DNA from: Octopus sinensis
Lineage: Eukaryota
Assembly: GCF_006345805.1 (NCBI RefSeq)
Contig: NC_042998.1
Coordinates: forward strand, 88,722,001 to 88,786,000
Direction of reading: 5' to 3'
DNA length: 64,000 nt
Translations under genes and position numbers: made by a program
The notes under the pieces: generated by a model
What the model saw: the letters and a program-made list of their open reading frames with translations, nothing else
The model's database searches: none
What the model was told of the DNA's origin: nothing
Part shown: positions 1 through 64,000 of the stretch, piece by piece
Position numbering within the stretch: position 1 is the stretch's first letter
How the letters are laid out: every line of letters starts with the position of its first letter

Positions 1-110
1 TTAATCTTCAACAGACTGGAGCCTGGTGCAGCTCTCCAGCTTGCCAGCTCTGGTCAAACCATTCAACCCATACCACAATGGACAACAGACATTAAATGAT
101 GATGATGACG
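1..110 (+). mobile_element. RTE LINE 3' terminal fragment ending in (GAT)n tail
   Basis: Matches the RTE 3' ends at 38540-38645 and 51165-51262 (cagactggagcctggtgcag...aacccat...gacattaaatgatgatgat). Confidence 0.8.
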
Positions 111-127
111 ATATGTATGTGTGTGTG

Positions 128-175
<48 letters not shown>

Positions 176-181
<6 letters not shown>

Positions 182-1243
182 TAAATTAGAGACAAAACCA
201 CTATTATGCAAATCAAACAAAGAAAGACTTAATCCAATACATAAATTAATTTATATTATTTAGAAATTTAACAATTATTATTAATATCCACAATATATAT
301 ATTGTTGCTATTATGAAAAAGTGTCTTAAGTCCAAAATGTTGTTTCTTCAGAAAATGAAAAAAACAGTTTGACAATTCCATTTCTTTTTACATTAACAAC
401 AGTATCAGCTTAACGATAAAACTTTGTTGGGTACATAAAATCGTAACTCCATGCATGTATGATATTTTCAGTCAGAAGTATTTTTGCAAAACTGTCGTAT
501 GTGGAATTTACAGCACTTTTGATAAATGCTAAACTGTTGTACCAAACTTTGACAATTTCATATCTTGGCATCTGAAGCAGCTGGAGATACAATAATTTCA
601 TCAAAAGAATCGGCTATTGCAAGTAAAATTAAATATTGAAAAAAAAAACGCATTTGGCCAAATTTGGACATATGATAGTTTAACATTATAGCAATGAATA
701 TATATATATATATTATATATATATATTATATTAATTAGAGACAAAACCACTATTATGCAAATCAAACAAAGAAAGACTTAATCCAATACATAAATTAATT
801 TATATTATTTAGAAATTTAACAATTATTATTAATATCCACAATATATATATTGTTGCTATTATGAAAAAGTGTCTTAAGTCCAAAATGTTGTTTCTTCAG
901 AAAATGAAAAAAACAGTTTGACAATTCCATTTCTTTTTACATTAACAACAGTATCAGCTTAACGATAAAACTTTGTTGGGTACATAAAATCGTAACTCCA
1001 TGCATGTATGATATTTTCAGTCAGAAGTATTTTTGCAAAACTGTCGTATGTGGAATTTACAGCACTTTTGATAAATGCTAAACTGTTGTACCAAACTTTG
1101 ACAATTTCATATCTTGGCATCTGAAGCAGCTGGAGATACAATAATTTCATCAAAAGAATCGGCTATTGCAAGTAAAATTAAATATTGAAAAAAAAAACGC
1201 ATTTGGCCAAATTTGGACATATGATAGTTTAACATTATAGCAA

Positions 1244-1274
<31 letters not shown>
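176..1274. repeat. Near-perfect 549-bp tandem duplication bounded by (TA)n tracts
   Basis: Identical spurious ORFs at 410-604 and 959-1153 (offset 549). By eye the copies differ only by single-base indels near the TA tracts. Confidence 0.95.
298..700. mobile_element. About 400-bp MITE-like element with imperfect ~40-bp terminal inverted repeats (second copy about 847-1250)
   Basis: Left end tatattgttgctattatgaaaaagtgtcttaagtccaaa resembles the reverse complement of the right end, tatatcattgctataatgttaaactatcatatgtccaaa (read from the second copy). Both ends sit in TA tracts. Confidence 0.55.
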
Positions 1275-1278
<4 letters not shown>

Positions 1279-1955
1279 CTCTTGTGGAATTTCTCCCCAC
1301 TTTTCATGCAACAATCGAAACAATTCATCTTTAGATTTAGGTTTCTGTCAAATTTTTCATATAACTCTATCTAGTTTGCTCCAAAGATTGTCAATTGGGT
1401 TCATGTCAGGAGATTGGCTCGGCCATGGAAGCTTTTTGATCCCATTTTCAGTCAGCCATTGTTGATTCCTTTCTGCTGTTTGACATGGAGCCCCATCTTC
1501 CATGAAAAAATACTCATTTTTTGTTATTTTATCGTGAGAATACGTCGGAAGTAGTTCTTGCTTAAGTATTTCGATGTATTTTTCAGAGTTTATGGTTCCA
1601 ACACATTCAATCAGCTCATTGCTGGTGACAGCTCCCCACACCATTACAGAGATACCGCCATGTTTCACAGTTGGTTGAAGTCGTTTCAAATCAAATTCTT
1701 GATTGGGAAACCCCCAGACCCAAACACGTCCACTGTCTGAAAATAATGCAAATCTGGATTCATCTGAAAAAGTCACTCTATCCTAAAATAAACTGGATTT
1801 TTCTGACATTTCCTTGGCCCATTTCTTTCTTTTCATGATATTAATTGGTTGAAGGAGAGGTTTTCTTCTAGCTGCTCATCCATAATACCGAAGCTTATGC
1901 AGATATGTAACACACATTCTTGGACTAACTTCTAGCTGTTTTGCAATGTCAGAAG
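1275..1955 (-). mobile_element. Tc1-like transposase pseudogene A (HTH end through catalytic domain)
   Basis: Reads SDIAKQLEVS...ARRKPLL...VTFSDESRF...VMVWG...MEDGAPCQTA...WPSQSPDMNPIDNLW...KWGEIPQETI with in-frame stops. Cut at the (TA)n tract near 1274. Confidence 0.9.
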
Positions 1956-2965
1956 CTAAAACAGTCTCCAGTTCATGTAGTGATGATGGTGGAGGATATC
2001 GACTCCTTACTTATTTTTCTAAAATGCACCATAAATGTTCAATGATATTGAGATCTGGGGATTGTGGTAGCCAGATAAGATGTTTAGCTTCATTAGAATG
2101 TTCCTCGTGCCATTCAGTTACAACTTTCGCTGTGTGAATTGATGTGTTATCATCCTGAAAGATTGTGTTTCCCTCCTGAAACAGTTCCACAACCATAGGA
2201 TGAATTTGATCAGATAAAATGTTTAACAGTCTTGACTATTAATTCTGCCATGAAGGGAAACCATTGGGCCAGCAGATTTCCAAGATATATCCCCCCCTCC
2301 AGATCATCACAGATCCTTCTCCATGTTTAACAGTTGGGATAAGGCAGTCTGGGTCAAATACTTCTTTTGGCTGTCTCCACACATATACTCGGCCGGTGGT
2401 CGGAAATAAAGTAAAAGCTGACTCGTCCGAAAAAATTACATTCTTCCACTGCTCTAAGGACCAGTTCTGTAGGTTTCCACTCCATTCTAAACACTTTGCA
2501 ATGTTTGTTTTTGAAAGTAGTGGTTTTCTGATTGCAGCCCACTTATGAAATCCGGTTTTGTGCAGCTTCTGACAAATAGTTTTTGTGGAAACTGGGTTCT
2601 CAAGGTGGTCATTAAGCTCTGCACTAATTTTGGGAGCTGTACTTTTGTGATCCTTTCAGACACTTCGCATAAGAGTCTGATGGCCCCTGTCTAAAAGTTT
2701 TGGTTTTCTTCCGGAGGTTTGTTTCGACGAGGAGGTTTTTCCTTCTTTCTCAAAGGCTGTCATTACTTTCAAGACTGCACTTCTTGATACACTAAACATT
2801 TCGGCTGTTTTCCTTACACTAGTGCCTGCTGTATGAGCACCAACAATTTGACCTCTTTGAAAGTCCGATAGATGTCATTTTAATGAATTTTAATTAACTT
2901 TTTCTGATGATGTCTGAAAACAAGCAATTTTAGCAAAACATATTAGGCAACACTAATAATAAATC
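1952..2965 (-). mobile_element. Tc1-like transposase pseudogene B (N-terminus to near C-terminus, DD36E spacing)
   Basis: Reads LSDFQRGQIVGA...SGRKPKL...AAIRKPLLS...IFSDESAF...FQDDNTSIHTAK...WLPQSPDLNIIEHLW with frameshifts and stops. Confidence 0.9.
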
Positions 2966-3069
2966 CTTATTGCCCCTTGACCACTTCATTTCTCTATGTA
3001 TTCCATCCCACCAAATTATGAACTTAACAATGCTGACAATTGTCTCTGCTTACAAATGCTCAATTTCAC

Positions 3070-3745
3070 TCATTTCTAAATACCTCAATAAGTTTCTCTA
3101 ATTCTTTGTTACCCTCCTTCCCTCAAACATTCAAGATACTAATCATGCTTTTTATCTCTTCAAATCCTGCACCTTCATACCTAGTTTCCTTATACTCCCC
3201 TTCACTTTAGATATTAAACTCTATACACTGACACCCCATATGATGTACTTGATGGTCTTCTCACTGCCAGGTACACTGTTATCATACCCTTGTGGCTCTG
3301 CTCTCCTTTGTGTTAAGTTTGTCCTTTGATATTTCTATTTCTACCATGAATTTTATCTGCAGATTGCTGGTGTAGACTTTGGAACTAAGATGAGACCTGA
3401 CTTTGCTAAATTGTTTGTTGGTTATGCGGAGGCTCAAATTTTTGCCCATTTTACTGGTCCCATCCCTGAACTGTATGATAGGTACATTGATGATTGCAGT
3501 GGATCCACGACTCTCACCCATATTTAACTCTTATCTCACCTCTTTATCAACTTAATTGATTCCTTCCACCTAGCATTTGAGTTCACTTTCACAATCTCCT
3601 CCTATACTGCCAATTTCCTTGATGTCTTTGTCACAATTGAGTACCTAAGACTCGATCTTTGATCATCCACATTCTGTAAACTGACTGATTCTCTCTCTTA
3701 CTTCAGCCTTGCTTTTTCCCACCCCAGTCACTCATAGTCTTCCAT
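3070..3745 (+). mobile_element. Penelope-like element reverse transcriptase relic
   Basis: Degenerate frames give FTLDIK.LYT, GVDFGTKMRPDFAKLFVGYAEAQIF...PIPELYDRYIDDC, FHLAFEFTFTIS...NFLDV and KLTDSLSY...SHP. These follow the PLE RT pattern (GxAMG..., RYIDD, FLD, KxTD..SxHP). Confidence 0.8.
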
Positions 3746-4299
3746 ACTTTTTTTTTAAGACAGTTCATGGAATCCCCCAACCATACATTTGTGGCTCCCT
3801 AGAGGTCATGTGGACCCTAAGTTTGGAACTATTGTCATACAGATTTTAGATTACACTCTTTACTAAACAGCTATGGTCTGCAATGATATATTACTTGGAA
3901 TTGTACATAAATTTCATTCAATTACCTAATGATGTGATTATAAGTATAAAAGATTGCAACTAACTTACATTCTCCTTCAATACTAATTAATTAGGTCATT
4001 TAGGTAACAGAAGCTAACTACTTCTAAAAGCCCATCAAGAATTTGAAAGAATTCATAGGTAGGAATTTCATATAGTGTACCCAATGTAAATTGGTTCATG
4101 AGCAATTTACAGAGAAGATGGGCTCTATATATGGCAGATGTGTTTTAATGGCAACTATTGCAGCACATTTGCTACATAATGAGTTTTATCTTTTCTCTAA
4201 GTTTGTGATTCCATTGCTTGTGCACTCATACTTCACATAAAGTACTCCATATGATTTTTTCCTTTTCAATTCCTTTTCTTTTTTTTTTTTTTGCATATT

Positions 4300-4880
4300 T
4301 AAACATGACTCACTTTCTGGATGACAGCAGCATCCTGTTTTCTTCCAAGTTAACTAGAATTTTGTTTTTGCTAAGTTTACTTTAAGTTCTTTTAATTTCC
4401 TTCTGTATTTGGAATTTATTCCCAAATTTTTCAACTCATTCAGCTATGAGAACTAGATTATCAACTAAAAGAAATTCTCATACACAGCTGGTCTTAAACA
4501 TCTCTGCTATACCCCAGAGGACTTTAATAAACAAGATTGAGTTGAGAACTGAGCCTTGATGAATACCTATTTGCTTGCTAAATTCCTCACTGAACTCACT
4601 GCTAACTTTCACCTTCATGATAGTATATCTGTAAATGGCCAGCATGGCTCACAGTTCATTCAGTTACATTTAGTTTTCTTACTAACCACCATAATACAGA
4701 GCCATGGTTTTCTCTAGGTCAGTGAATACTATGTATAGTGGTTTGTTCTTTACTAAGAACATCTGTAGTAGTTGTCTCAGGAGGAAGAGGGCATCAGTGG
4801 CACAAACCCAAACTGCTTCTCATCTAAATTAATTTTCTTCCTAATTAGTTGCACTATTTGCTCTCTGTTGGCTGTTTTGC
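4300..4880 (-). mobile_element. Old RTE RT fragment
   Basis: Minus strand reads LDEKQFGFVPL and VKVSSEFSEEFSKQIGIHQGSVL, homologous to the intact ORF at 27019-30186. Confidence 0.7.
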
Positions 4881-5194
4881 AATCACAACTGGTCACACTG
4901 ATTGATGTTTCCCTCTCTCTCTTTTCTCCCTCTTTCTCTCTCTTCCTTCTTCCTCCCTTTCACTTACACACTCAACAGTTTCATTTTAAAATTAATTCAA
5001 GTGGATAATTGGCCATGTTCAGCTCAGGCAACTCATGAATGAAGCATATCATTTCTCAAATCTCAAAGAAGCCACAATGAATGTGCTAAGTTTATGTAAA
5101 GTGAATAATTATTGTTTCTATTACTTTTATTAATATTTAATTTCCCCCTCAACTGTTAGACATTGTAACTGAATAAAATTCTACATGAAACAAA

Positions 5195-5800
5195 TGTGGA
5201 CTCTGCAAGCTGCAGTGGAGACAACCTGTCTGGGAGAGATGCAACCCCATATAAAAACTGGTACAGTGTAGGGGGGATGCTTCAGTCTTGTCTTACAGCC
5301 TCTTGTATGGTTGGAATTACAAAATGCATTCTGTCCAAACTCTTAAATGTTTAGTGAGAGAAAGGGCATTCTGTTTTTAAAATAAAAAAATAGATAGCAA
5401 AAATCACTGAAAAAAGAAATTTAATTGTATGTACATTGCCAGCATTTACTATGATAGTGCTGCAGATGGAGGTATGCAGGTGCGAACCTCATAAGTCATA
5501 ATTGCACTATCACACTAACTCTTGCTTTCAGATGCAGGAAACAGACATCTAACTACCCAGAAATCACGGGAAATTCTTCTGTCCTTGAAATTTCAGGGTT
5601 GCCACCATCATTGTTGGCATGATGAAAAATAATACTGGAGAGATTGTTGAGATGCTGGAGCAGAGATGAATAGATTTATGCTGTGTCAGATGGAGGGAAA
5701 CCTCAGTCAAACTCTTCATAAGCAATGGATACAATTATACAATCTTTTTGGTTTGTAAAAAGTACTGAAGTTGGTGGAATAGACTTATTGGTGGAAGAGA
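5195..5800 (+). mobile_element. Old RTE 5' region (putative 5'UTR plus degenerate AP-endonuclease start)
   Basis: From about 5595 it reads RVATIIVGMMKNNTGEIVEMLEQR*IDLCC, matching RVGTLNVGTLKGRSGEIVEMLERRCVDICC of the intact copy. The UTR extent is a guess. Confidence 0.6.
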
Positions 5801-6089
5801 AATGTATAAAGTAGAGTATATGACAGAATAATAAAGACTAGACTGATCTGAGGCAACATTGCAACAAAAGTAAATTTTGCATATCACAATCCGAAGTGAC
5901 AGATGAGCAAAAGCACTGTTTTTCTGAGGCCAGCTTATCATTGTGGCTGGTGATTTAATGTGCATGTTGGGAACAACCTTAATGTCTGACCCAATATGCA
6001 TGGTAGCTATAGCTAAGATAGATCTAAGCTCTTGGAGTTTTGTGATGCAATTAACCTAAACTTTAGCAAAAAATTAACAAAAATGCACA

Positions 6090-6300
6090 TGGCTGAGCAC
6101 TCTACAAACATGCATACCCTTAATGTAGTTCTGAGGGAGAGTCAGCATGACAAAATGTGACAAAGCTGCCCTTTGTATTACAGGTACTACTCAATTTAGC
6201 TAGCTGAGTTGACTGGAGCAATGTGACAAAGTGTCTCGCTCAAAGAGACAACACACCACTGGGTACTGAACTCATGATCTTATGATTGTGAAAGCAGCCA
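6090..6300 (-). mobile_element. tRNA-derived SINE fragment
   Basis: agctgagttgactggagcaatgtgacaaagtgtctcgctcaa is the reverse complement of the core at 13070-13120. Confidence 0.55.
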
Positions 6301-6904
6301 CTGGATCACCTTTCACTCAGAGTAACATACACTTCACACTCACTACAAAAAAAAGAGACAGGCAGATTGTTTTCCCAATGAAGACTGTATCACTAAACAT
6401 TGACTAGTGTTAGTGACAATCACACTCAGAATTAAACTGGTATTTCTCAAAATGGGCATTACTGCTTTCTATTGGTGATAGAAAATCTGGAGTACTGAGT
6501 GCAGAGGAGGTGGTAGGTGAGTGATAAATACATGTGTGCAGTTTTTAGGCTTTGTCTGCTGTTTAAATATTAATTAAAAAACAAGTGCATAAATAAATGA
6601 ATAAAACTGAATATGTACCACATATGCTTGTAAATGATAAGCAATGAACTAAAGTAAAATTTAAAAGTATGGTTTATAATTTGATTTTAAAAATAATAAA
6701 AAAGTTGTGGGTATTTTTATACATGCAGTAAAGGCAGTCATTGCATCGGTAAACATCTGGACTTATGTGTATATGTACATGTGGTGTATTAAATGTTGCT
6801 GAATCATAAGAAAGGGGCATTGAAAAGGGGCAATAGCTAAAACAGTTTCAGAAGCCTTGTGGTAAGCATACCTAGAGACTCGACACACTCTAGAGAAAGA
6901 AGGT

Positions 6905-7135
6905 ATCATTGTTATCATCATCATCATCATCATAAATTTTTAATGTCCATGTTCCATGCTGATGTCGGTCATATGGTTTGACAGGATCTGTCATATCCCA
7001 GGACTGCATCCTGCTCTAGTGCCTAAGGGCATGATTTATATGGCTGGATGCTCTTCTTAATGCCAACCACTTTACAGCATGTGCAGGTTTTTTTTTCTTT
7101 TCTTTTCATGCCACCAGCACTAGTGAAGTTGCCAT
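6905..7135 (-). mobile_element. Old RTE 3' end fragment
   Basis: (CAT)n followed by taatgtccatgttccatgct...ggctggatgctcttcttaatgccaaccac. Confidence 0.7.
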
Positions 7136-7589
7136 TCAGTTTACAAGACTATGAATCTCAAGGAGGCTGGCTTTATACTAGGGGATGAGTAGTGGAAGCT
7201 AAATAATCTTTTGGCCAGATGTAGGTTCAGGGAAGTACTATATGATAATGTATGTCAAGGAAGAAGTGATAGAGACCTATAATATAGAAGAATTGGAAAT
7301 CATTTGCTGGAGTAAAGTTTCAGTCAGTAGTGAGAGGGTTTGGTAGATAGGGTTGTCACAGCTAACTAATGAATCTGGAAAGAATAGAAGAGAACAGGAG
7401 TTGGGGTAAGAAACAACAGTGGGTAACTAGAAAAGAAGACAAATGTCAGGTATACTTAGTAAGGAGAGATGTAGCAAGAAGTTTTTCAGTGTCCTGCTAC
7501 ATAGATATGAACTGTTCTGGATAGTAGATAAGTGTGTCAGTATTAATTCAGGAGATTGTTACTGAAAAGTCTGTATGTAATGATTATTT

Positions 7590-7900
7590 TTGCCCTTGTT
7601 TCACTAACAGTGAGAAGAAGGAATCATAGGAAAGTTACTGTGAGAAGTTGTTACATGAGGGGAATGCAGAGGAGGAGAAAGAGAAAATGAAAGAAAGACA
7701 GAAAACAGAACTACCTGTTAATAGACCCATCAGAGGGATTAGTTATTTAAACTGACAGCTTTTATTGTTAAAATGCCTATGAAGGATATGAAAACTGGGA
7801 AAGCAGCCAAAATATCAGAGATAGTTCCGGAGATGTTGAATCCATCCAGTAGAGTTGAAATCATATTGTACCAGAAAGAGTTACAATAAGTGACAGAGCA
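7590..7900 (+). mobile_element. Old RTE ORF fragment
   Basis: YCEKLLHEGNAEE and MKDMKTGKAA..SEIVPEML align to YERLLNEENEWD and IRSMKTGKAPGPSGITAEML of the intact copy. Confidence 0.6.
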
Positions 7901-8125
7901 CTGTTAGAATTTATGTTCTACATGAAAAGTAATGAATAAAAGAACAAGTTACATATAGTCATAATTCTGACTTGTGCCATATATGGAAGCTTCATTAGAT
8001 TGATGTGAAACCATTAATCATCATAGTGCTATCTTTAAATGAAGAGCTATGTCTAAGTTAAAATGTAATATTTAGAGAACCTGTTGCATCTAATTTGATT
8101 GCATCTTTTCCTTTATATTTTTCAG

Positions 8126-8170
8126 AATTGCAGTGGACTGGAAGCGTTTTTCTTAGGAATCTACAATTTA
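8126..8170 (+). CDS. Candidate 45-bp exon of an unidentified host gene
   Basis: Strong acceptor (cttttcctttatatttttcag) and perfect donor (gtaagt). Open as NCSGLEAFFLGIYNL (phase 0) or xLQWTGSVFLRNLQF (phase 1). Could also be a UTR exon. Confidence 0.6.
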
Positions 8171-9704
8171 GTAAGTTTATTAATTTATTTTCCAATATTT
8201 TATTTGATTCTTTTTATATTTTGAGTCATTTTGTCAAAAGATGATTTATTAAAAAAGAGAAGAAAAAAAGCAAATAGGGTAAAAAATTAAGTTAGTATTT
8301 TAGCAATTTGAAGTAATATATGATTCACAAAGCCGATTGATACAAACGTATTTGATTAGTATTTTCTTCACAGCTGTAGAGATGATAAATACCCCTCATT
8401 ATTTTCTTCACTTAGCAGAGAAAATAAAAACTGTTTTTAAAACTTGTGTTTTATTCTATGTTTTATACCTTTGATTTTCATTGCTTTCTTTATTTGACTT
8501 ACTTACTACTTTTTGTCTCCTCTTTTACCTTTTCCAATGAATTGTAGTGCACCTGAGCACTGTATATAATAAGCTCGTTATTATTTCTATCACTTATGCT
8601 CTTGTAGATCTTGTTGAAGTGTAAGAGGAAAGACTGAAATGTGATCTTATAGTCTTATAAAAAATGTGGTATAAATAAGTGAATCTAAAGATCCATTCTT
8701 CAACAGTGTTAATTACAACTTTTTTTCCAGTTAACTGAATGATTTAAAATCTATGGAATTTATGTCTATAAGATTTTTGATAAATTTATAAATAAAATAT
8801 ATTGACATCCAACCCATGGTAGCATGGAGAGCGGACATTAAACGATGATGATGATGATGTCACAAGTTATTGATATGGTGTTGCAACATCAGCTGATATG
8901 CTATCACTTCGTATCCTTTTAACTGCATTTTGTTTCATCCATAGAAAAAGCTTAATATTCATTAATCTAGTAAATATAGCTGCTAGTTGGCATATTAAAA
9001 TGTTTCAGTTTACTGTTGTCTTTAAATAGTAGAGACACTGTATACTTGGCAGTTGTTCTGTTGATTTTAAAATCTAAGGAAGAAGAGATGGCGCAAAACT
9101 GCGAGTAATGTTTCTGTGAATAAGTCCTCATCATCATCATCATCATCATCATCATCGTTTAACGTCCGCTTTCCATGCTATTGGTCAAAATTTAGAAAAT
9201 GTAATCTCTAATCTAGAGAGAAATGACCTTGTTGAAGGAAAGATTTTATGACTTATATAACAATACTTTTTACTATTGTATTGTTGTTCTTATCAAACCT
9301 GGTCCAGCAGACCTATGATCTGGACATGACAACCATAACTGCTACACCTTTTTAAAAGTATTGAGGACTACATAATCTAATGTGTCCTCTTTTATAATGT
9401 AAGAGGTGTGGGGTTTTGGGTAAAATTTTACTGCTACATCATGCAAGTTGAATGACTAGTGAGTTACTGCTGATGGTATGATTGCTTATTCATATTCCTG
9501 CACAGGCATTGCACTGTGTCACTATTTAAGATATTCAACTTTCAGTGGACCATGTAATTGTTTATAGATGCTGTGTAGAGTTACAGTTGAGATAATTCAT
9601 TACAGATAATTATTTCATTAGTATTTTATTGGACTGATGTGTTGAAAGTAAATCCTGTGAATAAAACTGGCATTCATACCAATGAAGTAGAAGAAATACC
9701 TCTG

Positions 9705-10130
9705 AGCTGCTTAGCACAGTGAAAACTTAGGATGGTTAAGAAGTTTGCTTCCCTATCACAGGATTTCAGTTAGGTCCTATTAGATGGTACTTTGGTTAAG
9801 CATCTTCCATTGATTTAGGCAAACCAAAGCCTTGTGAGTGGACTTGGTTGATGGAAGAAAACTCTGTGTGTGTGTGTGTGTGCACATGTGTGTCTCCTTT
9901 TGTCTTGACATTGTATGATAGTTGCAAATGAGCATAACTATCATACAAGCGGTGTTCTTTGTTTCTTATCTTCTGTGAAAGCATGTCAGGCCATGGAAAA
10001 TGTTACAGTGTTTGAAAATAAGTGAGAGTTGGTGATGAGAAGTGCTTCTAGCTATAAGAAATCTGGTTCAACAAATACTGTCTGACCCATGCAAGCATGG
10101 CAAAGTGGATGTTAAAATGATGATGATGAT
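9705..10130 (+). mobile_element. tRNA-derived SINE with RTE-like 3' tail
   Basis: Core caaagccttgtgagtggacttggttgatggaagaaa is shared with 38890-38940(-). Ends with cccatgcaagcatgg...gttaaaatgatgatgat. Confidence 0.65.
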
Positions 10131-10193
10131 CTTTCAGAGACTGGTAAAATAACAAGAATTTATAGTGAAAAATCCTATATAAATTACTTTCAG

Positions 10194-10302
10194 TCAACAG
10201 TCTGCTACTATTTCAAGTCTAATTCGGCCCAATTATTGCTGCAAGCGTTTTGCCATTCAATGAATGTGTCGATTGAATCACAAGATATTGATGAATGGAC
10301 TG
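10194..10302 (+). CDS. Candidate exon of the same host gene
   Basis: Acceptor ttactttcag (alternative AG ending at 10200). Open frame STVCYYFKSNSAQLLLQAFCHSMNVSIESQDIDEWT. Donor G|gttcgt (or C|gtaaat at 10306). Phase-compatible with the 8126-8170 exon and non-repetitive. Confidence 0.55.
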
Positions 10303-11099
10303 GTTCGTAAATATATTGTCTGTTGAGTGTTTTTATTTATTGTTTATTTAATTACTTAATTATCAGTTAATTAATTTGTTTCCATGGAATATTTTTTTGT
10401 AGTCAGTTAGTCAGTTATAATGTTGGAGAGGTGAATTATTTTTTGTTTTAAATAGATATGCTGAGCGTTAAATATTTGTGAATGTAGTGCTGCACTCAAA
10501 AACAACAATTGCTGTGGAAGGGTTTCCATTCATGCCTCATGGAGCATGAGGGCAATATATTAACCACTTTTCTACCACTCCCCTGCTAATTATGTTTAGA
10601 TGCCAAATATGCATTATTAAATGCAAAAGGAATGTAGAAATAACTGATTCAGTAGACCAATTGATTATTTGCAAAATGTAATCCTTTGCCTCATAGTACT
10701 GAGTTGTAATCATGCCAGGGATAATTTTATCTTTCTTCATTTTTGGGTCAGTAAAATATTTACTGGTAATATACTGGAGTCAATTTAATCAGTTGAATTG
10801 GAGGTTGTGTATCTAATATAAAGGGAATTGTTATTAATTTTATTGCATTTATGGTTCTATTATATTTATTATTAAAAAAAAGTGTTGTGACATAAAACAC
10901 ACTTCTAGGTTAAAAATCTATTTAATTTTATCCTTTTATGGTTTGAATACCATCAATGTTAGTTTCACTTTTCCTTTCTCTGGGACTGGTGGTATATAAA
11001 TTATAGCTTAGTACTATAGCTGATTTAATTGACTTAACTCTCCCTGAAAATGTAAAACCCAGTCCAAATATTAGAAATTAGGTCACAGTGAGAACTCAC

Positions 11100-12025
11100 T
11101 GTGGATTGGTTGAATTCTTACAGCATCAGACAAAATGTTTTGTAGCATTTCTTCTGGCTCTTTACATTGTGAGTTCACATTCTGCCAAAGTAATCATTGG
11201 CTTTCATCCCTACTAGGTCAGTAAAATGAAATATCAGTTTATGCTGGGGTTGGTGATATTGTCTAATCCCACTCCACTCAAAATTGTTGGTTTGGTGCTT
11301 AAAGTAGAAACAGTCAGCATTCATGTCTATAATATAGGTGGCAAGTTAACAGAATTGTTAGTGTGTTGGACAAAATGCTTAGCAACATTTCTTCCAACTC
11401 AATACATCCCGAGTTCAAATTCTACTAGGGTCCACTTTGCCTCTCATCTCTCTCTGATTGATAAAATATGGTACCAGTCATGTACTGGATTCTATGTAAT
11501 TGTCTATCTCTTCCTCCTAAAATTGCTGGCCTTGTGCCAAAATTTGAAACAGTGTGTGTAATGCCCCATTGGGAGGATGACATGGTGGAAACTGTATACT
11601 AACATATTAGAATTAGTATCTTCATCTCATTTGTTGTTATAGTTACAATGCTTCTACGAGGGTACTTTCTGGCTCTTTTCAGGTGTCTGTTATACTCAGT
11701 AATGTTCTTAGAGTTTCACACTGAATTCTATTTTAAATCCACTGGGATTGGTGGTCTCATTCCAGTGCCCATACCTGGGATATTCTATCATTTGTTATTC
11801 AGCTACTTGTGATGTATTCTACTAGGGCAGTGGGCTGGTAGAATCATTAGTACACAGGGCAATATGCTTAGTGGTGATGTCCTAGTTTAAAATTCCTCTA
11901 AGGTTGACTTACCCTCTCATCCTTTCAGGGTTGATAAAATAAGTACCAGTTGAGAATTGGGGTTGATGTAATCAACTTAACCTTCTCCCCCCAAATTACT
12001 GGCCTTGTGCCAAAATTTTAACCAT
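11100..12025 (+). mobile_element. Three tRNA-derived SINEs with MetaSINE-like core (about 11100-11310, 11333-11550, 11825-12025)
   Basis: Each carries a variant of gagttcaaattc...tcatcctttcaggggttgataaaataagtaccagt and ends in a variant of ggccttgtgccaaaattt. Confidence 0.75.
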
Positions 12026-12979
12026 TATTAGTTATTCTACAACTTAAGATGTAATATTATTACTTATTCTGCTATTTATGGTCTTGCCTGAACTTGAGTA
12101 TATATTTTTTAACTAACTCAAATAACCAAACCACATCCACTTGCTAAATTACTAAACTTGACTTTTAATCAGTGCTTATATTCACCATCCCATTGTCTCA
12201 TAGCTTAGCTTGCGGGTGTGAATTCAATAAAAAGAGTACAACAAACAGTATATTCTCTGAATTGAGGGGATGAATTGATAAATTGTACTACTTAATCTGC
12301 AAGTCATGTAGTCTTGTGTCAAAATGAAATGTTATTGAAGGAACACAATGACTTTAAAATAAGACATGATGCCTGTGAAGTTTCAAATTCTACTGGTTAC
12401 ATATATGGTTAAGAGTTCAAAGCATACTACGGATGCCATGGACAGGGTTCATAACTCAACAAGCTTCAGTCTGACTAGCTTGTGTCTTTCCTGCTTCATG
12501 GTTATCTCAGAAATAGGAAAGACATGTTTGTAAAAATAGCTATTTCATACAATTGTCCAAATTCGCAAATAGCAATTCCATTTGTGCAAGCATCAGCTGT
12601 ATGGTTGTTTAGATTTTGGTCAAGAGAACTATCAGAGGGGATGTAAAACTTGTATTTCTGGCTGTGATGTTTTGTGTAAGCATGTCGGCCATCATAGTGG
12701 CACACCATCACTATAATTTTGTTGTTATCCACTTGTTGCAAATAGCTAATAGACAGATGAAAATTTAACATTCCTTTTATCTTTCTAGGAGAATTTTTCA
12801 TTTAGATAATGAAAGAAATGTTTCTTGAAGGAACAGACTTATTAAAGACATATATATCAGGCATTGGATATGTATGCTGTGGAAGGACATTTAATGAAAT
12901 AATATGACCTCCTCATATAACTGCAGACATTGTATGCAGTTGTATGTAAGTTTGTGTAAACAGTTGTGACAATTATTGT

Positions 12980-13225
12980 GTGGAGGCACATGGCTTAGTG
13001 GTTAGGGCATTGGACTCATGATTGTATGGTTATGGTCTCAGTTCCTGGGCTGAGTGATGCGTAATGTGTCCTTGAGCAAGACACTTCATTTCATATTGCT
13101 CCAGTCCATTCAGCTGGTAAATATGAGTCATCCTGTGACAGACTGATGTCCTGTTCAGGGAGGAATATATACACACCAGAGAAACCAAGAAAGCAGCCCT
13201 GTACTCCTTACAGAGTACTGTGGAC
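12980..13225 (+). mobile_element. tRNA-derived SINE
   Basis: A-box-like head ggcacatggcttagtggttaggg and core gtccttgagcaagacacttcatttcatattgctccagtccattcagctgg. Confidence 0.7.
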
Positions 13226-15285
13226 TAACTGGTGACAATTATTGTACCTTGCAGCTTATCCAGCATAAGTCTGTAACATCATCTAGTATATGATGTTTGT
13301 TCGACCTTCCATCTGTTGTATAGCTGTATTAGACTTAGATCACTTTTTGGATACATTATAAAATAATAAAACACATACACCAGTAAACAAAACATGTCTG
13401 TGTGAAATTATGATGATATTGAAGATGATGATAATGATGAACTGGGGATAGTAAAAGCAGCAGCAGTGGGTTCAAACTTAAAACCATTACCTAAATACCT
13501 GATGTTTCATCTTAACAAATGTGAAATTTAGGAAAAAAAAAAAATTTCCTCAAATTAATATCAAGTTTTAAGTCAGCTATTACATGGAATGATTACCCAA
13601 AATAGTACAAAAATATATAAATAAGTAAATAAATAAAAAGTCTTTTGTGAAATGGAAGTCAAAATCTGATTTGACAGGTCTCTCTCATCACTTATTGGTT
13701 TCCAATCTGCTCGTATATAATAGCTAATTAATTCAACTTGTCTCATTCCTAATTCCTTATCTAAGCTTGATTTATCAAATTAATCCTTAATTTGAATAAG
13801 CTAAAGCTATTACTGATGAAATCTTTGAACATTGATACATCTAACTGATTTGTTTAATATAGTTGTTCTCTATAAACTTTGAAAGATATCTAAACTAAAA
13901 TCATTTCCAGGTTTTCCTTTTTTTTTTCCAAATCTGTATTTTCTTTTTTTCTTTTTCTTTCTTTCTTTCTTTTTTTTTTCTTTTTTTTTTACACTTTTAT
14001 ACATTCTCTACAGAAAATGTTTTCTTCTTAGGGTTTCTGACTATGGAAATAAAAATTAGAGAAAGATATAGAGCCAGATAAGACAGATAGGATAGATAAG
14101 ATAGTTGCACACAAATTAGTTAATTTTTCCAACAGCTTAATATCTGCATTTTTCAACTAGGTTATCGTTATTTGAATAAAACACTTTTTTAAAAAAACAT
14201 AGCCCTATAAATTGCTATGCCATACACAATCTATATTGAACGAAAGGGTATTTAGAATGCTCTGGAAGCTTGATTGAGACTTGCTATAGTCATTATACTG
14301 GACCTTATATAATTCAATGCACCTTATTGTAATCTATATCTTATATTTACTCAAATAACAGAACTTTGAAGAACTACAGCAATGATACAATGCAAAGTAA
14401 GTTGTAGGTTATGACTCCTAAACTGAAATCTCAGATAAATTCACCACAAAATGTAATCACCTCTCTATGGGACCTTTATCTAGTTGCTTGACCTAACAGA
14501 AATAACAGCCAACTTTTCTCTTGATTCACAAACCAATAAAGGAGCACCTCCTTGATAACTCTTCAATCTTAAGAAAGTCGAGCAAGACTACAGGGGATAA
14601 TGTACAAATACATGACAGAAGGGAAAAAACAGAGAGGGCAGTCATGACTGGAATCCTTTTTATCATAGATCTATCTGCTCAATCAGAGCTGAACAACTAC
14701 AACTGCTGCGATATGAACAACAACAACAGCAATTATTCAATGATTCCTTCTTTTAGAATAAAGGTCACAGTTTTGTACATGCATACATTATCAATTGATT
14801 CACTGCCAATATGTGCTTGCTGTGTATTTTATGGATTACAGAGTGTTAGAATGCAAAGTCAGCTTTATCAGAGAAATTCTGATTTAGGCCCAAGGTCAGC
14901 TATTTTGCAGTGTGGGTGGGGGGTTAATACCCTAGACACCAGTACTTGACCTATACTTCAATCCAAGAAAGATGGCAAGTCAAGAATGCAAAACATGAAA
15001 CTAAGTACTACAATATATTTTCTTCACTACTCTGTTGATTCTGCCATCTATGGCTCTATTAATAATAATAATCCTTTCTATTGTAGGTACAAGGGTGGAA
15101 ATTTTTTTTGAGGATAGAGTGAGTTGATTACATCAATCCCAGTGCTCAACTGGTACTTATTTTATTGACCCTAAAATGATGAAAGTCAAAGTAGACCTTG
15201 CTGGAATTTGAACCCAGTACATAAAGACAGGTGAAATGCTACTTAGCATTTACTCTAGTGTGCTAATGATTCTATCAGTTCTTCA

Positions 15286-15329
<44 letters not shown>

Positions 15330-15354
15330 TAATAATAATAATAATAATAATAAT

Positions 15355-15912
15355 AAATGCCCTGATGCACTACCAGGCAGTGGCTCTCATGGCTGCTGAC
15401 CTTAACTGATTGGAAGTGTTATCAGGTACATTGTTTTGTCTTAGTATAAAAGATGGGCTACAGCAAATATTCTGCTCAATACTACAGATTTACATGTCAG
15501 TTGTTTAACCTTAACCAGTAGAGCATGTCCCTTAGTAGCTGATAATATGTGCATCTCTGATCACGAGCAGAAGTAGTTGGGGAGCATCATAGCCATGTGT
15601 TGAGAGGGATTCTTTGGGGTTTAAATAATTTACCTCTGGAAACATGGGTGTTTCGTTCAACATCCTTAAACAACCCTTATTCAGGGACCTTTCGAGCAGG
15701 ATGGGTTACTCGACCAGAAGAAAATTCTAACTGGGCCCCACCTGCAAGGTCATGTGCTGTTTATCTTGATATGAGATCACCATGTCGCGCACATATGGTT
15801 GTGATGCATGTGTCTAGTGTACTCTTATCAGACGGGTAGTCATGATGGGTATACTGGGCTTCTTATATTTTACCCCATTGTCAATTTGATGGCATGCACT
15901 GCTCTCTCACTC
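15355..15912 (+). mobile_element. About 560-bp element inserted in an (AAT)n microsatellite; possible 3' end of a TAA-targeting non-LTR element (Dong/R4-like)
   Basis: Sharply bounded, more GC-rich block with (AAT)n on both sides (15290-15354 and 15913-15930). Family assignment is an inference from the known TAA-repeat targeting of Dong. Confidence 0.45.
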
Positions 15913-17060
15913 AATAATAATAATAATAATGGTTCTAAATTTTGACACAAGGCCAGCAATTTTGGGCAGGAATGAGTTATATCGTCCCCAGTGTTCATCA
16001 TCATCATCATCCAGTGTTTTAAATCCAGGTTTTGTCCCCTTTTAAGGGTGTTGCTGGATCTACCTCAATGCTATAGCAACTGAGGTAGGCAGGTGCAGCC
16101 CACCCCAACCTTTGGGTTGGCAGGTGCCCATTCTCCTTTGCTATCATGAAGCTTTTTTGGAGCTGGATTTTCTACAGGGAGCTTGCCCTTGCTTTCTCCC
16201 AACCTTGATTCCTAGTCATAAGTGGTCCTGAGACCAAAGCCTCTACCATGATTTTTAAGAAATGTAGTGGAAAACTAGCTCAGGAAAGCAGGGACGCTAC
16301 TCCTTGGGACCCCTTTTGGAGCCCTCCTACCTATGTTCAGCTGGTACCTATTTAATTGACTCTGAAAGGATGGGAGGCAAAGTCGGCCTTGATGGAATTT
16401 GAACTCAGAACATAAAGATGGATGAAATGCTGCTAAGCATTTTGCTTGATGTGCTAATGATTCTTCCATCTAGGTACCTTTATAATGATAATAATAATAA
16501 ACATGATGATGATGATGATTGTTTCTAATTTTGGCACAAGGCCAGCAATTTTAAATGGAGGTGTGGGTAGTTGAAATCATCAACACCAGTACTTGACTTC
16601 GAAAGATGAAAGGCATGGTTGACTTTAGCAAGATTTGATCTCACAGCATAAAGACCTGGAACAAATACCACTAAGCATGTTTTCATGCTGCTTAATCTAT
16701 TTTGTAAATCCACTGCTCTTAATAATTATTCTTTCTAATTTGGACACAAAACTATCAATTTTGAGGTGATGGGTTTAGTCAATGCCGCTGACCCTAGCAC
16801 TTGACTAATATTTTATGGTATTGACTCTTGAGGGGTGAATGTCAAAGCTGACCTTGGAAGGATTTAAAATTAGAATGCAAAGAATCATAATGATAATAAT
16901 AGCAACAACGGTAATAATAACAACTGAGTTAGGTACTGTCTGTCTGAGGTCCTTGTTGTAACTTGACAAACAGTTCAAAGCCCTGGTAGACACAATATCT
17001 TCAACCAACAACTTCACAATATTGTAAATTGTATAATAATAATATTAACAATAATAATAA

Positions 17061-17435
17061 AAACAAGAGCACTCAAAGAGCGCAAACCTCTGCCACGGCA
17101 ATACCAACTCCTCTCAACGATTAGCCAGAGATGATTTTTAAATTGACAATATCTAAAATAAACTCAACTGCTCTCACAAATGAGAATACTAAAAATGAAT
17201 CTGACTGCTCTCAAAAATAAAGTAAAAAACAGGAAAAATAATCCAGAGTCCTTGTTTGGTTCTGAATCAATCCCAAAATCTAATCAGTTCGTGCCAGTCA
17301 TGAGGCCAAACATCTCTGAAAGTTTCATCCAAATCCATCCAGCGGTTCTTGAGACACCTTGTCCATGGACAATCAAACAAACAAACAAACACGACTGAAA
17401 ACAATATGGAGCCTTCACTAAGATGGAAGTAATAA
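17061..17435 (+). mobile_element. HINE / DINE-1-like non-autonomous Helentron
   Basis: Starts aacaagag, has core aagtttcatccaaatccatccagcggttcttgag, an (ACAA)n microsatellite, a short imperfect 3' hairpin and a taataa end. Confidence 0.65.
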
Positions 17436-17953
17436 CAATAATAATGGTGAAGATGATAATAATTTACTCTCTGTCTTCCATACTGGCATGGGTTGGACGA
17501 TTTAACAGAAGCTGGTAAGCCTAGAGACTGCACCAAGTTCCACTGTCTGTTTTGGCATGGCTTTTACAGCTGATTGCCCTTCCTAACATCAATCTCTTTA
17601 CAGAGTGGATTTGATGCTTTTTATGTGGCACCAGTACTAGTGTGGTCACCACTATCCTTTCTACTATAGACATAAGTCCAGCAATTTTAAGGGAAATGGT
17701 TAAGTCAATTACGTCAGTCCCTGTGTTCAGTTGGTACTTATTTTATCAATCCCAAATGAATGACAGACAGAGTTGGCCTCAGCAGTGTTTAAATGCAGAG
17801 TATAAAGATCAGGAAGAAGTACTGCTAATTGTTTTGTTCATTGCACTTATTAAGTGTTGTCACAATGTCAGAAAGATGAAAAAATTGGATATAGTTGATT
17901 CAATTGACTCCAAAATTTGATTGGTACTCTGCTCCCTATCTTATCAGCCTTAT

Positions 17954-19781
17954 AGTGATGAATGTCAATGTCAACCTTGGCTGGATCATTTGATCTCAGA
18001 ATATATCAATGAGTTACAGTTTAACACTACCAAGCATTGTGCATGGTACTCTACATTCCTGCTACACCACTACATTAATAATATTCATAATGGTAATATT
18101 CATCACCACCATTAGAAGCAATTGTGATCACATTAGCTGACGATGACAATTGGTTTCTGTTCTTTCTACTTAGCACCAAAATAGTCGAACCATTTTGAAG
18201 TTGGGTGGGGTCATAAACAAGTGTTTAAAACTATTGTGAGTATAACATATTGGCAAGAAAACAATGGTAACCCTAAATAACCCTAAAATAGCAAAATCAA
18301 TTTTAGCTTTTTACTTTTAATTTTTAGTATGGTATTATTGCTTAGCCCCAGGTTAGTTTTGATTGAACAAACACATTTCAGTTGTGACTATCATTTTGTT
18401 CTTTTACTCTTCCAGGAATAGTATAGTATATCAGTATATCTAAGGCTGCATTATCCTGTCCTTTTTTAAGATAGTAATGTGTGATTTGAGAGAGATTTAG
18501 CTACATTTTTTTAGCAGTTTAGGTGACCATGTAGAGGCTTCTTTGTAATATTGTTTGAGCAATAGTGGAATAAATATAAAGAGCTACTTTGACCTCTGTT
18601 AGCACCAAATTTCTTTTTCATTTAACAAATAGGAAATTGGAAATGTTTAGAAATCATGTGATGTATGGCAGTGAAACATGGGCAGCGAATGTATAGGGTC
18701 TGCTATTGCAGGCGAATAAAGAGTAGCATCTTGATGATTGGATGTGTAAAGTTGTTTTATGGGAAAAGTATAGTACAAGAGACAAAAGAAAATTATAAGG
18801 TTTAAAAGGCAACAACTGACGTTGAGTCAGATGATTCTGTTGACATTGTCACATAATCTAAAATGGATGCTGCATGAAAAGATGCTATCATTAGTTTTAT
18901 GTTGTTTTTACTTACTGGGGCTAGAATCAAGCTCTCCCAGATCAGTAAGATTGATACTATTTACAGTCCTCCTGAACTTTTCTTTCGTCTCTTGTACTAT
19001 ACTTTTCCCATAAAACAACTTTACACATCCAGTCAACAAGATGCTACTCTTTATTCGCCTACAATAGCAGACCCTATACATTCGCTGCCCATGTTTCACT
19101 GCCATACATCACATGATTTCTAAACGTTTCCCATTTCTTATTCATTAAATGAAAAAGAAACTTTGGTGCAAACTGAAGTCAAAGTAGCTCTTTATATTTA
19201 TTCCACTATTGCTCAAACAATATTACAAAGAAGTCTCTACATGGTCACCTAAACTGCTAAAAAATGTAGCTAAATCTCTCTCAAATCACACACTACTATC
19301 TTAAAAAAGGACAGGATAATGCAGCCTTAGATATACTGATATACTATACTATTCCTGGAAGAGTAAAAGAACAAAATGATAGTCACAACTGAAATGTATT
19401 TGTTCAATCAGAACTAACCTGGGGCTAAGCAATAATACCATACTTAAAATTAAAAGTAAAAAGCTAAAATTGATTTTGCTATTTTAGGGTTATTTAGGGT
19501 TACCATTGTTTTCTTGCCAATATGTTTTGCTCACAATATGACCTCACCCAACTTCAAAATGGTGCATCTATTTCAGTGCTAAGTAGAAAGAACAGAAGCC
19601 AATTGTCATCGTCAGCTAATGTGATCACAATTGCTTCTAATGGTGGTGATGAATATTGCCATTATGAACATTATTGATGTAGTGGTGTAGCAGGAATGTA
19701 GAGGACCATGCACAATGCTCGGCAGTGTTAAACTGAGATCAGCCAATGATACAGCCAAGGTTGACATTAACATTCATCACT
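17954..19781. repeat. Long inverted duplication (arms 17954-18792 and 18978-19781, spacer about 185 bp)
   Basis: Arms are reverse complements throughout, for example 18121 attgtgatcacattagctgacgatgacaattgg versus 19600-19631. Scattered substitutions and two ~18-20-bp indels. Confidence 0.95.
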
Positions 19782-19784
19782 GAT

Positions 19785-19950
19785 ATTTTGTCCATCCTTA
19801 CATTCTGAGCTCAAATTCTGCTAAGTTCGATTTTGCCTTTCGTCCTTCAAGGGTCAATAAAATAATTTCCAGTTAGATACTGGGGTCAGTGTAAACCGAC
19901 TCTCGCTTTTCTCATAAATTCTAGGCCTTGTACCTATAGTAGAAAGGATT
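19785..19950 (+). mobile_element. MetaSINE-like SINE (5'-truncated)
   Basis: ttctgagctcaaattctgc...gcctttcgtccttcaagggtcaataaaata...ggccttgtacctatagtagaaaggatt. Confidence 0.7.
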
Positions 19951-21575
19951 TTAGATCTATCCAGTCCCTGCTCTTCTTTAGGGAAAGCACTGAGTTAAAG
20001 ATGGTTGGTGTTTATCAAAGAGTTTATAAAATGATATACTGATTTCAGTATTATTTGGATACGTTGAAATAACAATCTCCTATACTATTAATCTATTAAA
20101 AATAGTAAAATTATTTTCCCCACTTCTGATATTATTGCTTCACTAATTTAATCCAGCCTTTGCCATTTCACACTTTTAAATATATTTTTTCTTTTTAAAT
20201 TCTAAATGCTCTACTATTATTTCATTACAGTTGTAATCTGTTTTATTTCACTGTAGTTTCATATACTACTTCTTTCACTCTAAGTTTTCTTTTTATTCCT
20301 AGTTTTACTATCAAGTTTACATATGCATGTTATAAAAGATATTAGATTCAAATGTGATTTTTTAATCCTAAACCTTACCTTGTGGCTGCAGCTTATCTAG
20401 TGTATAGGTTTACTTGTGTAGCTTGTATTTTCCAGTGAATTATCACTGCATGAGGTTTATGTTTAGACTATGTCAAGCTATCTTTAAAGACCTTTTCCTT
20501 ATTTTTGTTAATTTAGCTACATTTGTTTTTTTTTAATTTTCTCTTTTATTATTGTCGCTGCTGGGTAGTTAAAAAAAAAATACATGTAATATACTAAGAC
20601 ACACAAAGTATTTTTTATTTCTTTTTTTGTCCATGGAGAAAGGATTATTGCTGTTCAATGAGGGATGGTACTCCCACAGACCTTTTGAAACTCTAGCTAC
20701 AATCAAAAGCTTAGCATTGATATATGTATGGATGGATCTATATATGCACACTTGTGTGTGTGTGTCTGCTTCTGTATGTATTTATGTGTATATAAATCTC
20801 TATTTCTATGTGTATGTATATATTTATGTATGAGTCTTTGTATGCATTTATGTATTTGTATGAGTGTATGTATGTATGTATGTGTGATTGACTATATGTG
20901 TCTATGATGTGTATTCATGTATGCAAATGTGTCTTCTTGTATGTGTACACAAGTGTACAGTTGTGATTATTTATGTAGTTTTGTACGTACATACACAAGT
21001 GCATAAGCACACCTATTATTTAACGTGTTAATAGCTTTGAAGCTGCAAATTAAAGAGCTTATTCTAAGCAGGGATAAGGCTAATTCAATAAAGAGTAAGA
21101 ACCATCTAACCACATGCCAACAGAGCAGCAGCCATCCTGGAAATATGTGAATCTCTGTTGATAAATGGAAGGCCTAGAGGGCAGCTCAACTTGGCCTTAC
21201 CTTTATTACTGACCCACCCACCACTTCTCTCTCCCTTCCTCTCTCAATTTATTTCTATTTTGTTTCCTCTCTTTACACACATACATACACATCTCACATT
21301 GCGTATGTGAGTGTGTGTAAATGTGTCTGTATGTGTGTATTACATTTACCTTTTACTTTTTTGTCCTCTTCATTTCTTTTTCTTCCTCTCACTTTTCCTC
21401 TTTATTTTTCTGTTTCCTCTATTTTGTTCCTTTCTTTCTTTCTATTTTTGTTTTGTTCCTTTCTTCTCTTTCTTTTTTTTTTCCTCTTTCATGTCTTTCG
21501 CCCCCCCCCTTCTTTTTCTTTATTTTCAACCTCCTGCTCTGTCTGATTTTTTTTCCTTCTCATTGTCTGTCTCAG

Positions 21576-21631
21576 TGTCAAAAATGAAATACAATAAATC
21601 TAACACCATGCAACAAAACCGTGCAACTCAA
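21576..21631 (+). CDS. Candidate 56-bp exon of the host gene
   Basis: Preceded by a ~230-nt polypyrimidine tract ending ctcag, with donor CAA|gtaaga. Phase-1 reading (V)SKMKYNKSNTMQQNRATQ is compatible with the donor at 10302. Confidence 0.45.
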
Positions 21632-21792
21632 GTAAGAGTGTGATAGTTTTTAATGTTGAATTTGCTTTGACTGCTTACTTGATTTTCAACTTCATTTCAA
21701 CTGCAGTTTTGCATTTACACATTTTGCACATTCTCATGTGGATGTGTGTTTGTATAGGTACATAAATATACTAAAAGTCATGTGCACATGCA

Positions 21793-21828
<36 letters not shown>

Positions 21829-21841
21829 TATATATATATAT

Positions 21842-22135
21842 GCGCCCTTTTCAAGCCTAGCCAGGCTCATGGGTCCGGTTTCTGTGGCGTATGTGTTCCC
21901 CCCCTAGCTGGACGAGACGCCAGTCCATCGCAGCATTACTCAAGAAACAGGAAGAGAGAGTGAGAGAAAGTTGGAGCAAAAGAGTACAACAGGGTCCCCC
22001 CCCCCCGCCAGACCCTCGTGGAGCTTTTAGGTGTTTTCACTCAATAAACACACACAGCACCCAGTCTGGGAATTGAAACCGCAATCCTCCGGCCATGAGT
22101 CCACTGCCCTAACCACTGGGCCATTGCGCCTCCAC
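21842..22135 (-). mobile_element. Young tRNA-derived SINE
   Basis: Minus-strand head ggaggcgcaatggcccagtggttagggcagtggactc...gcggtttcaattcccagac (A and B boxes). Inserted between TG/TA and CA microsatellites. Confidence 0.8.
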
Positions 22136-22138
22136 ACG

Positions 22139-22177
<39 letters not shown>

Positions 22178-23329
22178 GTATATGATAACAATGGTGGTAG
22201 TCTCTCATAGTCTGAGAAAGACAGTCTTGAGATTTCTTGCTAAACAACCTGCACAAATGATTTGTTTATAGTGAACAAATGTATGTGCCACACATTAGTT
22301 CACTCCCTCCATCAACTCAACATTGCCTGAATAGGTGCATGGTGTACCACATGTCAGGTGCTGAAATGATCACTAAGCAGCATGAGATGAAGTTTTTTCC
22401 TCAAGAACACAATGTCCCACCCAATCCTGGAGTTGAAAGCACAATCGTGAGTGCTACATCCAAACCAATAGACTACATACCCTCATGTGTGCGTGTGTGT
22501 GTAAATTGGTATACAGTTTACACACACACGGAGGGAAATTGGCAGAGTCATTAAAATGTTAGGTTAGTAGGTCTTTTGATATTTTTTCTGACTCTATATC
22601 CTGAGATCAATTCTTGCTGAGTTCAAGTTTGTTTTTCAGCCTTTCTTGGAAACTATATTTCTTAGCTAAGGGCAGTAATGCTTTTAACCACATATACACG
22701 TGTTCATGTACACGTGTTGGTGGCTCAGTTGATAAGGGTGTTACGAAGACTCTGAATTCAAATGCCATCTGGTATTATTCACACAACCAAGACAAAAACA
22801 CTTAATGATAATCAGAAATCAAACCAGTTGAAACATTGTGTAGATGTAAAATATAGTTGAATGGTTTGAATGTAGTGATGGAGGAAGTGAATCAAGGCAA
22901 AATCTAATCAGGTTAAGTGCTATACAAGTAGATGAAACCAAATACAAACAAAACAATGTTCTCTGCAAATGAGAAGTTTTTTAGAACACTGTTAGGGGAA
23001 AACAGTGCTGGTGTTGCACTGAATGCTGAAAAATCTATACAATTTTGGTCAAATTTATGAGTGGTATGTGTGTATGCAAAAGAGCATAACAAAGATGCGA
23101 GATGGATAAATGAAGTTAGGGATAAGTTAAACAAATGCCAATGCAGAGATGGGGAAGAATTTTAGTGGAATATGTTCAAGAACAAGTTAGAAAAACACCA
23201 AACTGAAAATCTCATGGACAGGATTTAAGTGTTTATTCATACTAGGGAAGCACCTAAATGATTGTGTTATACAAGTGGTAGTTACAAGCTGGATGGTTGA
23301 AGGGATGGCAACTTTGATAATGATGGATA

Positions 23330-24040
23330 AAATAGAAAGTTGGAAACTACAGGCCAATTGCATGCTTGAATTAGCTTTGGGAGCTCTTGACAGACTTCTT
23401 TGCTACAAAAGTGTATGATCATTTCAGAATGAGATGCTACCTCTTGAGTAGACGGGATGTAGAAGGAATTTGTAGGTAACCAATAACCATCTTGTTATTG
23501 AGAAACTGATCATAAATGATTGCAAAAGACATCTAAAGAATTTGTATGTGGACTGGATAGACTTCAAGAAAGCCTTTGACATGGTTCCATATTTGTGGCA
23601 ATTGAAATGTTTGAGAACATCTGGAATAGCTAATTTTGTTATTAAAGTAATGGAGTCCAGCATGCCTTTGTGTAAGACAAATCTTGATGCCTTATGTGGG
23701 GGTCAATATAAGAAGAGGAATATTTCAAGGAGATTCATTCTTGCCATTACCTTTGTGATTGCTATGATTCTGTCATCAATGATCTTAGAAGAGTCAGATA
23801 TTGATTATTAGACTGAGAACTGGGGACCTTAGATCAATCATCTACTTTTCATGGATGATCTGAAGCTCTTTGGCAAGAATGAATCAAAGGTTGGTTCACA
23901 GGTCAGAACTATTCAGTAGAGCTGTAAAGACATTGGAATGGAGTTTAGATGTGCAAAATGTTCCATCCTGGGATGAAGAGAGAAAGGGGTGTATGAAGTA
24001 GTGGGATTGAGTCACCTGATGGTATTTGTATGTGTGATTA
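23330..24040 (+). mobile_element. R4/Dong-like non-LTR reverse transcriptase relic
   Basis: Reads NYRPIACLN, WIDFKKAFDMVP, RRGIFQGDS, INHLLFMDDLKLFGKN and DIGMEF with stops and frameshifts. Confidence 0.8.
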
Positions 24041-24748
24041 TGGGCATTAGAATATTTTTGATTAGTTGACAGAAATTACAAGGAATTATAAACCGAATGT
24101 TTTTTGGCATTTAATTCAGCATCCTGTAACCTGTAGTTTTGTCCATTCTTTATATCATTTTAAAATTTACATTTGGGTTGGCTTAAATTTTCATCTCCCT
24201 TGTTTCAATAAAACAAGTAGTAGTAATATACTAGTGTTGATTCAATTAACTCTTTTTAATGTCTTATTAAGACAAAAAAAACAAGAAAAAGCAAATAACA
24301 AAAATACACAAACAATTGCACTCTTGCTTTGTCCAGAAGAAATTAGAATTATAGTTCATGCATGAATTCGTTTTTCAATTTTAGATTGGTCAGATCTTTG
24401 TTTTGTTATTCACCTCAATTATACGGCTGTCTGGAATAGTTACTGCTCTAAAGTACAATTGTCCAATGAAGTTAGTGTTTTAATTAATACAAAATAAATC
24501 GACAAAAACTGCTTTATGTACTCTAGTTTAGTGTCACATTCTAAGTTCAAATCCTGCTCTTATTTCTTGTGTCTATTATCCATCCATGAATGATGTAGAT
24601 AAATACTAATAATTTATTGGGAAACTATCAGTTAATTATTATCTTTATGTTTTCCAAAGATAACTCTATTTCAAGTCACAATGTTGGATAATAGATACTA
24701 TAAGTTCCTTGCAAATCTCACAGTCTGGTCTCACCGCTTAGTCTTGGC

Positions 24749-25003
24749 CAGTGATTTTCATTCAGGATCCACACAGCTCTTGGGGGTCCACACAAGATTT
24801 TACTGTTAAAATCTATATGCAATAAATTGTTATACTTCTACAATACACAAGATATTTTAACATTTTTTTAAATACAATTCCTAATAATATTAAATTTTAA
24901 AAATATAATGGGACTGTTTTAAATATCAAATGTTTATTAGGGTCCAGTAGAGTAAAATAGGAATCAAAAGAGTCTATAGACAAAAAATGGATGAGAACCA
25001 CTG
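24749..25003. mobile_element. hAT (Charlie-like) MITE
   Basis: TIRs cagtgattttca and tgagaaccactg. Degenerate 8-bp TSD gtcttggc / gtccaggt. Confidence 0.65.
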
Positions 25004-26321
25004 GTCCAGGTAGTTTTTCTTATGTTACTTGAACCCGTCTTTGAAGGCAGTAAGTTGGAATAAGCACTTACTTGGATTATGAGGAACCATGCTGTCATGG
25101 AAAGTAGGCATAAAGTATAATGATCTCAATGTCACTACTGGCAACCTTCTGTAATTCTAAATATCTACATTTCAAAAATCATTATTGAATGATACAGTTT
25201 CAGTGTTTCTGCTAATTTATGATCAAGGGTAGTTGTTGACTGAGCTGATGAGTGTTGAACTGTCTTCAAAGAGTTATTATAGGTCATATCCTATCACTGG
25301 TTTGTGCTGTGTTTATGTTTTAAGTACTGGGAAGGAGAACAGGCAATAATTTGCTCACAGCTGTTGGCCCACCAACAGGAAATTGAAACACCCAATTAAC
25401 ATTGAACATTGTCTAATGACAATCAACTCCTCTTAGTCAAGGACACAGTCATCAAAGGTGATCAAAGAAGAAGCATTTTCTTTTAGTTGCAATCATTCTT
25501 GTAATTCATTAACATGTCATTAATTGCAGTACCAAACTCTTATGGGCTGGGATCATTACTATAGCATTCATATAGTATCTCCATTTCAGACAGTTGCTTG
25601 GAAACAAATGAAGGTTGGTGACAGAAAGGGCAAATGGCTGTCAAAAATCTGCCTCAGCAAATTTGATCTCATCCATGCAAGCATGGAAAGATAAATGATG
25701 ATGATGATATCATCACCTCATCAAAGTAGATAAAATATAATCAATGAACAGCTGTCTCCTAAGGCTGTTAGTTAAGAGAATATTACTGGTTAATTGTAAA
25801 GTTGGGATGGAAGATCATATCCATGATCTTTCTCATCACTTCTATGTCTGCTGGGAGGAAGGGAGGATGTTATCTTCAGACTAGAAATCTGACTTGAATA
25901 TAGGAAACAGAGTGAACACTGTTAAAGGTACCGTCTATCCAGGTGTTAAATCAGTTAATAGATTAAGTTTTCCACCCATAAACAGTCCCTTTGGTAGGGT
26001 TCCACATTATTTCTGCTTCTGGAATTCTACTCATAAGTTTTTAGTTGACTTGAAGTTATGGTAGAAGAAGTTATTTATCTGGATGCTGTGCATAAGATCA
26101 AGACTGATATTATGCAGCATATTATTTAGATGTTATATCAGCATCCAAACAATAGGCTAGGCTAGAATTGATATGTGCCTTAAAGAATTTAGTTCTGTCT
26201 CCATGTTTTGAATTCACATCCCATCAGTTGCGGTTTTTCCTTTTATCTTTTCAGGAAAATAAATAAGTACCAGTAATGTTTTGCCGGTGGGTTGAGGGGC
26301 AGTTTGACAGTACTAAACCGC

Positions 26322-26322
26322 C

Positions 26323-26355
<33 letters not shown>

Positions 26356-26404
26356 GTATATGTATATATATGTATATGTATATATATGTATATGTATATA
26401 TATA
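26322..26404. repeat. (TA)/(TATG) compound microsatellite
   Basis: Direct reading of the sequence. Confidence 0.95.
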
Positions 26405-29400
26405 TCATCATCATCATCATTATCATCATTTAGCGTCCGTTTTCCATGCTAGCATGGGTTGGACGGTTCTACTGGGGTCTGTGAAGCCAGAAGGCTTCAT
26501 CAGGCCCAGTCAAATCTGGCAGTGTTTCTACGGCTGGATGCCCTTCCTAACGCCAACCACTCCGTGAGTGTAGTGGGTGCTTTTTACGTGCCACCCGCAC
26601 TGGTGCCAGACAGAGCTGGCAAACGGCCACGAACGGATGGTGCTTTTTATGTGCCACCGGCACGAGGGCCAGGCGAGGCTGGCAACGGACACGAAACGGG
26701 GCGGTGCTGGCAACGGTCGCGAAACGGAAAGTTCTCTTACATGCCACCGGCACTGGTAACACATCTGCAATTTCCATTGATCGATTTCCATTGATCGATT
26801 TCGATTCTGATCCTCACTTGCCTCAATGGGTCTTCACAAGCAGAGTTTCGACATGCCACCGGCACTGGTAGCACATCCGCAATTTCCATTGATCGATTTC
26901 GATTCTGATCCTCACTTGCCTCAACACGTCTTCACAAGTAGAGTTTTGTGTCCCAAGAAGGGAAGGTATGCATACGTAGGCTGGCTCCATCCCATGTAGA
27001 AGGCCACGGGTTGTGGACTCACTTGTCCTGCCGGGTCTTCTCGCGCACAGCACACTTCCAGAGGTCTCGGTCTCTAGTCATTTCCTCAGTGAGACCTAAA
27101 GTTCGAAGGTCGTGCTTCACCACCTCGTCCCAGGTTTTCCTGGGTCTGCCTCTTCCACAGGTTCCCTCAACCGCTAGGGTGTGGCACTTTTTCACACAAC
27201 TATCTTCATCCATTCTCGCCACATGACCATACCAGCGCAAACGTCTCTCTTGCACACCACAACTGATGCTTCTTAGGTCCAGCTTTTCTCTCAAGGTACT
27301 TACACTCTGCCGAGTGTGAGTACCGGCATTACACATCCATCGGAGCATACTGGCTTCATTTCTAGCGAGCTTACGCATATCCTCAGCAGTCACGGCCCAT
27401 GTTTCACTGCCATGTAGCATGGCTGTTCGTACACACGCATCATACAGTCTGCCTTTCACTCTGTGCGAGAGGCCTTTTGTCACCAGCAGAGGTAAGAGCT
27501 CTCTGAACTTTGCCCAAGCTATTCTTACTCTAGCAGTTACACTTTCAGCACACCCACCCCCGCTGCTGACTTGGTCACCTAGGTAACGGAAACTATCAAC
27601 TATTTCTAGTTTTTCTCCCTGGAAAGTGACGGAAGTTGGTCTCAGAGCATTTTCAGTGTTTATTGTTCCTGAGCATCTGCCACATACAAAAACCATCTTC
27701 CTAGTTAGCCTTCCTTTGACATTGCTGCATCTCTTATGTGTCCATAGCTTACACTTGGTGCATCTTATAGAGTTTCTACCTACACCTTTTCTACAGATCG
27801 AGCAGGGCCATCTACCTGAAGGTGTTTGTGATTTGTCTACCTTCCTACTGATTACGACTTTGGTTTTAGCTAGATTGACTCTGAGGCCCTTCGATTCTAA
27901 TCCTTGTTTCCACACCTGAAACTTCTCCTCCAGTTCTGATAGCGACTCAGCAATTAGAGCAAGGTCATCAGCATAGAGGAGCTCCCAAGGGCATCCTGTC
28001 TTGAATTCCTCCGTTATTGCCTGGAGGACTATGATAAATAGGAGGGGGCTGAGTACTGAGCCTTGGTGGACCCCTACCTCTACCCGGAATTCTTCACTGT
28101 ACTCATTTCCAACCCTCACCCTACTAGCGGCGTCCCTATACATGGCCCGCACAGCTCTCACTAACCATTCATCTATCCCTAGTTTTCTCATTGCCCACCA
28201 GATAAGGGATCGGGGGACCCTGTCGAAGGCTTTCTCCATGTCAACAAAAGCCAGGTACAGGGGCTTATCTTTGGCTAGGTATTTCTCCTGCAGCTGCCTT
28301 ACCAGGAATATAGCATCAGTAGTACTTTTCCCTGGCACAAACCCAAACTGCATCTCATCTAAACTAACTCTCTCTCTAATTAGTTGGGCTATGACCCTCT
28401 CCGTAACCTTCATCACCTGGTCCAACAGCTTGATACCTCTGTAGTTATTTGTATCTAGGGCATCACCTTTACCTTTGTAGCAGTTGACTATTATACTGCT
28501 ACACCAGTCATTGGGTATGACCCCTTTGTGTATCACCTGATTAACTATATGGGTGACTAGGCTATAGCCGACACTACCAGACATTTTGAGCATCTCTGCA
28601 GTGATTCCTGATGGGCCTGGGGCTTTCCCTGTCTTCATGCTTCTAATTGCCTTAGCTACCACAGAACTATCAACTCGGATAGCTGGTCCCTCTGTTGGGT
28701 CAACATTCGGCAGACTCTCTTTATCCCATTCATTTTCTTCATTCAGCAACCTTTCATAGTGGCATCTCCAAACCTCTCTCTTCGCATCCTCATTTAGCGC
28801 AAGTGAACCATCTTCCATGCAAACACACTTCTCCCCTACCACATCACGATTCTCTCTCACACACTGTCTTGCAACACGAAACACCTCCAGTCTTTGGTCC
28901 TCACGGCGCAGAACATTGGCAAATTTTTTCTTATCTGCTTCCCCTCTGGCTAAATAAACCTGTCTCCTAGCTTCTCTTTTGGCAGTCTGATACAATTCCC
29001 TGCTACCCCCATTTTTCCAGACCTTCCAAGCCTGTCTCTTTTCTCTAATAGCCCTGTCTACAATATTGTTCCACCACCACGTTATTCTAGGTCGAGAGGG
29101 GACTTTGCACCAGCCACAGATCTGGTCAGTGGCTCTCAGCAGGTTGTCCCTTAGAAACGTCCAGCTGTCTTCTACCCCCTGTGATGCTCTATCCCCTTCT
29201 ACTTCGTCAGAGGCTTCAAGTAATATGTCCCTAAATCTCTGTCCATTTGCAGGATCTTTAAGCTTCCAGATCCTTCTTCTCCATATTTGTCGTCTTCTGG
29301 TTGTCCTCCTAGTCCTGATCCTAAAGTCACTAACTACCAGTCTATGTTGTGGGGTACATTCTTCACCTGGGAAGGTTTTGGCATTTATAAGCAGCCATCT

Positions 29401-30208
29401 CTCCCTTTGCCTTGTAAGGATGTAGTCAATTTGGCTGGTATGTTGGCCCGATTGGTAAGTGACTAGGTGGCTGGTAGGTTTCCTGAAGTTAGTGTTGCAA
29501 ATCATAAGATTATTTGCATCGCAGAACTCCAGCAGCCTGGTTCCCTCCTCGTTGCGGGAGCCATAGCCATAGCCTCCATGTACGCCATGGAAGCCCCCAG
29601 CATGTCGTCCAACGTGACCATTGAAGTCACCAGCCACAAAGATAAGGTCTCTGTCGTTCGTCAATGAGGTAGTCTGCAGTAGAGTGTCATAGAATCGGTC
29701 TTTCTGTCCATCGGGTAGCCCCGACTGAGGAGCATAGGCTGATATAATGGTTGCTAAACTATGATGAAGCACTAATCTAATCTTAAGTATTCTGTCACTT
29801 ACTCTGATTACCTCAATTACTTTATCTACCCATTTCTCAGCGATAAGTATACCCACGCCACCAACCCCGTCAGTGTTCCCTGCCCAGAAAATCTTGTACC
29901 TGCGTTCCTTGCCTGTGAGGAACCTAGCTGATCCTCCTCTCCACCTTATTTCTTGCATGCAACATATATCCACACATCTCCGTTCAAGCATCTCGACTAT
30001 CTCACCAGACCTACCTTTCAGAGTGCCAACGTTGAGGGTGCCAACCCTGAGGGTGTGGAAGGCATGGGCTCTAGAGACCCTGGGACGGTGGACAGTAGCT
30101 TCGTGTACCTGAAAAGAAAGCTCGCATTTGGCAGAATTCATGTGCAAGAAATGAAGTAGTAAAGTAGCCTTCAGTACAACCTGCATAACGCTAGCCTTTC
30201 ATATTTTG
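26405..30208 (-). mobile_element. Near full-length RTE-clade LINE (copy 1) with 3'UTR and (GAT)n tail
   Basis: Single intact ORF, ~600-nt 3'UTR and trinucleotide tail at 26405-26430. Only about 22 nt lie upstream of the ATG before a TA tract. Confidence 0.95.
27019..30186 (-). CDS. RTE ORF: AP endonuclease plus reverse transcriptase with internal PHD-type zinc finger (1055 aa)
   Basis: APE motifs TLNVGTL, CMQEIRW, SAYAP, GDFNGHVG, IDYIL, QHRLV. RT motifs KAPGPSG, NYRGIKLL, QFGF, DMEKAFD, GVHQGSVLSP, YADD, FRYLG. RTE C-terminus RLRWYGHV...GRPRKTW. Confidence 0.97.
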   Translation of the reverse strand: MQVVLKATLLLHFLHMNSAKCELSFQVHEATVHRPRVSRAHAFHTLRVGTLNVGTLKGRSGEIVEMLERRCVDICCMQEIRWRGGSARFLTGKERRYKIFWAGNTDGVGGVGILIAEKWVDKVIEVIRVSDRILKIRLVLHHSLATIISAYAPQSGLPDGQKDRFYDTLLQTTSLTNDRDLIFVAGDFNGHVGRHAGGFHGVHGGYGYGSRNEEGTRLLEFCDANNLMICNTNFRKPTSHLVTYQSGQHTSQIDYILTRQRERWLLINAKTFPGEECTPQHRLVVSDFRIRTRRTTRRRQIWRRRIWKLKDPANGQRFRDILLEASDEVEGDRASQGVEDSWTFLRDNLLRATDQICGWCKVPSRPRITWWWNNIVDRAIREKRQAWKVWKNGGSRELYQTAKREARRQVYLARGEADKKKFANVLRREDQRLEVFRVARQCVRENRDVVGEKCVCMEDGSLALNEDAKREVWRCHYERLLNEENEWDKESLPNVDPTEGPAIRVDSSVVAKAIRSMKTGKAPGPSGITAEMLKMSGSVGYSLVTHIVNQVIHKGVIPNDWCSSIIVNCYKGKGDALDTNNYRGIKLLDQVMKVTERVIAQLIRERVSLDEMQFGFVPGKSTTDAIFLVRQLQEKYLAKDKPLYLAFVDMEKAFDRVPRSLIWWAMRKLGIDEWLVRAVRAMYRDAASRVRVGNEYSEEFRVEVGVHQGSVLSPLLFIIVLQAITEEFKTGCPWELLYADDLALIAESLSELEEKFQVWKQGLESKGLRVNLAKTKVVISRKVDKSQTPSGRWPCSICRKGVGRNSIRCTKCKLWTHKRCSNVKGRLTRKMVFVCGRCSGTINTENALRPTSVTFQGEKLEIVDSFRYLGDQVSSGGGCAESVTARVRIAWAKFRELLPLLVTKGLSHRVKGRLYDACVRTAMLHGSETWAVTAEDMRKLARNEASMLRWMCNAGTHTRQSVSTLREKLDLRSISCGVQERRLRWYGHVARMDEDSCVKKCHTLAVEGTCGRGRPRKTWDEVVKHDLRTLGLTEEMTRDRDLWKCAVREKTRQDK

Positions 30209-30305
30209 CACATATATATATGTATATGTATATATATGTATATGTATATGTATATATATGTATATGTATATATATATATATGTATATATATGTATATATA
30301 TGTAT

Positions 30306-32236
30306 TAAAACAGCTGGCTATGTGGGCTATGCCATAGTCACCCGCATTGTAAACCAGGTAGTTCACAATGGAGTCATACCCAATGACTGGTGCAGCAGCA
30401 CCATAGTCAACTGCTACAAGGGTAAGGGTGATGCTCTAGATAGAAATAACTACAGAGGTATCAAACTGTTGGACCAGGTGATGAAGGTCTCAGAGAAGGT
30501 CATAACCAATCTCATTAGGGAGAGAATTTGTTTAGATGAAATGCAGTTCGGTTTTGTACCAGGTAGAAGCACCACTGATGCTATATTCCTGGTCCGACAA
30601 CTGCAGGAGAAGTACCTAGCTAAAGATAAACCCCTCTACATAGCTTTTGTAGACTTGGAGAAAGCCTTTGACAGGGTTCCCCGTTCCCTTATCTGGTGGT
30701 CGATGCGGAAACTAGAGATTGAAGAATGGCTAATAAGGGCTGTACAGGCTCTATACAGAGAGGCTGTCAGCAAGGTTAGGATTGGCAACGAATATAGTGA
30801 AGAATTCCGGGTAGAAGTAGGTGTGCACCAGGGCTCAGCCCTCAGTCCCCTTTTATTCATCATAGTCCTTCAGGCAATAACAGAGGAATTCAAAACAGGA
30901 TGCCCCTGGGAGCTCCTCTATGCCGATGACCTAGCTCTCATAGCAGAATCACTACCGGAACTAGAAGAGAAATTTCGGGTGTGGAAGCAAGGGTTGGAAT
31001 CAAAGGGCCTTAGAATAAATGTAGCAAAGACCAAAGTATTAGTAAGCAGCAAGAGGTACTCAGCACACATCCCCTCGGGTAGGTGGCCCTGCTCAACCTG
31101 TAGGAAAGGTACAGGTAGAAACTCCATAAGATGCACCCAATGTAAGTTATGGACACATAAGAGGTGCAGCAACATTAAAGGGAAATTAACAGATAAGATA
31201 GCTTTCATGTGCGGCAGATGCACAGGGACAATAGACACAACAGACACTCAGAAAACAGATTCCATCACACTCCAGGGAGAGAAACTAGAAGTAGTTGATA
31301 GTTTCCGCTACCTGGGTGACCAAGTTAGTAGCGGAGGTGGATGCACAGAGAGTATCACCACTAGAATACGAATAGCCTGGGCAAAGTTCAGAAAGCTCCT
31401 ACCCCTACTGGCAACAAAAGGTCTCTCCCTCAGAGCAAAAGGTAGATTGTATGATGCATGTGTGCGAACTGCCATGCTTCACGGTAATGAAACATGGGCT
31501 GTGACTGCAGAAGACATGCGTAGACTTGAAAGAAATGAAGCTAGCATGATCCGCTGGATGTGTAGTGTCAGTGTGCACGCAAAACAGAGTGTAAGTATCC
31601 TGAGAGAAATGCTGGATATAAGAAGCATCAGATGTGGTGTGCAAGAGCGACGCTTGCGATGGTATGGTCATGTGCTGCGGATGGATGAAGAGAGATGTGT
31701 GAAGAAGTGCCACTCCCAAACAGTTGAAGGTATCAGGGGGAGAGGTAGACCCAGGAAGACATGGGATGAGGTGGTCAAGCATGACCTCAGAGCATTGGGC
31801 CTCACTGAGGCAATGGCGAAGGACCGAGATCTCTGGAGATATGCTGTGACTACAAAGACCCGGGCTGCTTTCTGCAGCAATTCCACATACCCCCTACCCA
31901 TTCTAAGTACCCCGGATCCCCAAAGTACCCTGGATCCCCAAAGTACCCTGGATCCCCAAAGTACCCCGGACCTCGTTGCCCCCGTGCAGCTGACACGTTA
32001 AAATGCTCGAACCGATCGTGACGATGCCGGACCCTCCGGCCCCTGTGCAGGTGGCACGTAAAAAGCACCCAATCCACTCACGGAGTGGTTGGCGTTAGGA
32101 AGGGCATCCAGCCGTAGAAACTCTGCCAGATTCAGACTGGAGCCTGGAGCGGCCCCTGGCTTCCCAGACCCGGTCGAACCGTCCAACCCGTGCTAGCGCG
32201 GAAAGCGGACGTTAAACGATGATGATGATGATGATG
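30306..32236 (+). mobile_element. 5'-truncated RTE LINE (copy 2, different subfamily); RT frame open about 30306-32001
   Basis: RT motifs as in copy 1. The ORF-track start at 30220 is translated microsatellite. Ends ggacgttaaacgatgatgat. Confidence 0.95.
31905..31971 (+). repeat. 18-bp minisatellite, about 3.7 copies of aagtaccc(t/c)ggatcccca
   Basis: Direct reading. Encodes STPDPQ/STLDPQ in the read-through frame. Confidence 0.9.
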
Positions 32237-32324
32237 ATATGTATATATATGTATATATATGTATATGTATATATATGTATATATATGTATATGTATATAT
32301 ATGTATATATATGTATATGTATAT

Positions 32325-32358
<34 letters not shown>

Positions 32359-32360
32359 AT

Positions 32361-32634
32361 GTCTGCCAGCCTCGTCTGGCACCTGTGTTGGTGGCACATA
32401 AAAAACACCATCCGAGCGTGGCCGTCTGCCAGCCTCGTCTGGCACCTGTGTCGGTGGCACATAAAATCACCCACTACACTCTCGGAGTGGTTGGCGTTAG
32501 GAAGGGCATCCAGCTGTAGAAACACTGCCAGATCTGACTGGCCTGGTGTAGCTTTCGGGCTTGCCAGACCCCAGTTGAACCGTCCAACCCATGCTAGCAT
32601 GGAAAGCGGACGTTAAACGATGATGATGATGATG
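32361..32634 (+). mobile_element. Short RTE 3'UTR-only insertion
   Basis: Two 3'UTR modules, the conserved terminus and (GAT)n, flanked by TA tracts. Confidence 0.9.
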
Positions 32635-32686
32635 TATATATATATGTATATGTATATATATATGTATATATATATATGTATATATG

Positions 32687-32742
<56 letters not shown>

Positions 32743-32805
32743 GTATGTATATATATGTATATGTATGTATATATATATGTATATATATACATATATATAT
32801 ATGTG

Positions 32806-32849
<44 letters not shown>

Positions 32850-32853
32850 ATAC

Positions 32854-32929
<76 letters not shown>

Positions 32930-32982
32930 CTATATATATATATATATATATATCTATATATATATATATATATACTATACAT

Positions 32983-33015
<33 letters not shown>

Positions 33016-33050
33016 CATATATATATATATATTATATATACATATACATA

Positions 33051-33095
<45 letters not shown>

Positions 33096-33098
33096 ACT

Positions 33099-33144
<46 letters not shown>

Positions 33145-33165
33145 AATATATATATATATACATAT

Positions 33166-33198
<33 letters not shown>
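32635..33198. repeat. About 560-bp (TA)n-rich array
   Basis: Direct reading of the sequence. Confidence 0.95.
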
Positions 33199-33202
<4 letters not shown>

Positions 33203-35582
33203 ATCAAAGGAAGAATGGCTTCAAATTTTAAACTCAGGGCATGTATAATTAGTTATAAGTCGAGAAGAAGGCTCTAAACTTCATTAAAGGTACCGAAGGG
33301 TCAGGTGGTGGCATTAAACTTGGTGACAGGTTATTGTATATGTTAAAAGAAATAAACTTATTTTACTTTGTTTTGTCTTTAAAGAATTAAGTTGTCACCA
33401 GCTGTCTGTCTTTTCACCCTGAGACTTACATATTTGTGTAATTTTTTTTCTATTTGTACCTTTTGTGAGGCAAATTTGTGTGACTACAAATGAGTATATG
33501 TAAAACCTTAATATTTGAAAACTAATTGACCAGTTCTGCAAAGAAGATACTTGTTTGTCACCTGCTTTCTGTTCTGTTATTTAAAAATTATCCTTGCAGC
33601 CATGTTCCTCTTGTCTTGTTTTCTGTAAGCCCCCATCACTATGGATTACTGCAAACTTTTGCTAGCATCTGTTTATGTATGAAATTTTCTTTTCTTTTAT
33701 TTGTTATATTAAAGGTTTTTATATTTAGTTTTTAATTTATGTTTATTTTGTATTTAACTTGTAAATTAAATGGGATCTTTTGACAAAATAATTATTGATG
33801 TTATAATAACTACTATAATTTGCTACATTTTCTTTTAATTAATTACTATTGCTCTGCCAAGTGATCACATTCAATATTATTAATGAATTAGCTGGCAAAG
33901 AACAGATTCTTTGCCTGAACCACACCATTGCCATTATTGATTAATTGATCATTCTCTTCTTTCAAATTGATTTATGCATGTTACAAACATATTTTCTAGC
34001 AATTGAAACATTTATTAACAAGACACTATTTTATTGAATCAGATTACTTGAACTAATATTATTACATCATATATCTTCTTTTCTTTATTGTTTTTCATTT
34101 TCTCCTGTTATATTTTCTAGTATCATATTAATATTACTTGTAGATTCTTGATGCAGTAATATTATGATCATTTATAAAGAAATTATTTTTAGTCTCATTT
34201 TTTTGCTTCAAATTTTAAACTTTTGTAAAAAATTTTGCTTTATTTTAATGGGATACTATGATTAGGTTCTCTTTAAATGGTATGTTTTTTTTGTTTGTTT
34301 TTTTGTTTTAATGAAAGCTTGATTATTGATACATTTTTATCTTTTTGAAAACCAATATCATTTACTTGTACTGCTGTAAGACATTGAAGTAAAAGTACAA
34401 TAAGCTATTCAATGTCAGACTATATAGCTTCCCGCTGCTTCTTTCTTACTTTACATTTATTAAAATTGATTTGAAATTTGATGATCTTTGATAATTCTAT
34501 CTTCTATTCTTTGCTATTGGCAAATGGATCAGAATAGAATGGTGAATATTCTAGATTAGAACATCTTCGGTTTGAAGGGCTACATCCCTTATTACCTGAA
34601 ATAATCTAGCAAGTGACAATTAAGAATCCAACAGCAATAGAATTAATTGCATGGAATATAAGATGTGAGATAGTGTGATTATGGAATCTGTTATGATAAA
34701 AGTTTTGTTTGGAGGTTACAAATGATTGGGTTTGGTAACATTATTTGCACAATAATCGGAATAAATTTCCTTGTTTGGACATCGTTCTAGCTGCTGGTTT
34801 CAAATACTTGCATTCAGTTTCTGTCATGCTATCAGACTCATGAAACAAAATGAAATTACTATAAGTAAACAAAAATACAAAATACTATAAGCTATTCTTC
34901 TCTCTCTCACATATAATTAAGTACACAATATATATTTGTGGTGATAGTTTCTCTAATATTGATTTCTTGCTTTGGTACCAGGCAAAATGCTCTGGGAACT
35001 GATTTCCCACTCCACCACCATTATGTTATTAGCATATTATTTTATTGAACCTGAATGCATGAAAAGTTGACATTGACAGAATTTGAATCTGGAACACCAA
35101 AACTAAAATTATATCTTTTATTTTTCTACTGTCCTTACCATTCTCATGTCTACTAGCATCATTGTTGTCACCATCACCATGACCACCATTGTCATCATCA
35201 TTAATGCATTATGCTTTGCAATTTCAATTTTACATTCATTTCCGCTGTTTAGATACATCCTCATTGCTGCTATCTTTTGCATTGTTCTATTCTTATTCAT
35301 GTTCTCCATGATGATTACTTCATTTAAAATGTTCCTTAACCTTCTATTATTCCACTTAACATAGATAGATTTACTTCATATCCATTTACCAGATTGCCAC
35401 AATCTACTCTCAACATACACCTGTATTACCACACTAATTTAAGTGTTTCTTACCAACTTTGCCAGCATAACTGCTTTAACAACTTGTTATGTTTTTGCTC
35501 CATTTTAACATTTATTTTTAATGTTAGCTTGATTAAATGAGTTTGCATATAGATACCTTTCCATTAACACTTACACTTAGGA

Positions 35583-35792
35583 TAGGGTGGTGAGCTGGCA
35601 GAATCAATTCCGTACCAAGCTAGATGCTTAGTGACATTTTGCTTGTCTTTATGTTCTGAGTTCAAATCCTGCTGAAGTTGGCTTTGTTTTTCATCCTGAG
35701 GTTGATGAAATAAGCACAAATTGAGCACTGGGGTCAGTGTAGTTGACTTACACCTCCTCTGAAAATGCTGGCCTTGTGCCAAAATTTGAAAT
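35583..35792 (+). mobile_element. MetaSINE-like SINE
   Basis: ggtggtgagctggcagaatc...ttctgagttcaaatcc...gcactggggtc...gctggccttgtgccaaaatttgaaa. Flanked by a cacttacacttag / tacttacacttag direct repeat, a probable TSD. Confidence 0.8.
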
Positions 35793-36631
35793 AAATACTT
35801 ACACTTAGCCATAGGCTTATGCTTAAATCCACTGTGTATTTTGACACACTCATTAATTCTTCATATCTCTGTTTATTCTACTCCATGATTTAGGTACCAG
35901 ATTCTCTGGAAATTTTATTTATGATAGACTGGTTTTCTGCATGGAGTTGGTATTTATTTCTCATTCTCTTAATTACATAAAACTAGGGTACTACTTTCAT
36001 CAATTCCTTCAAGCTATGAGAAGCATTTACATTATGATATGTACAAATGTTGCATGTAAAAGCCAAAGCTCATCAATGTACATTATCTATTTTCAGCAGT
36101 GAAGATGTATAGTCTAAGCAATAAGGTGTTTGGCTCATGATCAGCTAGTAGAGGTGCATTATTGCTTTGAGCAAGACCATTTATTTAATGCTGCTCCAGT
36201 CTACTCAGTTGCAATGAGTACTAGCTTGGTGTTGGTGCAGCTCCTTCTCCCTCCATCTATTGCATTCTGCATATTATGCTTGGTCAAAGATGAGAAGGCT
36301 GAGAGGATGTCTGTATCTGCTCACAACTGCATAGGCATCTAAAACAATTAGTAAAAGCAGGGTACATGTTACCAAGTCATTCACACATATGTAACTCAAG
36401 TATCATTTATATCTCTGCATAATTGCTTTAGTTATTCATCAATACACTACCTTATAAGCTTGTATTTAGCAAGCTAAAAACAGCTCTGCATATTTTATAT
36501 ATGCGTCATATACCCTAACTTAAATATTTCAAAACAGTTTTGTCTCCTTAGTATCTGCAAGGATAAAACCATCTTCAAAAGAAGGTCAGAGTTAATTTTT
36601 GATTGCTCCCAGAAAAATAAGTATTATGTAA

Positions 36632-37285
36632 CATCATCATCATCATCATTTAATGTCTGTTTTCCATGTTGGCATGGATTGGATGGTTTGACAGAAGCTG
36701 GTCAGCTGAAGAGCTGCTCAAGCTTCATGTCCATTTTGTCATGGTTTCTATGGCCAGACGCCCTTCTGAACACTAACCACTTTACAGCATGTACTGGATG
36801 CTTTTATGCAGAACTGGCATGGATGTATTTGCGTGGCATGAGTATGGATGCTTTTTACGTGACACCGGCACCTACATGCCTGCAAGATTAGGAATGATTA
36901 GCTGGAGAAGGATACAGGGAACAAGCCTGTATGCAAGGGCAACCACACTTTAACTTAGCTTGATGTGTCTTTTCAAGCACAGCAAACCACCAGAAGTATC
37001 AGGTCCCTTGTCATTCCCTCAGTGAATCCCAACATCTGTAGATCCTTTGTCACCACTTCGTCCCATGTCTCCCTGAGTCTACCCCTTCCACATGTTCCCT
37101 CTACAATTAGGAATCAGCACCTCTTACTGCAACTTTCTTCATTCATATGCATTACATGGCCATACCATCATAGTCTTCTCCTTTGCATACTACATCTGAT
37201 GCCTTGTATACACAATTTTTCACTCAAATCGCTTACACTCTGTTGTTGGCAGAGCATACTGGCTTCATCTCTTTGAATCTTTCAC
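36632..37285 (-). mobile_element. Older 5'-truncated RTE copy
   Basis: (CAT)n tail at the left, then the ORF C-terminus with a GRLRETWDEVV motif on the minus strand. Confidence 0.8.
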
Positions 37286-37296
37286 ATATATATATA

Positions 37297-37363
<67 letters not shown>

Positions 37364-37377
37364 ATATGTATATATAT

Positions 37378-38645
37378 TGAAGGTGTAGGTAGAAACTCTA
37401 TAAGATGTACCCAGTGTAAGCTATGGACACATAAGATGTGCAGCAACATCAAAGGAAAATTAACCAAGAAGATAGCTTTCGTGTGCGGCTGATGCACAGG
37501 GGCAATAGACACCACAGATACTCAGAAAACAGATTCCATCACACTCCAGGGGGAGAAACTAGAAGTAGTTGATAGTTTCTGCTACCTAGGTGACAAAGTT
37601 AGTAGTGGAGGTGGATGCTCAGAGAGTGTCACCACTAGAATATGAATAGCCTGGGCAAAGTTTAGAAAGCTTCTACCCCTACTGGTTGCAAAGGGTCTCT
37701 TGCTCAGAGTGAAAGGTAGATTGTATGATGCATGTGTGCAAACTGCCATGCTTCACTGTAGTGAAATATGGGCTGTGACTGCAGAGGACATGCGTAGGCT
37801 TGAAAGAAATGAAGCTAGAATGACCCGCTGGATGTGCAGTGTCAGTGTGCACACACGACAGAGTGTGAGCGCCCTGAGAGAAATGCTGGACATAAGAAGC
37901 ATTGGATGTGGTGTGCAAGAGAGACGTTTGTGCAGGTATGGTCATATACTACAGATGAATGAGGGGAGATGTGTGAAGAAGTGCCACTCCCAAAGAGTTG
38001 AAGGAATCCGGAGTAGAGGTAGACCCAGGAAGACATGCGATGAGGTGGTCAAGCATGACCTTCGAACGTTGGGCCTCACAGAGGCAATGACGAAAGCCCG
38101 AGATCTCTGGAGATATGCTGTGACTGCAAACACCCAACAAATGAAGTGAATTCATGGCTGTTTTCTGCACCAGCTTCACATAGCAGCCCCAGCCCATTTA
38201 GAGTGCCTTGGATCGCTGTGCTTACCTTGGATCATGGGGCGATCTGCTTTGCTTGAGGAGACCTGTTGAGTCAAGTACATCAACATCAAAATAAAAATCA
38301 AATGGAAATTGTAGTTGTGATACTTGTGCCAGTGGCACGTAAAAAGCACCATATGAACATGGCCGATGCCAGCGCCGCCTTGACTGGCTTCTGTGCCGGT
38401 GGCACGTAAAAAGCACCAACCGATCGTGGCCGTTGCCAGCCTCCCCTGGCACCTATACCAGTGGCATGTAAAAGGCACCCACTACACTCACAGAGTCATT
38501 GGCGTTATGAAGGGCATCCAGCTGTAGAAACACTACCAGATCAGACTGGAACCTGGTGCAGCCTCCTGGCTTCCCAGACTCCGGTCGAACTGTCCAACCC
38601 ATGCTAGCATGGAAAATGGACGTTAAACGATGATGATGATGATGA
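37378..38645 (+). mobile_element. 5'-truncated RTE LINE (copy 3, same subfamily as copy 2)
   Basis: GVGRNSIRCTQCKLWTHKMC...AVTANTQQMK* with premature stops, three 3'UTR modules and a (GAT)n tail. Confidence 0.93.
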
Positions 38646-38647
38646 TA

Positions 38648-39042
38648 TTCTCTCTTTTACTCTTTTCACTTTTACTTGTTTCAGCCATTTGACTGTGGCC
38701 ATGCTGGAGCACCGCCTTTAGTCGAGCAAATCAACCCCAGGTCCTTGTAAGCCTAGTACTTATCCTATTGGTCTTTTTTGCCGAACTGCTAGATTATGGG
38801 GACGTAAACACACCAGCATCGGTTGTCAAGTGATGTTGGGAAGATAAACACAGACATGCAAACGCACAAACATACATATACATATATACCACGGGCTTCT
38901 TTCAGTTTCCGTCTACCATATCCACTCAAGGCTTTGGTTGGTCCGCGGCTATAGTAGAAGACACTTGCTCAAGATGCAATGCAGTGGGACTGAACCCGTG
39001 GTTGGTAAGCAAGCTACTTACCACACAGCCACTCCTGTACCT
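38648..39042 (-). mobile_element. tRNA-derived SINE (CORE-like)
   Basis: Minus-strand head caggagtggctgtgtggtaagtagcttgcttaccaacc...ttcagtcccactgc and tail (agtaaaag)n. Related copies near 50150-50300, 51580-51700 and 55060-55400. Confidence 0.8.
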
Positions 39043-39062
39043 ATATATATATATATATATAT

Positions 39063-40265
39063 ATGTGTGTTCATAGAGGTGGCTCCATTAGCCACTACTG
39101 CCTGACTCCTATCTTTCAGAAAGTCATGTATCCACTCTCCAAGTTTTCCAGCTATGCCAAGGTCACGCAGTTTGTGGCATATCATACCATGATCCACCTT
39201 GTCAAAAGCTTTTGCAAAATCAAGGTACCTTATATGTCCACATTTGATTTGTTGAGTAACTGCCTCAACACCCAGTCATAATGTTGTAAGAGCTGGGTCA
39301 GGCAGCTCCTACCTGGTCGAAAACCATGCTGGGTATCACTCAGCAAGTTATTTTCTTCAAGGAATACGATTAGTTTCCCTCTGACTGTCCGTTCCATGAC
39401 TTTGCTGATGTGTGAAGTCAGAGAGATAGGCCTATAGTTTTTGGCATCTGCCCTACTTCCCCTTTTATGTATTGAGCATATTATTCCCCTCCTTCAGCGT
39501 GCTTGGCAGTTTGCCATTTGTAAGAAAGCTCTGGAAGAGTATCTGGAGGGATTTTGCCAGGGCATGCTTACACGATTTGAGGAGGATTGCTGGGAAACCA
39601 TTAGGACCAGCAGTTGAGTTTGTGTCCACTTCATTTATGGCTAGTAGTATATCTTCTTCACTAATGTCAATGTATTCCATTGTAACTGCCTCACTGGTTA
39701 TAGGTGAGGCGGCAAAGAAGTCCACTGGTTCATTCACTTGTCTGTGCTCCACTTCTGATCTGATCATTCAGTATCTCACTGATCTTAGATGGACTGTCTG
39801 TGAGGGAGCCATCCTTTTGGAGGAGTGGTCCTATCTTGTAGTGTACTGAGGCTGTTTCTTTCGCATAATGAAAGAAGGATTGTTGCAGCCTTTTTCGATC
39901 TCTATCAGTGTTGTTTTTAGGTGGGACGTCTCGCTACTTTTGGGATATTGGTTGAGTCAATTTGCAACTTTCGTCTGTCGTCTCATGAGGATCTTCCTCT
40001 CCCTTGGAATCTTGCTCCTATTTGTTTTGGTCCTGTGCTCTGGGACATATTTCTGGCATATGGCTTGCACAGAAGACATGAAACATTCTAGTTTCATGTC
40101 AATGTCTGGTGTGGAGAGACATTTCGGCCAGTCCTCTCTGAGGATCTCTTTTTTGGATCGATTTCCAATCTGCTTTGTGGAAGTTCAGATTGAGAGATTT
40201 CAGGTGCTTCCTTTAGGCTGTATGTCTCTGGTTACTTTCGGCCCAAACATAGACAGCTCTATTAT
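39063..40265 (-). mobile_element. CR1/L2-group LINE ORF2 fragment
   Basis: Reads AGPNGFPAILLKSC, NYRPISLTSHISKVMER, QHGFRPGRSCLTQLL and LDFAKAFDKVDHG...WIHDFLKDRSQAVV. Cut at a (TA)n tract. Confidence 0.85.
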
Positions 40266-40267
40266 GT

Positions 40268-40500
40268 TTTTATGCGATGTTTTCTCAGTTCTGCTGGTTG
40301 CAGGTCTCCCAGAGTGTTCCTCACTATTGACATTTTCTTGGCCATCTGGGAATGTCTGAACCACTTGCACACTTGTGTGCAGCTCATACACTCCTCTCCA
40401 TACACTTTTTGCAACTTTGTGGAGACCTCTGAGCAGGTATTGCCATGACAATTTTCTCTGTCATGGTCAATTCAACAATCACATGCTACACACCTTCCTT
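40268..40500 (-). mobile_element. Mariner transposase N-terminal (HTH) fragment
   Basis: FPDGQENVNSEEHSGRPATSRTE fits the mariner F..G...v.d..RSGRP.TS motif. Confidence 0.6.
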
Positions 40501-40914
40501 CCAAGCACTGCTGTACACAGTGGAAGTGAATGAGAATGTTTAAACTTTGTGCACCTGCACAACAGAGTTTCTAACAGGTTGAGTGACCACATAGAGCAGT
40601 GCTTCTCAAAGTGTCCAGTATCACTCCCTGGGTGGCAGTGGATAATTTTGCTTGTGTACTGGAGACAATGAGGATGATTAGGAACAATTGAGGCATCTTT
40701 ATAGTTTTGTAGCCTTTTTTTTTCTCTTAAATATTAACTTTAAAAAAATGTCTAATATTTTGTTAGACTACTTGTTAGCCACAAGCACACCAATGACCAT
40801 AACAACAGTAATAGCATCAACAATAGTAACAGATTTGAAAATGTGAATAAGTAAAAACAAAACCACTCATGCATGTAAATTATATGCAATAAACAAAAAT
40901 ATAATTCAAAACAC

Positions 40915-41190
40915 GTATCATCATCATCATCATCATCATTTAACATTTGCCTTCCATGCTAGCATGGGTGGGATGGTCTTACAAGAGCTGGCCAGGCCAG
41001 GCCTGCACCAGACTTCTGTGACTGTTTTGGCAGGATTTTTGCTGCTGGATGCCCTTCCCTAACACCAACCACTCAGCAGAGTGGACATGATGCTTTTTAC
41101 ATAGCACAAGCACAAGTGAGGTCAGTTTTGGCAAGGTTTTTACAACTGTATGCCCTTCCGAACACCAACCACTTTACAGTGTGGACTGGG
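40915..41190 (-). mobile_element. RTE 3' end with an internal duplication of the ggatgcccttcc...ccaaccact block
   Basis: (CAT)n tail and ccatgctagcatgg. The block is repeated at about 41025-41095 and 41125-41195. Confidence 0.75.
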
Positions 41191-42292
41191 TGCTATATAT
41201 TTTTTACTAATAATTTTTGATGTTCCATATATTGGAGAAATGACTTATGTGCAAGTTCTTTTATTGGTGACCAATCTGTTAGCAAGAATTTGTTGTGTAT
41301 TTGATTTTGTTTTGTTGAATTGTAGCAAAAGGGTGTTGAAAAAATTTTAGTAAAGGAAAGGGAAGAATAGTTAAGAAAAAGAGTTTGTGAAGCACTAGTA
41401 TAAAGGATTCCATGCACTTGAATTGGCTTATCTCCCTATGATCCAACAATGAACCCTCTATGCAGTTTCACTATCAGTTAGAAGTTACATTTGAATATCC
41501 CTACTGTCTTAAAAAAGGCAAGACCACTTCTGTTTTTACCTTGGACATTTTCAATGTCTTTGACCACCAGGACAGCTTCTGTTGATCTATATTTACTGGG
41601 GGCTGATTCTCTATAGCATTAATCAATTTTACTTACTTTTTGAGAAGTTAAATAGAATTATTGTTTTATTTGGGAAAAAAATGATTTTGAGAAGTCCATG
41701 AAAAATGGGTCTTCTAGGTGATTTTTCAATTTGCTAAATTTTTTTCTTAAATCTCATCCAACTGTCTTAAAAAAAGGAAAATACTTTGGATAATTGAGTC
41801 CTAGGTACCATATCTAAATACAAGACAAAGTGGCCAAGATTGGAACACCTTTCATCAACCAAGGATGGTTTGGAGATAGACAACATTAGGAGAATCATTG
41901 ATTGTTTCTAAATGAAAACTTCTAAGTGAAGTTGCTTATCTATCACTGCTGCTGATCTATTATCATGTGTATCAGTAATTTTTTGTCACAGTTCCCTGTT
42001 GAGTTGATAGGGACTCTACTTGATTCATATTCTGTTGACTTAGCCGTGCATTCATCAATCCTCCCTACCATGACATACTTCTTGTTACTTATAGTCAATC
42101 ATATTCCTCTACGGATGATTCATTTTTTCTCTCTTACTTAATTCTCTGTGCATGTATATTATCCAGACATTACCTACACATCTTGTGCCAGACTTACACT
42201 GCTCAAATGAACAGGAACTGTGAAGGATTCTCTATAGAGGGCATGATTATTTTGTCTCCTTCAATGGTACCAACAATCAGTCATTGCATATA

Positions 42293-43091
42293 CAGGGTGT
42301 TTGAGCTAAATTTGATGGGGTTTTTTTATGTCTCTTTTTTTTTCAGAAACAGCTTGATGTCAACAGTGTTGGAGAGCAGAAAGATTAAAGGTGTGGTTGA
42401 GAAAAATTTAGCTGACATGGAGGACTGGAAGCTTTTCAAATATTGGAAAATAGTTACTTGGGTATTAAAATGCTGACACCATGACTGTGAATCTGTGGCC
42501 AGCAGGAAGGGATACAGTGGGCATTCTGACTGCACCTGCACACTGGAATTCATCCTCACATCTTTGAACAGGGCCTTAGACTCAATTCAGAAAACTGTGT
42601 AAAGTTGTTGGAGACTGTGGTCAATCTTGGCTGGAGAGGCTTGCTGCTGGAAGGTCACATGTGTGGCAGCAGGATTTGGCTACTTGCCATATCTCTGGAA
42701 AGAGTCAGACATGGTCGTCTGAGAATTTTTATGACTTCACCAGCTCCAATTTCTGGTCTCTTAATTTCCCCAATTGTAATCCTATGGATTACTATGTCTG
42801 AGGTACAGTTGAGAAAGACATCAAACCACTCTGCCTGCAACACCAAGGCCAAACTAGTGGCCAAGATCAAGGCGGTATGTGAAGATCTTCCCAGGAACAT
42901 AATGAGAAATGCATGCACCTGGTTCTGGAGTTGTGGAAGCTGAAGATGGTTACTTCAAATAAACTGTTATCTCCCAGCCATAATCTAGTTGATATTTTTG
43001 ATTTTTTTTTTAAATACTTTTATTTTTGAATGGGGTATTGTGTTTTTTTTTTCTTTTTATGCAAACTGTCAAATTTTGTGCAACCATCTTG
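42293..43091 (+). mobile_element. Internally deleted maT (DD37D) DNA transposon
   Basis: TA-flanked imperfect TIRs (cagggtgtttgagctaaatttga versus rc caagatggttgcacaaaatttga). QQD-x37-D in VWQQDLATCH...NCNPMDYYV. Confidence 0.8.
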
Positions 43092-43239
43092 TATCAAAAA
43101 CACTGTATTGCAATGCTACTCTTCCCTATTTATGAGCAACATACGGCTAAAATGTTGCAGTTCACAACCACTACAACGTAATGATACATCCATCTCTAGA
43201 AGCTGCAACTTCTATGAATAATTACAGACCATCTACAAG

Positions 43240-43590
43240 GTACAAGGGCAGTTCATAATGAAGCACTCATCAAATATTTGGAACCTTGCTGCTGCTACAC
43301 AGTGAAACATTTTAGAGCACATCTGCTTGATTGGCAAAACTTTCACTAACTTCTATTGGTTATGACCACTAGAACACAAATGCACTCTTTCTCTCCATTA
43401 TCTCTCCTACTGCCATACCATGTTTTATGTTCCTTTAAGCTATTGCACTACCTTCCGCACCCACCAAGATCCCTCTAATGCACCAATATTTCCCCTCTCA
43501 TCATCAGTACTGTTTAATTTTCCAAACACTATTTAAGTCTTCCTTCCCAGAATTGCAATCTTCTGGAACTCCTCTTTCATCTTTATATAC
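43240..43590 (+). mobile_element. Highly decayed CR1/L2 3' ORF remnant
   Basis: tcttccttcccagaattgcaatcttctggaactcc resembles the SFFPR...WNSLP terminal motif. Confidence 0.35.
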
Positions 43591-46500
43591 TTGTTAGCAC
43601 CTCAGTAAAAATACACACACATACATGACATTTCCTAATGCATATTAAGCATTGAGATATCACATGAAATTTATCTGTGGTAATGAAGATGAGAAATTAT
43701 TTCAGCTTATCCAGTTTAACTCAGCATTTAGTTTGTTTTAAGTAATAACCTTCAGATGGTCATAAAGCACCGCATTGTGTGTTCATATATACAAATGTGT
43801 GTATGTTCACATATACATGTGTGTGTGTGAGTGTGAGTGTGTTTGTGTGCTCTCAGTTACCCACCCCTACTACAGATGTATATACAAACTCTTAAATATT
43901 GCAGATACTAACTTTAATTATAAGGGAATTATATGATGAATAGACTTTGTGTGTGTGTGTGTACATGTATGCACATACACATGCATACATATATATGTGT
44001 GTGTGTGTGTGTTTATGTACGTATGTATATAGATTTATGTGCCTGCATATATATGCGTGTATATATATATCTATATACATAGTTGTGTATGTGTGTTATA
44101 AAACTTTTTATAAGGTTATGATGTATCTTCTAGCATTGTGTTCTTCTTTTGTCTCTAAAACCCTTTGGATGAATGATAAAGAAAAGCATGTTTAGTTGTT
44201 TTTTCATGCTGTTGGTGAGAAAAAAAACAAACACCTGTTTTGGATTTTTTCATTTGGAAGCTCTTTGTCTTACACCCACAGCAGACGATGAGCCATTCTA
44301 TCAGCTGTGGAACCCAGCTGACACCCTAGGAGAGGGGGTTAATAGGTAAAACACATCTTTATTACACCTGATAATCCACTCCTTTTCATTGTCAATTAAA
44401 ATCAAATTAGCACAAAGAGTAGGGGCTTTCTTTTTATTTTATTTTTTTTATTACAATATTCGAAAGAAAAGTCATAGCTTGTGAAAAGGTTTGATCCTTA
44501 CCACAAACAACAGATGATACCATCTGCCAGAGGTTGTTTTTGTTTAGCTTTGGCGTTTATATTCAGTATTGGCAAACATGTGATTTCCATGGCTTTCTTC
44601 TTGATTTATCCTATGTGCCATTGGTTACTGCATTCATTTTCTACCTACCTTATGAATAATTAAGAAGCTTTGTATCTATAGACAGCTTATGTTAATGGGA
44701 TTGTGGGGTTTTTATAGGTAACTGTGTAAATGAAACTATTCATTTAGTTACTAGGTTTGTCTACAGAGACAACAACAGCTTTGCTGTGAATGAGCTACTG
44801 CGATGTTGCATTTAATATTGCAAAGAAATGCTTTGCTGATATATTGTTGTTACGCTATTTTATCCAGCAGTGCTCATAAGTAGTGTGTAGTCTTTCATCC
44901 ATGTGTCTCTATTACTAGTTAATAACTTAGAAACATACTATTAATATTTTGAAATATTCTAGGTCTCTTTATGAAACTGAAGAACCACATGCACTGGAAA
45001 GTTACAGAACTTACAATGCTCATTCTGCATTAACCTTGCCATTTTTAAAAACTAATTTAAACTTTAATAATTATACTATGTTGATGTTATGCAAATCTGA
45101 CATATTCATGTACACTTAAGAAATTATACGTTTTATACAAATTATAGCAGAATAAGCTTTACTTACCAGTTTGAATTTCTTGGTTAAATTTATTGAATCT
45201 CCATTTCTCCATGTAATATATATCTCTACAAAGATTGCTTAAATTGAGAGATGAAACAAGGCTATATCTTTCCTTTTGTCTTAAATTCCATGAAAGCATC
45301 TTTGTATGTTAATTTCTTTTATTTGTTGTACAAGCAATTACTTTCCATTTTGAATCCTTAGTCTGATATTTGTCTTCATTTGCTTTCCTTTTTATCAATG
45401 TGTTAAATCTTCCATTTTGTTTAATTTGAAAATTAGCTTTATTTTGGTGAAATAATTTTAGGTAATATTTTTATTTAATAGTTTGGTGTTGTTGGTTAAA
45501 AGTTGTTTTTAACTTTGTATAAACTATAAAATATAACTTCTTTTTCAGCAGACAACTTAATTTCTTAGTCACTAGGTAAAGAAACAGACAGATGCTGTTG
45601 TTTCAAACTTCTTCACCAGAATGGCTTCTTTGTGGATTGCCACTTGTTCTCAGTAAAGTTATGGAAGGCAGATGGTGTAAAAAATATTGTGTAATTGTTG
45701 AATAAAGTGTTTTATTTCAATGCAGGAACAATGTGAAAAGTTGAGCAGATTTTGTTGTAACAGTATTCATGTATTGTTTCTCAATTTTGCTCCTGTAGCC
45801 AATTTTCTCCCTCCTCAAAATGCATTAGAACCCACCTGCTCATAGCATCATAAGGTCTGGAAATCTTTGTCTATTATGCATATGACAATAAGGTGGATTT
45901 ACAAAGTATTGTTCTCAAGAAATTTGCATAATAAGAGCTATCGAACAGGGGCTTCGAGTATGTTGGCCTACCCTTTGCATGAAAAGGCAGCTTTTCTAGT
46001 GTTTTTGTTTCGTTTTTCTCAGATTAACCAAAGCCTAGCTCAAAACTCAACAACAAAATTAATAAAACAAAAAGCATACAAGAATAAAGACTTAAACACC
46101 TCAGTGGCCTATTTGCTTAATTTCTTCTGAATAAACTTTTTCTTCCACTTTTTTAGATTTGTTTATTCATCACTTATCTTTACTGTTGCCATATAGCCAA
46201 CCTTATATGACTGTATTTGAAAAACCATGATGGCAGTAACAGAGCTTATTTGCTGAAAGTTTTCAAAAATTTATATCCATACACTGTTAGTATTTGACTT
46301 GAAATTATATGCAATCTTCTGCAATTCAGCTATATCATTTAATAAGATAGTCTTCAGTTTTACTGCCTTTTCTTTCATCAAAACGAATGAGAAAATGCTA
46401 TTAGGAATTTTGTCCTGTACATTTAATATTCTAATAGCTTAAAACAATACACAAAGGGGTTTTTACTTTGTATTTGGTTTCAATATAAATCAATTTAGAC

Positions 46501-47561
46501 CCTTGTACAAACTCTTGACATCCAGTATCTCTTGGTCAGATATCTTTCCTAAATAAACATGGTGCTTTTATTTTTTTCTCAATGTGTCAAAATAAAGCAA
46601 ACTATCTTTTAATTTCAGAGAAACATTGTTAATATCTTGCAGTATTGAAACTCATAACCACTCAATCAACCAGAACTTTCATGTTTAAATTGGCATGTCT
46701 TCAACTATTGCTTCAATAAAATGAACTCAGAATAATATCTGCTTTTACATTTTGTCTATTTTGTTTCTAAACATTTTATATGAATTATATTAGTTACATA
46801 ACTTTGATCAGTCTTGTGTTCTTTGATTGTCTCCCTTGATATTTTTTTCTTCTGCCATTGTCATATTACATCTCAGCTGCTTTAAAAGTATTTAAAAAGA
46901 TTCTTTTGTCTTCTTGGAGGCCATCTGTTGTTGACTTGCATGCACTAATGTCTGCTGTTTAGAACTTAGTGAGTTAATTACTCTTAGCCTTTTAAATGCA
47001 ACAACTTAAACAAGATAACATAAGAGAAAGCTTGTCAAACCTTTTGTTGAATTAGATTAAAAAGCAGGTGATGGAATGACCCATGAGATTAGTGTTATTG
47101 CTTTATTGCCCTCAGTTATCACCTTTCTGGAATGCATAAATGATTTCTTATATGAAGCTTCAGCATTCTGAGAAAGAGATATTAGAAGTCATGATGTTCA
47201 TGTGTTCTCCAGATCTGTCTGTTATTTTTCTTTCATTCATAAATTGTCTTGCTATCATTTAAAAGTAGTAAATGACATTCTAATTCAACTAGATTTACAT
47301 CGAGTTTATCTTTTGTTTGTAAACTTTTGTAATATATCACTCTTAAACAGTGGAAATATAAATGTATATAAAAATTTATATTCCATATTTTGATATTAAT
47401 ATACCTACTTTTAATATGTTAGATTTGTTAAAGAAAGTTTTAGAATTAACCATTTCTTTTTTACTTACAGTAGATATTTTCAGTTGGATAACTCCAAATA
47501 CACCTCAAATTTATTTGTCTTATTCAGAGCATTTCTTACTGTTTTGCTTTTGGAAATTTTA

Positions 47562-47865
47562 GAATTTCTGTATTTTGGGGATGAGAAATTATGTACATTA
47601 TTTACAATGGATGGGTAGGTGTGCTCACCTTGTTTGTTGTTAGCACAATATTTTAGCTGATGTACTCTCCAGTCTTCATCAGGTGTTCTGATCGGCTGTC
47701 ATCAGCAACATACCTTAGGAATGAGAACAGTGTAATCTGTTAGTCAAATAGAAGATTAGGTTCAAAATTCCACCAGAACACTGGAGAGTACAACAGCTGA
47801 AACATTATGATGACAACAAACAAAGTGAGGACACCTACCCGTCTATTGTAAATAATTTAAAATTT
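47562..47865. mobile_element. Foldback element (arms about 47588-47690 and 47774-47863) with a degenerate hammerhead-like core; probable Penelope-derived inverted pLTR
   Basis: Arms are reverse complements. The minus strand of the left arm has CTGATGA, and the right arm retains GAAAC at the equivalent spacing. Confidence 0.55.
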
Positions 47866-47917
47866 CCATTTGGAGTTTTAGTTGAGGATTCATTTATTAT
47901 TTATGTTTATTTGAAAT

Positions 47918-48210
47918 GTGAAGACACATGGCCTAGTGGTTAGGGTGTTGCACTTGCTATCATAAGATTGTGGTTTCAATTCCTAGACTGATGATATATT
48001 GTGTTCTTTAGCAAAATACCTTATTTTACATTGCTCAAGTCCACTCAGTTGTAAATAGATAACTCCACAACTGAGTGGTGTCCCATTCAGTAGAGAATGT
48101 TGGCCTACCCCACCTAACCTGCAGAGTGGCATCATTTGAAAGCTACAACAATGCAAGGAAGCACATTGTGATGAGCAGTATATAACCACATCTGATATTC
48201 TGGATGATAT
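47918..48210 (+). mobile_element. tRNA-derived SINE
   Basis: Head gacacatggcctagtggttagggtgttg...gtggtttcaattcctagac, same family as 12980-13225. Confidence 0.7.
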
Positions 48211-49772
48211 GATGATATTTGAAACAGTCACAAAGTCTGTTTTTGAATCATTTTCTAGTTATCTTTCCTTTCTGATAAAACTACTTCAACATTTCCATTT
48301 CCATCAAGTTTAGAAAAACATACTTCATAACTTGAAATGTGTTTAGTTGCTTGGTCCAACAGGAAGGGAGTGAGCCTTTGGCCTTTGCAGATCCTCCTAG
48401 ATGAGTTAGATTGATGCCATTAATGTCCTTAAACTTTTGTAAATCAACACTTGCGGAAAAAAATATGAGAAGGAAGGGAATAATTTGTGTGGCACTTAGA
48501 TTCCTTTGATAACATAGGTGTTGAGAGCAGGAGAGATAAGTGGATCAGGAGTATTTGAGCGGAGGTAATATAAGCCTAGCGAGCTCCAAGGGGGCAGAGG
48601 CTCCTATAGTAACAGTAGAAAAAGCAGAGAGGAGACAGCATGCCCATTGCTGGTGACTGGAATATCTCTGTTAGTGATTTTATGCCATCTATGATGGGTA
48701 GCCCTTTTCTAGATGCAGTCTAGGATGCCTGTCTGTATGTACAGCAGTAGTACCATCCCAGATGTGAAAGCAATACACCATTGGGGGCCCTCAGTTCGAA
48801 TTTGTAGAATATCAATAATTGTTGGGGACTGAAGTATCTTCTGGCCTTATATAGAAGGGACAGTCTTTGGGATGTAGTCCTAGCTATATTAAGGATGTTT
48901 CACATTGAAGATAGATTCAGTGCTGTTTTGTGAATGTGCATATTGTTTCTAATTTGCAAAACTCTAGTAGTTTTGATTCAGTGAACTTGCTTGTACGGCT
49001 TATCAAGTAAACTGACCTTTTAGATTCAACTTGCCTAAGACTCATTCTGGCTCTGTGATAGAAATTTTTGTTTAAAGTGATCTGAATTAAAATCTTCCAT
49101 CAAAATTTCATGCTAATTGAAGATCTGAACTCTAGCTTAATAATGATAAAGTTATTTTACTAACTTCTTAGTTATATTAAAAGTTAATTGAATCATAGGC
49201 AGTGTATTTCAATGGAAATATGGTAACAAAAGAGTTAATAAGGTTGTATTAGTTGTCATTCTTAGAGTTTCTGTTTGAATATGATATTGTGGAAGATTTT
49301 GAGTTTATTTCATGGTAACCATGAGTGAAACATTAAAACCAACAGATTGAAATCTGTTTCTGTAAATATGATTGTCTAGAAGAATGTTGCACTTTTGACA
49401 ACTAATTTATAGTGAAACAGTAATTTTGTTTCATAACTAGCAAATTTACTACACAACTCGTTTATGCACAGATAGAATGTAATAAAATAGTTTAATAACA
49501 ACTGGGAAAAAATAAAGAGGCATAATCTAATAGCAGCAATTGACTGAAGTTCAGAAACCATTGAATGATTTCAAATATGTATGAGAGTGTTTATATAAAA
49601 GAATTAAATCAATTACTTGCAGTGAAACATATTGAAGTGATTAATAAAGAAAAGGGTTAAATGCAGTGAATGGATACAAAATACATTCTGTTGGTAACTG
49701 GATTAAGTCAATCCAATCAATTTCTGTTTTAATAAATTAGCTATGTAGCTGATAAGCTAATAGAGAAGTGAA

Positions 49773-49829
49773 AATAGTTTTAGGAATTTCCAAAAGTACA
49801 ATAGTTTTAGGAATTTCCAAAAGTACAAT
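49773..49829. repeat. 27-bp perfect tandem duplication
   Basis: aatagttttaggaatttccaaaagtac occurs twice in succession. Confidence 0.9.
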
Positions 49830-50115
49830 TGGAATAAAATAACTGTGTCAGTAGTGTGACATAATTTCTGAATACAAATACTTCTAACTTTACCATTTAT
49901 CATTTTCAATTTAGAAAAGAATTTATTAAAATTAATTTGTCTTGCAACTTATCAAAAGACATCAAGAGTAAGACATTCATTCTCTTAAAGTAAAACAAAT
50001 TTATATAGTGATCTTATATTGATTGTTCTTCAGGGATTTCCACATCTGAAAATGGTAAACAAATTTAATTTATAGATGTTAAAGTCCTGCATTTTAAATT
50101 ATATGCAGTTAAAAG

Positions 50116-50147
<32 letters not shown>

Positions 50148-50309
50148 TATCAGAAGTGCCTGTGTGGTAACTAGCTTGCTTACCAACCACATAGTTCTGG
50201 GTTCAGTTTCACTGTGTAGCACCTTGGGCACTATAACCTTAGGCTGATCAAAGCCTTATGAGTGGATTTGGTAGATTGAAACTGAGAGAATCCTGTCATA
50301 TATACATAT

Positions 50310-51000
50310 ATCATCATCATCATTTAATGTCCGCTTTCCATGCTAGCATGGGTTGGATGATTTGTGCACCAGGCTCCAATCTTGATCTGGTGGAGTTTCT
50401 ACACCTGGATGCCCTTCCTAATGCCAACCACTCCGAGATCGTAGTGGGTGCTTTTATGTGCCACCGGCACAAGGGCCAGTCAGGCAGTACTGGCAACGGC
50501 CTCACTCAAATGGTGTTTTTTACGTGTCACCTGCACAGGAGCCAGTCCAGCGGCACTGGCAATGACCTCGTTTGAATGTTTTTTCATGTGCCACCAGCAC
50601 AAGTGCCAGTAACGTGACACTGGTAATGATCATGCTCAAATGGTGCTTTTTATGTGCCACCGGCACGGGAGCCAGTTAGCTGCTCTGGCAACGATCACGC
50701 TTGGATGGTGCTCTTAGCGCTTCACTAGCACAGATGCCAGTCATCGAATTTGATTTCGATTTCAATTTCACTTGCCTCAACAGGTCTTCGCAAGCAGAGT
50801 TTAGTGTCCAATGAAGGAACAGTACATATAAGTGGGCTGGTTACACCCCTGGCATAGGCCACAAGGTTATGGTCTCACTTGGCTTGCCAAGTCTTCTCAA
50901 GCACAGCATATTTCCAAAAGTCTCGGTCACTAGTCATTGCCTCAGTGAGGCCTAATGTTCGAAGGTCATGCTTCACCACTTCATCCCAGGTCTTCCACAG
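50310..51000 (-). mobile_element. RTE 3' fragment (copy 4) with five 3'UTR modules
   Basis: ORF end ([17 protein letters not shown]), the 3'UTR module array at 50447-50735 and a (CAT)n tail. Confidence 0.9.
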
Positions 51001-51008
51001 AAATTGAT

Positions 51009-51262
51009 CCCTGTGCCAGTGGCACATAAAAAGCACCATCTGAATGTGGCTGATGCCAGTGCCACCTTGACTGGCTTCTGTGCCAGTGGCACGTAAAAAG
51101 CACCCACTACACTCTCGGAGTGGTTGGTGTTAGGAAGAGCATCAAGCTGTTGAAACACTGCCAGATCAGACTGGAGCCTGGTGCAACCTCCTGTCTTCCC
51201 AGACCCCAGCTGAACCGTCCAACTCATGCCAACATGGAAAACAGACATTAAACGATGATGAT
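51009..51262 (+). mobile_element. RTE 3'UTR-only fragment, head-to-head with copy 4
   Basis: Begins at a module (cctgtgccagtggcacataaaaagcacc) and ends gacattaaacgatgatgatg. Confidence 0.88.
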
Positions 51263-51273
51263 GTTATATATAT

Positions 51274-51555
51274 ATCATCATCATCATATGTCCGTTTTCC
51301 ATGTTGGCATGGGTTAGATGATTTGACTGGAACCGGTAAGTCAGAAGGCTGCAGCAGTTTCCAGTCTAATTTTGCATGGTTTCTATGGCTGGATGGCCTT
51401 CCTAACACCAACCATTCTGAGAGTGTAATGGGCGTTTCTCACATACCACCAGCATGGGTGCCATTTATATGACACCAGCATTTGCCACAACTATGATCTC
51501 ACTTGGCTTGATGAGTCTTTTCAAGCGTAGCATATTGCTAAAGGTCTCGGTCACT
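51274..51555 (-). mobile_element. Older RTE 3' fragment
   Basis: (CAT)n tail with ccatgttggcatgggtt and ggctggatggccttcctaacaccaacc. Confidence 0.8.
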
Positions 51556-54258
51556 AAATATATATATTTAGATATGTAGGTGCAGTATGGCCTGTTTAAA
51601 GCGTTTGTTTCGTCACCACAAGATCCTGTGATCAGTTCCAATGCATGGCATCTTGGACAAATGTCATTTTCTGTGGCCTCAGGTTGGAAATATACAGAAA
51701 CTCATTGGGTGAATTGTACTTAAAATTCAAAAGATACACCCTACTCATTCAGTGTCTGACTGATTGTGTCTGGGAATGAAATTAGGGCTACCAATGTTTA
51801 AGGAATTCTTAACCACTTACATGTTAATTTAGGAGCAGATAATTCAGTGTTGATTGAATAATTAGTGAATGCTGGTGACTCACTATATAGATATTCCATT
51901 TTTATTAATACATTTTTTGATGTTTTTGTGACATCATGCACAAAGTGCACCAACTTCTTTGCTCTGAAGTATGCCATAAGTAAAATATGCTTTTGCTTTT
52001 ACTAGAACCAGTCTCATATTTTGTCTCTCATTTACCTTTTGAAGTTGGAGAGCAAGTGTAAAATATTAACCAAAACAATTTCTTCAAATATTTGAATTTA
52101 AATTTTCATAAAACCCATGTTATGTTCTAATCATGTTATCTCCTTGTAGAAGGAAACAGGAAATCTATTTTGAATTACTAAATTATGTTTTTTGCCTTAG
52201 TAGAAATACTTACAATGTGTGAAGAGATATTACAGTTTTGTTTTTGAAATAACTAAAATGATAAATACATTAATAAAATTCCAATTAGAATTGTGACCTA
52301 TTAAAGCTATTGTATTCTTATAATGATTTGAATTTAATAACTAGAAAGAACACCACAATGACCTGAAAGATAGCTGAAGAAAATTGAATATTGATTCATC
52401 AACTCTTTTTATTCATCAACCAGAATAGTCCAATTTTTTTTTCCTAAATGAAAAATATTGTGATTAACTTGGTTGTGTAACAGCATTTGTAGCTTGCTTC
52501 ATTGTAACAATAGTCTTTTGACTGACAAGTACCAATTCTATAAAGTAATATGCATGAAGCTAAATTGATTTGTTTGTTAATTTTTAATGATGTAACTGAG
52601 GCCAGTCTTTATACAGAGTATATAGTTTTTCTCTTTCATATGCCTGTGAATCTAAGATTGCCTATACCTTTTGCAGGCTCTGGAGATGTAGGCACCCTGT
52701 TTTGTTGTTGGAGCACTATTAAAAATTGTCTTCATTGTAGTGAATCAAGGACAAGTTCAACCTGGCAAAGTTAAACTCTAAATTAAATGCAAGGGAGGCC
52801 CTGAATTTCTACTGAGATCAATTACATATTGTGTGACTGTTTAAAAGAGTAAATTGTACTTCACATGATACTTAATTTACAGGTCAATGGATCGGATTTT
52901 TGTGAGTTGTATGCCTTTGTAACATAGTCCAGCATCAGTGATTACATATAAACTATTGACCCCTCAACTAGTTGGCTAGTATCCTTTTAACTCAGCCATT
53001 TGTAATTCTTGTTTTCAGAGATAACGAAAGCAGAAATGTAAAACTCAAGATATTGATTCAGTTTATTGGGTTTCTTTTTTATAACATCCCAAACTTCCTG
53101 TTAGATTTGAACATCTGCCAATCAGACAATTTGATATTTTAGCCTTAAACTGGGAACGGATTCACTTGTTTTTGTTGTAATTATTTTTGTTTCTACTTTT
53201 TGACACAATAACAGTTTAGCCAAATTGACTGAAACTTCCAACTTTCTTTTATCTTCTTGCTTGTGTGTGCTGAAATTTGAGATGAATTTAGTTTGTGCAA
53301 TCAGAGTTTATCAGTCCAATAAATCAAAAATCATTATTCTCTTTGCTTTTTTTGTTGTTGTTTTTATATTTATTGACTTTTATTCTGGACTATTTCATGT
53401 TTTCAGTTTCTTTCATAGAATTATTAAAGTGGTAGTACTTTTATAGTGAATTACTCTTGACAGCAAGAAATATGTTTTTCCTTTTTTTTTTCTTTTTGTT
53501 CTGTTGCTGAAATATTCCTTTACTTGGTTTATCAAATGTCTGTTATTTTGGCAGAGTTAGATAAGCTATTGTCAACTAGTGTTTAGAGCTTATCACTATG
53601 GTATAACAACATCCCTAAGTATCTAAGTATCTTTTTCGATTTTGTCTACCAGGTATTTATTTTTTCAGTCAAAATAGACAAAAAAGGTAGGGCTATAAGT
53701 CAATCAACAAGGTCTCTGTACAAAAAAGCTTAAACTAAAGAATCACCAACTTGGATCATAATACTAACAAATGTCATAATTCTTTTATTTGTGTGCCTTT
53801 ATACCACTCAAAAAACATAAAGTAGATTCCCTCTTCAAATTGTTGTTAATCTACTTCTGGATGAAAGCCTCATTATTTTGAGTTTTATTGGTCACTCACA
53901 TGATGTTGCCAGTTGATATGGTCCAAGATTTGTTGATCTCATTGAACCAGCTCTTTCAAAGTATTCATTTTTACCCTGTCATTGGTCACTGTTCCCTTTT
54001 GATTTTTGTCCAATGGCTGTCTGCCCTTCTGCTAAAATATTTTTCACACATCTGTGTTACTTTTACAAAGATAAGAATACTGTCTACATTCATCCATTTT
54101 TTTTTCTTTCTGTCTCTATGTGTTTCACTGGGCATTGATCTTTCTATTTTATATTGACATGCTATCAGTTTCCTCTACATCTCTGCTGTTAGGGTCCATG
54201 AGTTTTCAGGTTGTACAGCATTGTTTTGAATCAACCAATTCATTTGTTTTTAAAAATA

Positions 54259-54607
54259 ATACTATAAGATACAAATAAGATGTTAATTTATTTTCAAATG
54301 CCTTTAGAACAGCAGAAATATTGGGTAGATTACCCTTACATAACAGAAAAATTTGTCAACAACCAGCCATGGGACTCAAACCCACATCTCCTGAAGACTA
54401 AAATTGCGGATAGATTTGTCAGCGGGCAGTTTAGATTAATGGTAAAGCACTTGGTTGGCGTCTTCAAGGGATGTGGGTTGGAGTCCCATGGCTGGTTGTT
54501 GACAAATTTTTTCTGCTTTGTAAGGGTAATTTACCCAGTGTTCCTACTGTTCTAATGGGGTTTCTGCATCCATAAATAAATTATCGCCTTATTTGTGTCT
54601 TACAATA
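54259..54607. repeat. About 350-bp imperfect palindrome containing a tRNA-like sequence
   Basis: Core arms 54304-54398 and 54460-54555 are reverse complements. A-box and B-box/T-arm-like motifs lie at 54424-54497. Confidence 0.85.
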
Positions 54608-56846
54608 CACATTTCGACACTTATAAAAAGCAAATGTTAGTTTGTTTATATTTATATACACATAATATTATAGGTACTAATGCAAGTTTTGAATATGCGA
54701 GAATAATTTTTTTCTTTTTCTGCAGTAAATACATTTGTGTTTATTTTTGTAAAATTTGTTGCGTAATGCAGAGGAATTGATAAAACTAATGAAGGGACAA
54801 TGAAAAGGAGAAAGAAGAAACACACATGTTTATATTGACACATATCAAAGCATACAAATGTGTGTGTTTGTATGTATGTGCATATCTCTGTGTGCATTTC
54901 TATAAAAAGTCACACATAAACTCAATAGTGTGTCTCAACTCATCATCTTACAGCTCAACAAGTAATTAGAGATCATTATAAATAATTCAGGACTGTGATA
55001 CTAGTCTCAAGTGAGAAATAAAACAGAAACGAAATTCTGATATGCCATATTAAAGAAGACATGGCTGTGTGGATGTGGAGCTTGCTTCATAATCATGTGG
55101 TTTCATTTCTATTGAGCTGTGTTGTACTCTGGTTCAGTGTCTTTCACTATAGCATTGAGCCAATCAATGCCTTGGAATTGTTTGACAGAAACTGTATGAG
55201 GAGCTCATAATATATATAAATACATGTTTGCATAAGTGAATGTTCATATGAAAGCACTCTGCAGAAAGAAAAAAAAATAGTGATGTTATGTTGTCATGCT
55301 CTGTCAAGAAATCTAGCTCTGCACTTTTGAAGATAAGTGGGGTGGGGATTCTTTGGTCAGCAAGCAGATAGAGGTTCTTGACAAGAAGGACATCTGGCAG
55401 TAAAGCACAGTCTCAGTTATATATATTTATTCAGCTAATGATTGCATGAAATAGGGACACAAAACAAAAGATATGTCTCATATATTTAGAATTCCTTCCT
55501 GTAGTAAAATTTTGTTTGTTACTCCACTTCACTAGGTGGGCCAAAGAATGAGCTTCTTTTTAGCTAATAAACATATTGCAATTGATCACGTGGAGTTAGA
55601 TGCAAAATCAATTGGACCGGACAATCAACCTGCCTAATGTTCACCCTTAAGGATATAGTCTATACTGTAATAAGTTTTACCAGAGTATATCTCAATTCAT
55701 CTTCATCAAAGTATAACTCAGATAAAAGAAAACAAAGTATACTTAATTATAAATTTTCACTAGTTTTAGGTAATCACTCTGTACTACTGGCATCAATGCA
55801 TCATAGTTTATTGTCTTTTTCTATCTCGACCAACAACAAAATATAATTAAAACTTGGCATATATCGAAAACAATAACAGTAAAAAAAAGTATTATGTTTG
55901 TTAATCATGTGATTTATTGGCTATATTTTTTTTATTTGATCATGTGGTACAGTTATATTTTATTGCTTAGTTAGGAGAAGGTTCAGTGCCCAAACTTTTT
56001 ACATAGATTGATGAGAGGAAGGGAGGAAAGGAAGAAGGTATTCTCAAACTGGTCATATAACCTGGATGCTTGCTCTATGAGTGGACTTCTGTGCTAAAGT
56101 CACCCAAGTTCTCATGGTTGTGTCTGACTGGGCAGCAGATTAAACCTATCATGTTTAACATTGTGTTTGTCCCTTCTATCCACTTACTTCATAACAGTAT
56201 ATTTAGTGGTTGTCAGTACCTCTCACTTTAGTTACATTTCCTATTCTGCCCGGCTTGCTCACTCTAACTCTTGGTGTCTATCATTCTTCCTCTTTCTCTT
56301 TCCTGTCTTGACCTTCCTTTTTTCGCAGGTTTTTCAACATATACACATATACTTATGTATTTGCATGCATACACACACATCCTACATCAAACATCTGATT
56401 TTGTAATATATATGATGGCATGTATATATATTTCTGTATAATTCAAAAATCACGGATGACACTATACAAAATGTAAATTGATAGCAAACATATTTTAGTG
56501 TTATTGCGAAAAATTTGTAGTAGTCAAAACTTTGAATCATAGAAATGTCATGCAATCAACAACTGTATTTATAGTTTGTAATTTTATACTTCTATTGTAT
56601 TATACAGAATTCTTTAAGATAATCAGGCAAATTTGAGAATACAGAATATTTTCATTATATCAAAGTTGATGAGGTTCATTGTCATTACATACTTATTATC
56701 TATTTATATTAGAACAGTTATCTTTGACACTGCTTTTCAGTTCATTTGCTCTCTAGTTTTTCTTGTAAGTTTACATTCAATACACCAGACTGGACCCATT
56801 CCTTTTTAATTGCTGCAAATCTTCTACTCTCATTGCTCATGCTTCG

Positions 56847-56904
<58 letters not shown>

Positions 56905-57355
56905 ATAACGCCTATAAGGAGGTGCTTTTTCCATTCACCAAAATGAATGGACCTTTGGCTAGGAGGAACTGATGTCATCAGATGGTATCCAACGTTCATC
57001 AGGTGTTACGACCTTGAACTGCAACACCCTCCTGTTGGTGGGTCAGCAGAGGTGGCCAAGTCACTGCTCCTCATCTCCTCCTGGCTTCCAGTTTAACTCT
57101 TCTCTCTACATCCAAAACCAACAAGAGACTCATTCAGCTACCTTTCCCATCCTATGCACAACCGTCCATTCTTTATCTTTCATTCCAATTATTGTAAGCA
57201 TCCTCCATGCCAGATGAGCAGGAGGAAATTCCCTACAGCCAACCTCAACTAGGAAAAGGCATACATGCCATCCCTTCTCACTGCAGTCCTCCAGAAAGCT
57301 CTCATATCTGGCATGCTTCCGTTCATGGGCCCATCACACTTCTCTTCCAACAAGA

Positions 57356-57395
<40 letters not shown>

Positions 57396-59310
57396 GCATG
57401 GAAGTTGTAGCCTTCATGAAGTTAGTTTTTTTTTTTTATGACTGTGATGAAATATTTATATTGTTGGAGCACTACTTCACAGAAACAACAAAATAGGTTA
57501 TTAAGCTTGAACAAATGTGAATAGACATTGTGGAAATTTACGAAGGCAAAACTGAAATTAGTGCCATGGTAATTGTGGCTATGTCTAGTTCGATTAGTTA
57601 GCTATTTCACATCATCTAGCTGTCAGCAACATAAATCAATCATAAAGAGAATATAGCCATTTGCTGCATGAAAGCTTTAAGCCAATGAGATTTTCATTTT
57701 AACATTCTCCTTGGATTCATTGTATGCCTCAAAGCATTTCTTTTGTTTTATCTTCTTTCTATTCTGATTAAGAACAACAGTTTCAGAGATATGATGCAGT
57801 ATTTGAGTGGCTAAGTTGCTGATCCATAAGTTATTTATTTGTTTAATACATTATTTTATTTAATAAGTTTTATTTTATTTAATAATAAGTTATTTATTTG
57901 TCTTGATGATTTAATCATGTCTAGATATTGCATTGAGTTCATCATGTTTCAGTTTGATTGGATGGGAAACAAGTTTGGTTGGCATTAGAAAGGGCATGCA
58001 ACAGCAAAATAAACTCAGCCAACAGTTTACTGAAATTATTTGGTAACAGAAATAGAATATTTCCTTAAAAGATTCGAAATATGTTTTTGAAGATTTGAAT
58101 ATTTTTATAATTTTCTTTCTCTCATCTGTGTCTGTAATTATATTTATTTGAGAGTTGTGCATTTCAATATTAATGATAGGTTTCTATCATTATTATATAA
58201 TTTTTACTTTCCTTTTTCTTCTGCTTTACTGAATTAAAAAGGAACCAGACAGATGCTACAAAATATTTTATGTCTGTTCCTAACAAAATTCTATATCCAG
58301 AAGTTGAACCTATGTTTGAATAGAGAAGAAATATAAGTCATAAACAATGAAATTGTGCAAACAGCAAGCAAACAGTTCTCATGTGGTTTCAGGAATCTAA
58401 AAATATGATTTATTGATGACTTGATATTTCGAAGTAAATCAATTGGAAGAGTTCAGAAGTTAATTTATCAACAAGCTAATATTGTGTTTCTCAATGAAAG
58501 ACTAGTTAATTATTATATTGTTAATGCTTAGCTTCAAAGTCTTAAGTAAGTCTTGAAAACTCTACAATCTACACCCCACCCCAATAAACTTTCAAATATT
58601 TCAAAATTATCAAGGTTATCTGAATCAAACATATATATATATTGAGGGAAGAAGAAAATCACTTAACTATATTTGATAGTGCTGGTATAGAGGAACATCC
58701 TTTGTTAGTAATTATTGCTATATACAGCTTGGTTTTATATCCCTTTTGATTAAATAAATGCCCATAGGACATCAACCATTTGGCTTTAGAATCTTGGCTC
58801 TGATACAAGCTGAGAATCTCTACACATTTCTTTTGTTATCCTTCTCCTATGCAAAATTAGAAATATAAAATTGTTTCAGTTTCTCTACATAGCTTTCCTA
58901 TGTATGTTATTCACAATTATAACAACTACTACAGAATATTTCAACTATTCTACTCATTTCAGTGAGACCTGTCAGTTCTATAAATTCTGATCTGTGATGA
59001 TGAATGATAAACTTTACCATTTTAGGAATATTACAATTAATAGTGGCAGGTCTCATAATTGTGGAGTTTGTTATCCATTGATGATATTTAAGGTTCAGAT
59101 TGGAAATATCACAGAACCTGAAGACTATTAATATGATCTCTTTTGTTTCTTTAAATACAAATTTATATGATTTATTTCCCTTTATCATCAGGTGTCATAT
59201 TTTTTATAGTTATGTAATGTATTTATGTGTATGTGAGTGTGTTTGCATGCTTATATATATATGTGTATATACATATACGTGTGTGTGTGTGTATGTATAT
59301 ATATATGTAT

Positions 59311-59355
<45 letters not shown>

Positions 59356-59528
59356 AATATCTAATATAGGATAAAATTTTCAAAAAAATTTTATCAATGG
59401 CCAGCATATTAAAAAATACCTTTAAATGTTTATAAAGTTGTGTATATATATATGTGTGTGTGTGTGTATGTATATATATGTATATGTATATATATATGTA
59501 TGTATATATATGTGTATATATATATGTA

Positions 59529-59559
<31 letters not shown>

Positions 59560-59621
59560 ATATATGTATATACATATATAGATATGTATGTATATATGTA
59601 TATACATATATAAATATGTAT

Positions 59622-59920
59622 GTTTGCGCTGGTATGGTCATGTGACGAGAATGGATGAAGATAGTTGTGTGAAAAAGTGCCACACCCTAGCGGTTGAGGG
59701 AACCTATGGAAGAGGTAGACCCAGGAAAACCTGGGACGAGGTGGTGAAGCACGACCATCGAACTTTAGGTCTCACCGAAGAACTGACTAGAGACCGAGAC
59801 CTATGGAAGTATGCTGTGCGTGAGAAGACCCAGCAGGACAAGTGAGACCATAACCCATGGCCTCTACCTGGGAGGTAGCCAGTCCATTTATGCATACCTT
59901 TCCTTCTTGGGAGAAAAACC
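59622..59920 (+). mobile_element. RTE fragment of the copy-1 subfamily, truncated at both ends
   Basis: [26 protein letters not shown]...REKTQQDK* is nearly identical to the copy 1 C-terminus. The 5' side abuts a TA tract. Confidence 0.92.
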
Positions 59921-59932
59921 TCATAAGAGAAA

Positions 59933-60114
59933 AAATCCACCAATTTTTTCACTTAAATATATTTATTTATATTATATAGAGGGCATTACTACACATAAAT
60001 TTATTTTAGTAGTTTTGACTTTAAAGAGTCCCTCCTAGCGTGTGGCATTTATGTGTAGTAATGCCTTCTATATAATATAAATAAATATATTTAAGTGAAA
60101 AAATTGGTGGATTT
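59933..60114. repeat. Near-perfect hairpin with 68-bp arms (1 mismatch) and a 46-bp spacer
   Basis: 59933-60000 is the reverse complement of 60047-60114 except gagggc versus gaaggc. Confidence 0.95.
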
Positions 60115-60778
60115 CAGTAGATAATCCATTTCTCATCACCTGTCACAATTTGCTTTAAAAAAGGCGCGTTTTCATTACATTTATAAAGCGAATCACAGAT
60201 GGAAATGTGATCCAATAGGTTCTTCTCACTCAACTCATGAGGTACCCAAACATCGTAGCGATTTGTGTACCCAAGCTTTACCAGGTGCTCATGAACGATG
60301 GATTTTGATAGGTTGAGGCTTTCTGCCAATTCTTGGGTTTTGCAATGTGGGTTATTGTCAATTAATGACTTGATTTGGTCATCATCTGTAGTGGATGGTC
60401 TGCCTGATCACTCTTTATCAATAAGGCTACAATCTCCAGCTCGGAACCTTGTGAACCACTTCCGTACAGTTCTTTTAAATAAAGAAACATCACCATAAAC
60501 TACACATATTTCTTTGGTTTCTTGTGAGGCATTTTTTCCTTTACGGAAAAAGAGAAGCATCAAGTGCCGAAAATGAACTTGCTTATCTTCCATTTTAAAG
60601 GGTTACAGAATTAACACAAGTTATAGGAACATAAACCTTCTTCCACGAAAATATAGCTTAAACTGTGCTCTAAATGGATGTGTAGTCAAATCCTATTTTA
60701 TGGACTCAACCATGTTCTAAAATAAGTGGAAAGTTAAGCTACTATAAATCAGCATGAACTTTCCAGACGACTCAATAC
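60115..60778 (-). mobile_element. Mariner element 5' half (TIR plus transposase up to the first catalytic D)
   Basis: MEDKQVHFRHLMLLFFRKGKNA...SGRP...WVPHEL...IVTGDEKWIIY. TIR on the minus strand tattgagtcgtctggaaagttcatgctgattt. Confidence 0.9.
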
Positions 60779-60917
60779 TATACACATCTGCCTAGAAAGT
60801 TCTACATACATGACAATTTGAATAACACCTGCGTTTAATTCCATTTATTTATTTATATGTATGTATTTGTGTATATATGTATGTATATATATGTATATAT
60901 ATGTATATATGTATGTA

Positions 60918-60959
<42 letters not shown>

Positions 60960-60991
60960 CATATATATATGTATATATGTATATATGTAGG

Positions 60992-61022
<31 letters not shown>

Positions 61023-63147
61023 ATATGTGTATATGTATATGTATGTGTGTGTATGTGTATGTATATACTGAGGTTATGACTGGATATAATTTATTTTATT
61101 TGGGATTTCTCTCCTTTTATGTATAATAGCCTGAAACTGTGTTGAGTATAGGAACCCTGTTTGAAATAAAGATTTGTGCATCTATTCTCAAACTAAGATC
61201 ATATAAATTATCACCATTGCAAATTTAGTGTGACCTGTTGCATGGTCACTGTAGTTTTATGGCTCTTTTTATTTCATGCAGATTTCTAATGCTGTTATCT
61301 AATTGGAATAATCTCATAACCAAACCTGGGTAAAACTTAAAAAATTTGTGCAAAACGAAGTTTAGTAATTTTGATCTCTTTCTGAGTACATATACTTTAA
61401 TATGATGAATGTGGTACTTGACAAGAAAGAGCAAGCTAACTATTTGAGATGTAATGTTTTGTAAAACACAAAAAATGAGATTAGCAGCCTAAAAAGTAAT
61501 TTCATGTGTTATTAAGTTATTTACTAAAAATGTCTCAAAGATATTTTTTGAAACCAGGGTAAATCCTTTTGCAATAATAAAAACAAAATGGCCCAAGCTA
61601 AAATAACATTTGTACAAAATTATGATTATGTATGATATTTTAAAGAGAAATAGATTCCAGCTGAACTGACTGTTACCATGAAATATATGTTAGTCAAATA
61701 CCATTATAATGACCTAGTATAGGGAGGTGTTTCTGCATTCCCTTTTACTAATTCACTAGTGTTGATTAACCTCCTAATCCATGATTAGCTGTTTTTGATA
61801 TAATCATGGATTAGCTTTAGAGAAAAGATTAGAAAAAAATGTATGATAATACTGTATTATCTTAAATGAGTTTGATGTTTGGAGAAACTGTTTTAAACAG
61901 ATTATTGATCACCAACTGTTTTTGAAATAATGATTTTGTTATTTTCCACATTTTTTTTCTTTTGAGTTGATAGTATTCTAGTTGATCACATCTATCATCA
62001 GCCTGATCATGTTAATGTCCACTTCTCCATGTTTGCATGGATCATATGAAATTTAATGAAGTAAATTCTGTATGGTTGGATGCTCTTCCTGTCACCAACC
62101 CATATCTATTTCTAAGCAAGGTGATATTTACCTTACTCCTTCAAACAATGAACAACTCAATACACAAATGTGTTTTCACTGAAGGTTACAAAGAATGACC
62201 CCATTTGTATGAACTGTGACTTTTAATCAGCTTGCACATATTGATTCAAGGGGAAAACTCAAATGTATACATCTGTATTCGATGGAAGGAAAATGCAGTA
62301 GTGCTGTAGGAGAGTATCTTCAAATGCAGTCACTGCATTCAAGACTGCCACTCCCTTGTGGGCCTGTACAGCCACAGCATTCACTGCACTACCACTAGTA
62401 GCTGACACATAATTCTCTACATGCTGATCCATGGTCTTTTGAGACTGACAGATGTGATGCCACTGGGGGTATATATGTGTGTGTGTTTACATACATATGC
62501 ATCTACATATGTATATATACAATAAGATTTTTAGAGTTTCTGTCTATTAACCACCTCATGCCAAACAGTACAATGCAGACAGAATGAACCTTAAGCCTTA
62601 TGATTCTGAAGCCAACTTCTTAATGACATTGCCTGAGCATTTGTAGATGTGAATGTGATCATATCCAAGATTTCAAATTTCCATCAGGATTAGTTTTTTA
62701 GGTGTAACAGATCTTCACTATAATTTCCACAAGCAATAAGTGATAGTTTTTTTTTTTTTTTTTTGTGAGTCATAATCTCGTAATACAGTTCATATCTCCA
62801 GATTCAGTAGCATTAAGTTGATGATAGACAAATATCCATATAGCCAGTCTGTTGTTAAGTCACATTGTCAAAAAATCAGTTCCCATTGTCTGCAGTCAGA
62901 TGCATTGAAGTTCACAGAAGGAAGTATCTTGCTCATAAGCATCATGAAATACTAAAATGGCTGATAATTACTAATTTACTTGTGTTTCCCTCAGAAGATC
63001 ATATTGATTTGATCATTTGTCTTCTGAGCTCTTGAATTTATAAGTGTACATGAAAAGTAGACTCACTAGGTTTTTGAAAGCCTTTTCATTTTTAGTAACC
63101 AGATATTCAGAAATTTATTTTGAGAATGTACTTGGTGTAATGATATG

Positions 63148-63378
63148 GAAATTGGGCTCTTTGATTCTTGGTCTAGAAGGCGAAGGTAAAGTGGGATATA
63201 TCCAGTATATAGAAATTGGGCTCTTTGATTCTTGGTCTAGAAGGCATATTGCGCCCTTGTTCCAGTCCACTCAGCTGATAAAAATTAGAATTGATTCTGA
63301 CAGAGTACTTGATCAGTAACACCACAGTGTGACACAGTTAATAAATCAGTTGAGATGTAAAGTGGGATATATCCAGTA
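63148..63378. repeat. A-B-A-X-B interleaved short direct repeats
   Basis: A (34 bp) at 63148-63181 and 63212-63245. B (22 bp) at 63186-63207 and 63357-63378. Confidence 0.85.
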
Positions 63379-64000
63379 GTTGACCTTAGGGGTAATTTGA
63401 TAAGAGTTTTGCATTGATTCTTAAAGCGATGTCAAGCAAGGAACTGAGTCAAAAGCTTTGCTAATATCCTTCATATATACTTTTACTTATGGGGAAATTT
63501 TGTTTTTGTTGAAGTCATCATGTATCTGTGTAAAGTTCATAAGGCATGTGGTTTATGAATGTATTGGTTTGATTTAGAGAGGGGAATATATGAGTGTGAG
63601 TGATACCAATGGTGAGTCTTTCTAAAACATTTGAGGGTGTGCATAGGTGCATATGCACACTGTGATGTTGCCTGGGCTTCAGGCTTTTGAATCTTTGGAT
63701 TTCTCTATTGCTTTTCTGGAGTCTTATGAGTCAATATCATGATTTGAGTAGAAGGTGCCTATTCAACAATTTTGTTACTGACTTCTTTCTGTGGTTTTTA
63801 GGTGACAGTTTAAAATGAAACCTTTTTACTTTCAAATTCAACCACTAAAACCACATGTTGAGCTGGTTGGCTGAGCACACTGCTTGTTTTAATAATTAGT
63901 AAATCAGTTCAGGATTTTTTTCCCCCTGAAGCACTGAGTTATTACCCCACCTCTTTCTTTTGGATTGTCAAAAACATTTCTTTCATGGTTACTTCATTAA

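Follow-up and report, generated by a model that had tools for sequence, protein, structure and literature searches.

A tandem, predicted pseudoknot module in the 3'UTR of an abundant octopus RTE-type LINE

A 64,000-nt stretch of the Octopus sinensis genome (NC_042998.1, positions 88,722,001 to 88,786,000; hereafter the window) carries tandem RNA modules located in the 3'UTR of a single-ORF, PHD-bearing RTE-type LINE. On the sense strand each core reads GTGC-N-GGTG-GCAC, an A-rich loop and CACC, so that GTGC/GCAC (stem 1) and GGTG/CACC (stem 2) interleave. A first-pass annotation of the window had proposed a structured, expandable RNA; we find support for a structured RNA under selection, as the stems of the terminal module change far less than its loops and linkers; the pseudoknot itself is a plausible prediction. 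The explanation we rate best, at roughly 40%, is that the terminal core would fold into a compact pseudoknot that, together with adjacent hairpins, would be bound by the ORF protein and help it recognise its own RNA, the upstream copies being dispensable duplicates.

The host element and its module arrays

The single ORF with APE and RT domains and the microsatellite tail both fit an RTE-type LINE, and we take the element to belong to the RTE clade from its architecture and C-terminal motifs. Its youngest subfamily is represented in the window by the following features:

27019..30198 (-): intact single ORF with APE endonuclease, reverse transcriptase and PHD-like finger
26853..26865 (-): decayed half-module, stem-1 hairpin only, without the CACC strand
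26741..26753 (-): decayed half-module, stem-1 hairpin only
26639..26663 (-): internal core module, N=C
26605..26620 (-): GCCAG/CTGGC hairpin ahead of the terminal core, likely a diverged core copy
26576..26600 (-): terminal core module, N=G, predicted H-type pseudoknot
26558..26570 (-): short predicted CACTC/GAGTG hairpin between terminal core and block
26525..26560 (-): conserved GGAAGGGCATCC block
26434..26466 (-): 3'-terminal stem-loop preceding the (TGA)n tail

The open frame spans 1059 aa with Exo_endo_phos and RVT_1 domains; the unnamed relatives recovered by homology are 49-60% identical and also bear a PHD. The 5'UTR of the window copy is truncated and abuts a (TA)n tract; in a full-length copy, L280, the longest open frame in the 2.5 kb upstream of the ORF is 115 aa (one copy), and an Rfam scan of its 5'UTR gave no matches. 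The family is very abundant and still young: 800 kb of unselected sequence contain about 96 tail blocks, and identity over 201 bp is 100% in 38 of 40 scored matches, the window copy included. The (TGA)n tail is present in window copies and full-length copies alike, and microsatellites are described as common in RTEs in PMC9115989. The LINE family itself is probably already catalogued; in the open-access literature we found no description of the RNA motif, and its sequence words matched, among the papers listed, only unrelated ones.

Further copies in the window belong to other subfamilies and to an older sister family:

30310..32001 (+): RT ORF from a second subfamily, 5'-truncated, facing the first element head to head
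31984..32008 (+): internal core, strongly decayed
32045..32069 (+): terminal core, N=A; block 32085-32120
32385..32409 (+): internal core, GTGT type, N=T; copy truncated inside the array
32448..32471 (+): terminal core, GTGT type; block 32487-32522
38326..38479 (+): three-module array (38326-38350; 38393-38417, N=C; 38455-38479) after an RT C-terminus; block 38495-38530
50447..50666 (-): four-module array (50447-50470, N=C; 50512-50536; 50575-50600; 50642-50666, N=C); block 50396-50431
51013..51104 (+): two-module array (51013-51037, 51080-51104), stem 2 CpG-decayed; block 51120-51155
17613..17637 (-): core of the older sister family (GGTGCCAC type); block 17561-17596

All module coordinates and N bases reported by the first-pass annotation were correct on re-check, and each of G, C, A and T occupies N at the module named. 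The suspicion of CpG decay was also borne out, N=T and the following A being mostly of this kind. The GTGT variant of stem 1 at 32385 and 32448 is real, keeps pairing as G-U and is a fixed subfamily trait (21/21 modules of GTGT type). Pairing of GGTG with CATT near 50577 requires two G-U pairs, and the CACC strand is eroded in that module type.

The modules are indeed tandem, with a spacing of 60-69 nt in 356 of 386 intervals of the young family where ~60-67 nt had been proposed. Their number, given earlier as 2-5 per young 3'UTR, ranges from 1 to 9 over 95 complete arrays (two arrays of one module, 52 of two, 20 of three, 6 of four, 12 of five, and one each of six, seven and nine; 44 of the 52 two-module arrays come from one young subfamily that was deliberately oversampled) and is a constant two in all 36 scorable youngest copies. 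Copy number is mostly a subfamily trait. The proposed order of core followed by GCCAG hairpin fails at the 3' end of the array, where the terminal core instead precedes a different hairpin and the conserved block. Exact core 20-mers number 62,283 genome-wide, against 0 for a reversed control pattern.

Conservation and folding of the core

The interleaved stems (4-5 and 4 bp, with a loop 1 of 1 nt and a loop 3 of 7-8 nt) are workable for an H-type pseudoknot, and the fold is plausible. A 1-nt loop spanning 4 bp is close to the steric limit, which is eased if the junction pair opens. Luteoviral frameshift pseudoknots and preQ1-I riboswitches combine 4-5 bp stems, a loop 1 of 1-2 nt and an A-rich loop 3; the core resembles them in its short stems, 1-nt loop 1 and A-rich loop 3 but differs in lying 100-650 nt after the stop codon and in having no Rfam match. 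That position leaves no recoding role, and a frameshift or readthrough pseudoknot was rejected on this ground (first intact core about 355 nt past the stop in the youngest copy). Shuffling a 45-nt window 3000 times produced interleaved 4+4 bp complementarity in 3 cases, and 400 shuffles of the 600-nt UTR produced it in 12; the complementarity counts as one event because all module copies share one ancestor.

Terminal modules provide the clearest sign of selection. Across four tree set-ups, stem 1 shows one clade-level change (C>T, which keeps G-U), stem 2 none and the hairpin stem 0-2, versus 37-45 in loop, spacer and linker. Taken together, all stems are conserved at p<=0.007 and the hairpin stem alone at p 0.0003-0.045; stems 1 and 2 jointly give p 0.04-0.24, significant in one of the four set-ups, with one clade change in 13 core stem sites. 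Taken over all stems, paired positions change less than loops, the comparison on which the first-pass annotation had staked its model, although for stem 2 by itself the difference falls short of significance (p 0.09-0.40). The same 13 sites accumulated 12 clade changes in internal modules versus 1 in terminal ones, in a sample whose detection is biased toward intact cores. In contigs from 4 sequencing runs of 3 organisms, variation of at least 5% within the terminal core falls, among the rows listed, only at N and one CpG.

Covariation of stem 2, the other test set in advance, gave nothing significant either locally or genome-wide. Its pairs rank 77-296 of 496 column pairs among 587 distinct modules, and only 105, 26 and 123 double mutants exist genome-wide. 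By hand tally, these pair about as often as independent mutation would predict (62 vs 56 of 100; 13 vs 12.5 of 26; for A-T double mutants about 67 vs 66 of 100). The test is low in power, master copies barely varying, and compensatory-type variation is limited to a switch at the stem junction and to one outside copy.

The junction switch separates the young family from its older sister family. With C at the stem junction, stem 1 of the sister family gives up one pair to stem 2, so that nine pairs are kept as 4+5 instead of 5+4 bp at equal stacking energy (-17.7 kcal/mol). The G that is paired only in the sister family is replaced in 196 of 1,827 of its older copies (10.7%), versus 11,585 of 73,868 (15.7%) at the same position in the younger family. 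Of 51 sister-family elements, 11 have an ORF that stops 100-650 nt short of the block. The outside copy, L376, is a single contig with a non-cephalopod label and one copy; it has a core-like stretch with T-A at the junction pair but without the 5' strand of stem 1, followed by the block and the same tail. A third pseudoknot-like match, at the terminal stem-loop, was dismissed as chance, being lost in L376 where the nested stem-loop is kept.

In a somewhat unlikely alternative there is no pseudoknot, and a stem-1 hairpin or near-palindrome in nested inter-module registers is part of a slippage-prone minisatellite under mild hairpin selection. A variable N, taken earlier to argue against a simple hairpin, rules out nothing more than the fifth C-G pair that a triloop hairpin would have, and it fits equally well into a stem-1 hairpin whose loop has 5 nt. 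Besides the missing stem-2 covariation, nested folds dominate in arrays, where the CACC of one module can pair with the GGTG of the next; with nested-only folding, stem 1 has a mean probability of 0.13-0.16 in context, and N=A or G occurs mostly where an upstream CCT or CACC supplies a rival hairpin. Weighing against this alternative are the absence of clade-level changes in stem 2 of terminal modules, in which N and the loop-3 G do vary, the nine pairs preserved through the junction switch, and the rarity of compact 4+4 complementarity in local shuffles.

Conservation of loop 3 comes close to that of the stems, which suggests reading of sequence and would suit a promoter, enhancer or host-protein site derived from an RTE 5'UTR, the stems being merely paired TGCCA/TGGCA-type words. 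The adjacent block sits in 5'UTRs elsewhere, and Kojima 2018 (PMC5786205) offers the speculation that transcriptional regulators bind to conserved pieces of RTE 5'UTRs. We find a DNA-level site highly doubtful, however, since fixed changes in terminal stems mostly keep G-U pairs on the sense strand and the hairpin loop can be anything between 6 and 11 nt long, which would be unusual in a DNA site with fixed spacing.

Origin of the repeat unit and of the 3'UTR

The GCCAG hairpin is likely a diverged copy of the core. In 66 modules of older subfamilies, hairpin and core are 0.43 identical at a shift of 26, versus 0.23+-0.05 at other shifts; younger subfamilies do not show it (0.26 vs 0.23). A 26-nt core may thus have been duplicated, with one copy diverging into the hairpin and the resulting dimer becoming the 62-67-nt unit, whose internal repeat would promote slippage. 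The earlier description of an expandable cassette is right in that the unit expands, yet overstated: upstream copies decay, and expansion also occurs at the DNA level, where the 66-nt unit, its stem 2 eroded, is repeated at least 51.9 times at 94% identity in a minisatellite of the genome. Upstream copies are likely dispensable slippage duplicates. The minisatellite, the coexistence of 26-, 62-67- and 99-nt units, and the two stem-1-only half-modules retained by the youngest master copy all favour the reading without a pseudoknot.

In other animals the GGAAGGGCATCC block comes immediately after twister-P1 and/or about 200 nt ahead of an RTE-type endonuclease ORF; its placement behind twisters is newly observed here. 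In two scans of loci partly picked by eye, 7 of 20 and 3 of 12 have it behind a twister-P1 match, and it precedes the endonuclease ORF in L125, L138, L198, L374, L375, L379 and L382. In octopus it is missing from 44 of 219 tails, among which we recognised no recurrent block-less family by eye. Since the block sits behind twisters, several of them in an RTE 5'UTR, the 3'UTR is probably a captured 5'UTR-plus-tail piece: judging from these sequence matches, the LINE lineage may have acquired it from a bipartite non-autonomous element consisting of a 5'UTR piece and a 3' tail. The arrangement recalls the bipartite RTE-derived non-autonomous LINEs and SINE bodies described in Kojima 2018 (PMC5786205), in which a conserved piece of an RTE 5'UTR is fused to the 3' tail of an RTE. 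The octopus case differs in that the presumed bipartite piece serves an autonomous LINE as its 3'UTR. A look for two words of the block, AAGGGCAT and GGGCATCC, in one supplement file of that study gave 0 matches, and the idea that the block is a Ceph-domain RTE piece was rejected on their absence from that file. Viral contigs yielded one chance-looking block match, with no core and no ORF relative.

The core occupies the slot ahead of the block that twister-P1 fills at RTE 5' ends (Perere-3, PMC8501958; Rfam RF03160), and its order of short words matches the twisters of L379, L382 and L383 (8-nt P4 start, A-rich linker, purine-rich 3' strand). Both observations would fit a catalytically dead, remodelled twister core, an origin compatible with either of the alternative readings given above. 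We nevertheless consider this descent unlikely: local alignment to four twisters was not significant (best p 0.03 of 32 tests), a twister core pattern had 0 matches genome-wide, and the core lacks the conserved L4 loop and the cleavage-site UAA. No catalytic loop, cleavage-site nucleotides or Rfam model match of twister-P1 was found in it; unlike twister-P1 (RF03160), it has no twister fold, lies at the 3' end and shows no fixed cut site among copy ends. An Rfam scan of window positions 24000-53000 gave no ribozyme match, its 45 weak matches, none at gathering score, being mostly miRNA models on TA repeats.

Candidate functions and significance

Two roles suggested earlier, stalling of reverse transcription and protection from XRN1, predict where 5' truncation points should cluster, and the copy ends did not bear this out. 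Modules that stall the element's own RT would yield short 5'-truncated copies, and in 61 unselected elements truncations are denser in the 500 nt upstream of the block (54 in 14,098 nt, 3.8/kb) than further 5' (3 in 3,373 nt, 0.9/kb). A falling truncation hazard is, however, usual for LINEs, and alignment breaks between subfamilies inflate the UTR events. Junctions show an even spread over the module (chi-square p 0.14), and its 3' edge has fewer of them than expected (7/74 vs 15), which makes stalling very unlikely. That the modules are tandem XRN1-resistant RNAs protecting the 3' part of the transcript is extremely unlikely. The likeness to flavivirus xrRNAs, tandem structured units within a 3'UTR, is one of layout only; according to PMC8374639, an xrRNA has to encircle its 5' end with a ring of 15-16 nt, which flaviviruses build on a three-way junction. 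Judged from secondary structure, the 25-nt two-stem unit has no such junction and no room for the ring, and copy starts, an indirect proxy, do not cluster just 5' of cores (12/74 vs 10 expected).

Recognition by the element's own protein, through the terminal pseudoknot and its neighbouring hairpins, has a closer precedent. A-clade R2 proteins, which like the PHD-bearing octopus protein carry an extra zinc-binding domain, bind a 3'UTR pseudoknot followed by a hinge and a terminal stem (PMC12180492, PMC12222951). R2 has only one such knot, no more than about 65 nt away from the 3' end, and it was established by cryo-EM and rescue mutants. The predicted octopus knot differs in lying about 150 nt from the tail, in being repeated and in belonging to an APE-type LINE. 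Against recognition through this fold, the terminal stem-loop beside the tail may suffice, stem 2 shows no compensatory change, and nested folds compete.

To our knowledge, selection of their own RNA by APE-type LINEs is little known beyond L1 and a few fish LINEs. The 25-nt predicted knot, with natural variants in its junction, G-U pairs and copy number (1-9), offers a cheap test system; if the pseudoknot fold fails, the finding shrinks to a LINE-borne minisatellite seed. The block points to an uncatalogued conserved RNA motif beside twister ribozymes in animal RTEs, and a 5'UTR-type block in a 3'UTR would reverse the known route from LINE to bipartite SINE. In a further, quite unlikely scenario, a captured RTE 5'UTR tail had its twister slot remodelled into a junction-flipping pseudoknot, which was then multiplied into a multivalent RT-loading platform that aided spread. 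If true, such a multivalent platform for a PHD-bearing RT would have helped the lineage reach hundreds of thousands of copies.

The host LINE and its repeat array

The window, AT-rich animal DNA whose repeats resemble those of an octopus, comes from a 2.72 Gb genome and carries an intact LINE frame together with several truncated relatives of the same element:

27019-30198, minus strand: intact 1059-aa frame with APE endonuclease, RT and a PHD-like finger

The RTE label of this LINE is consistent with its domain architecture. Relatives that share these domains and lack names occur widely (of 8,000 proteins scored, 1,414 had E<=1e-50), and the PHD-like finger, an insertion C-terminal to the RT domain at residues ~776-819 of the 1036-aa query, is common to many of them. 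Matches to the 5' 201 bp were 100% identical in 38 of 40 scored cases, and the subfamily is therefore very young. Full-length 5'UTRs, found in copies at four outside loci (L280, L262, L266 and L283), are rich in pyrimidines and consist of ~590-620-nt monomers in tandem, resembling rodent L1 promoters in manner; an Rfam search of this 5'UTR returned no match.

Many LINE copies are bordered on one side or both by (TA)n-type microsatellites (30212-30305, 32237-32360, 26323-26405), which suggests a target preference; one such tract separates two copies in head-to-head orientation. A decayed tRNA-type SINE (50155-50300, plus strand), containing a CORE-like stretch, adjoins the tail of the 50447-50666 element. 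At 51160-51415 a short TA/TGA tract separates two element tails that point towards each other, and together they form a long imperfect inverted repeat with weak miRNA matches in Rfam.

The 3'UTR consists, in order, of the module array, the terminal core, a short hairpin, a conserved GGAAGGGCATCC block, further hairpins, a terminal stem-loop and (TGA)n. Every module listed in the first-pass annotation was found as described; in the 25-nt core, a variable base, N, lies between the 5' strands of the predicted stem 1 (GTGC/GCAC) and stem 2 (GGTG/CACC). The core 20-mer has 62,283 exact genome matches compared to 0 for a reversed control. Using the downstream block as a module-independent anchor in ~1.8 Mb of sequence that included 800 kb taken without selection, we obtained 366 distinct elements and 726 modules, and aligned the 666 with at most five differences. 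Complete arrays (95) hold 1-9 modules, a number that depends chiefly on the subfamily. In the young subfamily, 36/36 scorable full-length copies have two intact modules and two half-modules (3 of the 39 were unscored); numbers in other subfamilies cluster around 3 or 5-7 and vary somewhat.

An older sister family (1,631 exact matches) carries C in place of G at the stem junction, and its cores mostly repeat at 24-28-nt spacing without the hairpin (30/49 intervals); the ORF C-terminus is still visible upstream in 11/51 of its elements. A third form, at the outside locus L038, repeats core and block together as a 99-nt unit. In older subfamilies the GCCAG/CTGGC hairpin segment resembles the core at a shift of 26 (identity 0.43 versus 0.23±0.05 elsewhere, 66 modules), a likeness lost in younger subfamilies. 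A 26-nt core may thus have duplicated, one copy becoming the GCCAG hairpin and the dimer becoming the 62-67-nt unit.

Relatives of the conserved block

A scan for the block pattern yielded at least 122 metagenome stretches and 10 genome-bin stretches, nearly all animal-like repeats. Rfam twister-P1 matches (best E 1.3e-12, all below the gathering score) end within a few bases of the block in 7/20 and 3/12 loci scanned, and in seven loci an endonuclease ORF related to that of the LINE begins downstream. The block is therefore an RTE 5'UTR motif elsewhere, whereas in the octopus LINE it lies at the 3' end. In L376, from another organism, a core-like stretch, the block and the same tail occur together, with tail identity of 79-86%. 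Bipartite RTE pieces of this kind are described for SINEs in Kojima 2018 (PMC5786205), and a bipartite element may have been captured as the 3'UTR of the LINE. The core occupies the twister's slot ahead of the block and has three short words in common with the twister; the alignment of the two was not significant.

The block itself may be a pseudoknot (26525-26560 and 26513-26520, minus strand), with a GGTTGG/CCAGCC stem, GGCA pairing with TGCY 8-13 nt downstream, and a GTARAAA linker that is A-rich like loop 3 of the core. TGCY recurs in outside families L374, L375, L382, L383, L198 and L111 and in only 19/104 metagenome rows overall, in a search that fixed one strand. An abundant animal repeat (L114, L135, L139 and many of L101-L222) starts sharply ~35 nt before the block, and its CCTTC could form pairs with GAAGG of the block, with a small hairpin in between. 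It is a candidate for an uncatalogued structured RNA whose 5' end is precise. Contigs L374-L383, assigned to bacterial genome bins, contain animal-type retrotransposon ORFs, twister ribozymes and tails, and are probably eukaryotic contamination.

Evidence bearing on a possible pseudoknot in the core

Complementarity within the core exceeds local chance, recurring in 3/3000 shuffles of 45 nt and 12/400 shuffles of the whole UTR. The summed stacking energy is -17.7 kcal/mol in each of the two families, compared with -6.1 to -8.6 kcal/mol for the isolated core in its best nested fold; at a loop cost of 7-10 kcal/mol, the knot would beat the nested fold only narrowly. Nested-only folding in context gave a mean stem-1 probability of 0.13-0.16, low because the near-palindromic arms pair across modules.

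We mapped clade-level changes in terminal modules on trees of 114 or 154 rows, built from the tail alone or the tail plus module. Stem 1 changed once (keeping a G-U pair), stem 2 never and the hairpin stem 0-2 times, compared to 3-5 changes at N, 3-4 in loop 3 and 37-45 in the hairpin loop, spacer and linker. Equal change at paired and loop sites, proposed beforehand as grounds for abandoning the fold, was not seen for all stems jointly (p<=0.007) or the hairpin stem alone (p 0.0003-0.045); stems 1 and 2 by themselves gave p 0.04-0.24. Internal modules gather more stem changes than terminal ones, several of which break pairs.

Covariation of stem 2, set in advance as a check, was absent, which counts against the knot. 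No pair in stem 1 or 2 covaried, stem-2 pairs ranked 77-296 of 496, and double mutants counted across the genome at three pairs of stem 2 (105, 26 and 123) paired as often as expected from independent transitions, tallied by hand over the 100, 26 and 100 rows listed. The main rival, which we consider rather unlikely, is that the core is a hairpin only and the array a largely neutral minisatellite. At a separate locus the 62-67-nt unit has expanded as a minisatellite to at least 51.9 copies with stem 2 eroded, so unit expansion requires no RNA function. This minisatellite, with a 66-nt unit (at least 52 copies, L384:1086-4500), and another with a 99-nt unit (~10 copies, L038:7450-8150) were both seeded by the LINE 3'UTR. 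The variability of N, previously offered as an argument against a simple hairpin, does not decide the matter, since a stem-1 hairpin with a 5-nt loop accepts any N. N is predominantly C or a product of CpG decay of that C; A and G are genuine states of particular subfamilies, found mostly where an upstream CCT or CACC supplies a rival hairpin.

The best positive hint for the knot is the switch at the stem junction, where the G of the younger family pairs within stem 1 and the C of the older family within stem 2. A loop-3 G required only by the C form is replaced in 10.7% of the C form versus 15.7% of the younger G form. L376, a single animal-like contig from a bacterial bin, has T-A at the switched pair but is missing the 5' strand of stem 1.

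Possible roles of the modules

The first-pass annotation had suggested that the modules may stall RT, shield the RNA from decay or load ORF protein. Of 230 truncated copies, 115 had a 5' end that could be placed on a partner element, and 73 had no partner longer than themselves. The 74 junctions over internal modules were evenly spread (p 0.14). Junctions were depleted at module 3' edges, the place predicted for an RT stall (7 versus 15 expected), and copy starts were unenriched just 5' of the core, the place predicted for RNAs halted by XRN1 (12 versus 10 expected). Truncation was more frequent in the UTR than in the ORF (3.8/kb versus 0.9/kb, 61 unselected elements), which suits a stall model, yet ordinary explanations exist. 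A recoding role is excluded, as the cores sit after the stop codon.

The array is a real feature whose initial interpretation is supported only in part. In the reading we favor, tentatively and at odds of roughly 40%, the terminal core would fold into a small pseudoknot that the element's protein reads together with the block and terminal stem-loop, and slippage on the internal repeat would generate extra module copies, which then decay. Such recognition, predicted here by analogy, would resemble that of A-clade R2 elements, for which two reports show protein reading of a 3'UTR pseudoknot (PMC12180492, PMC12222951).
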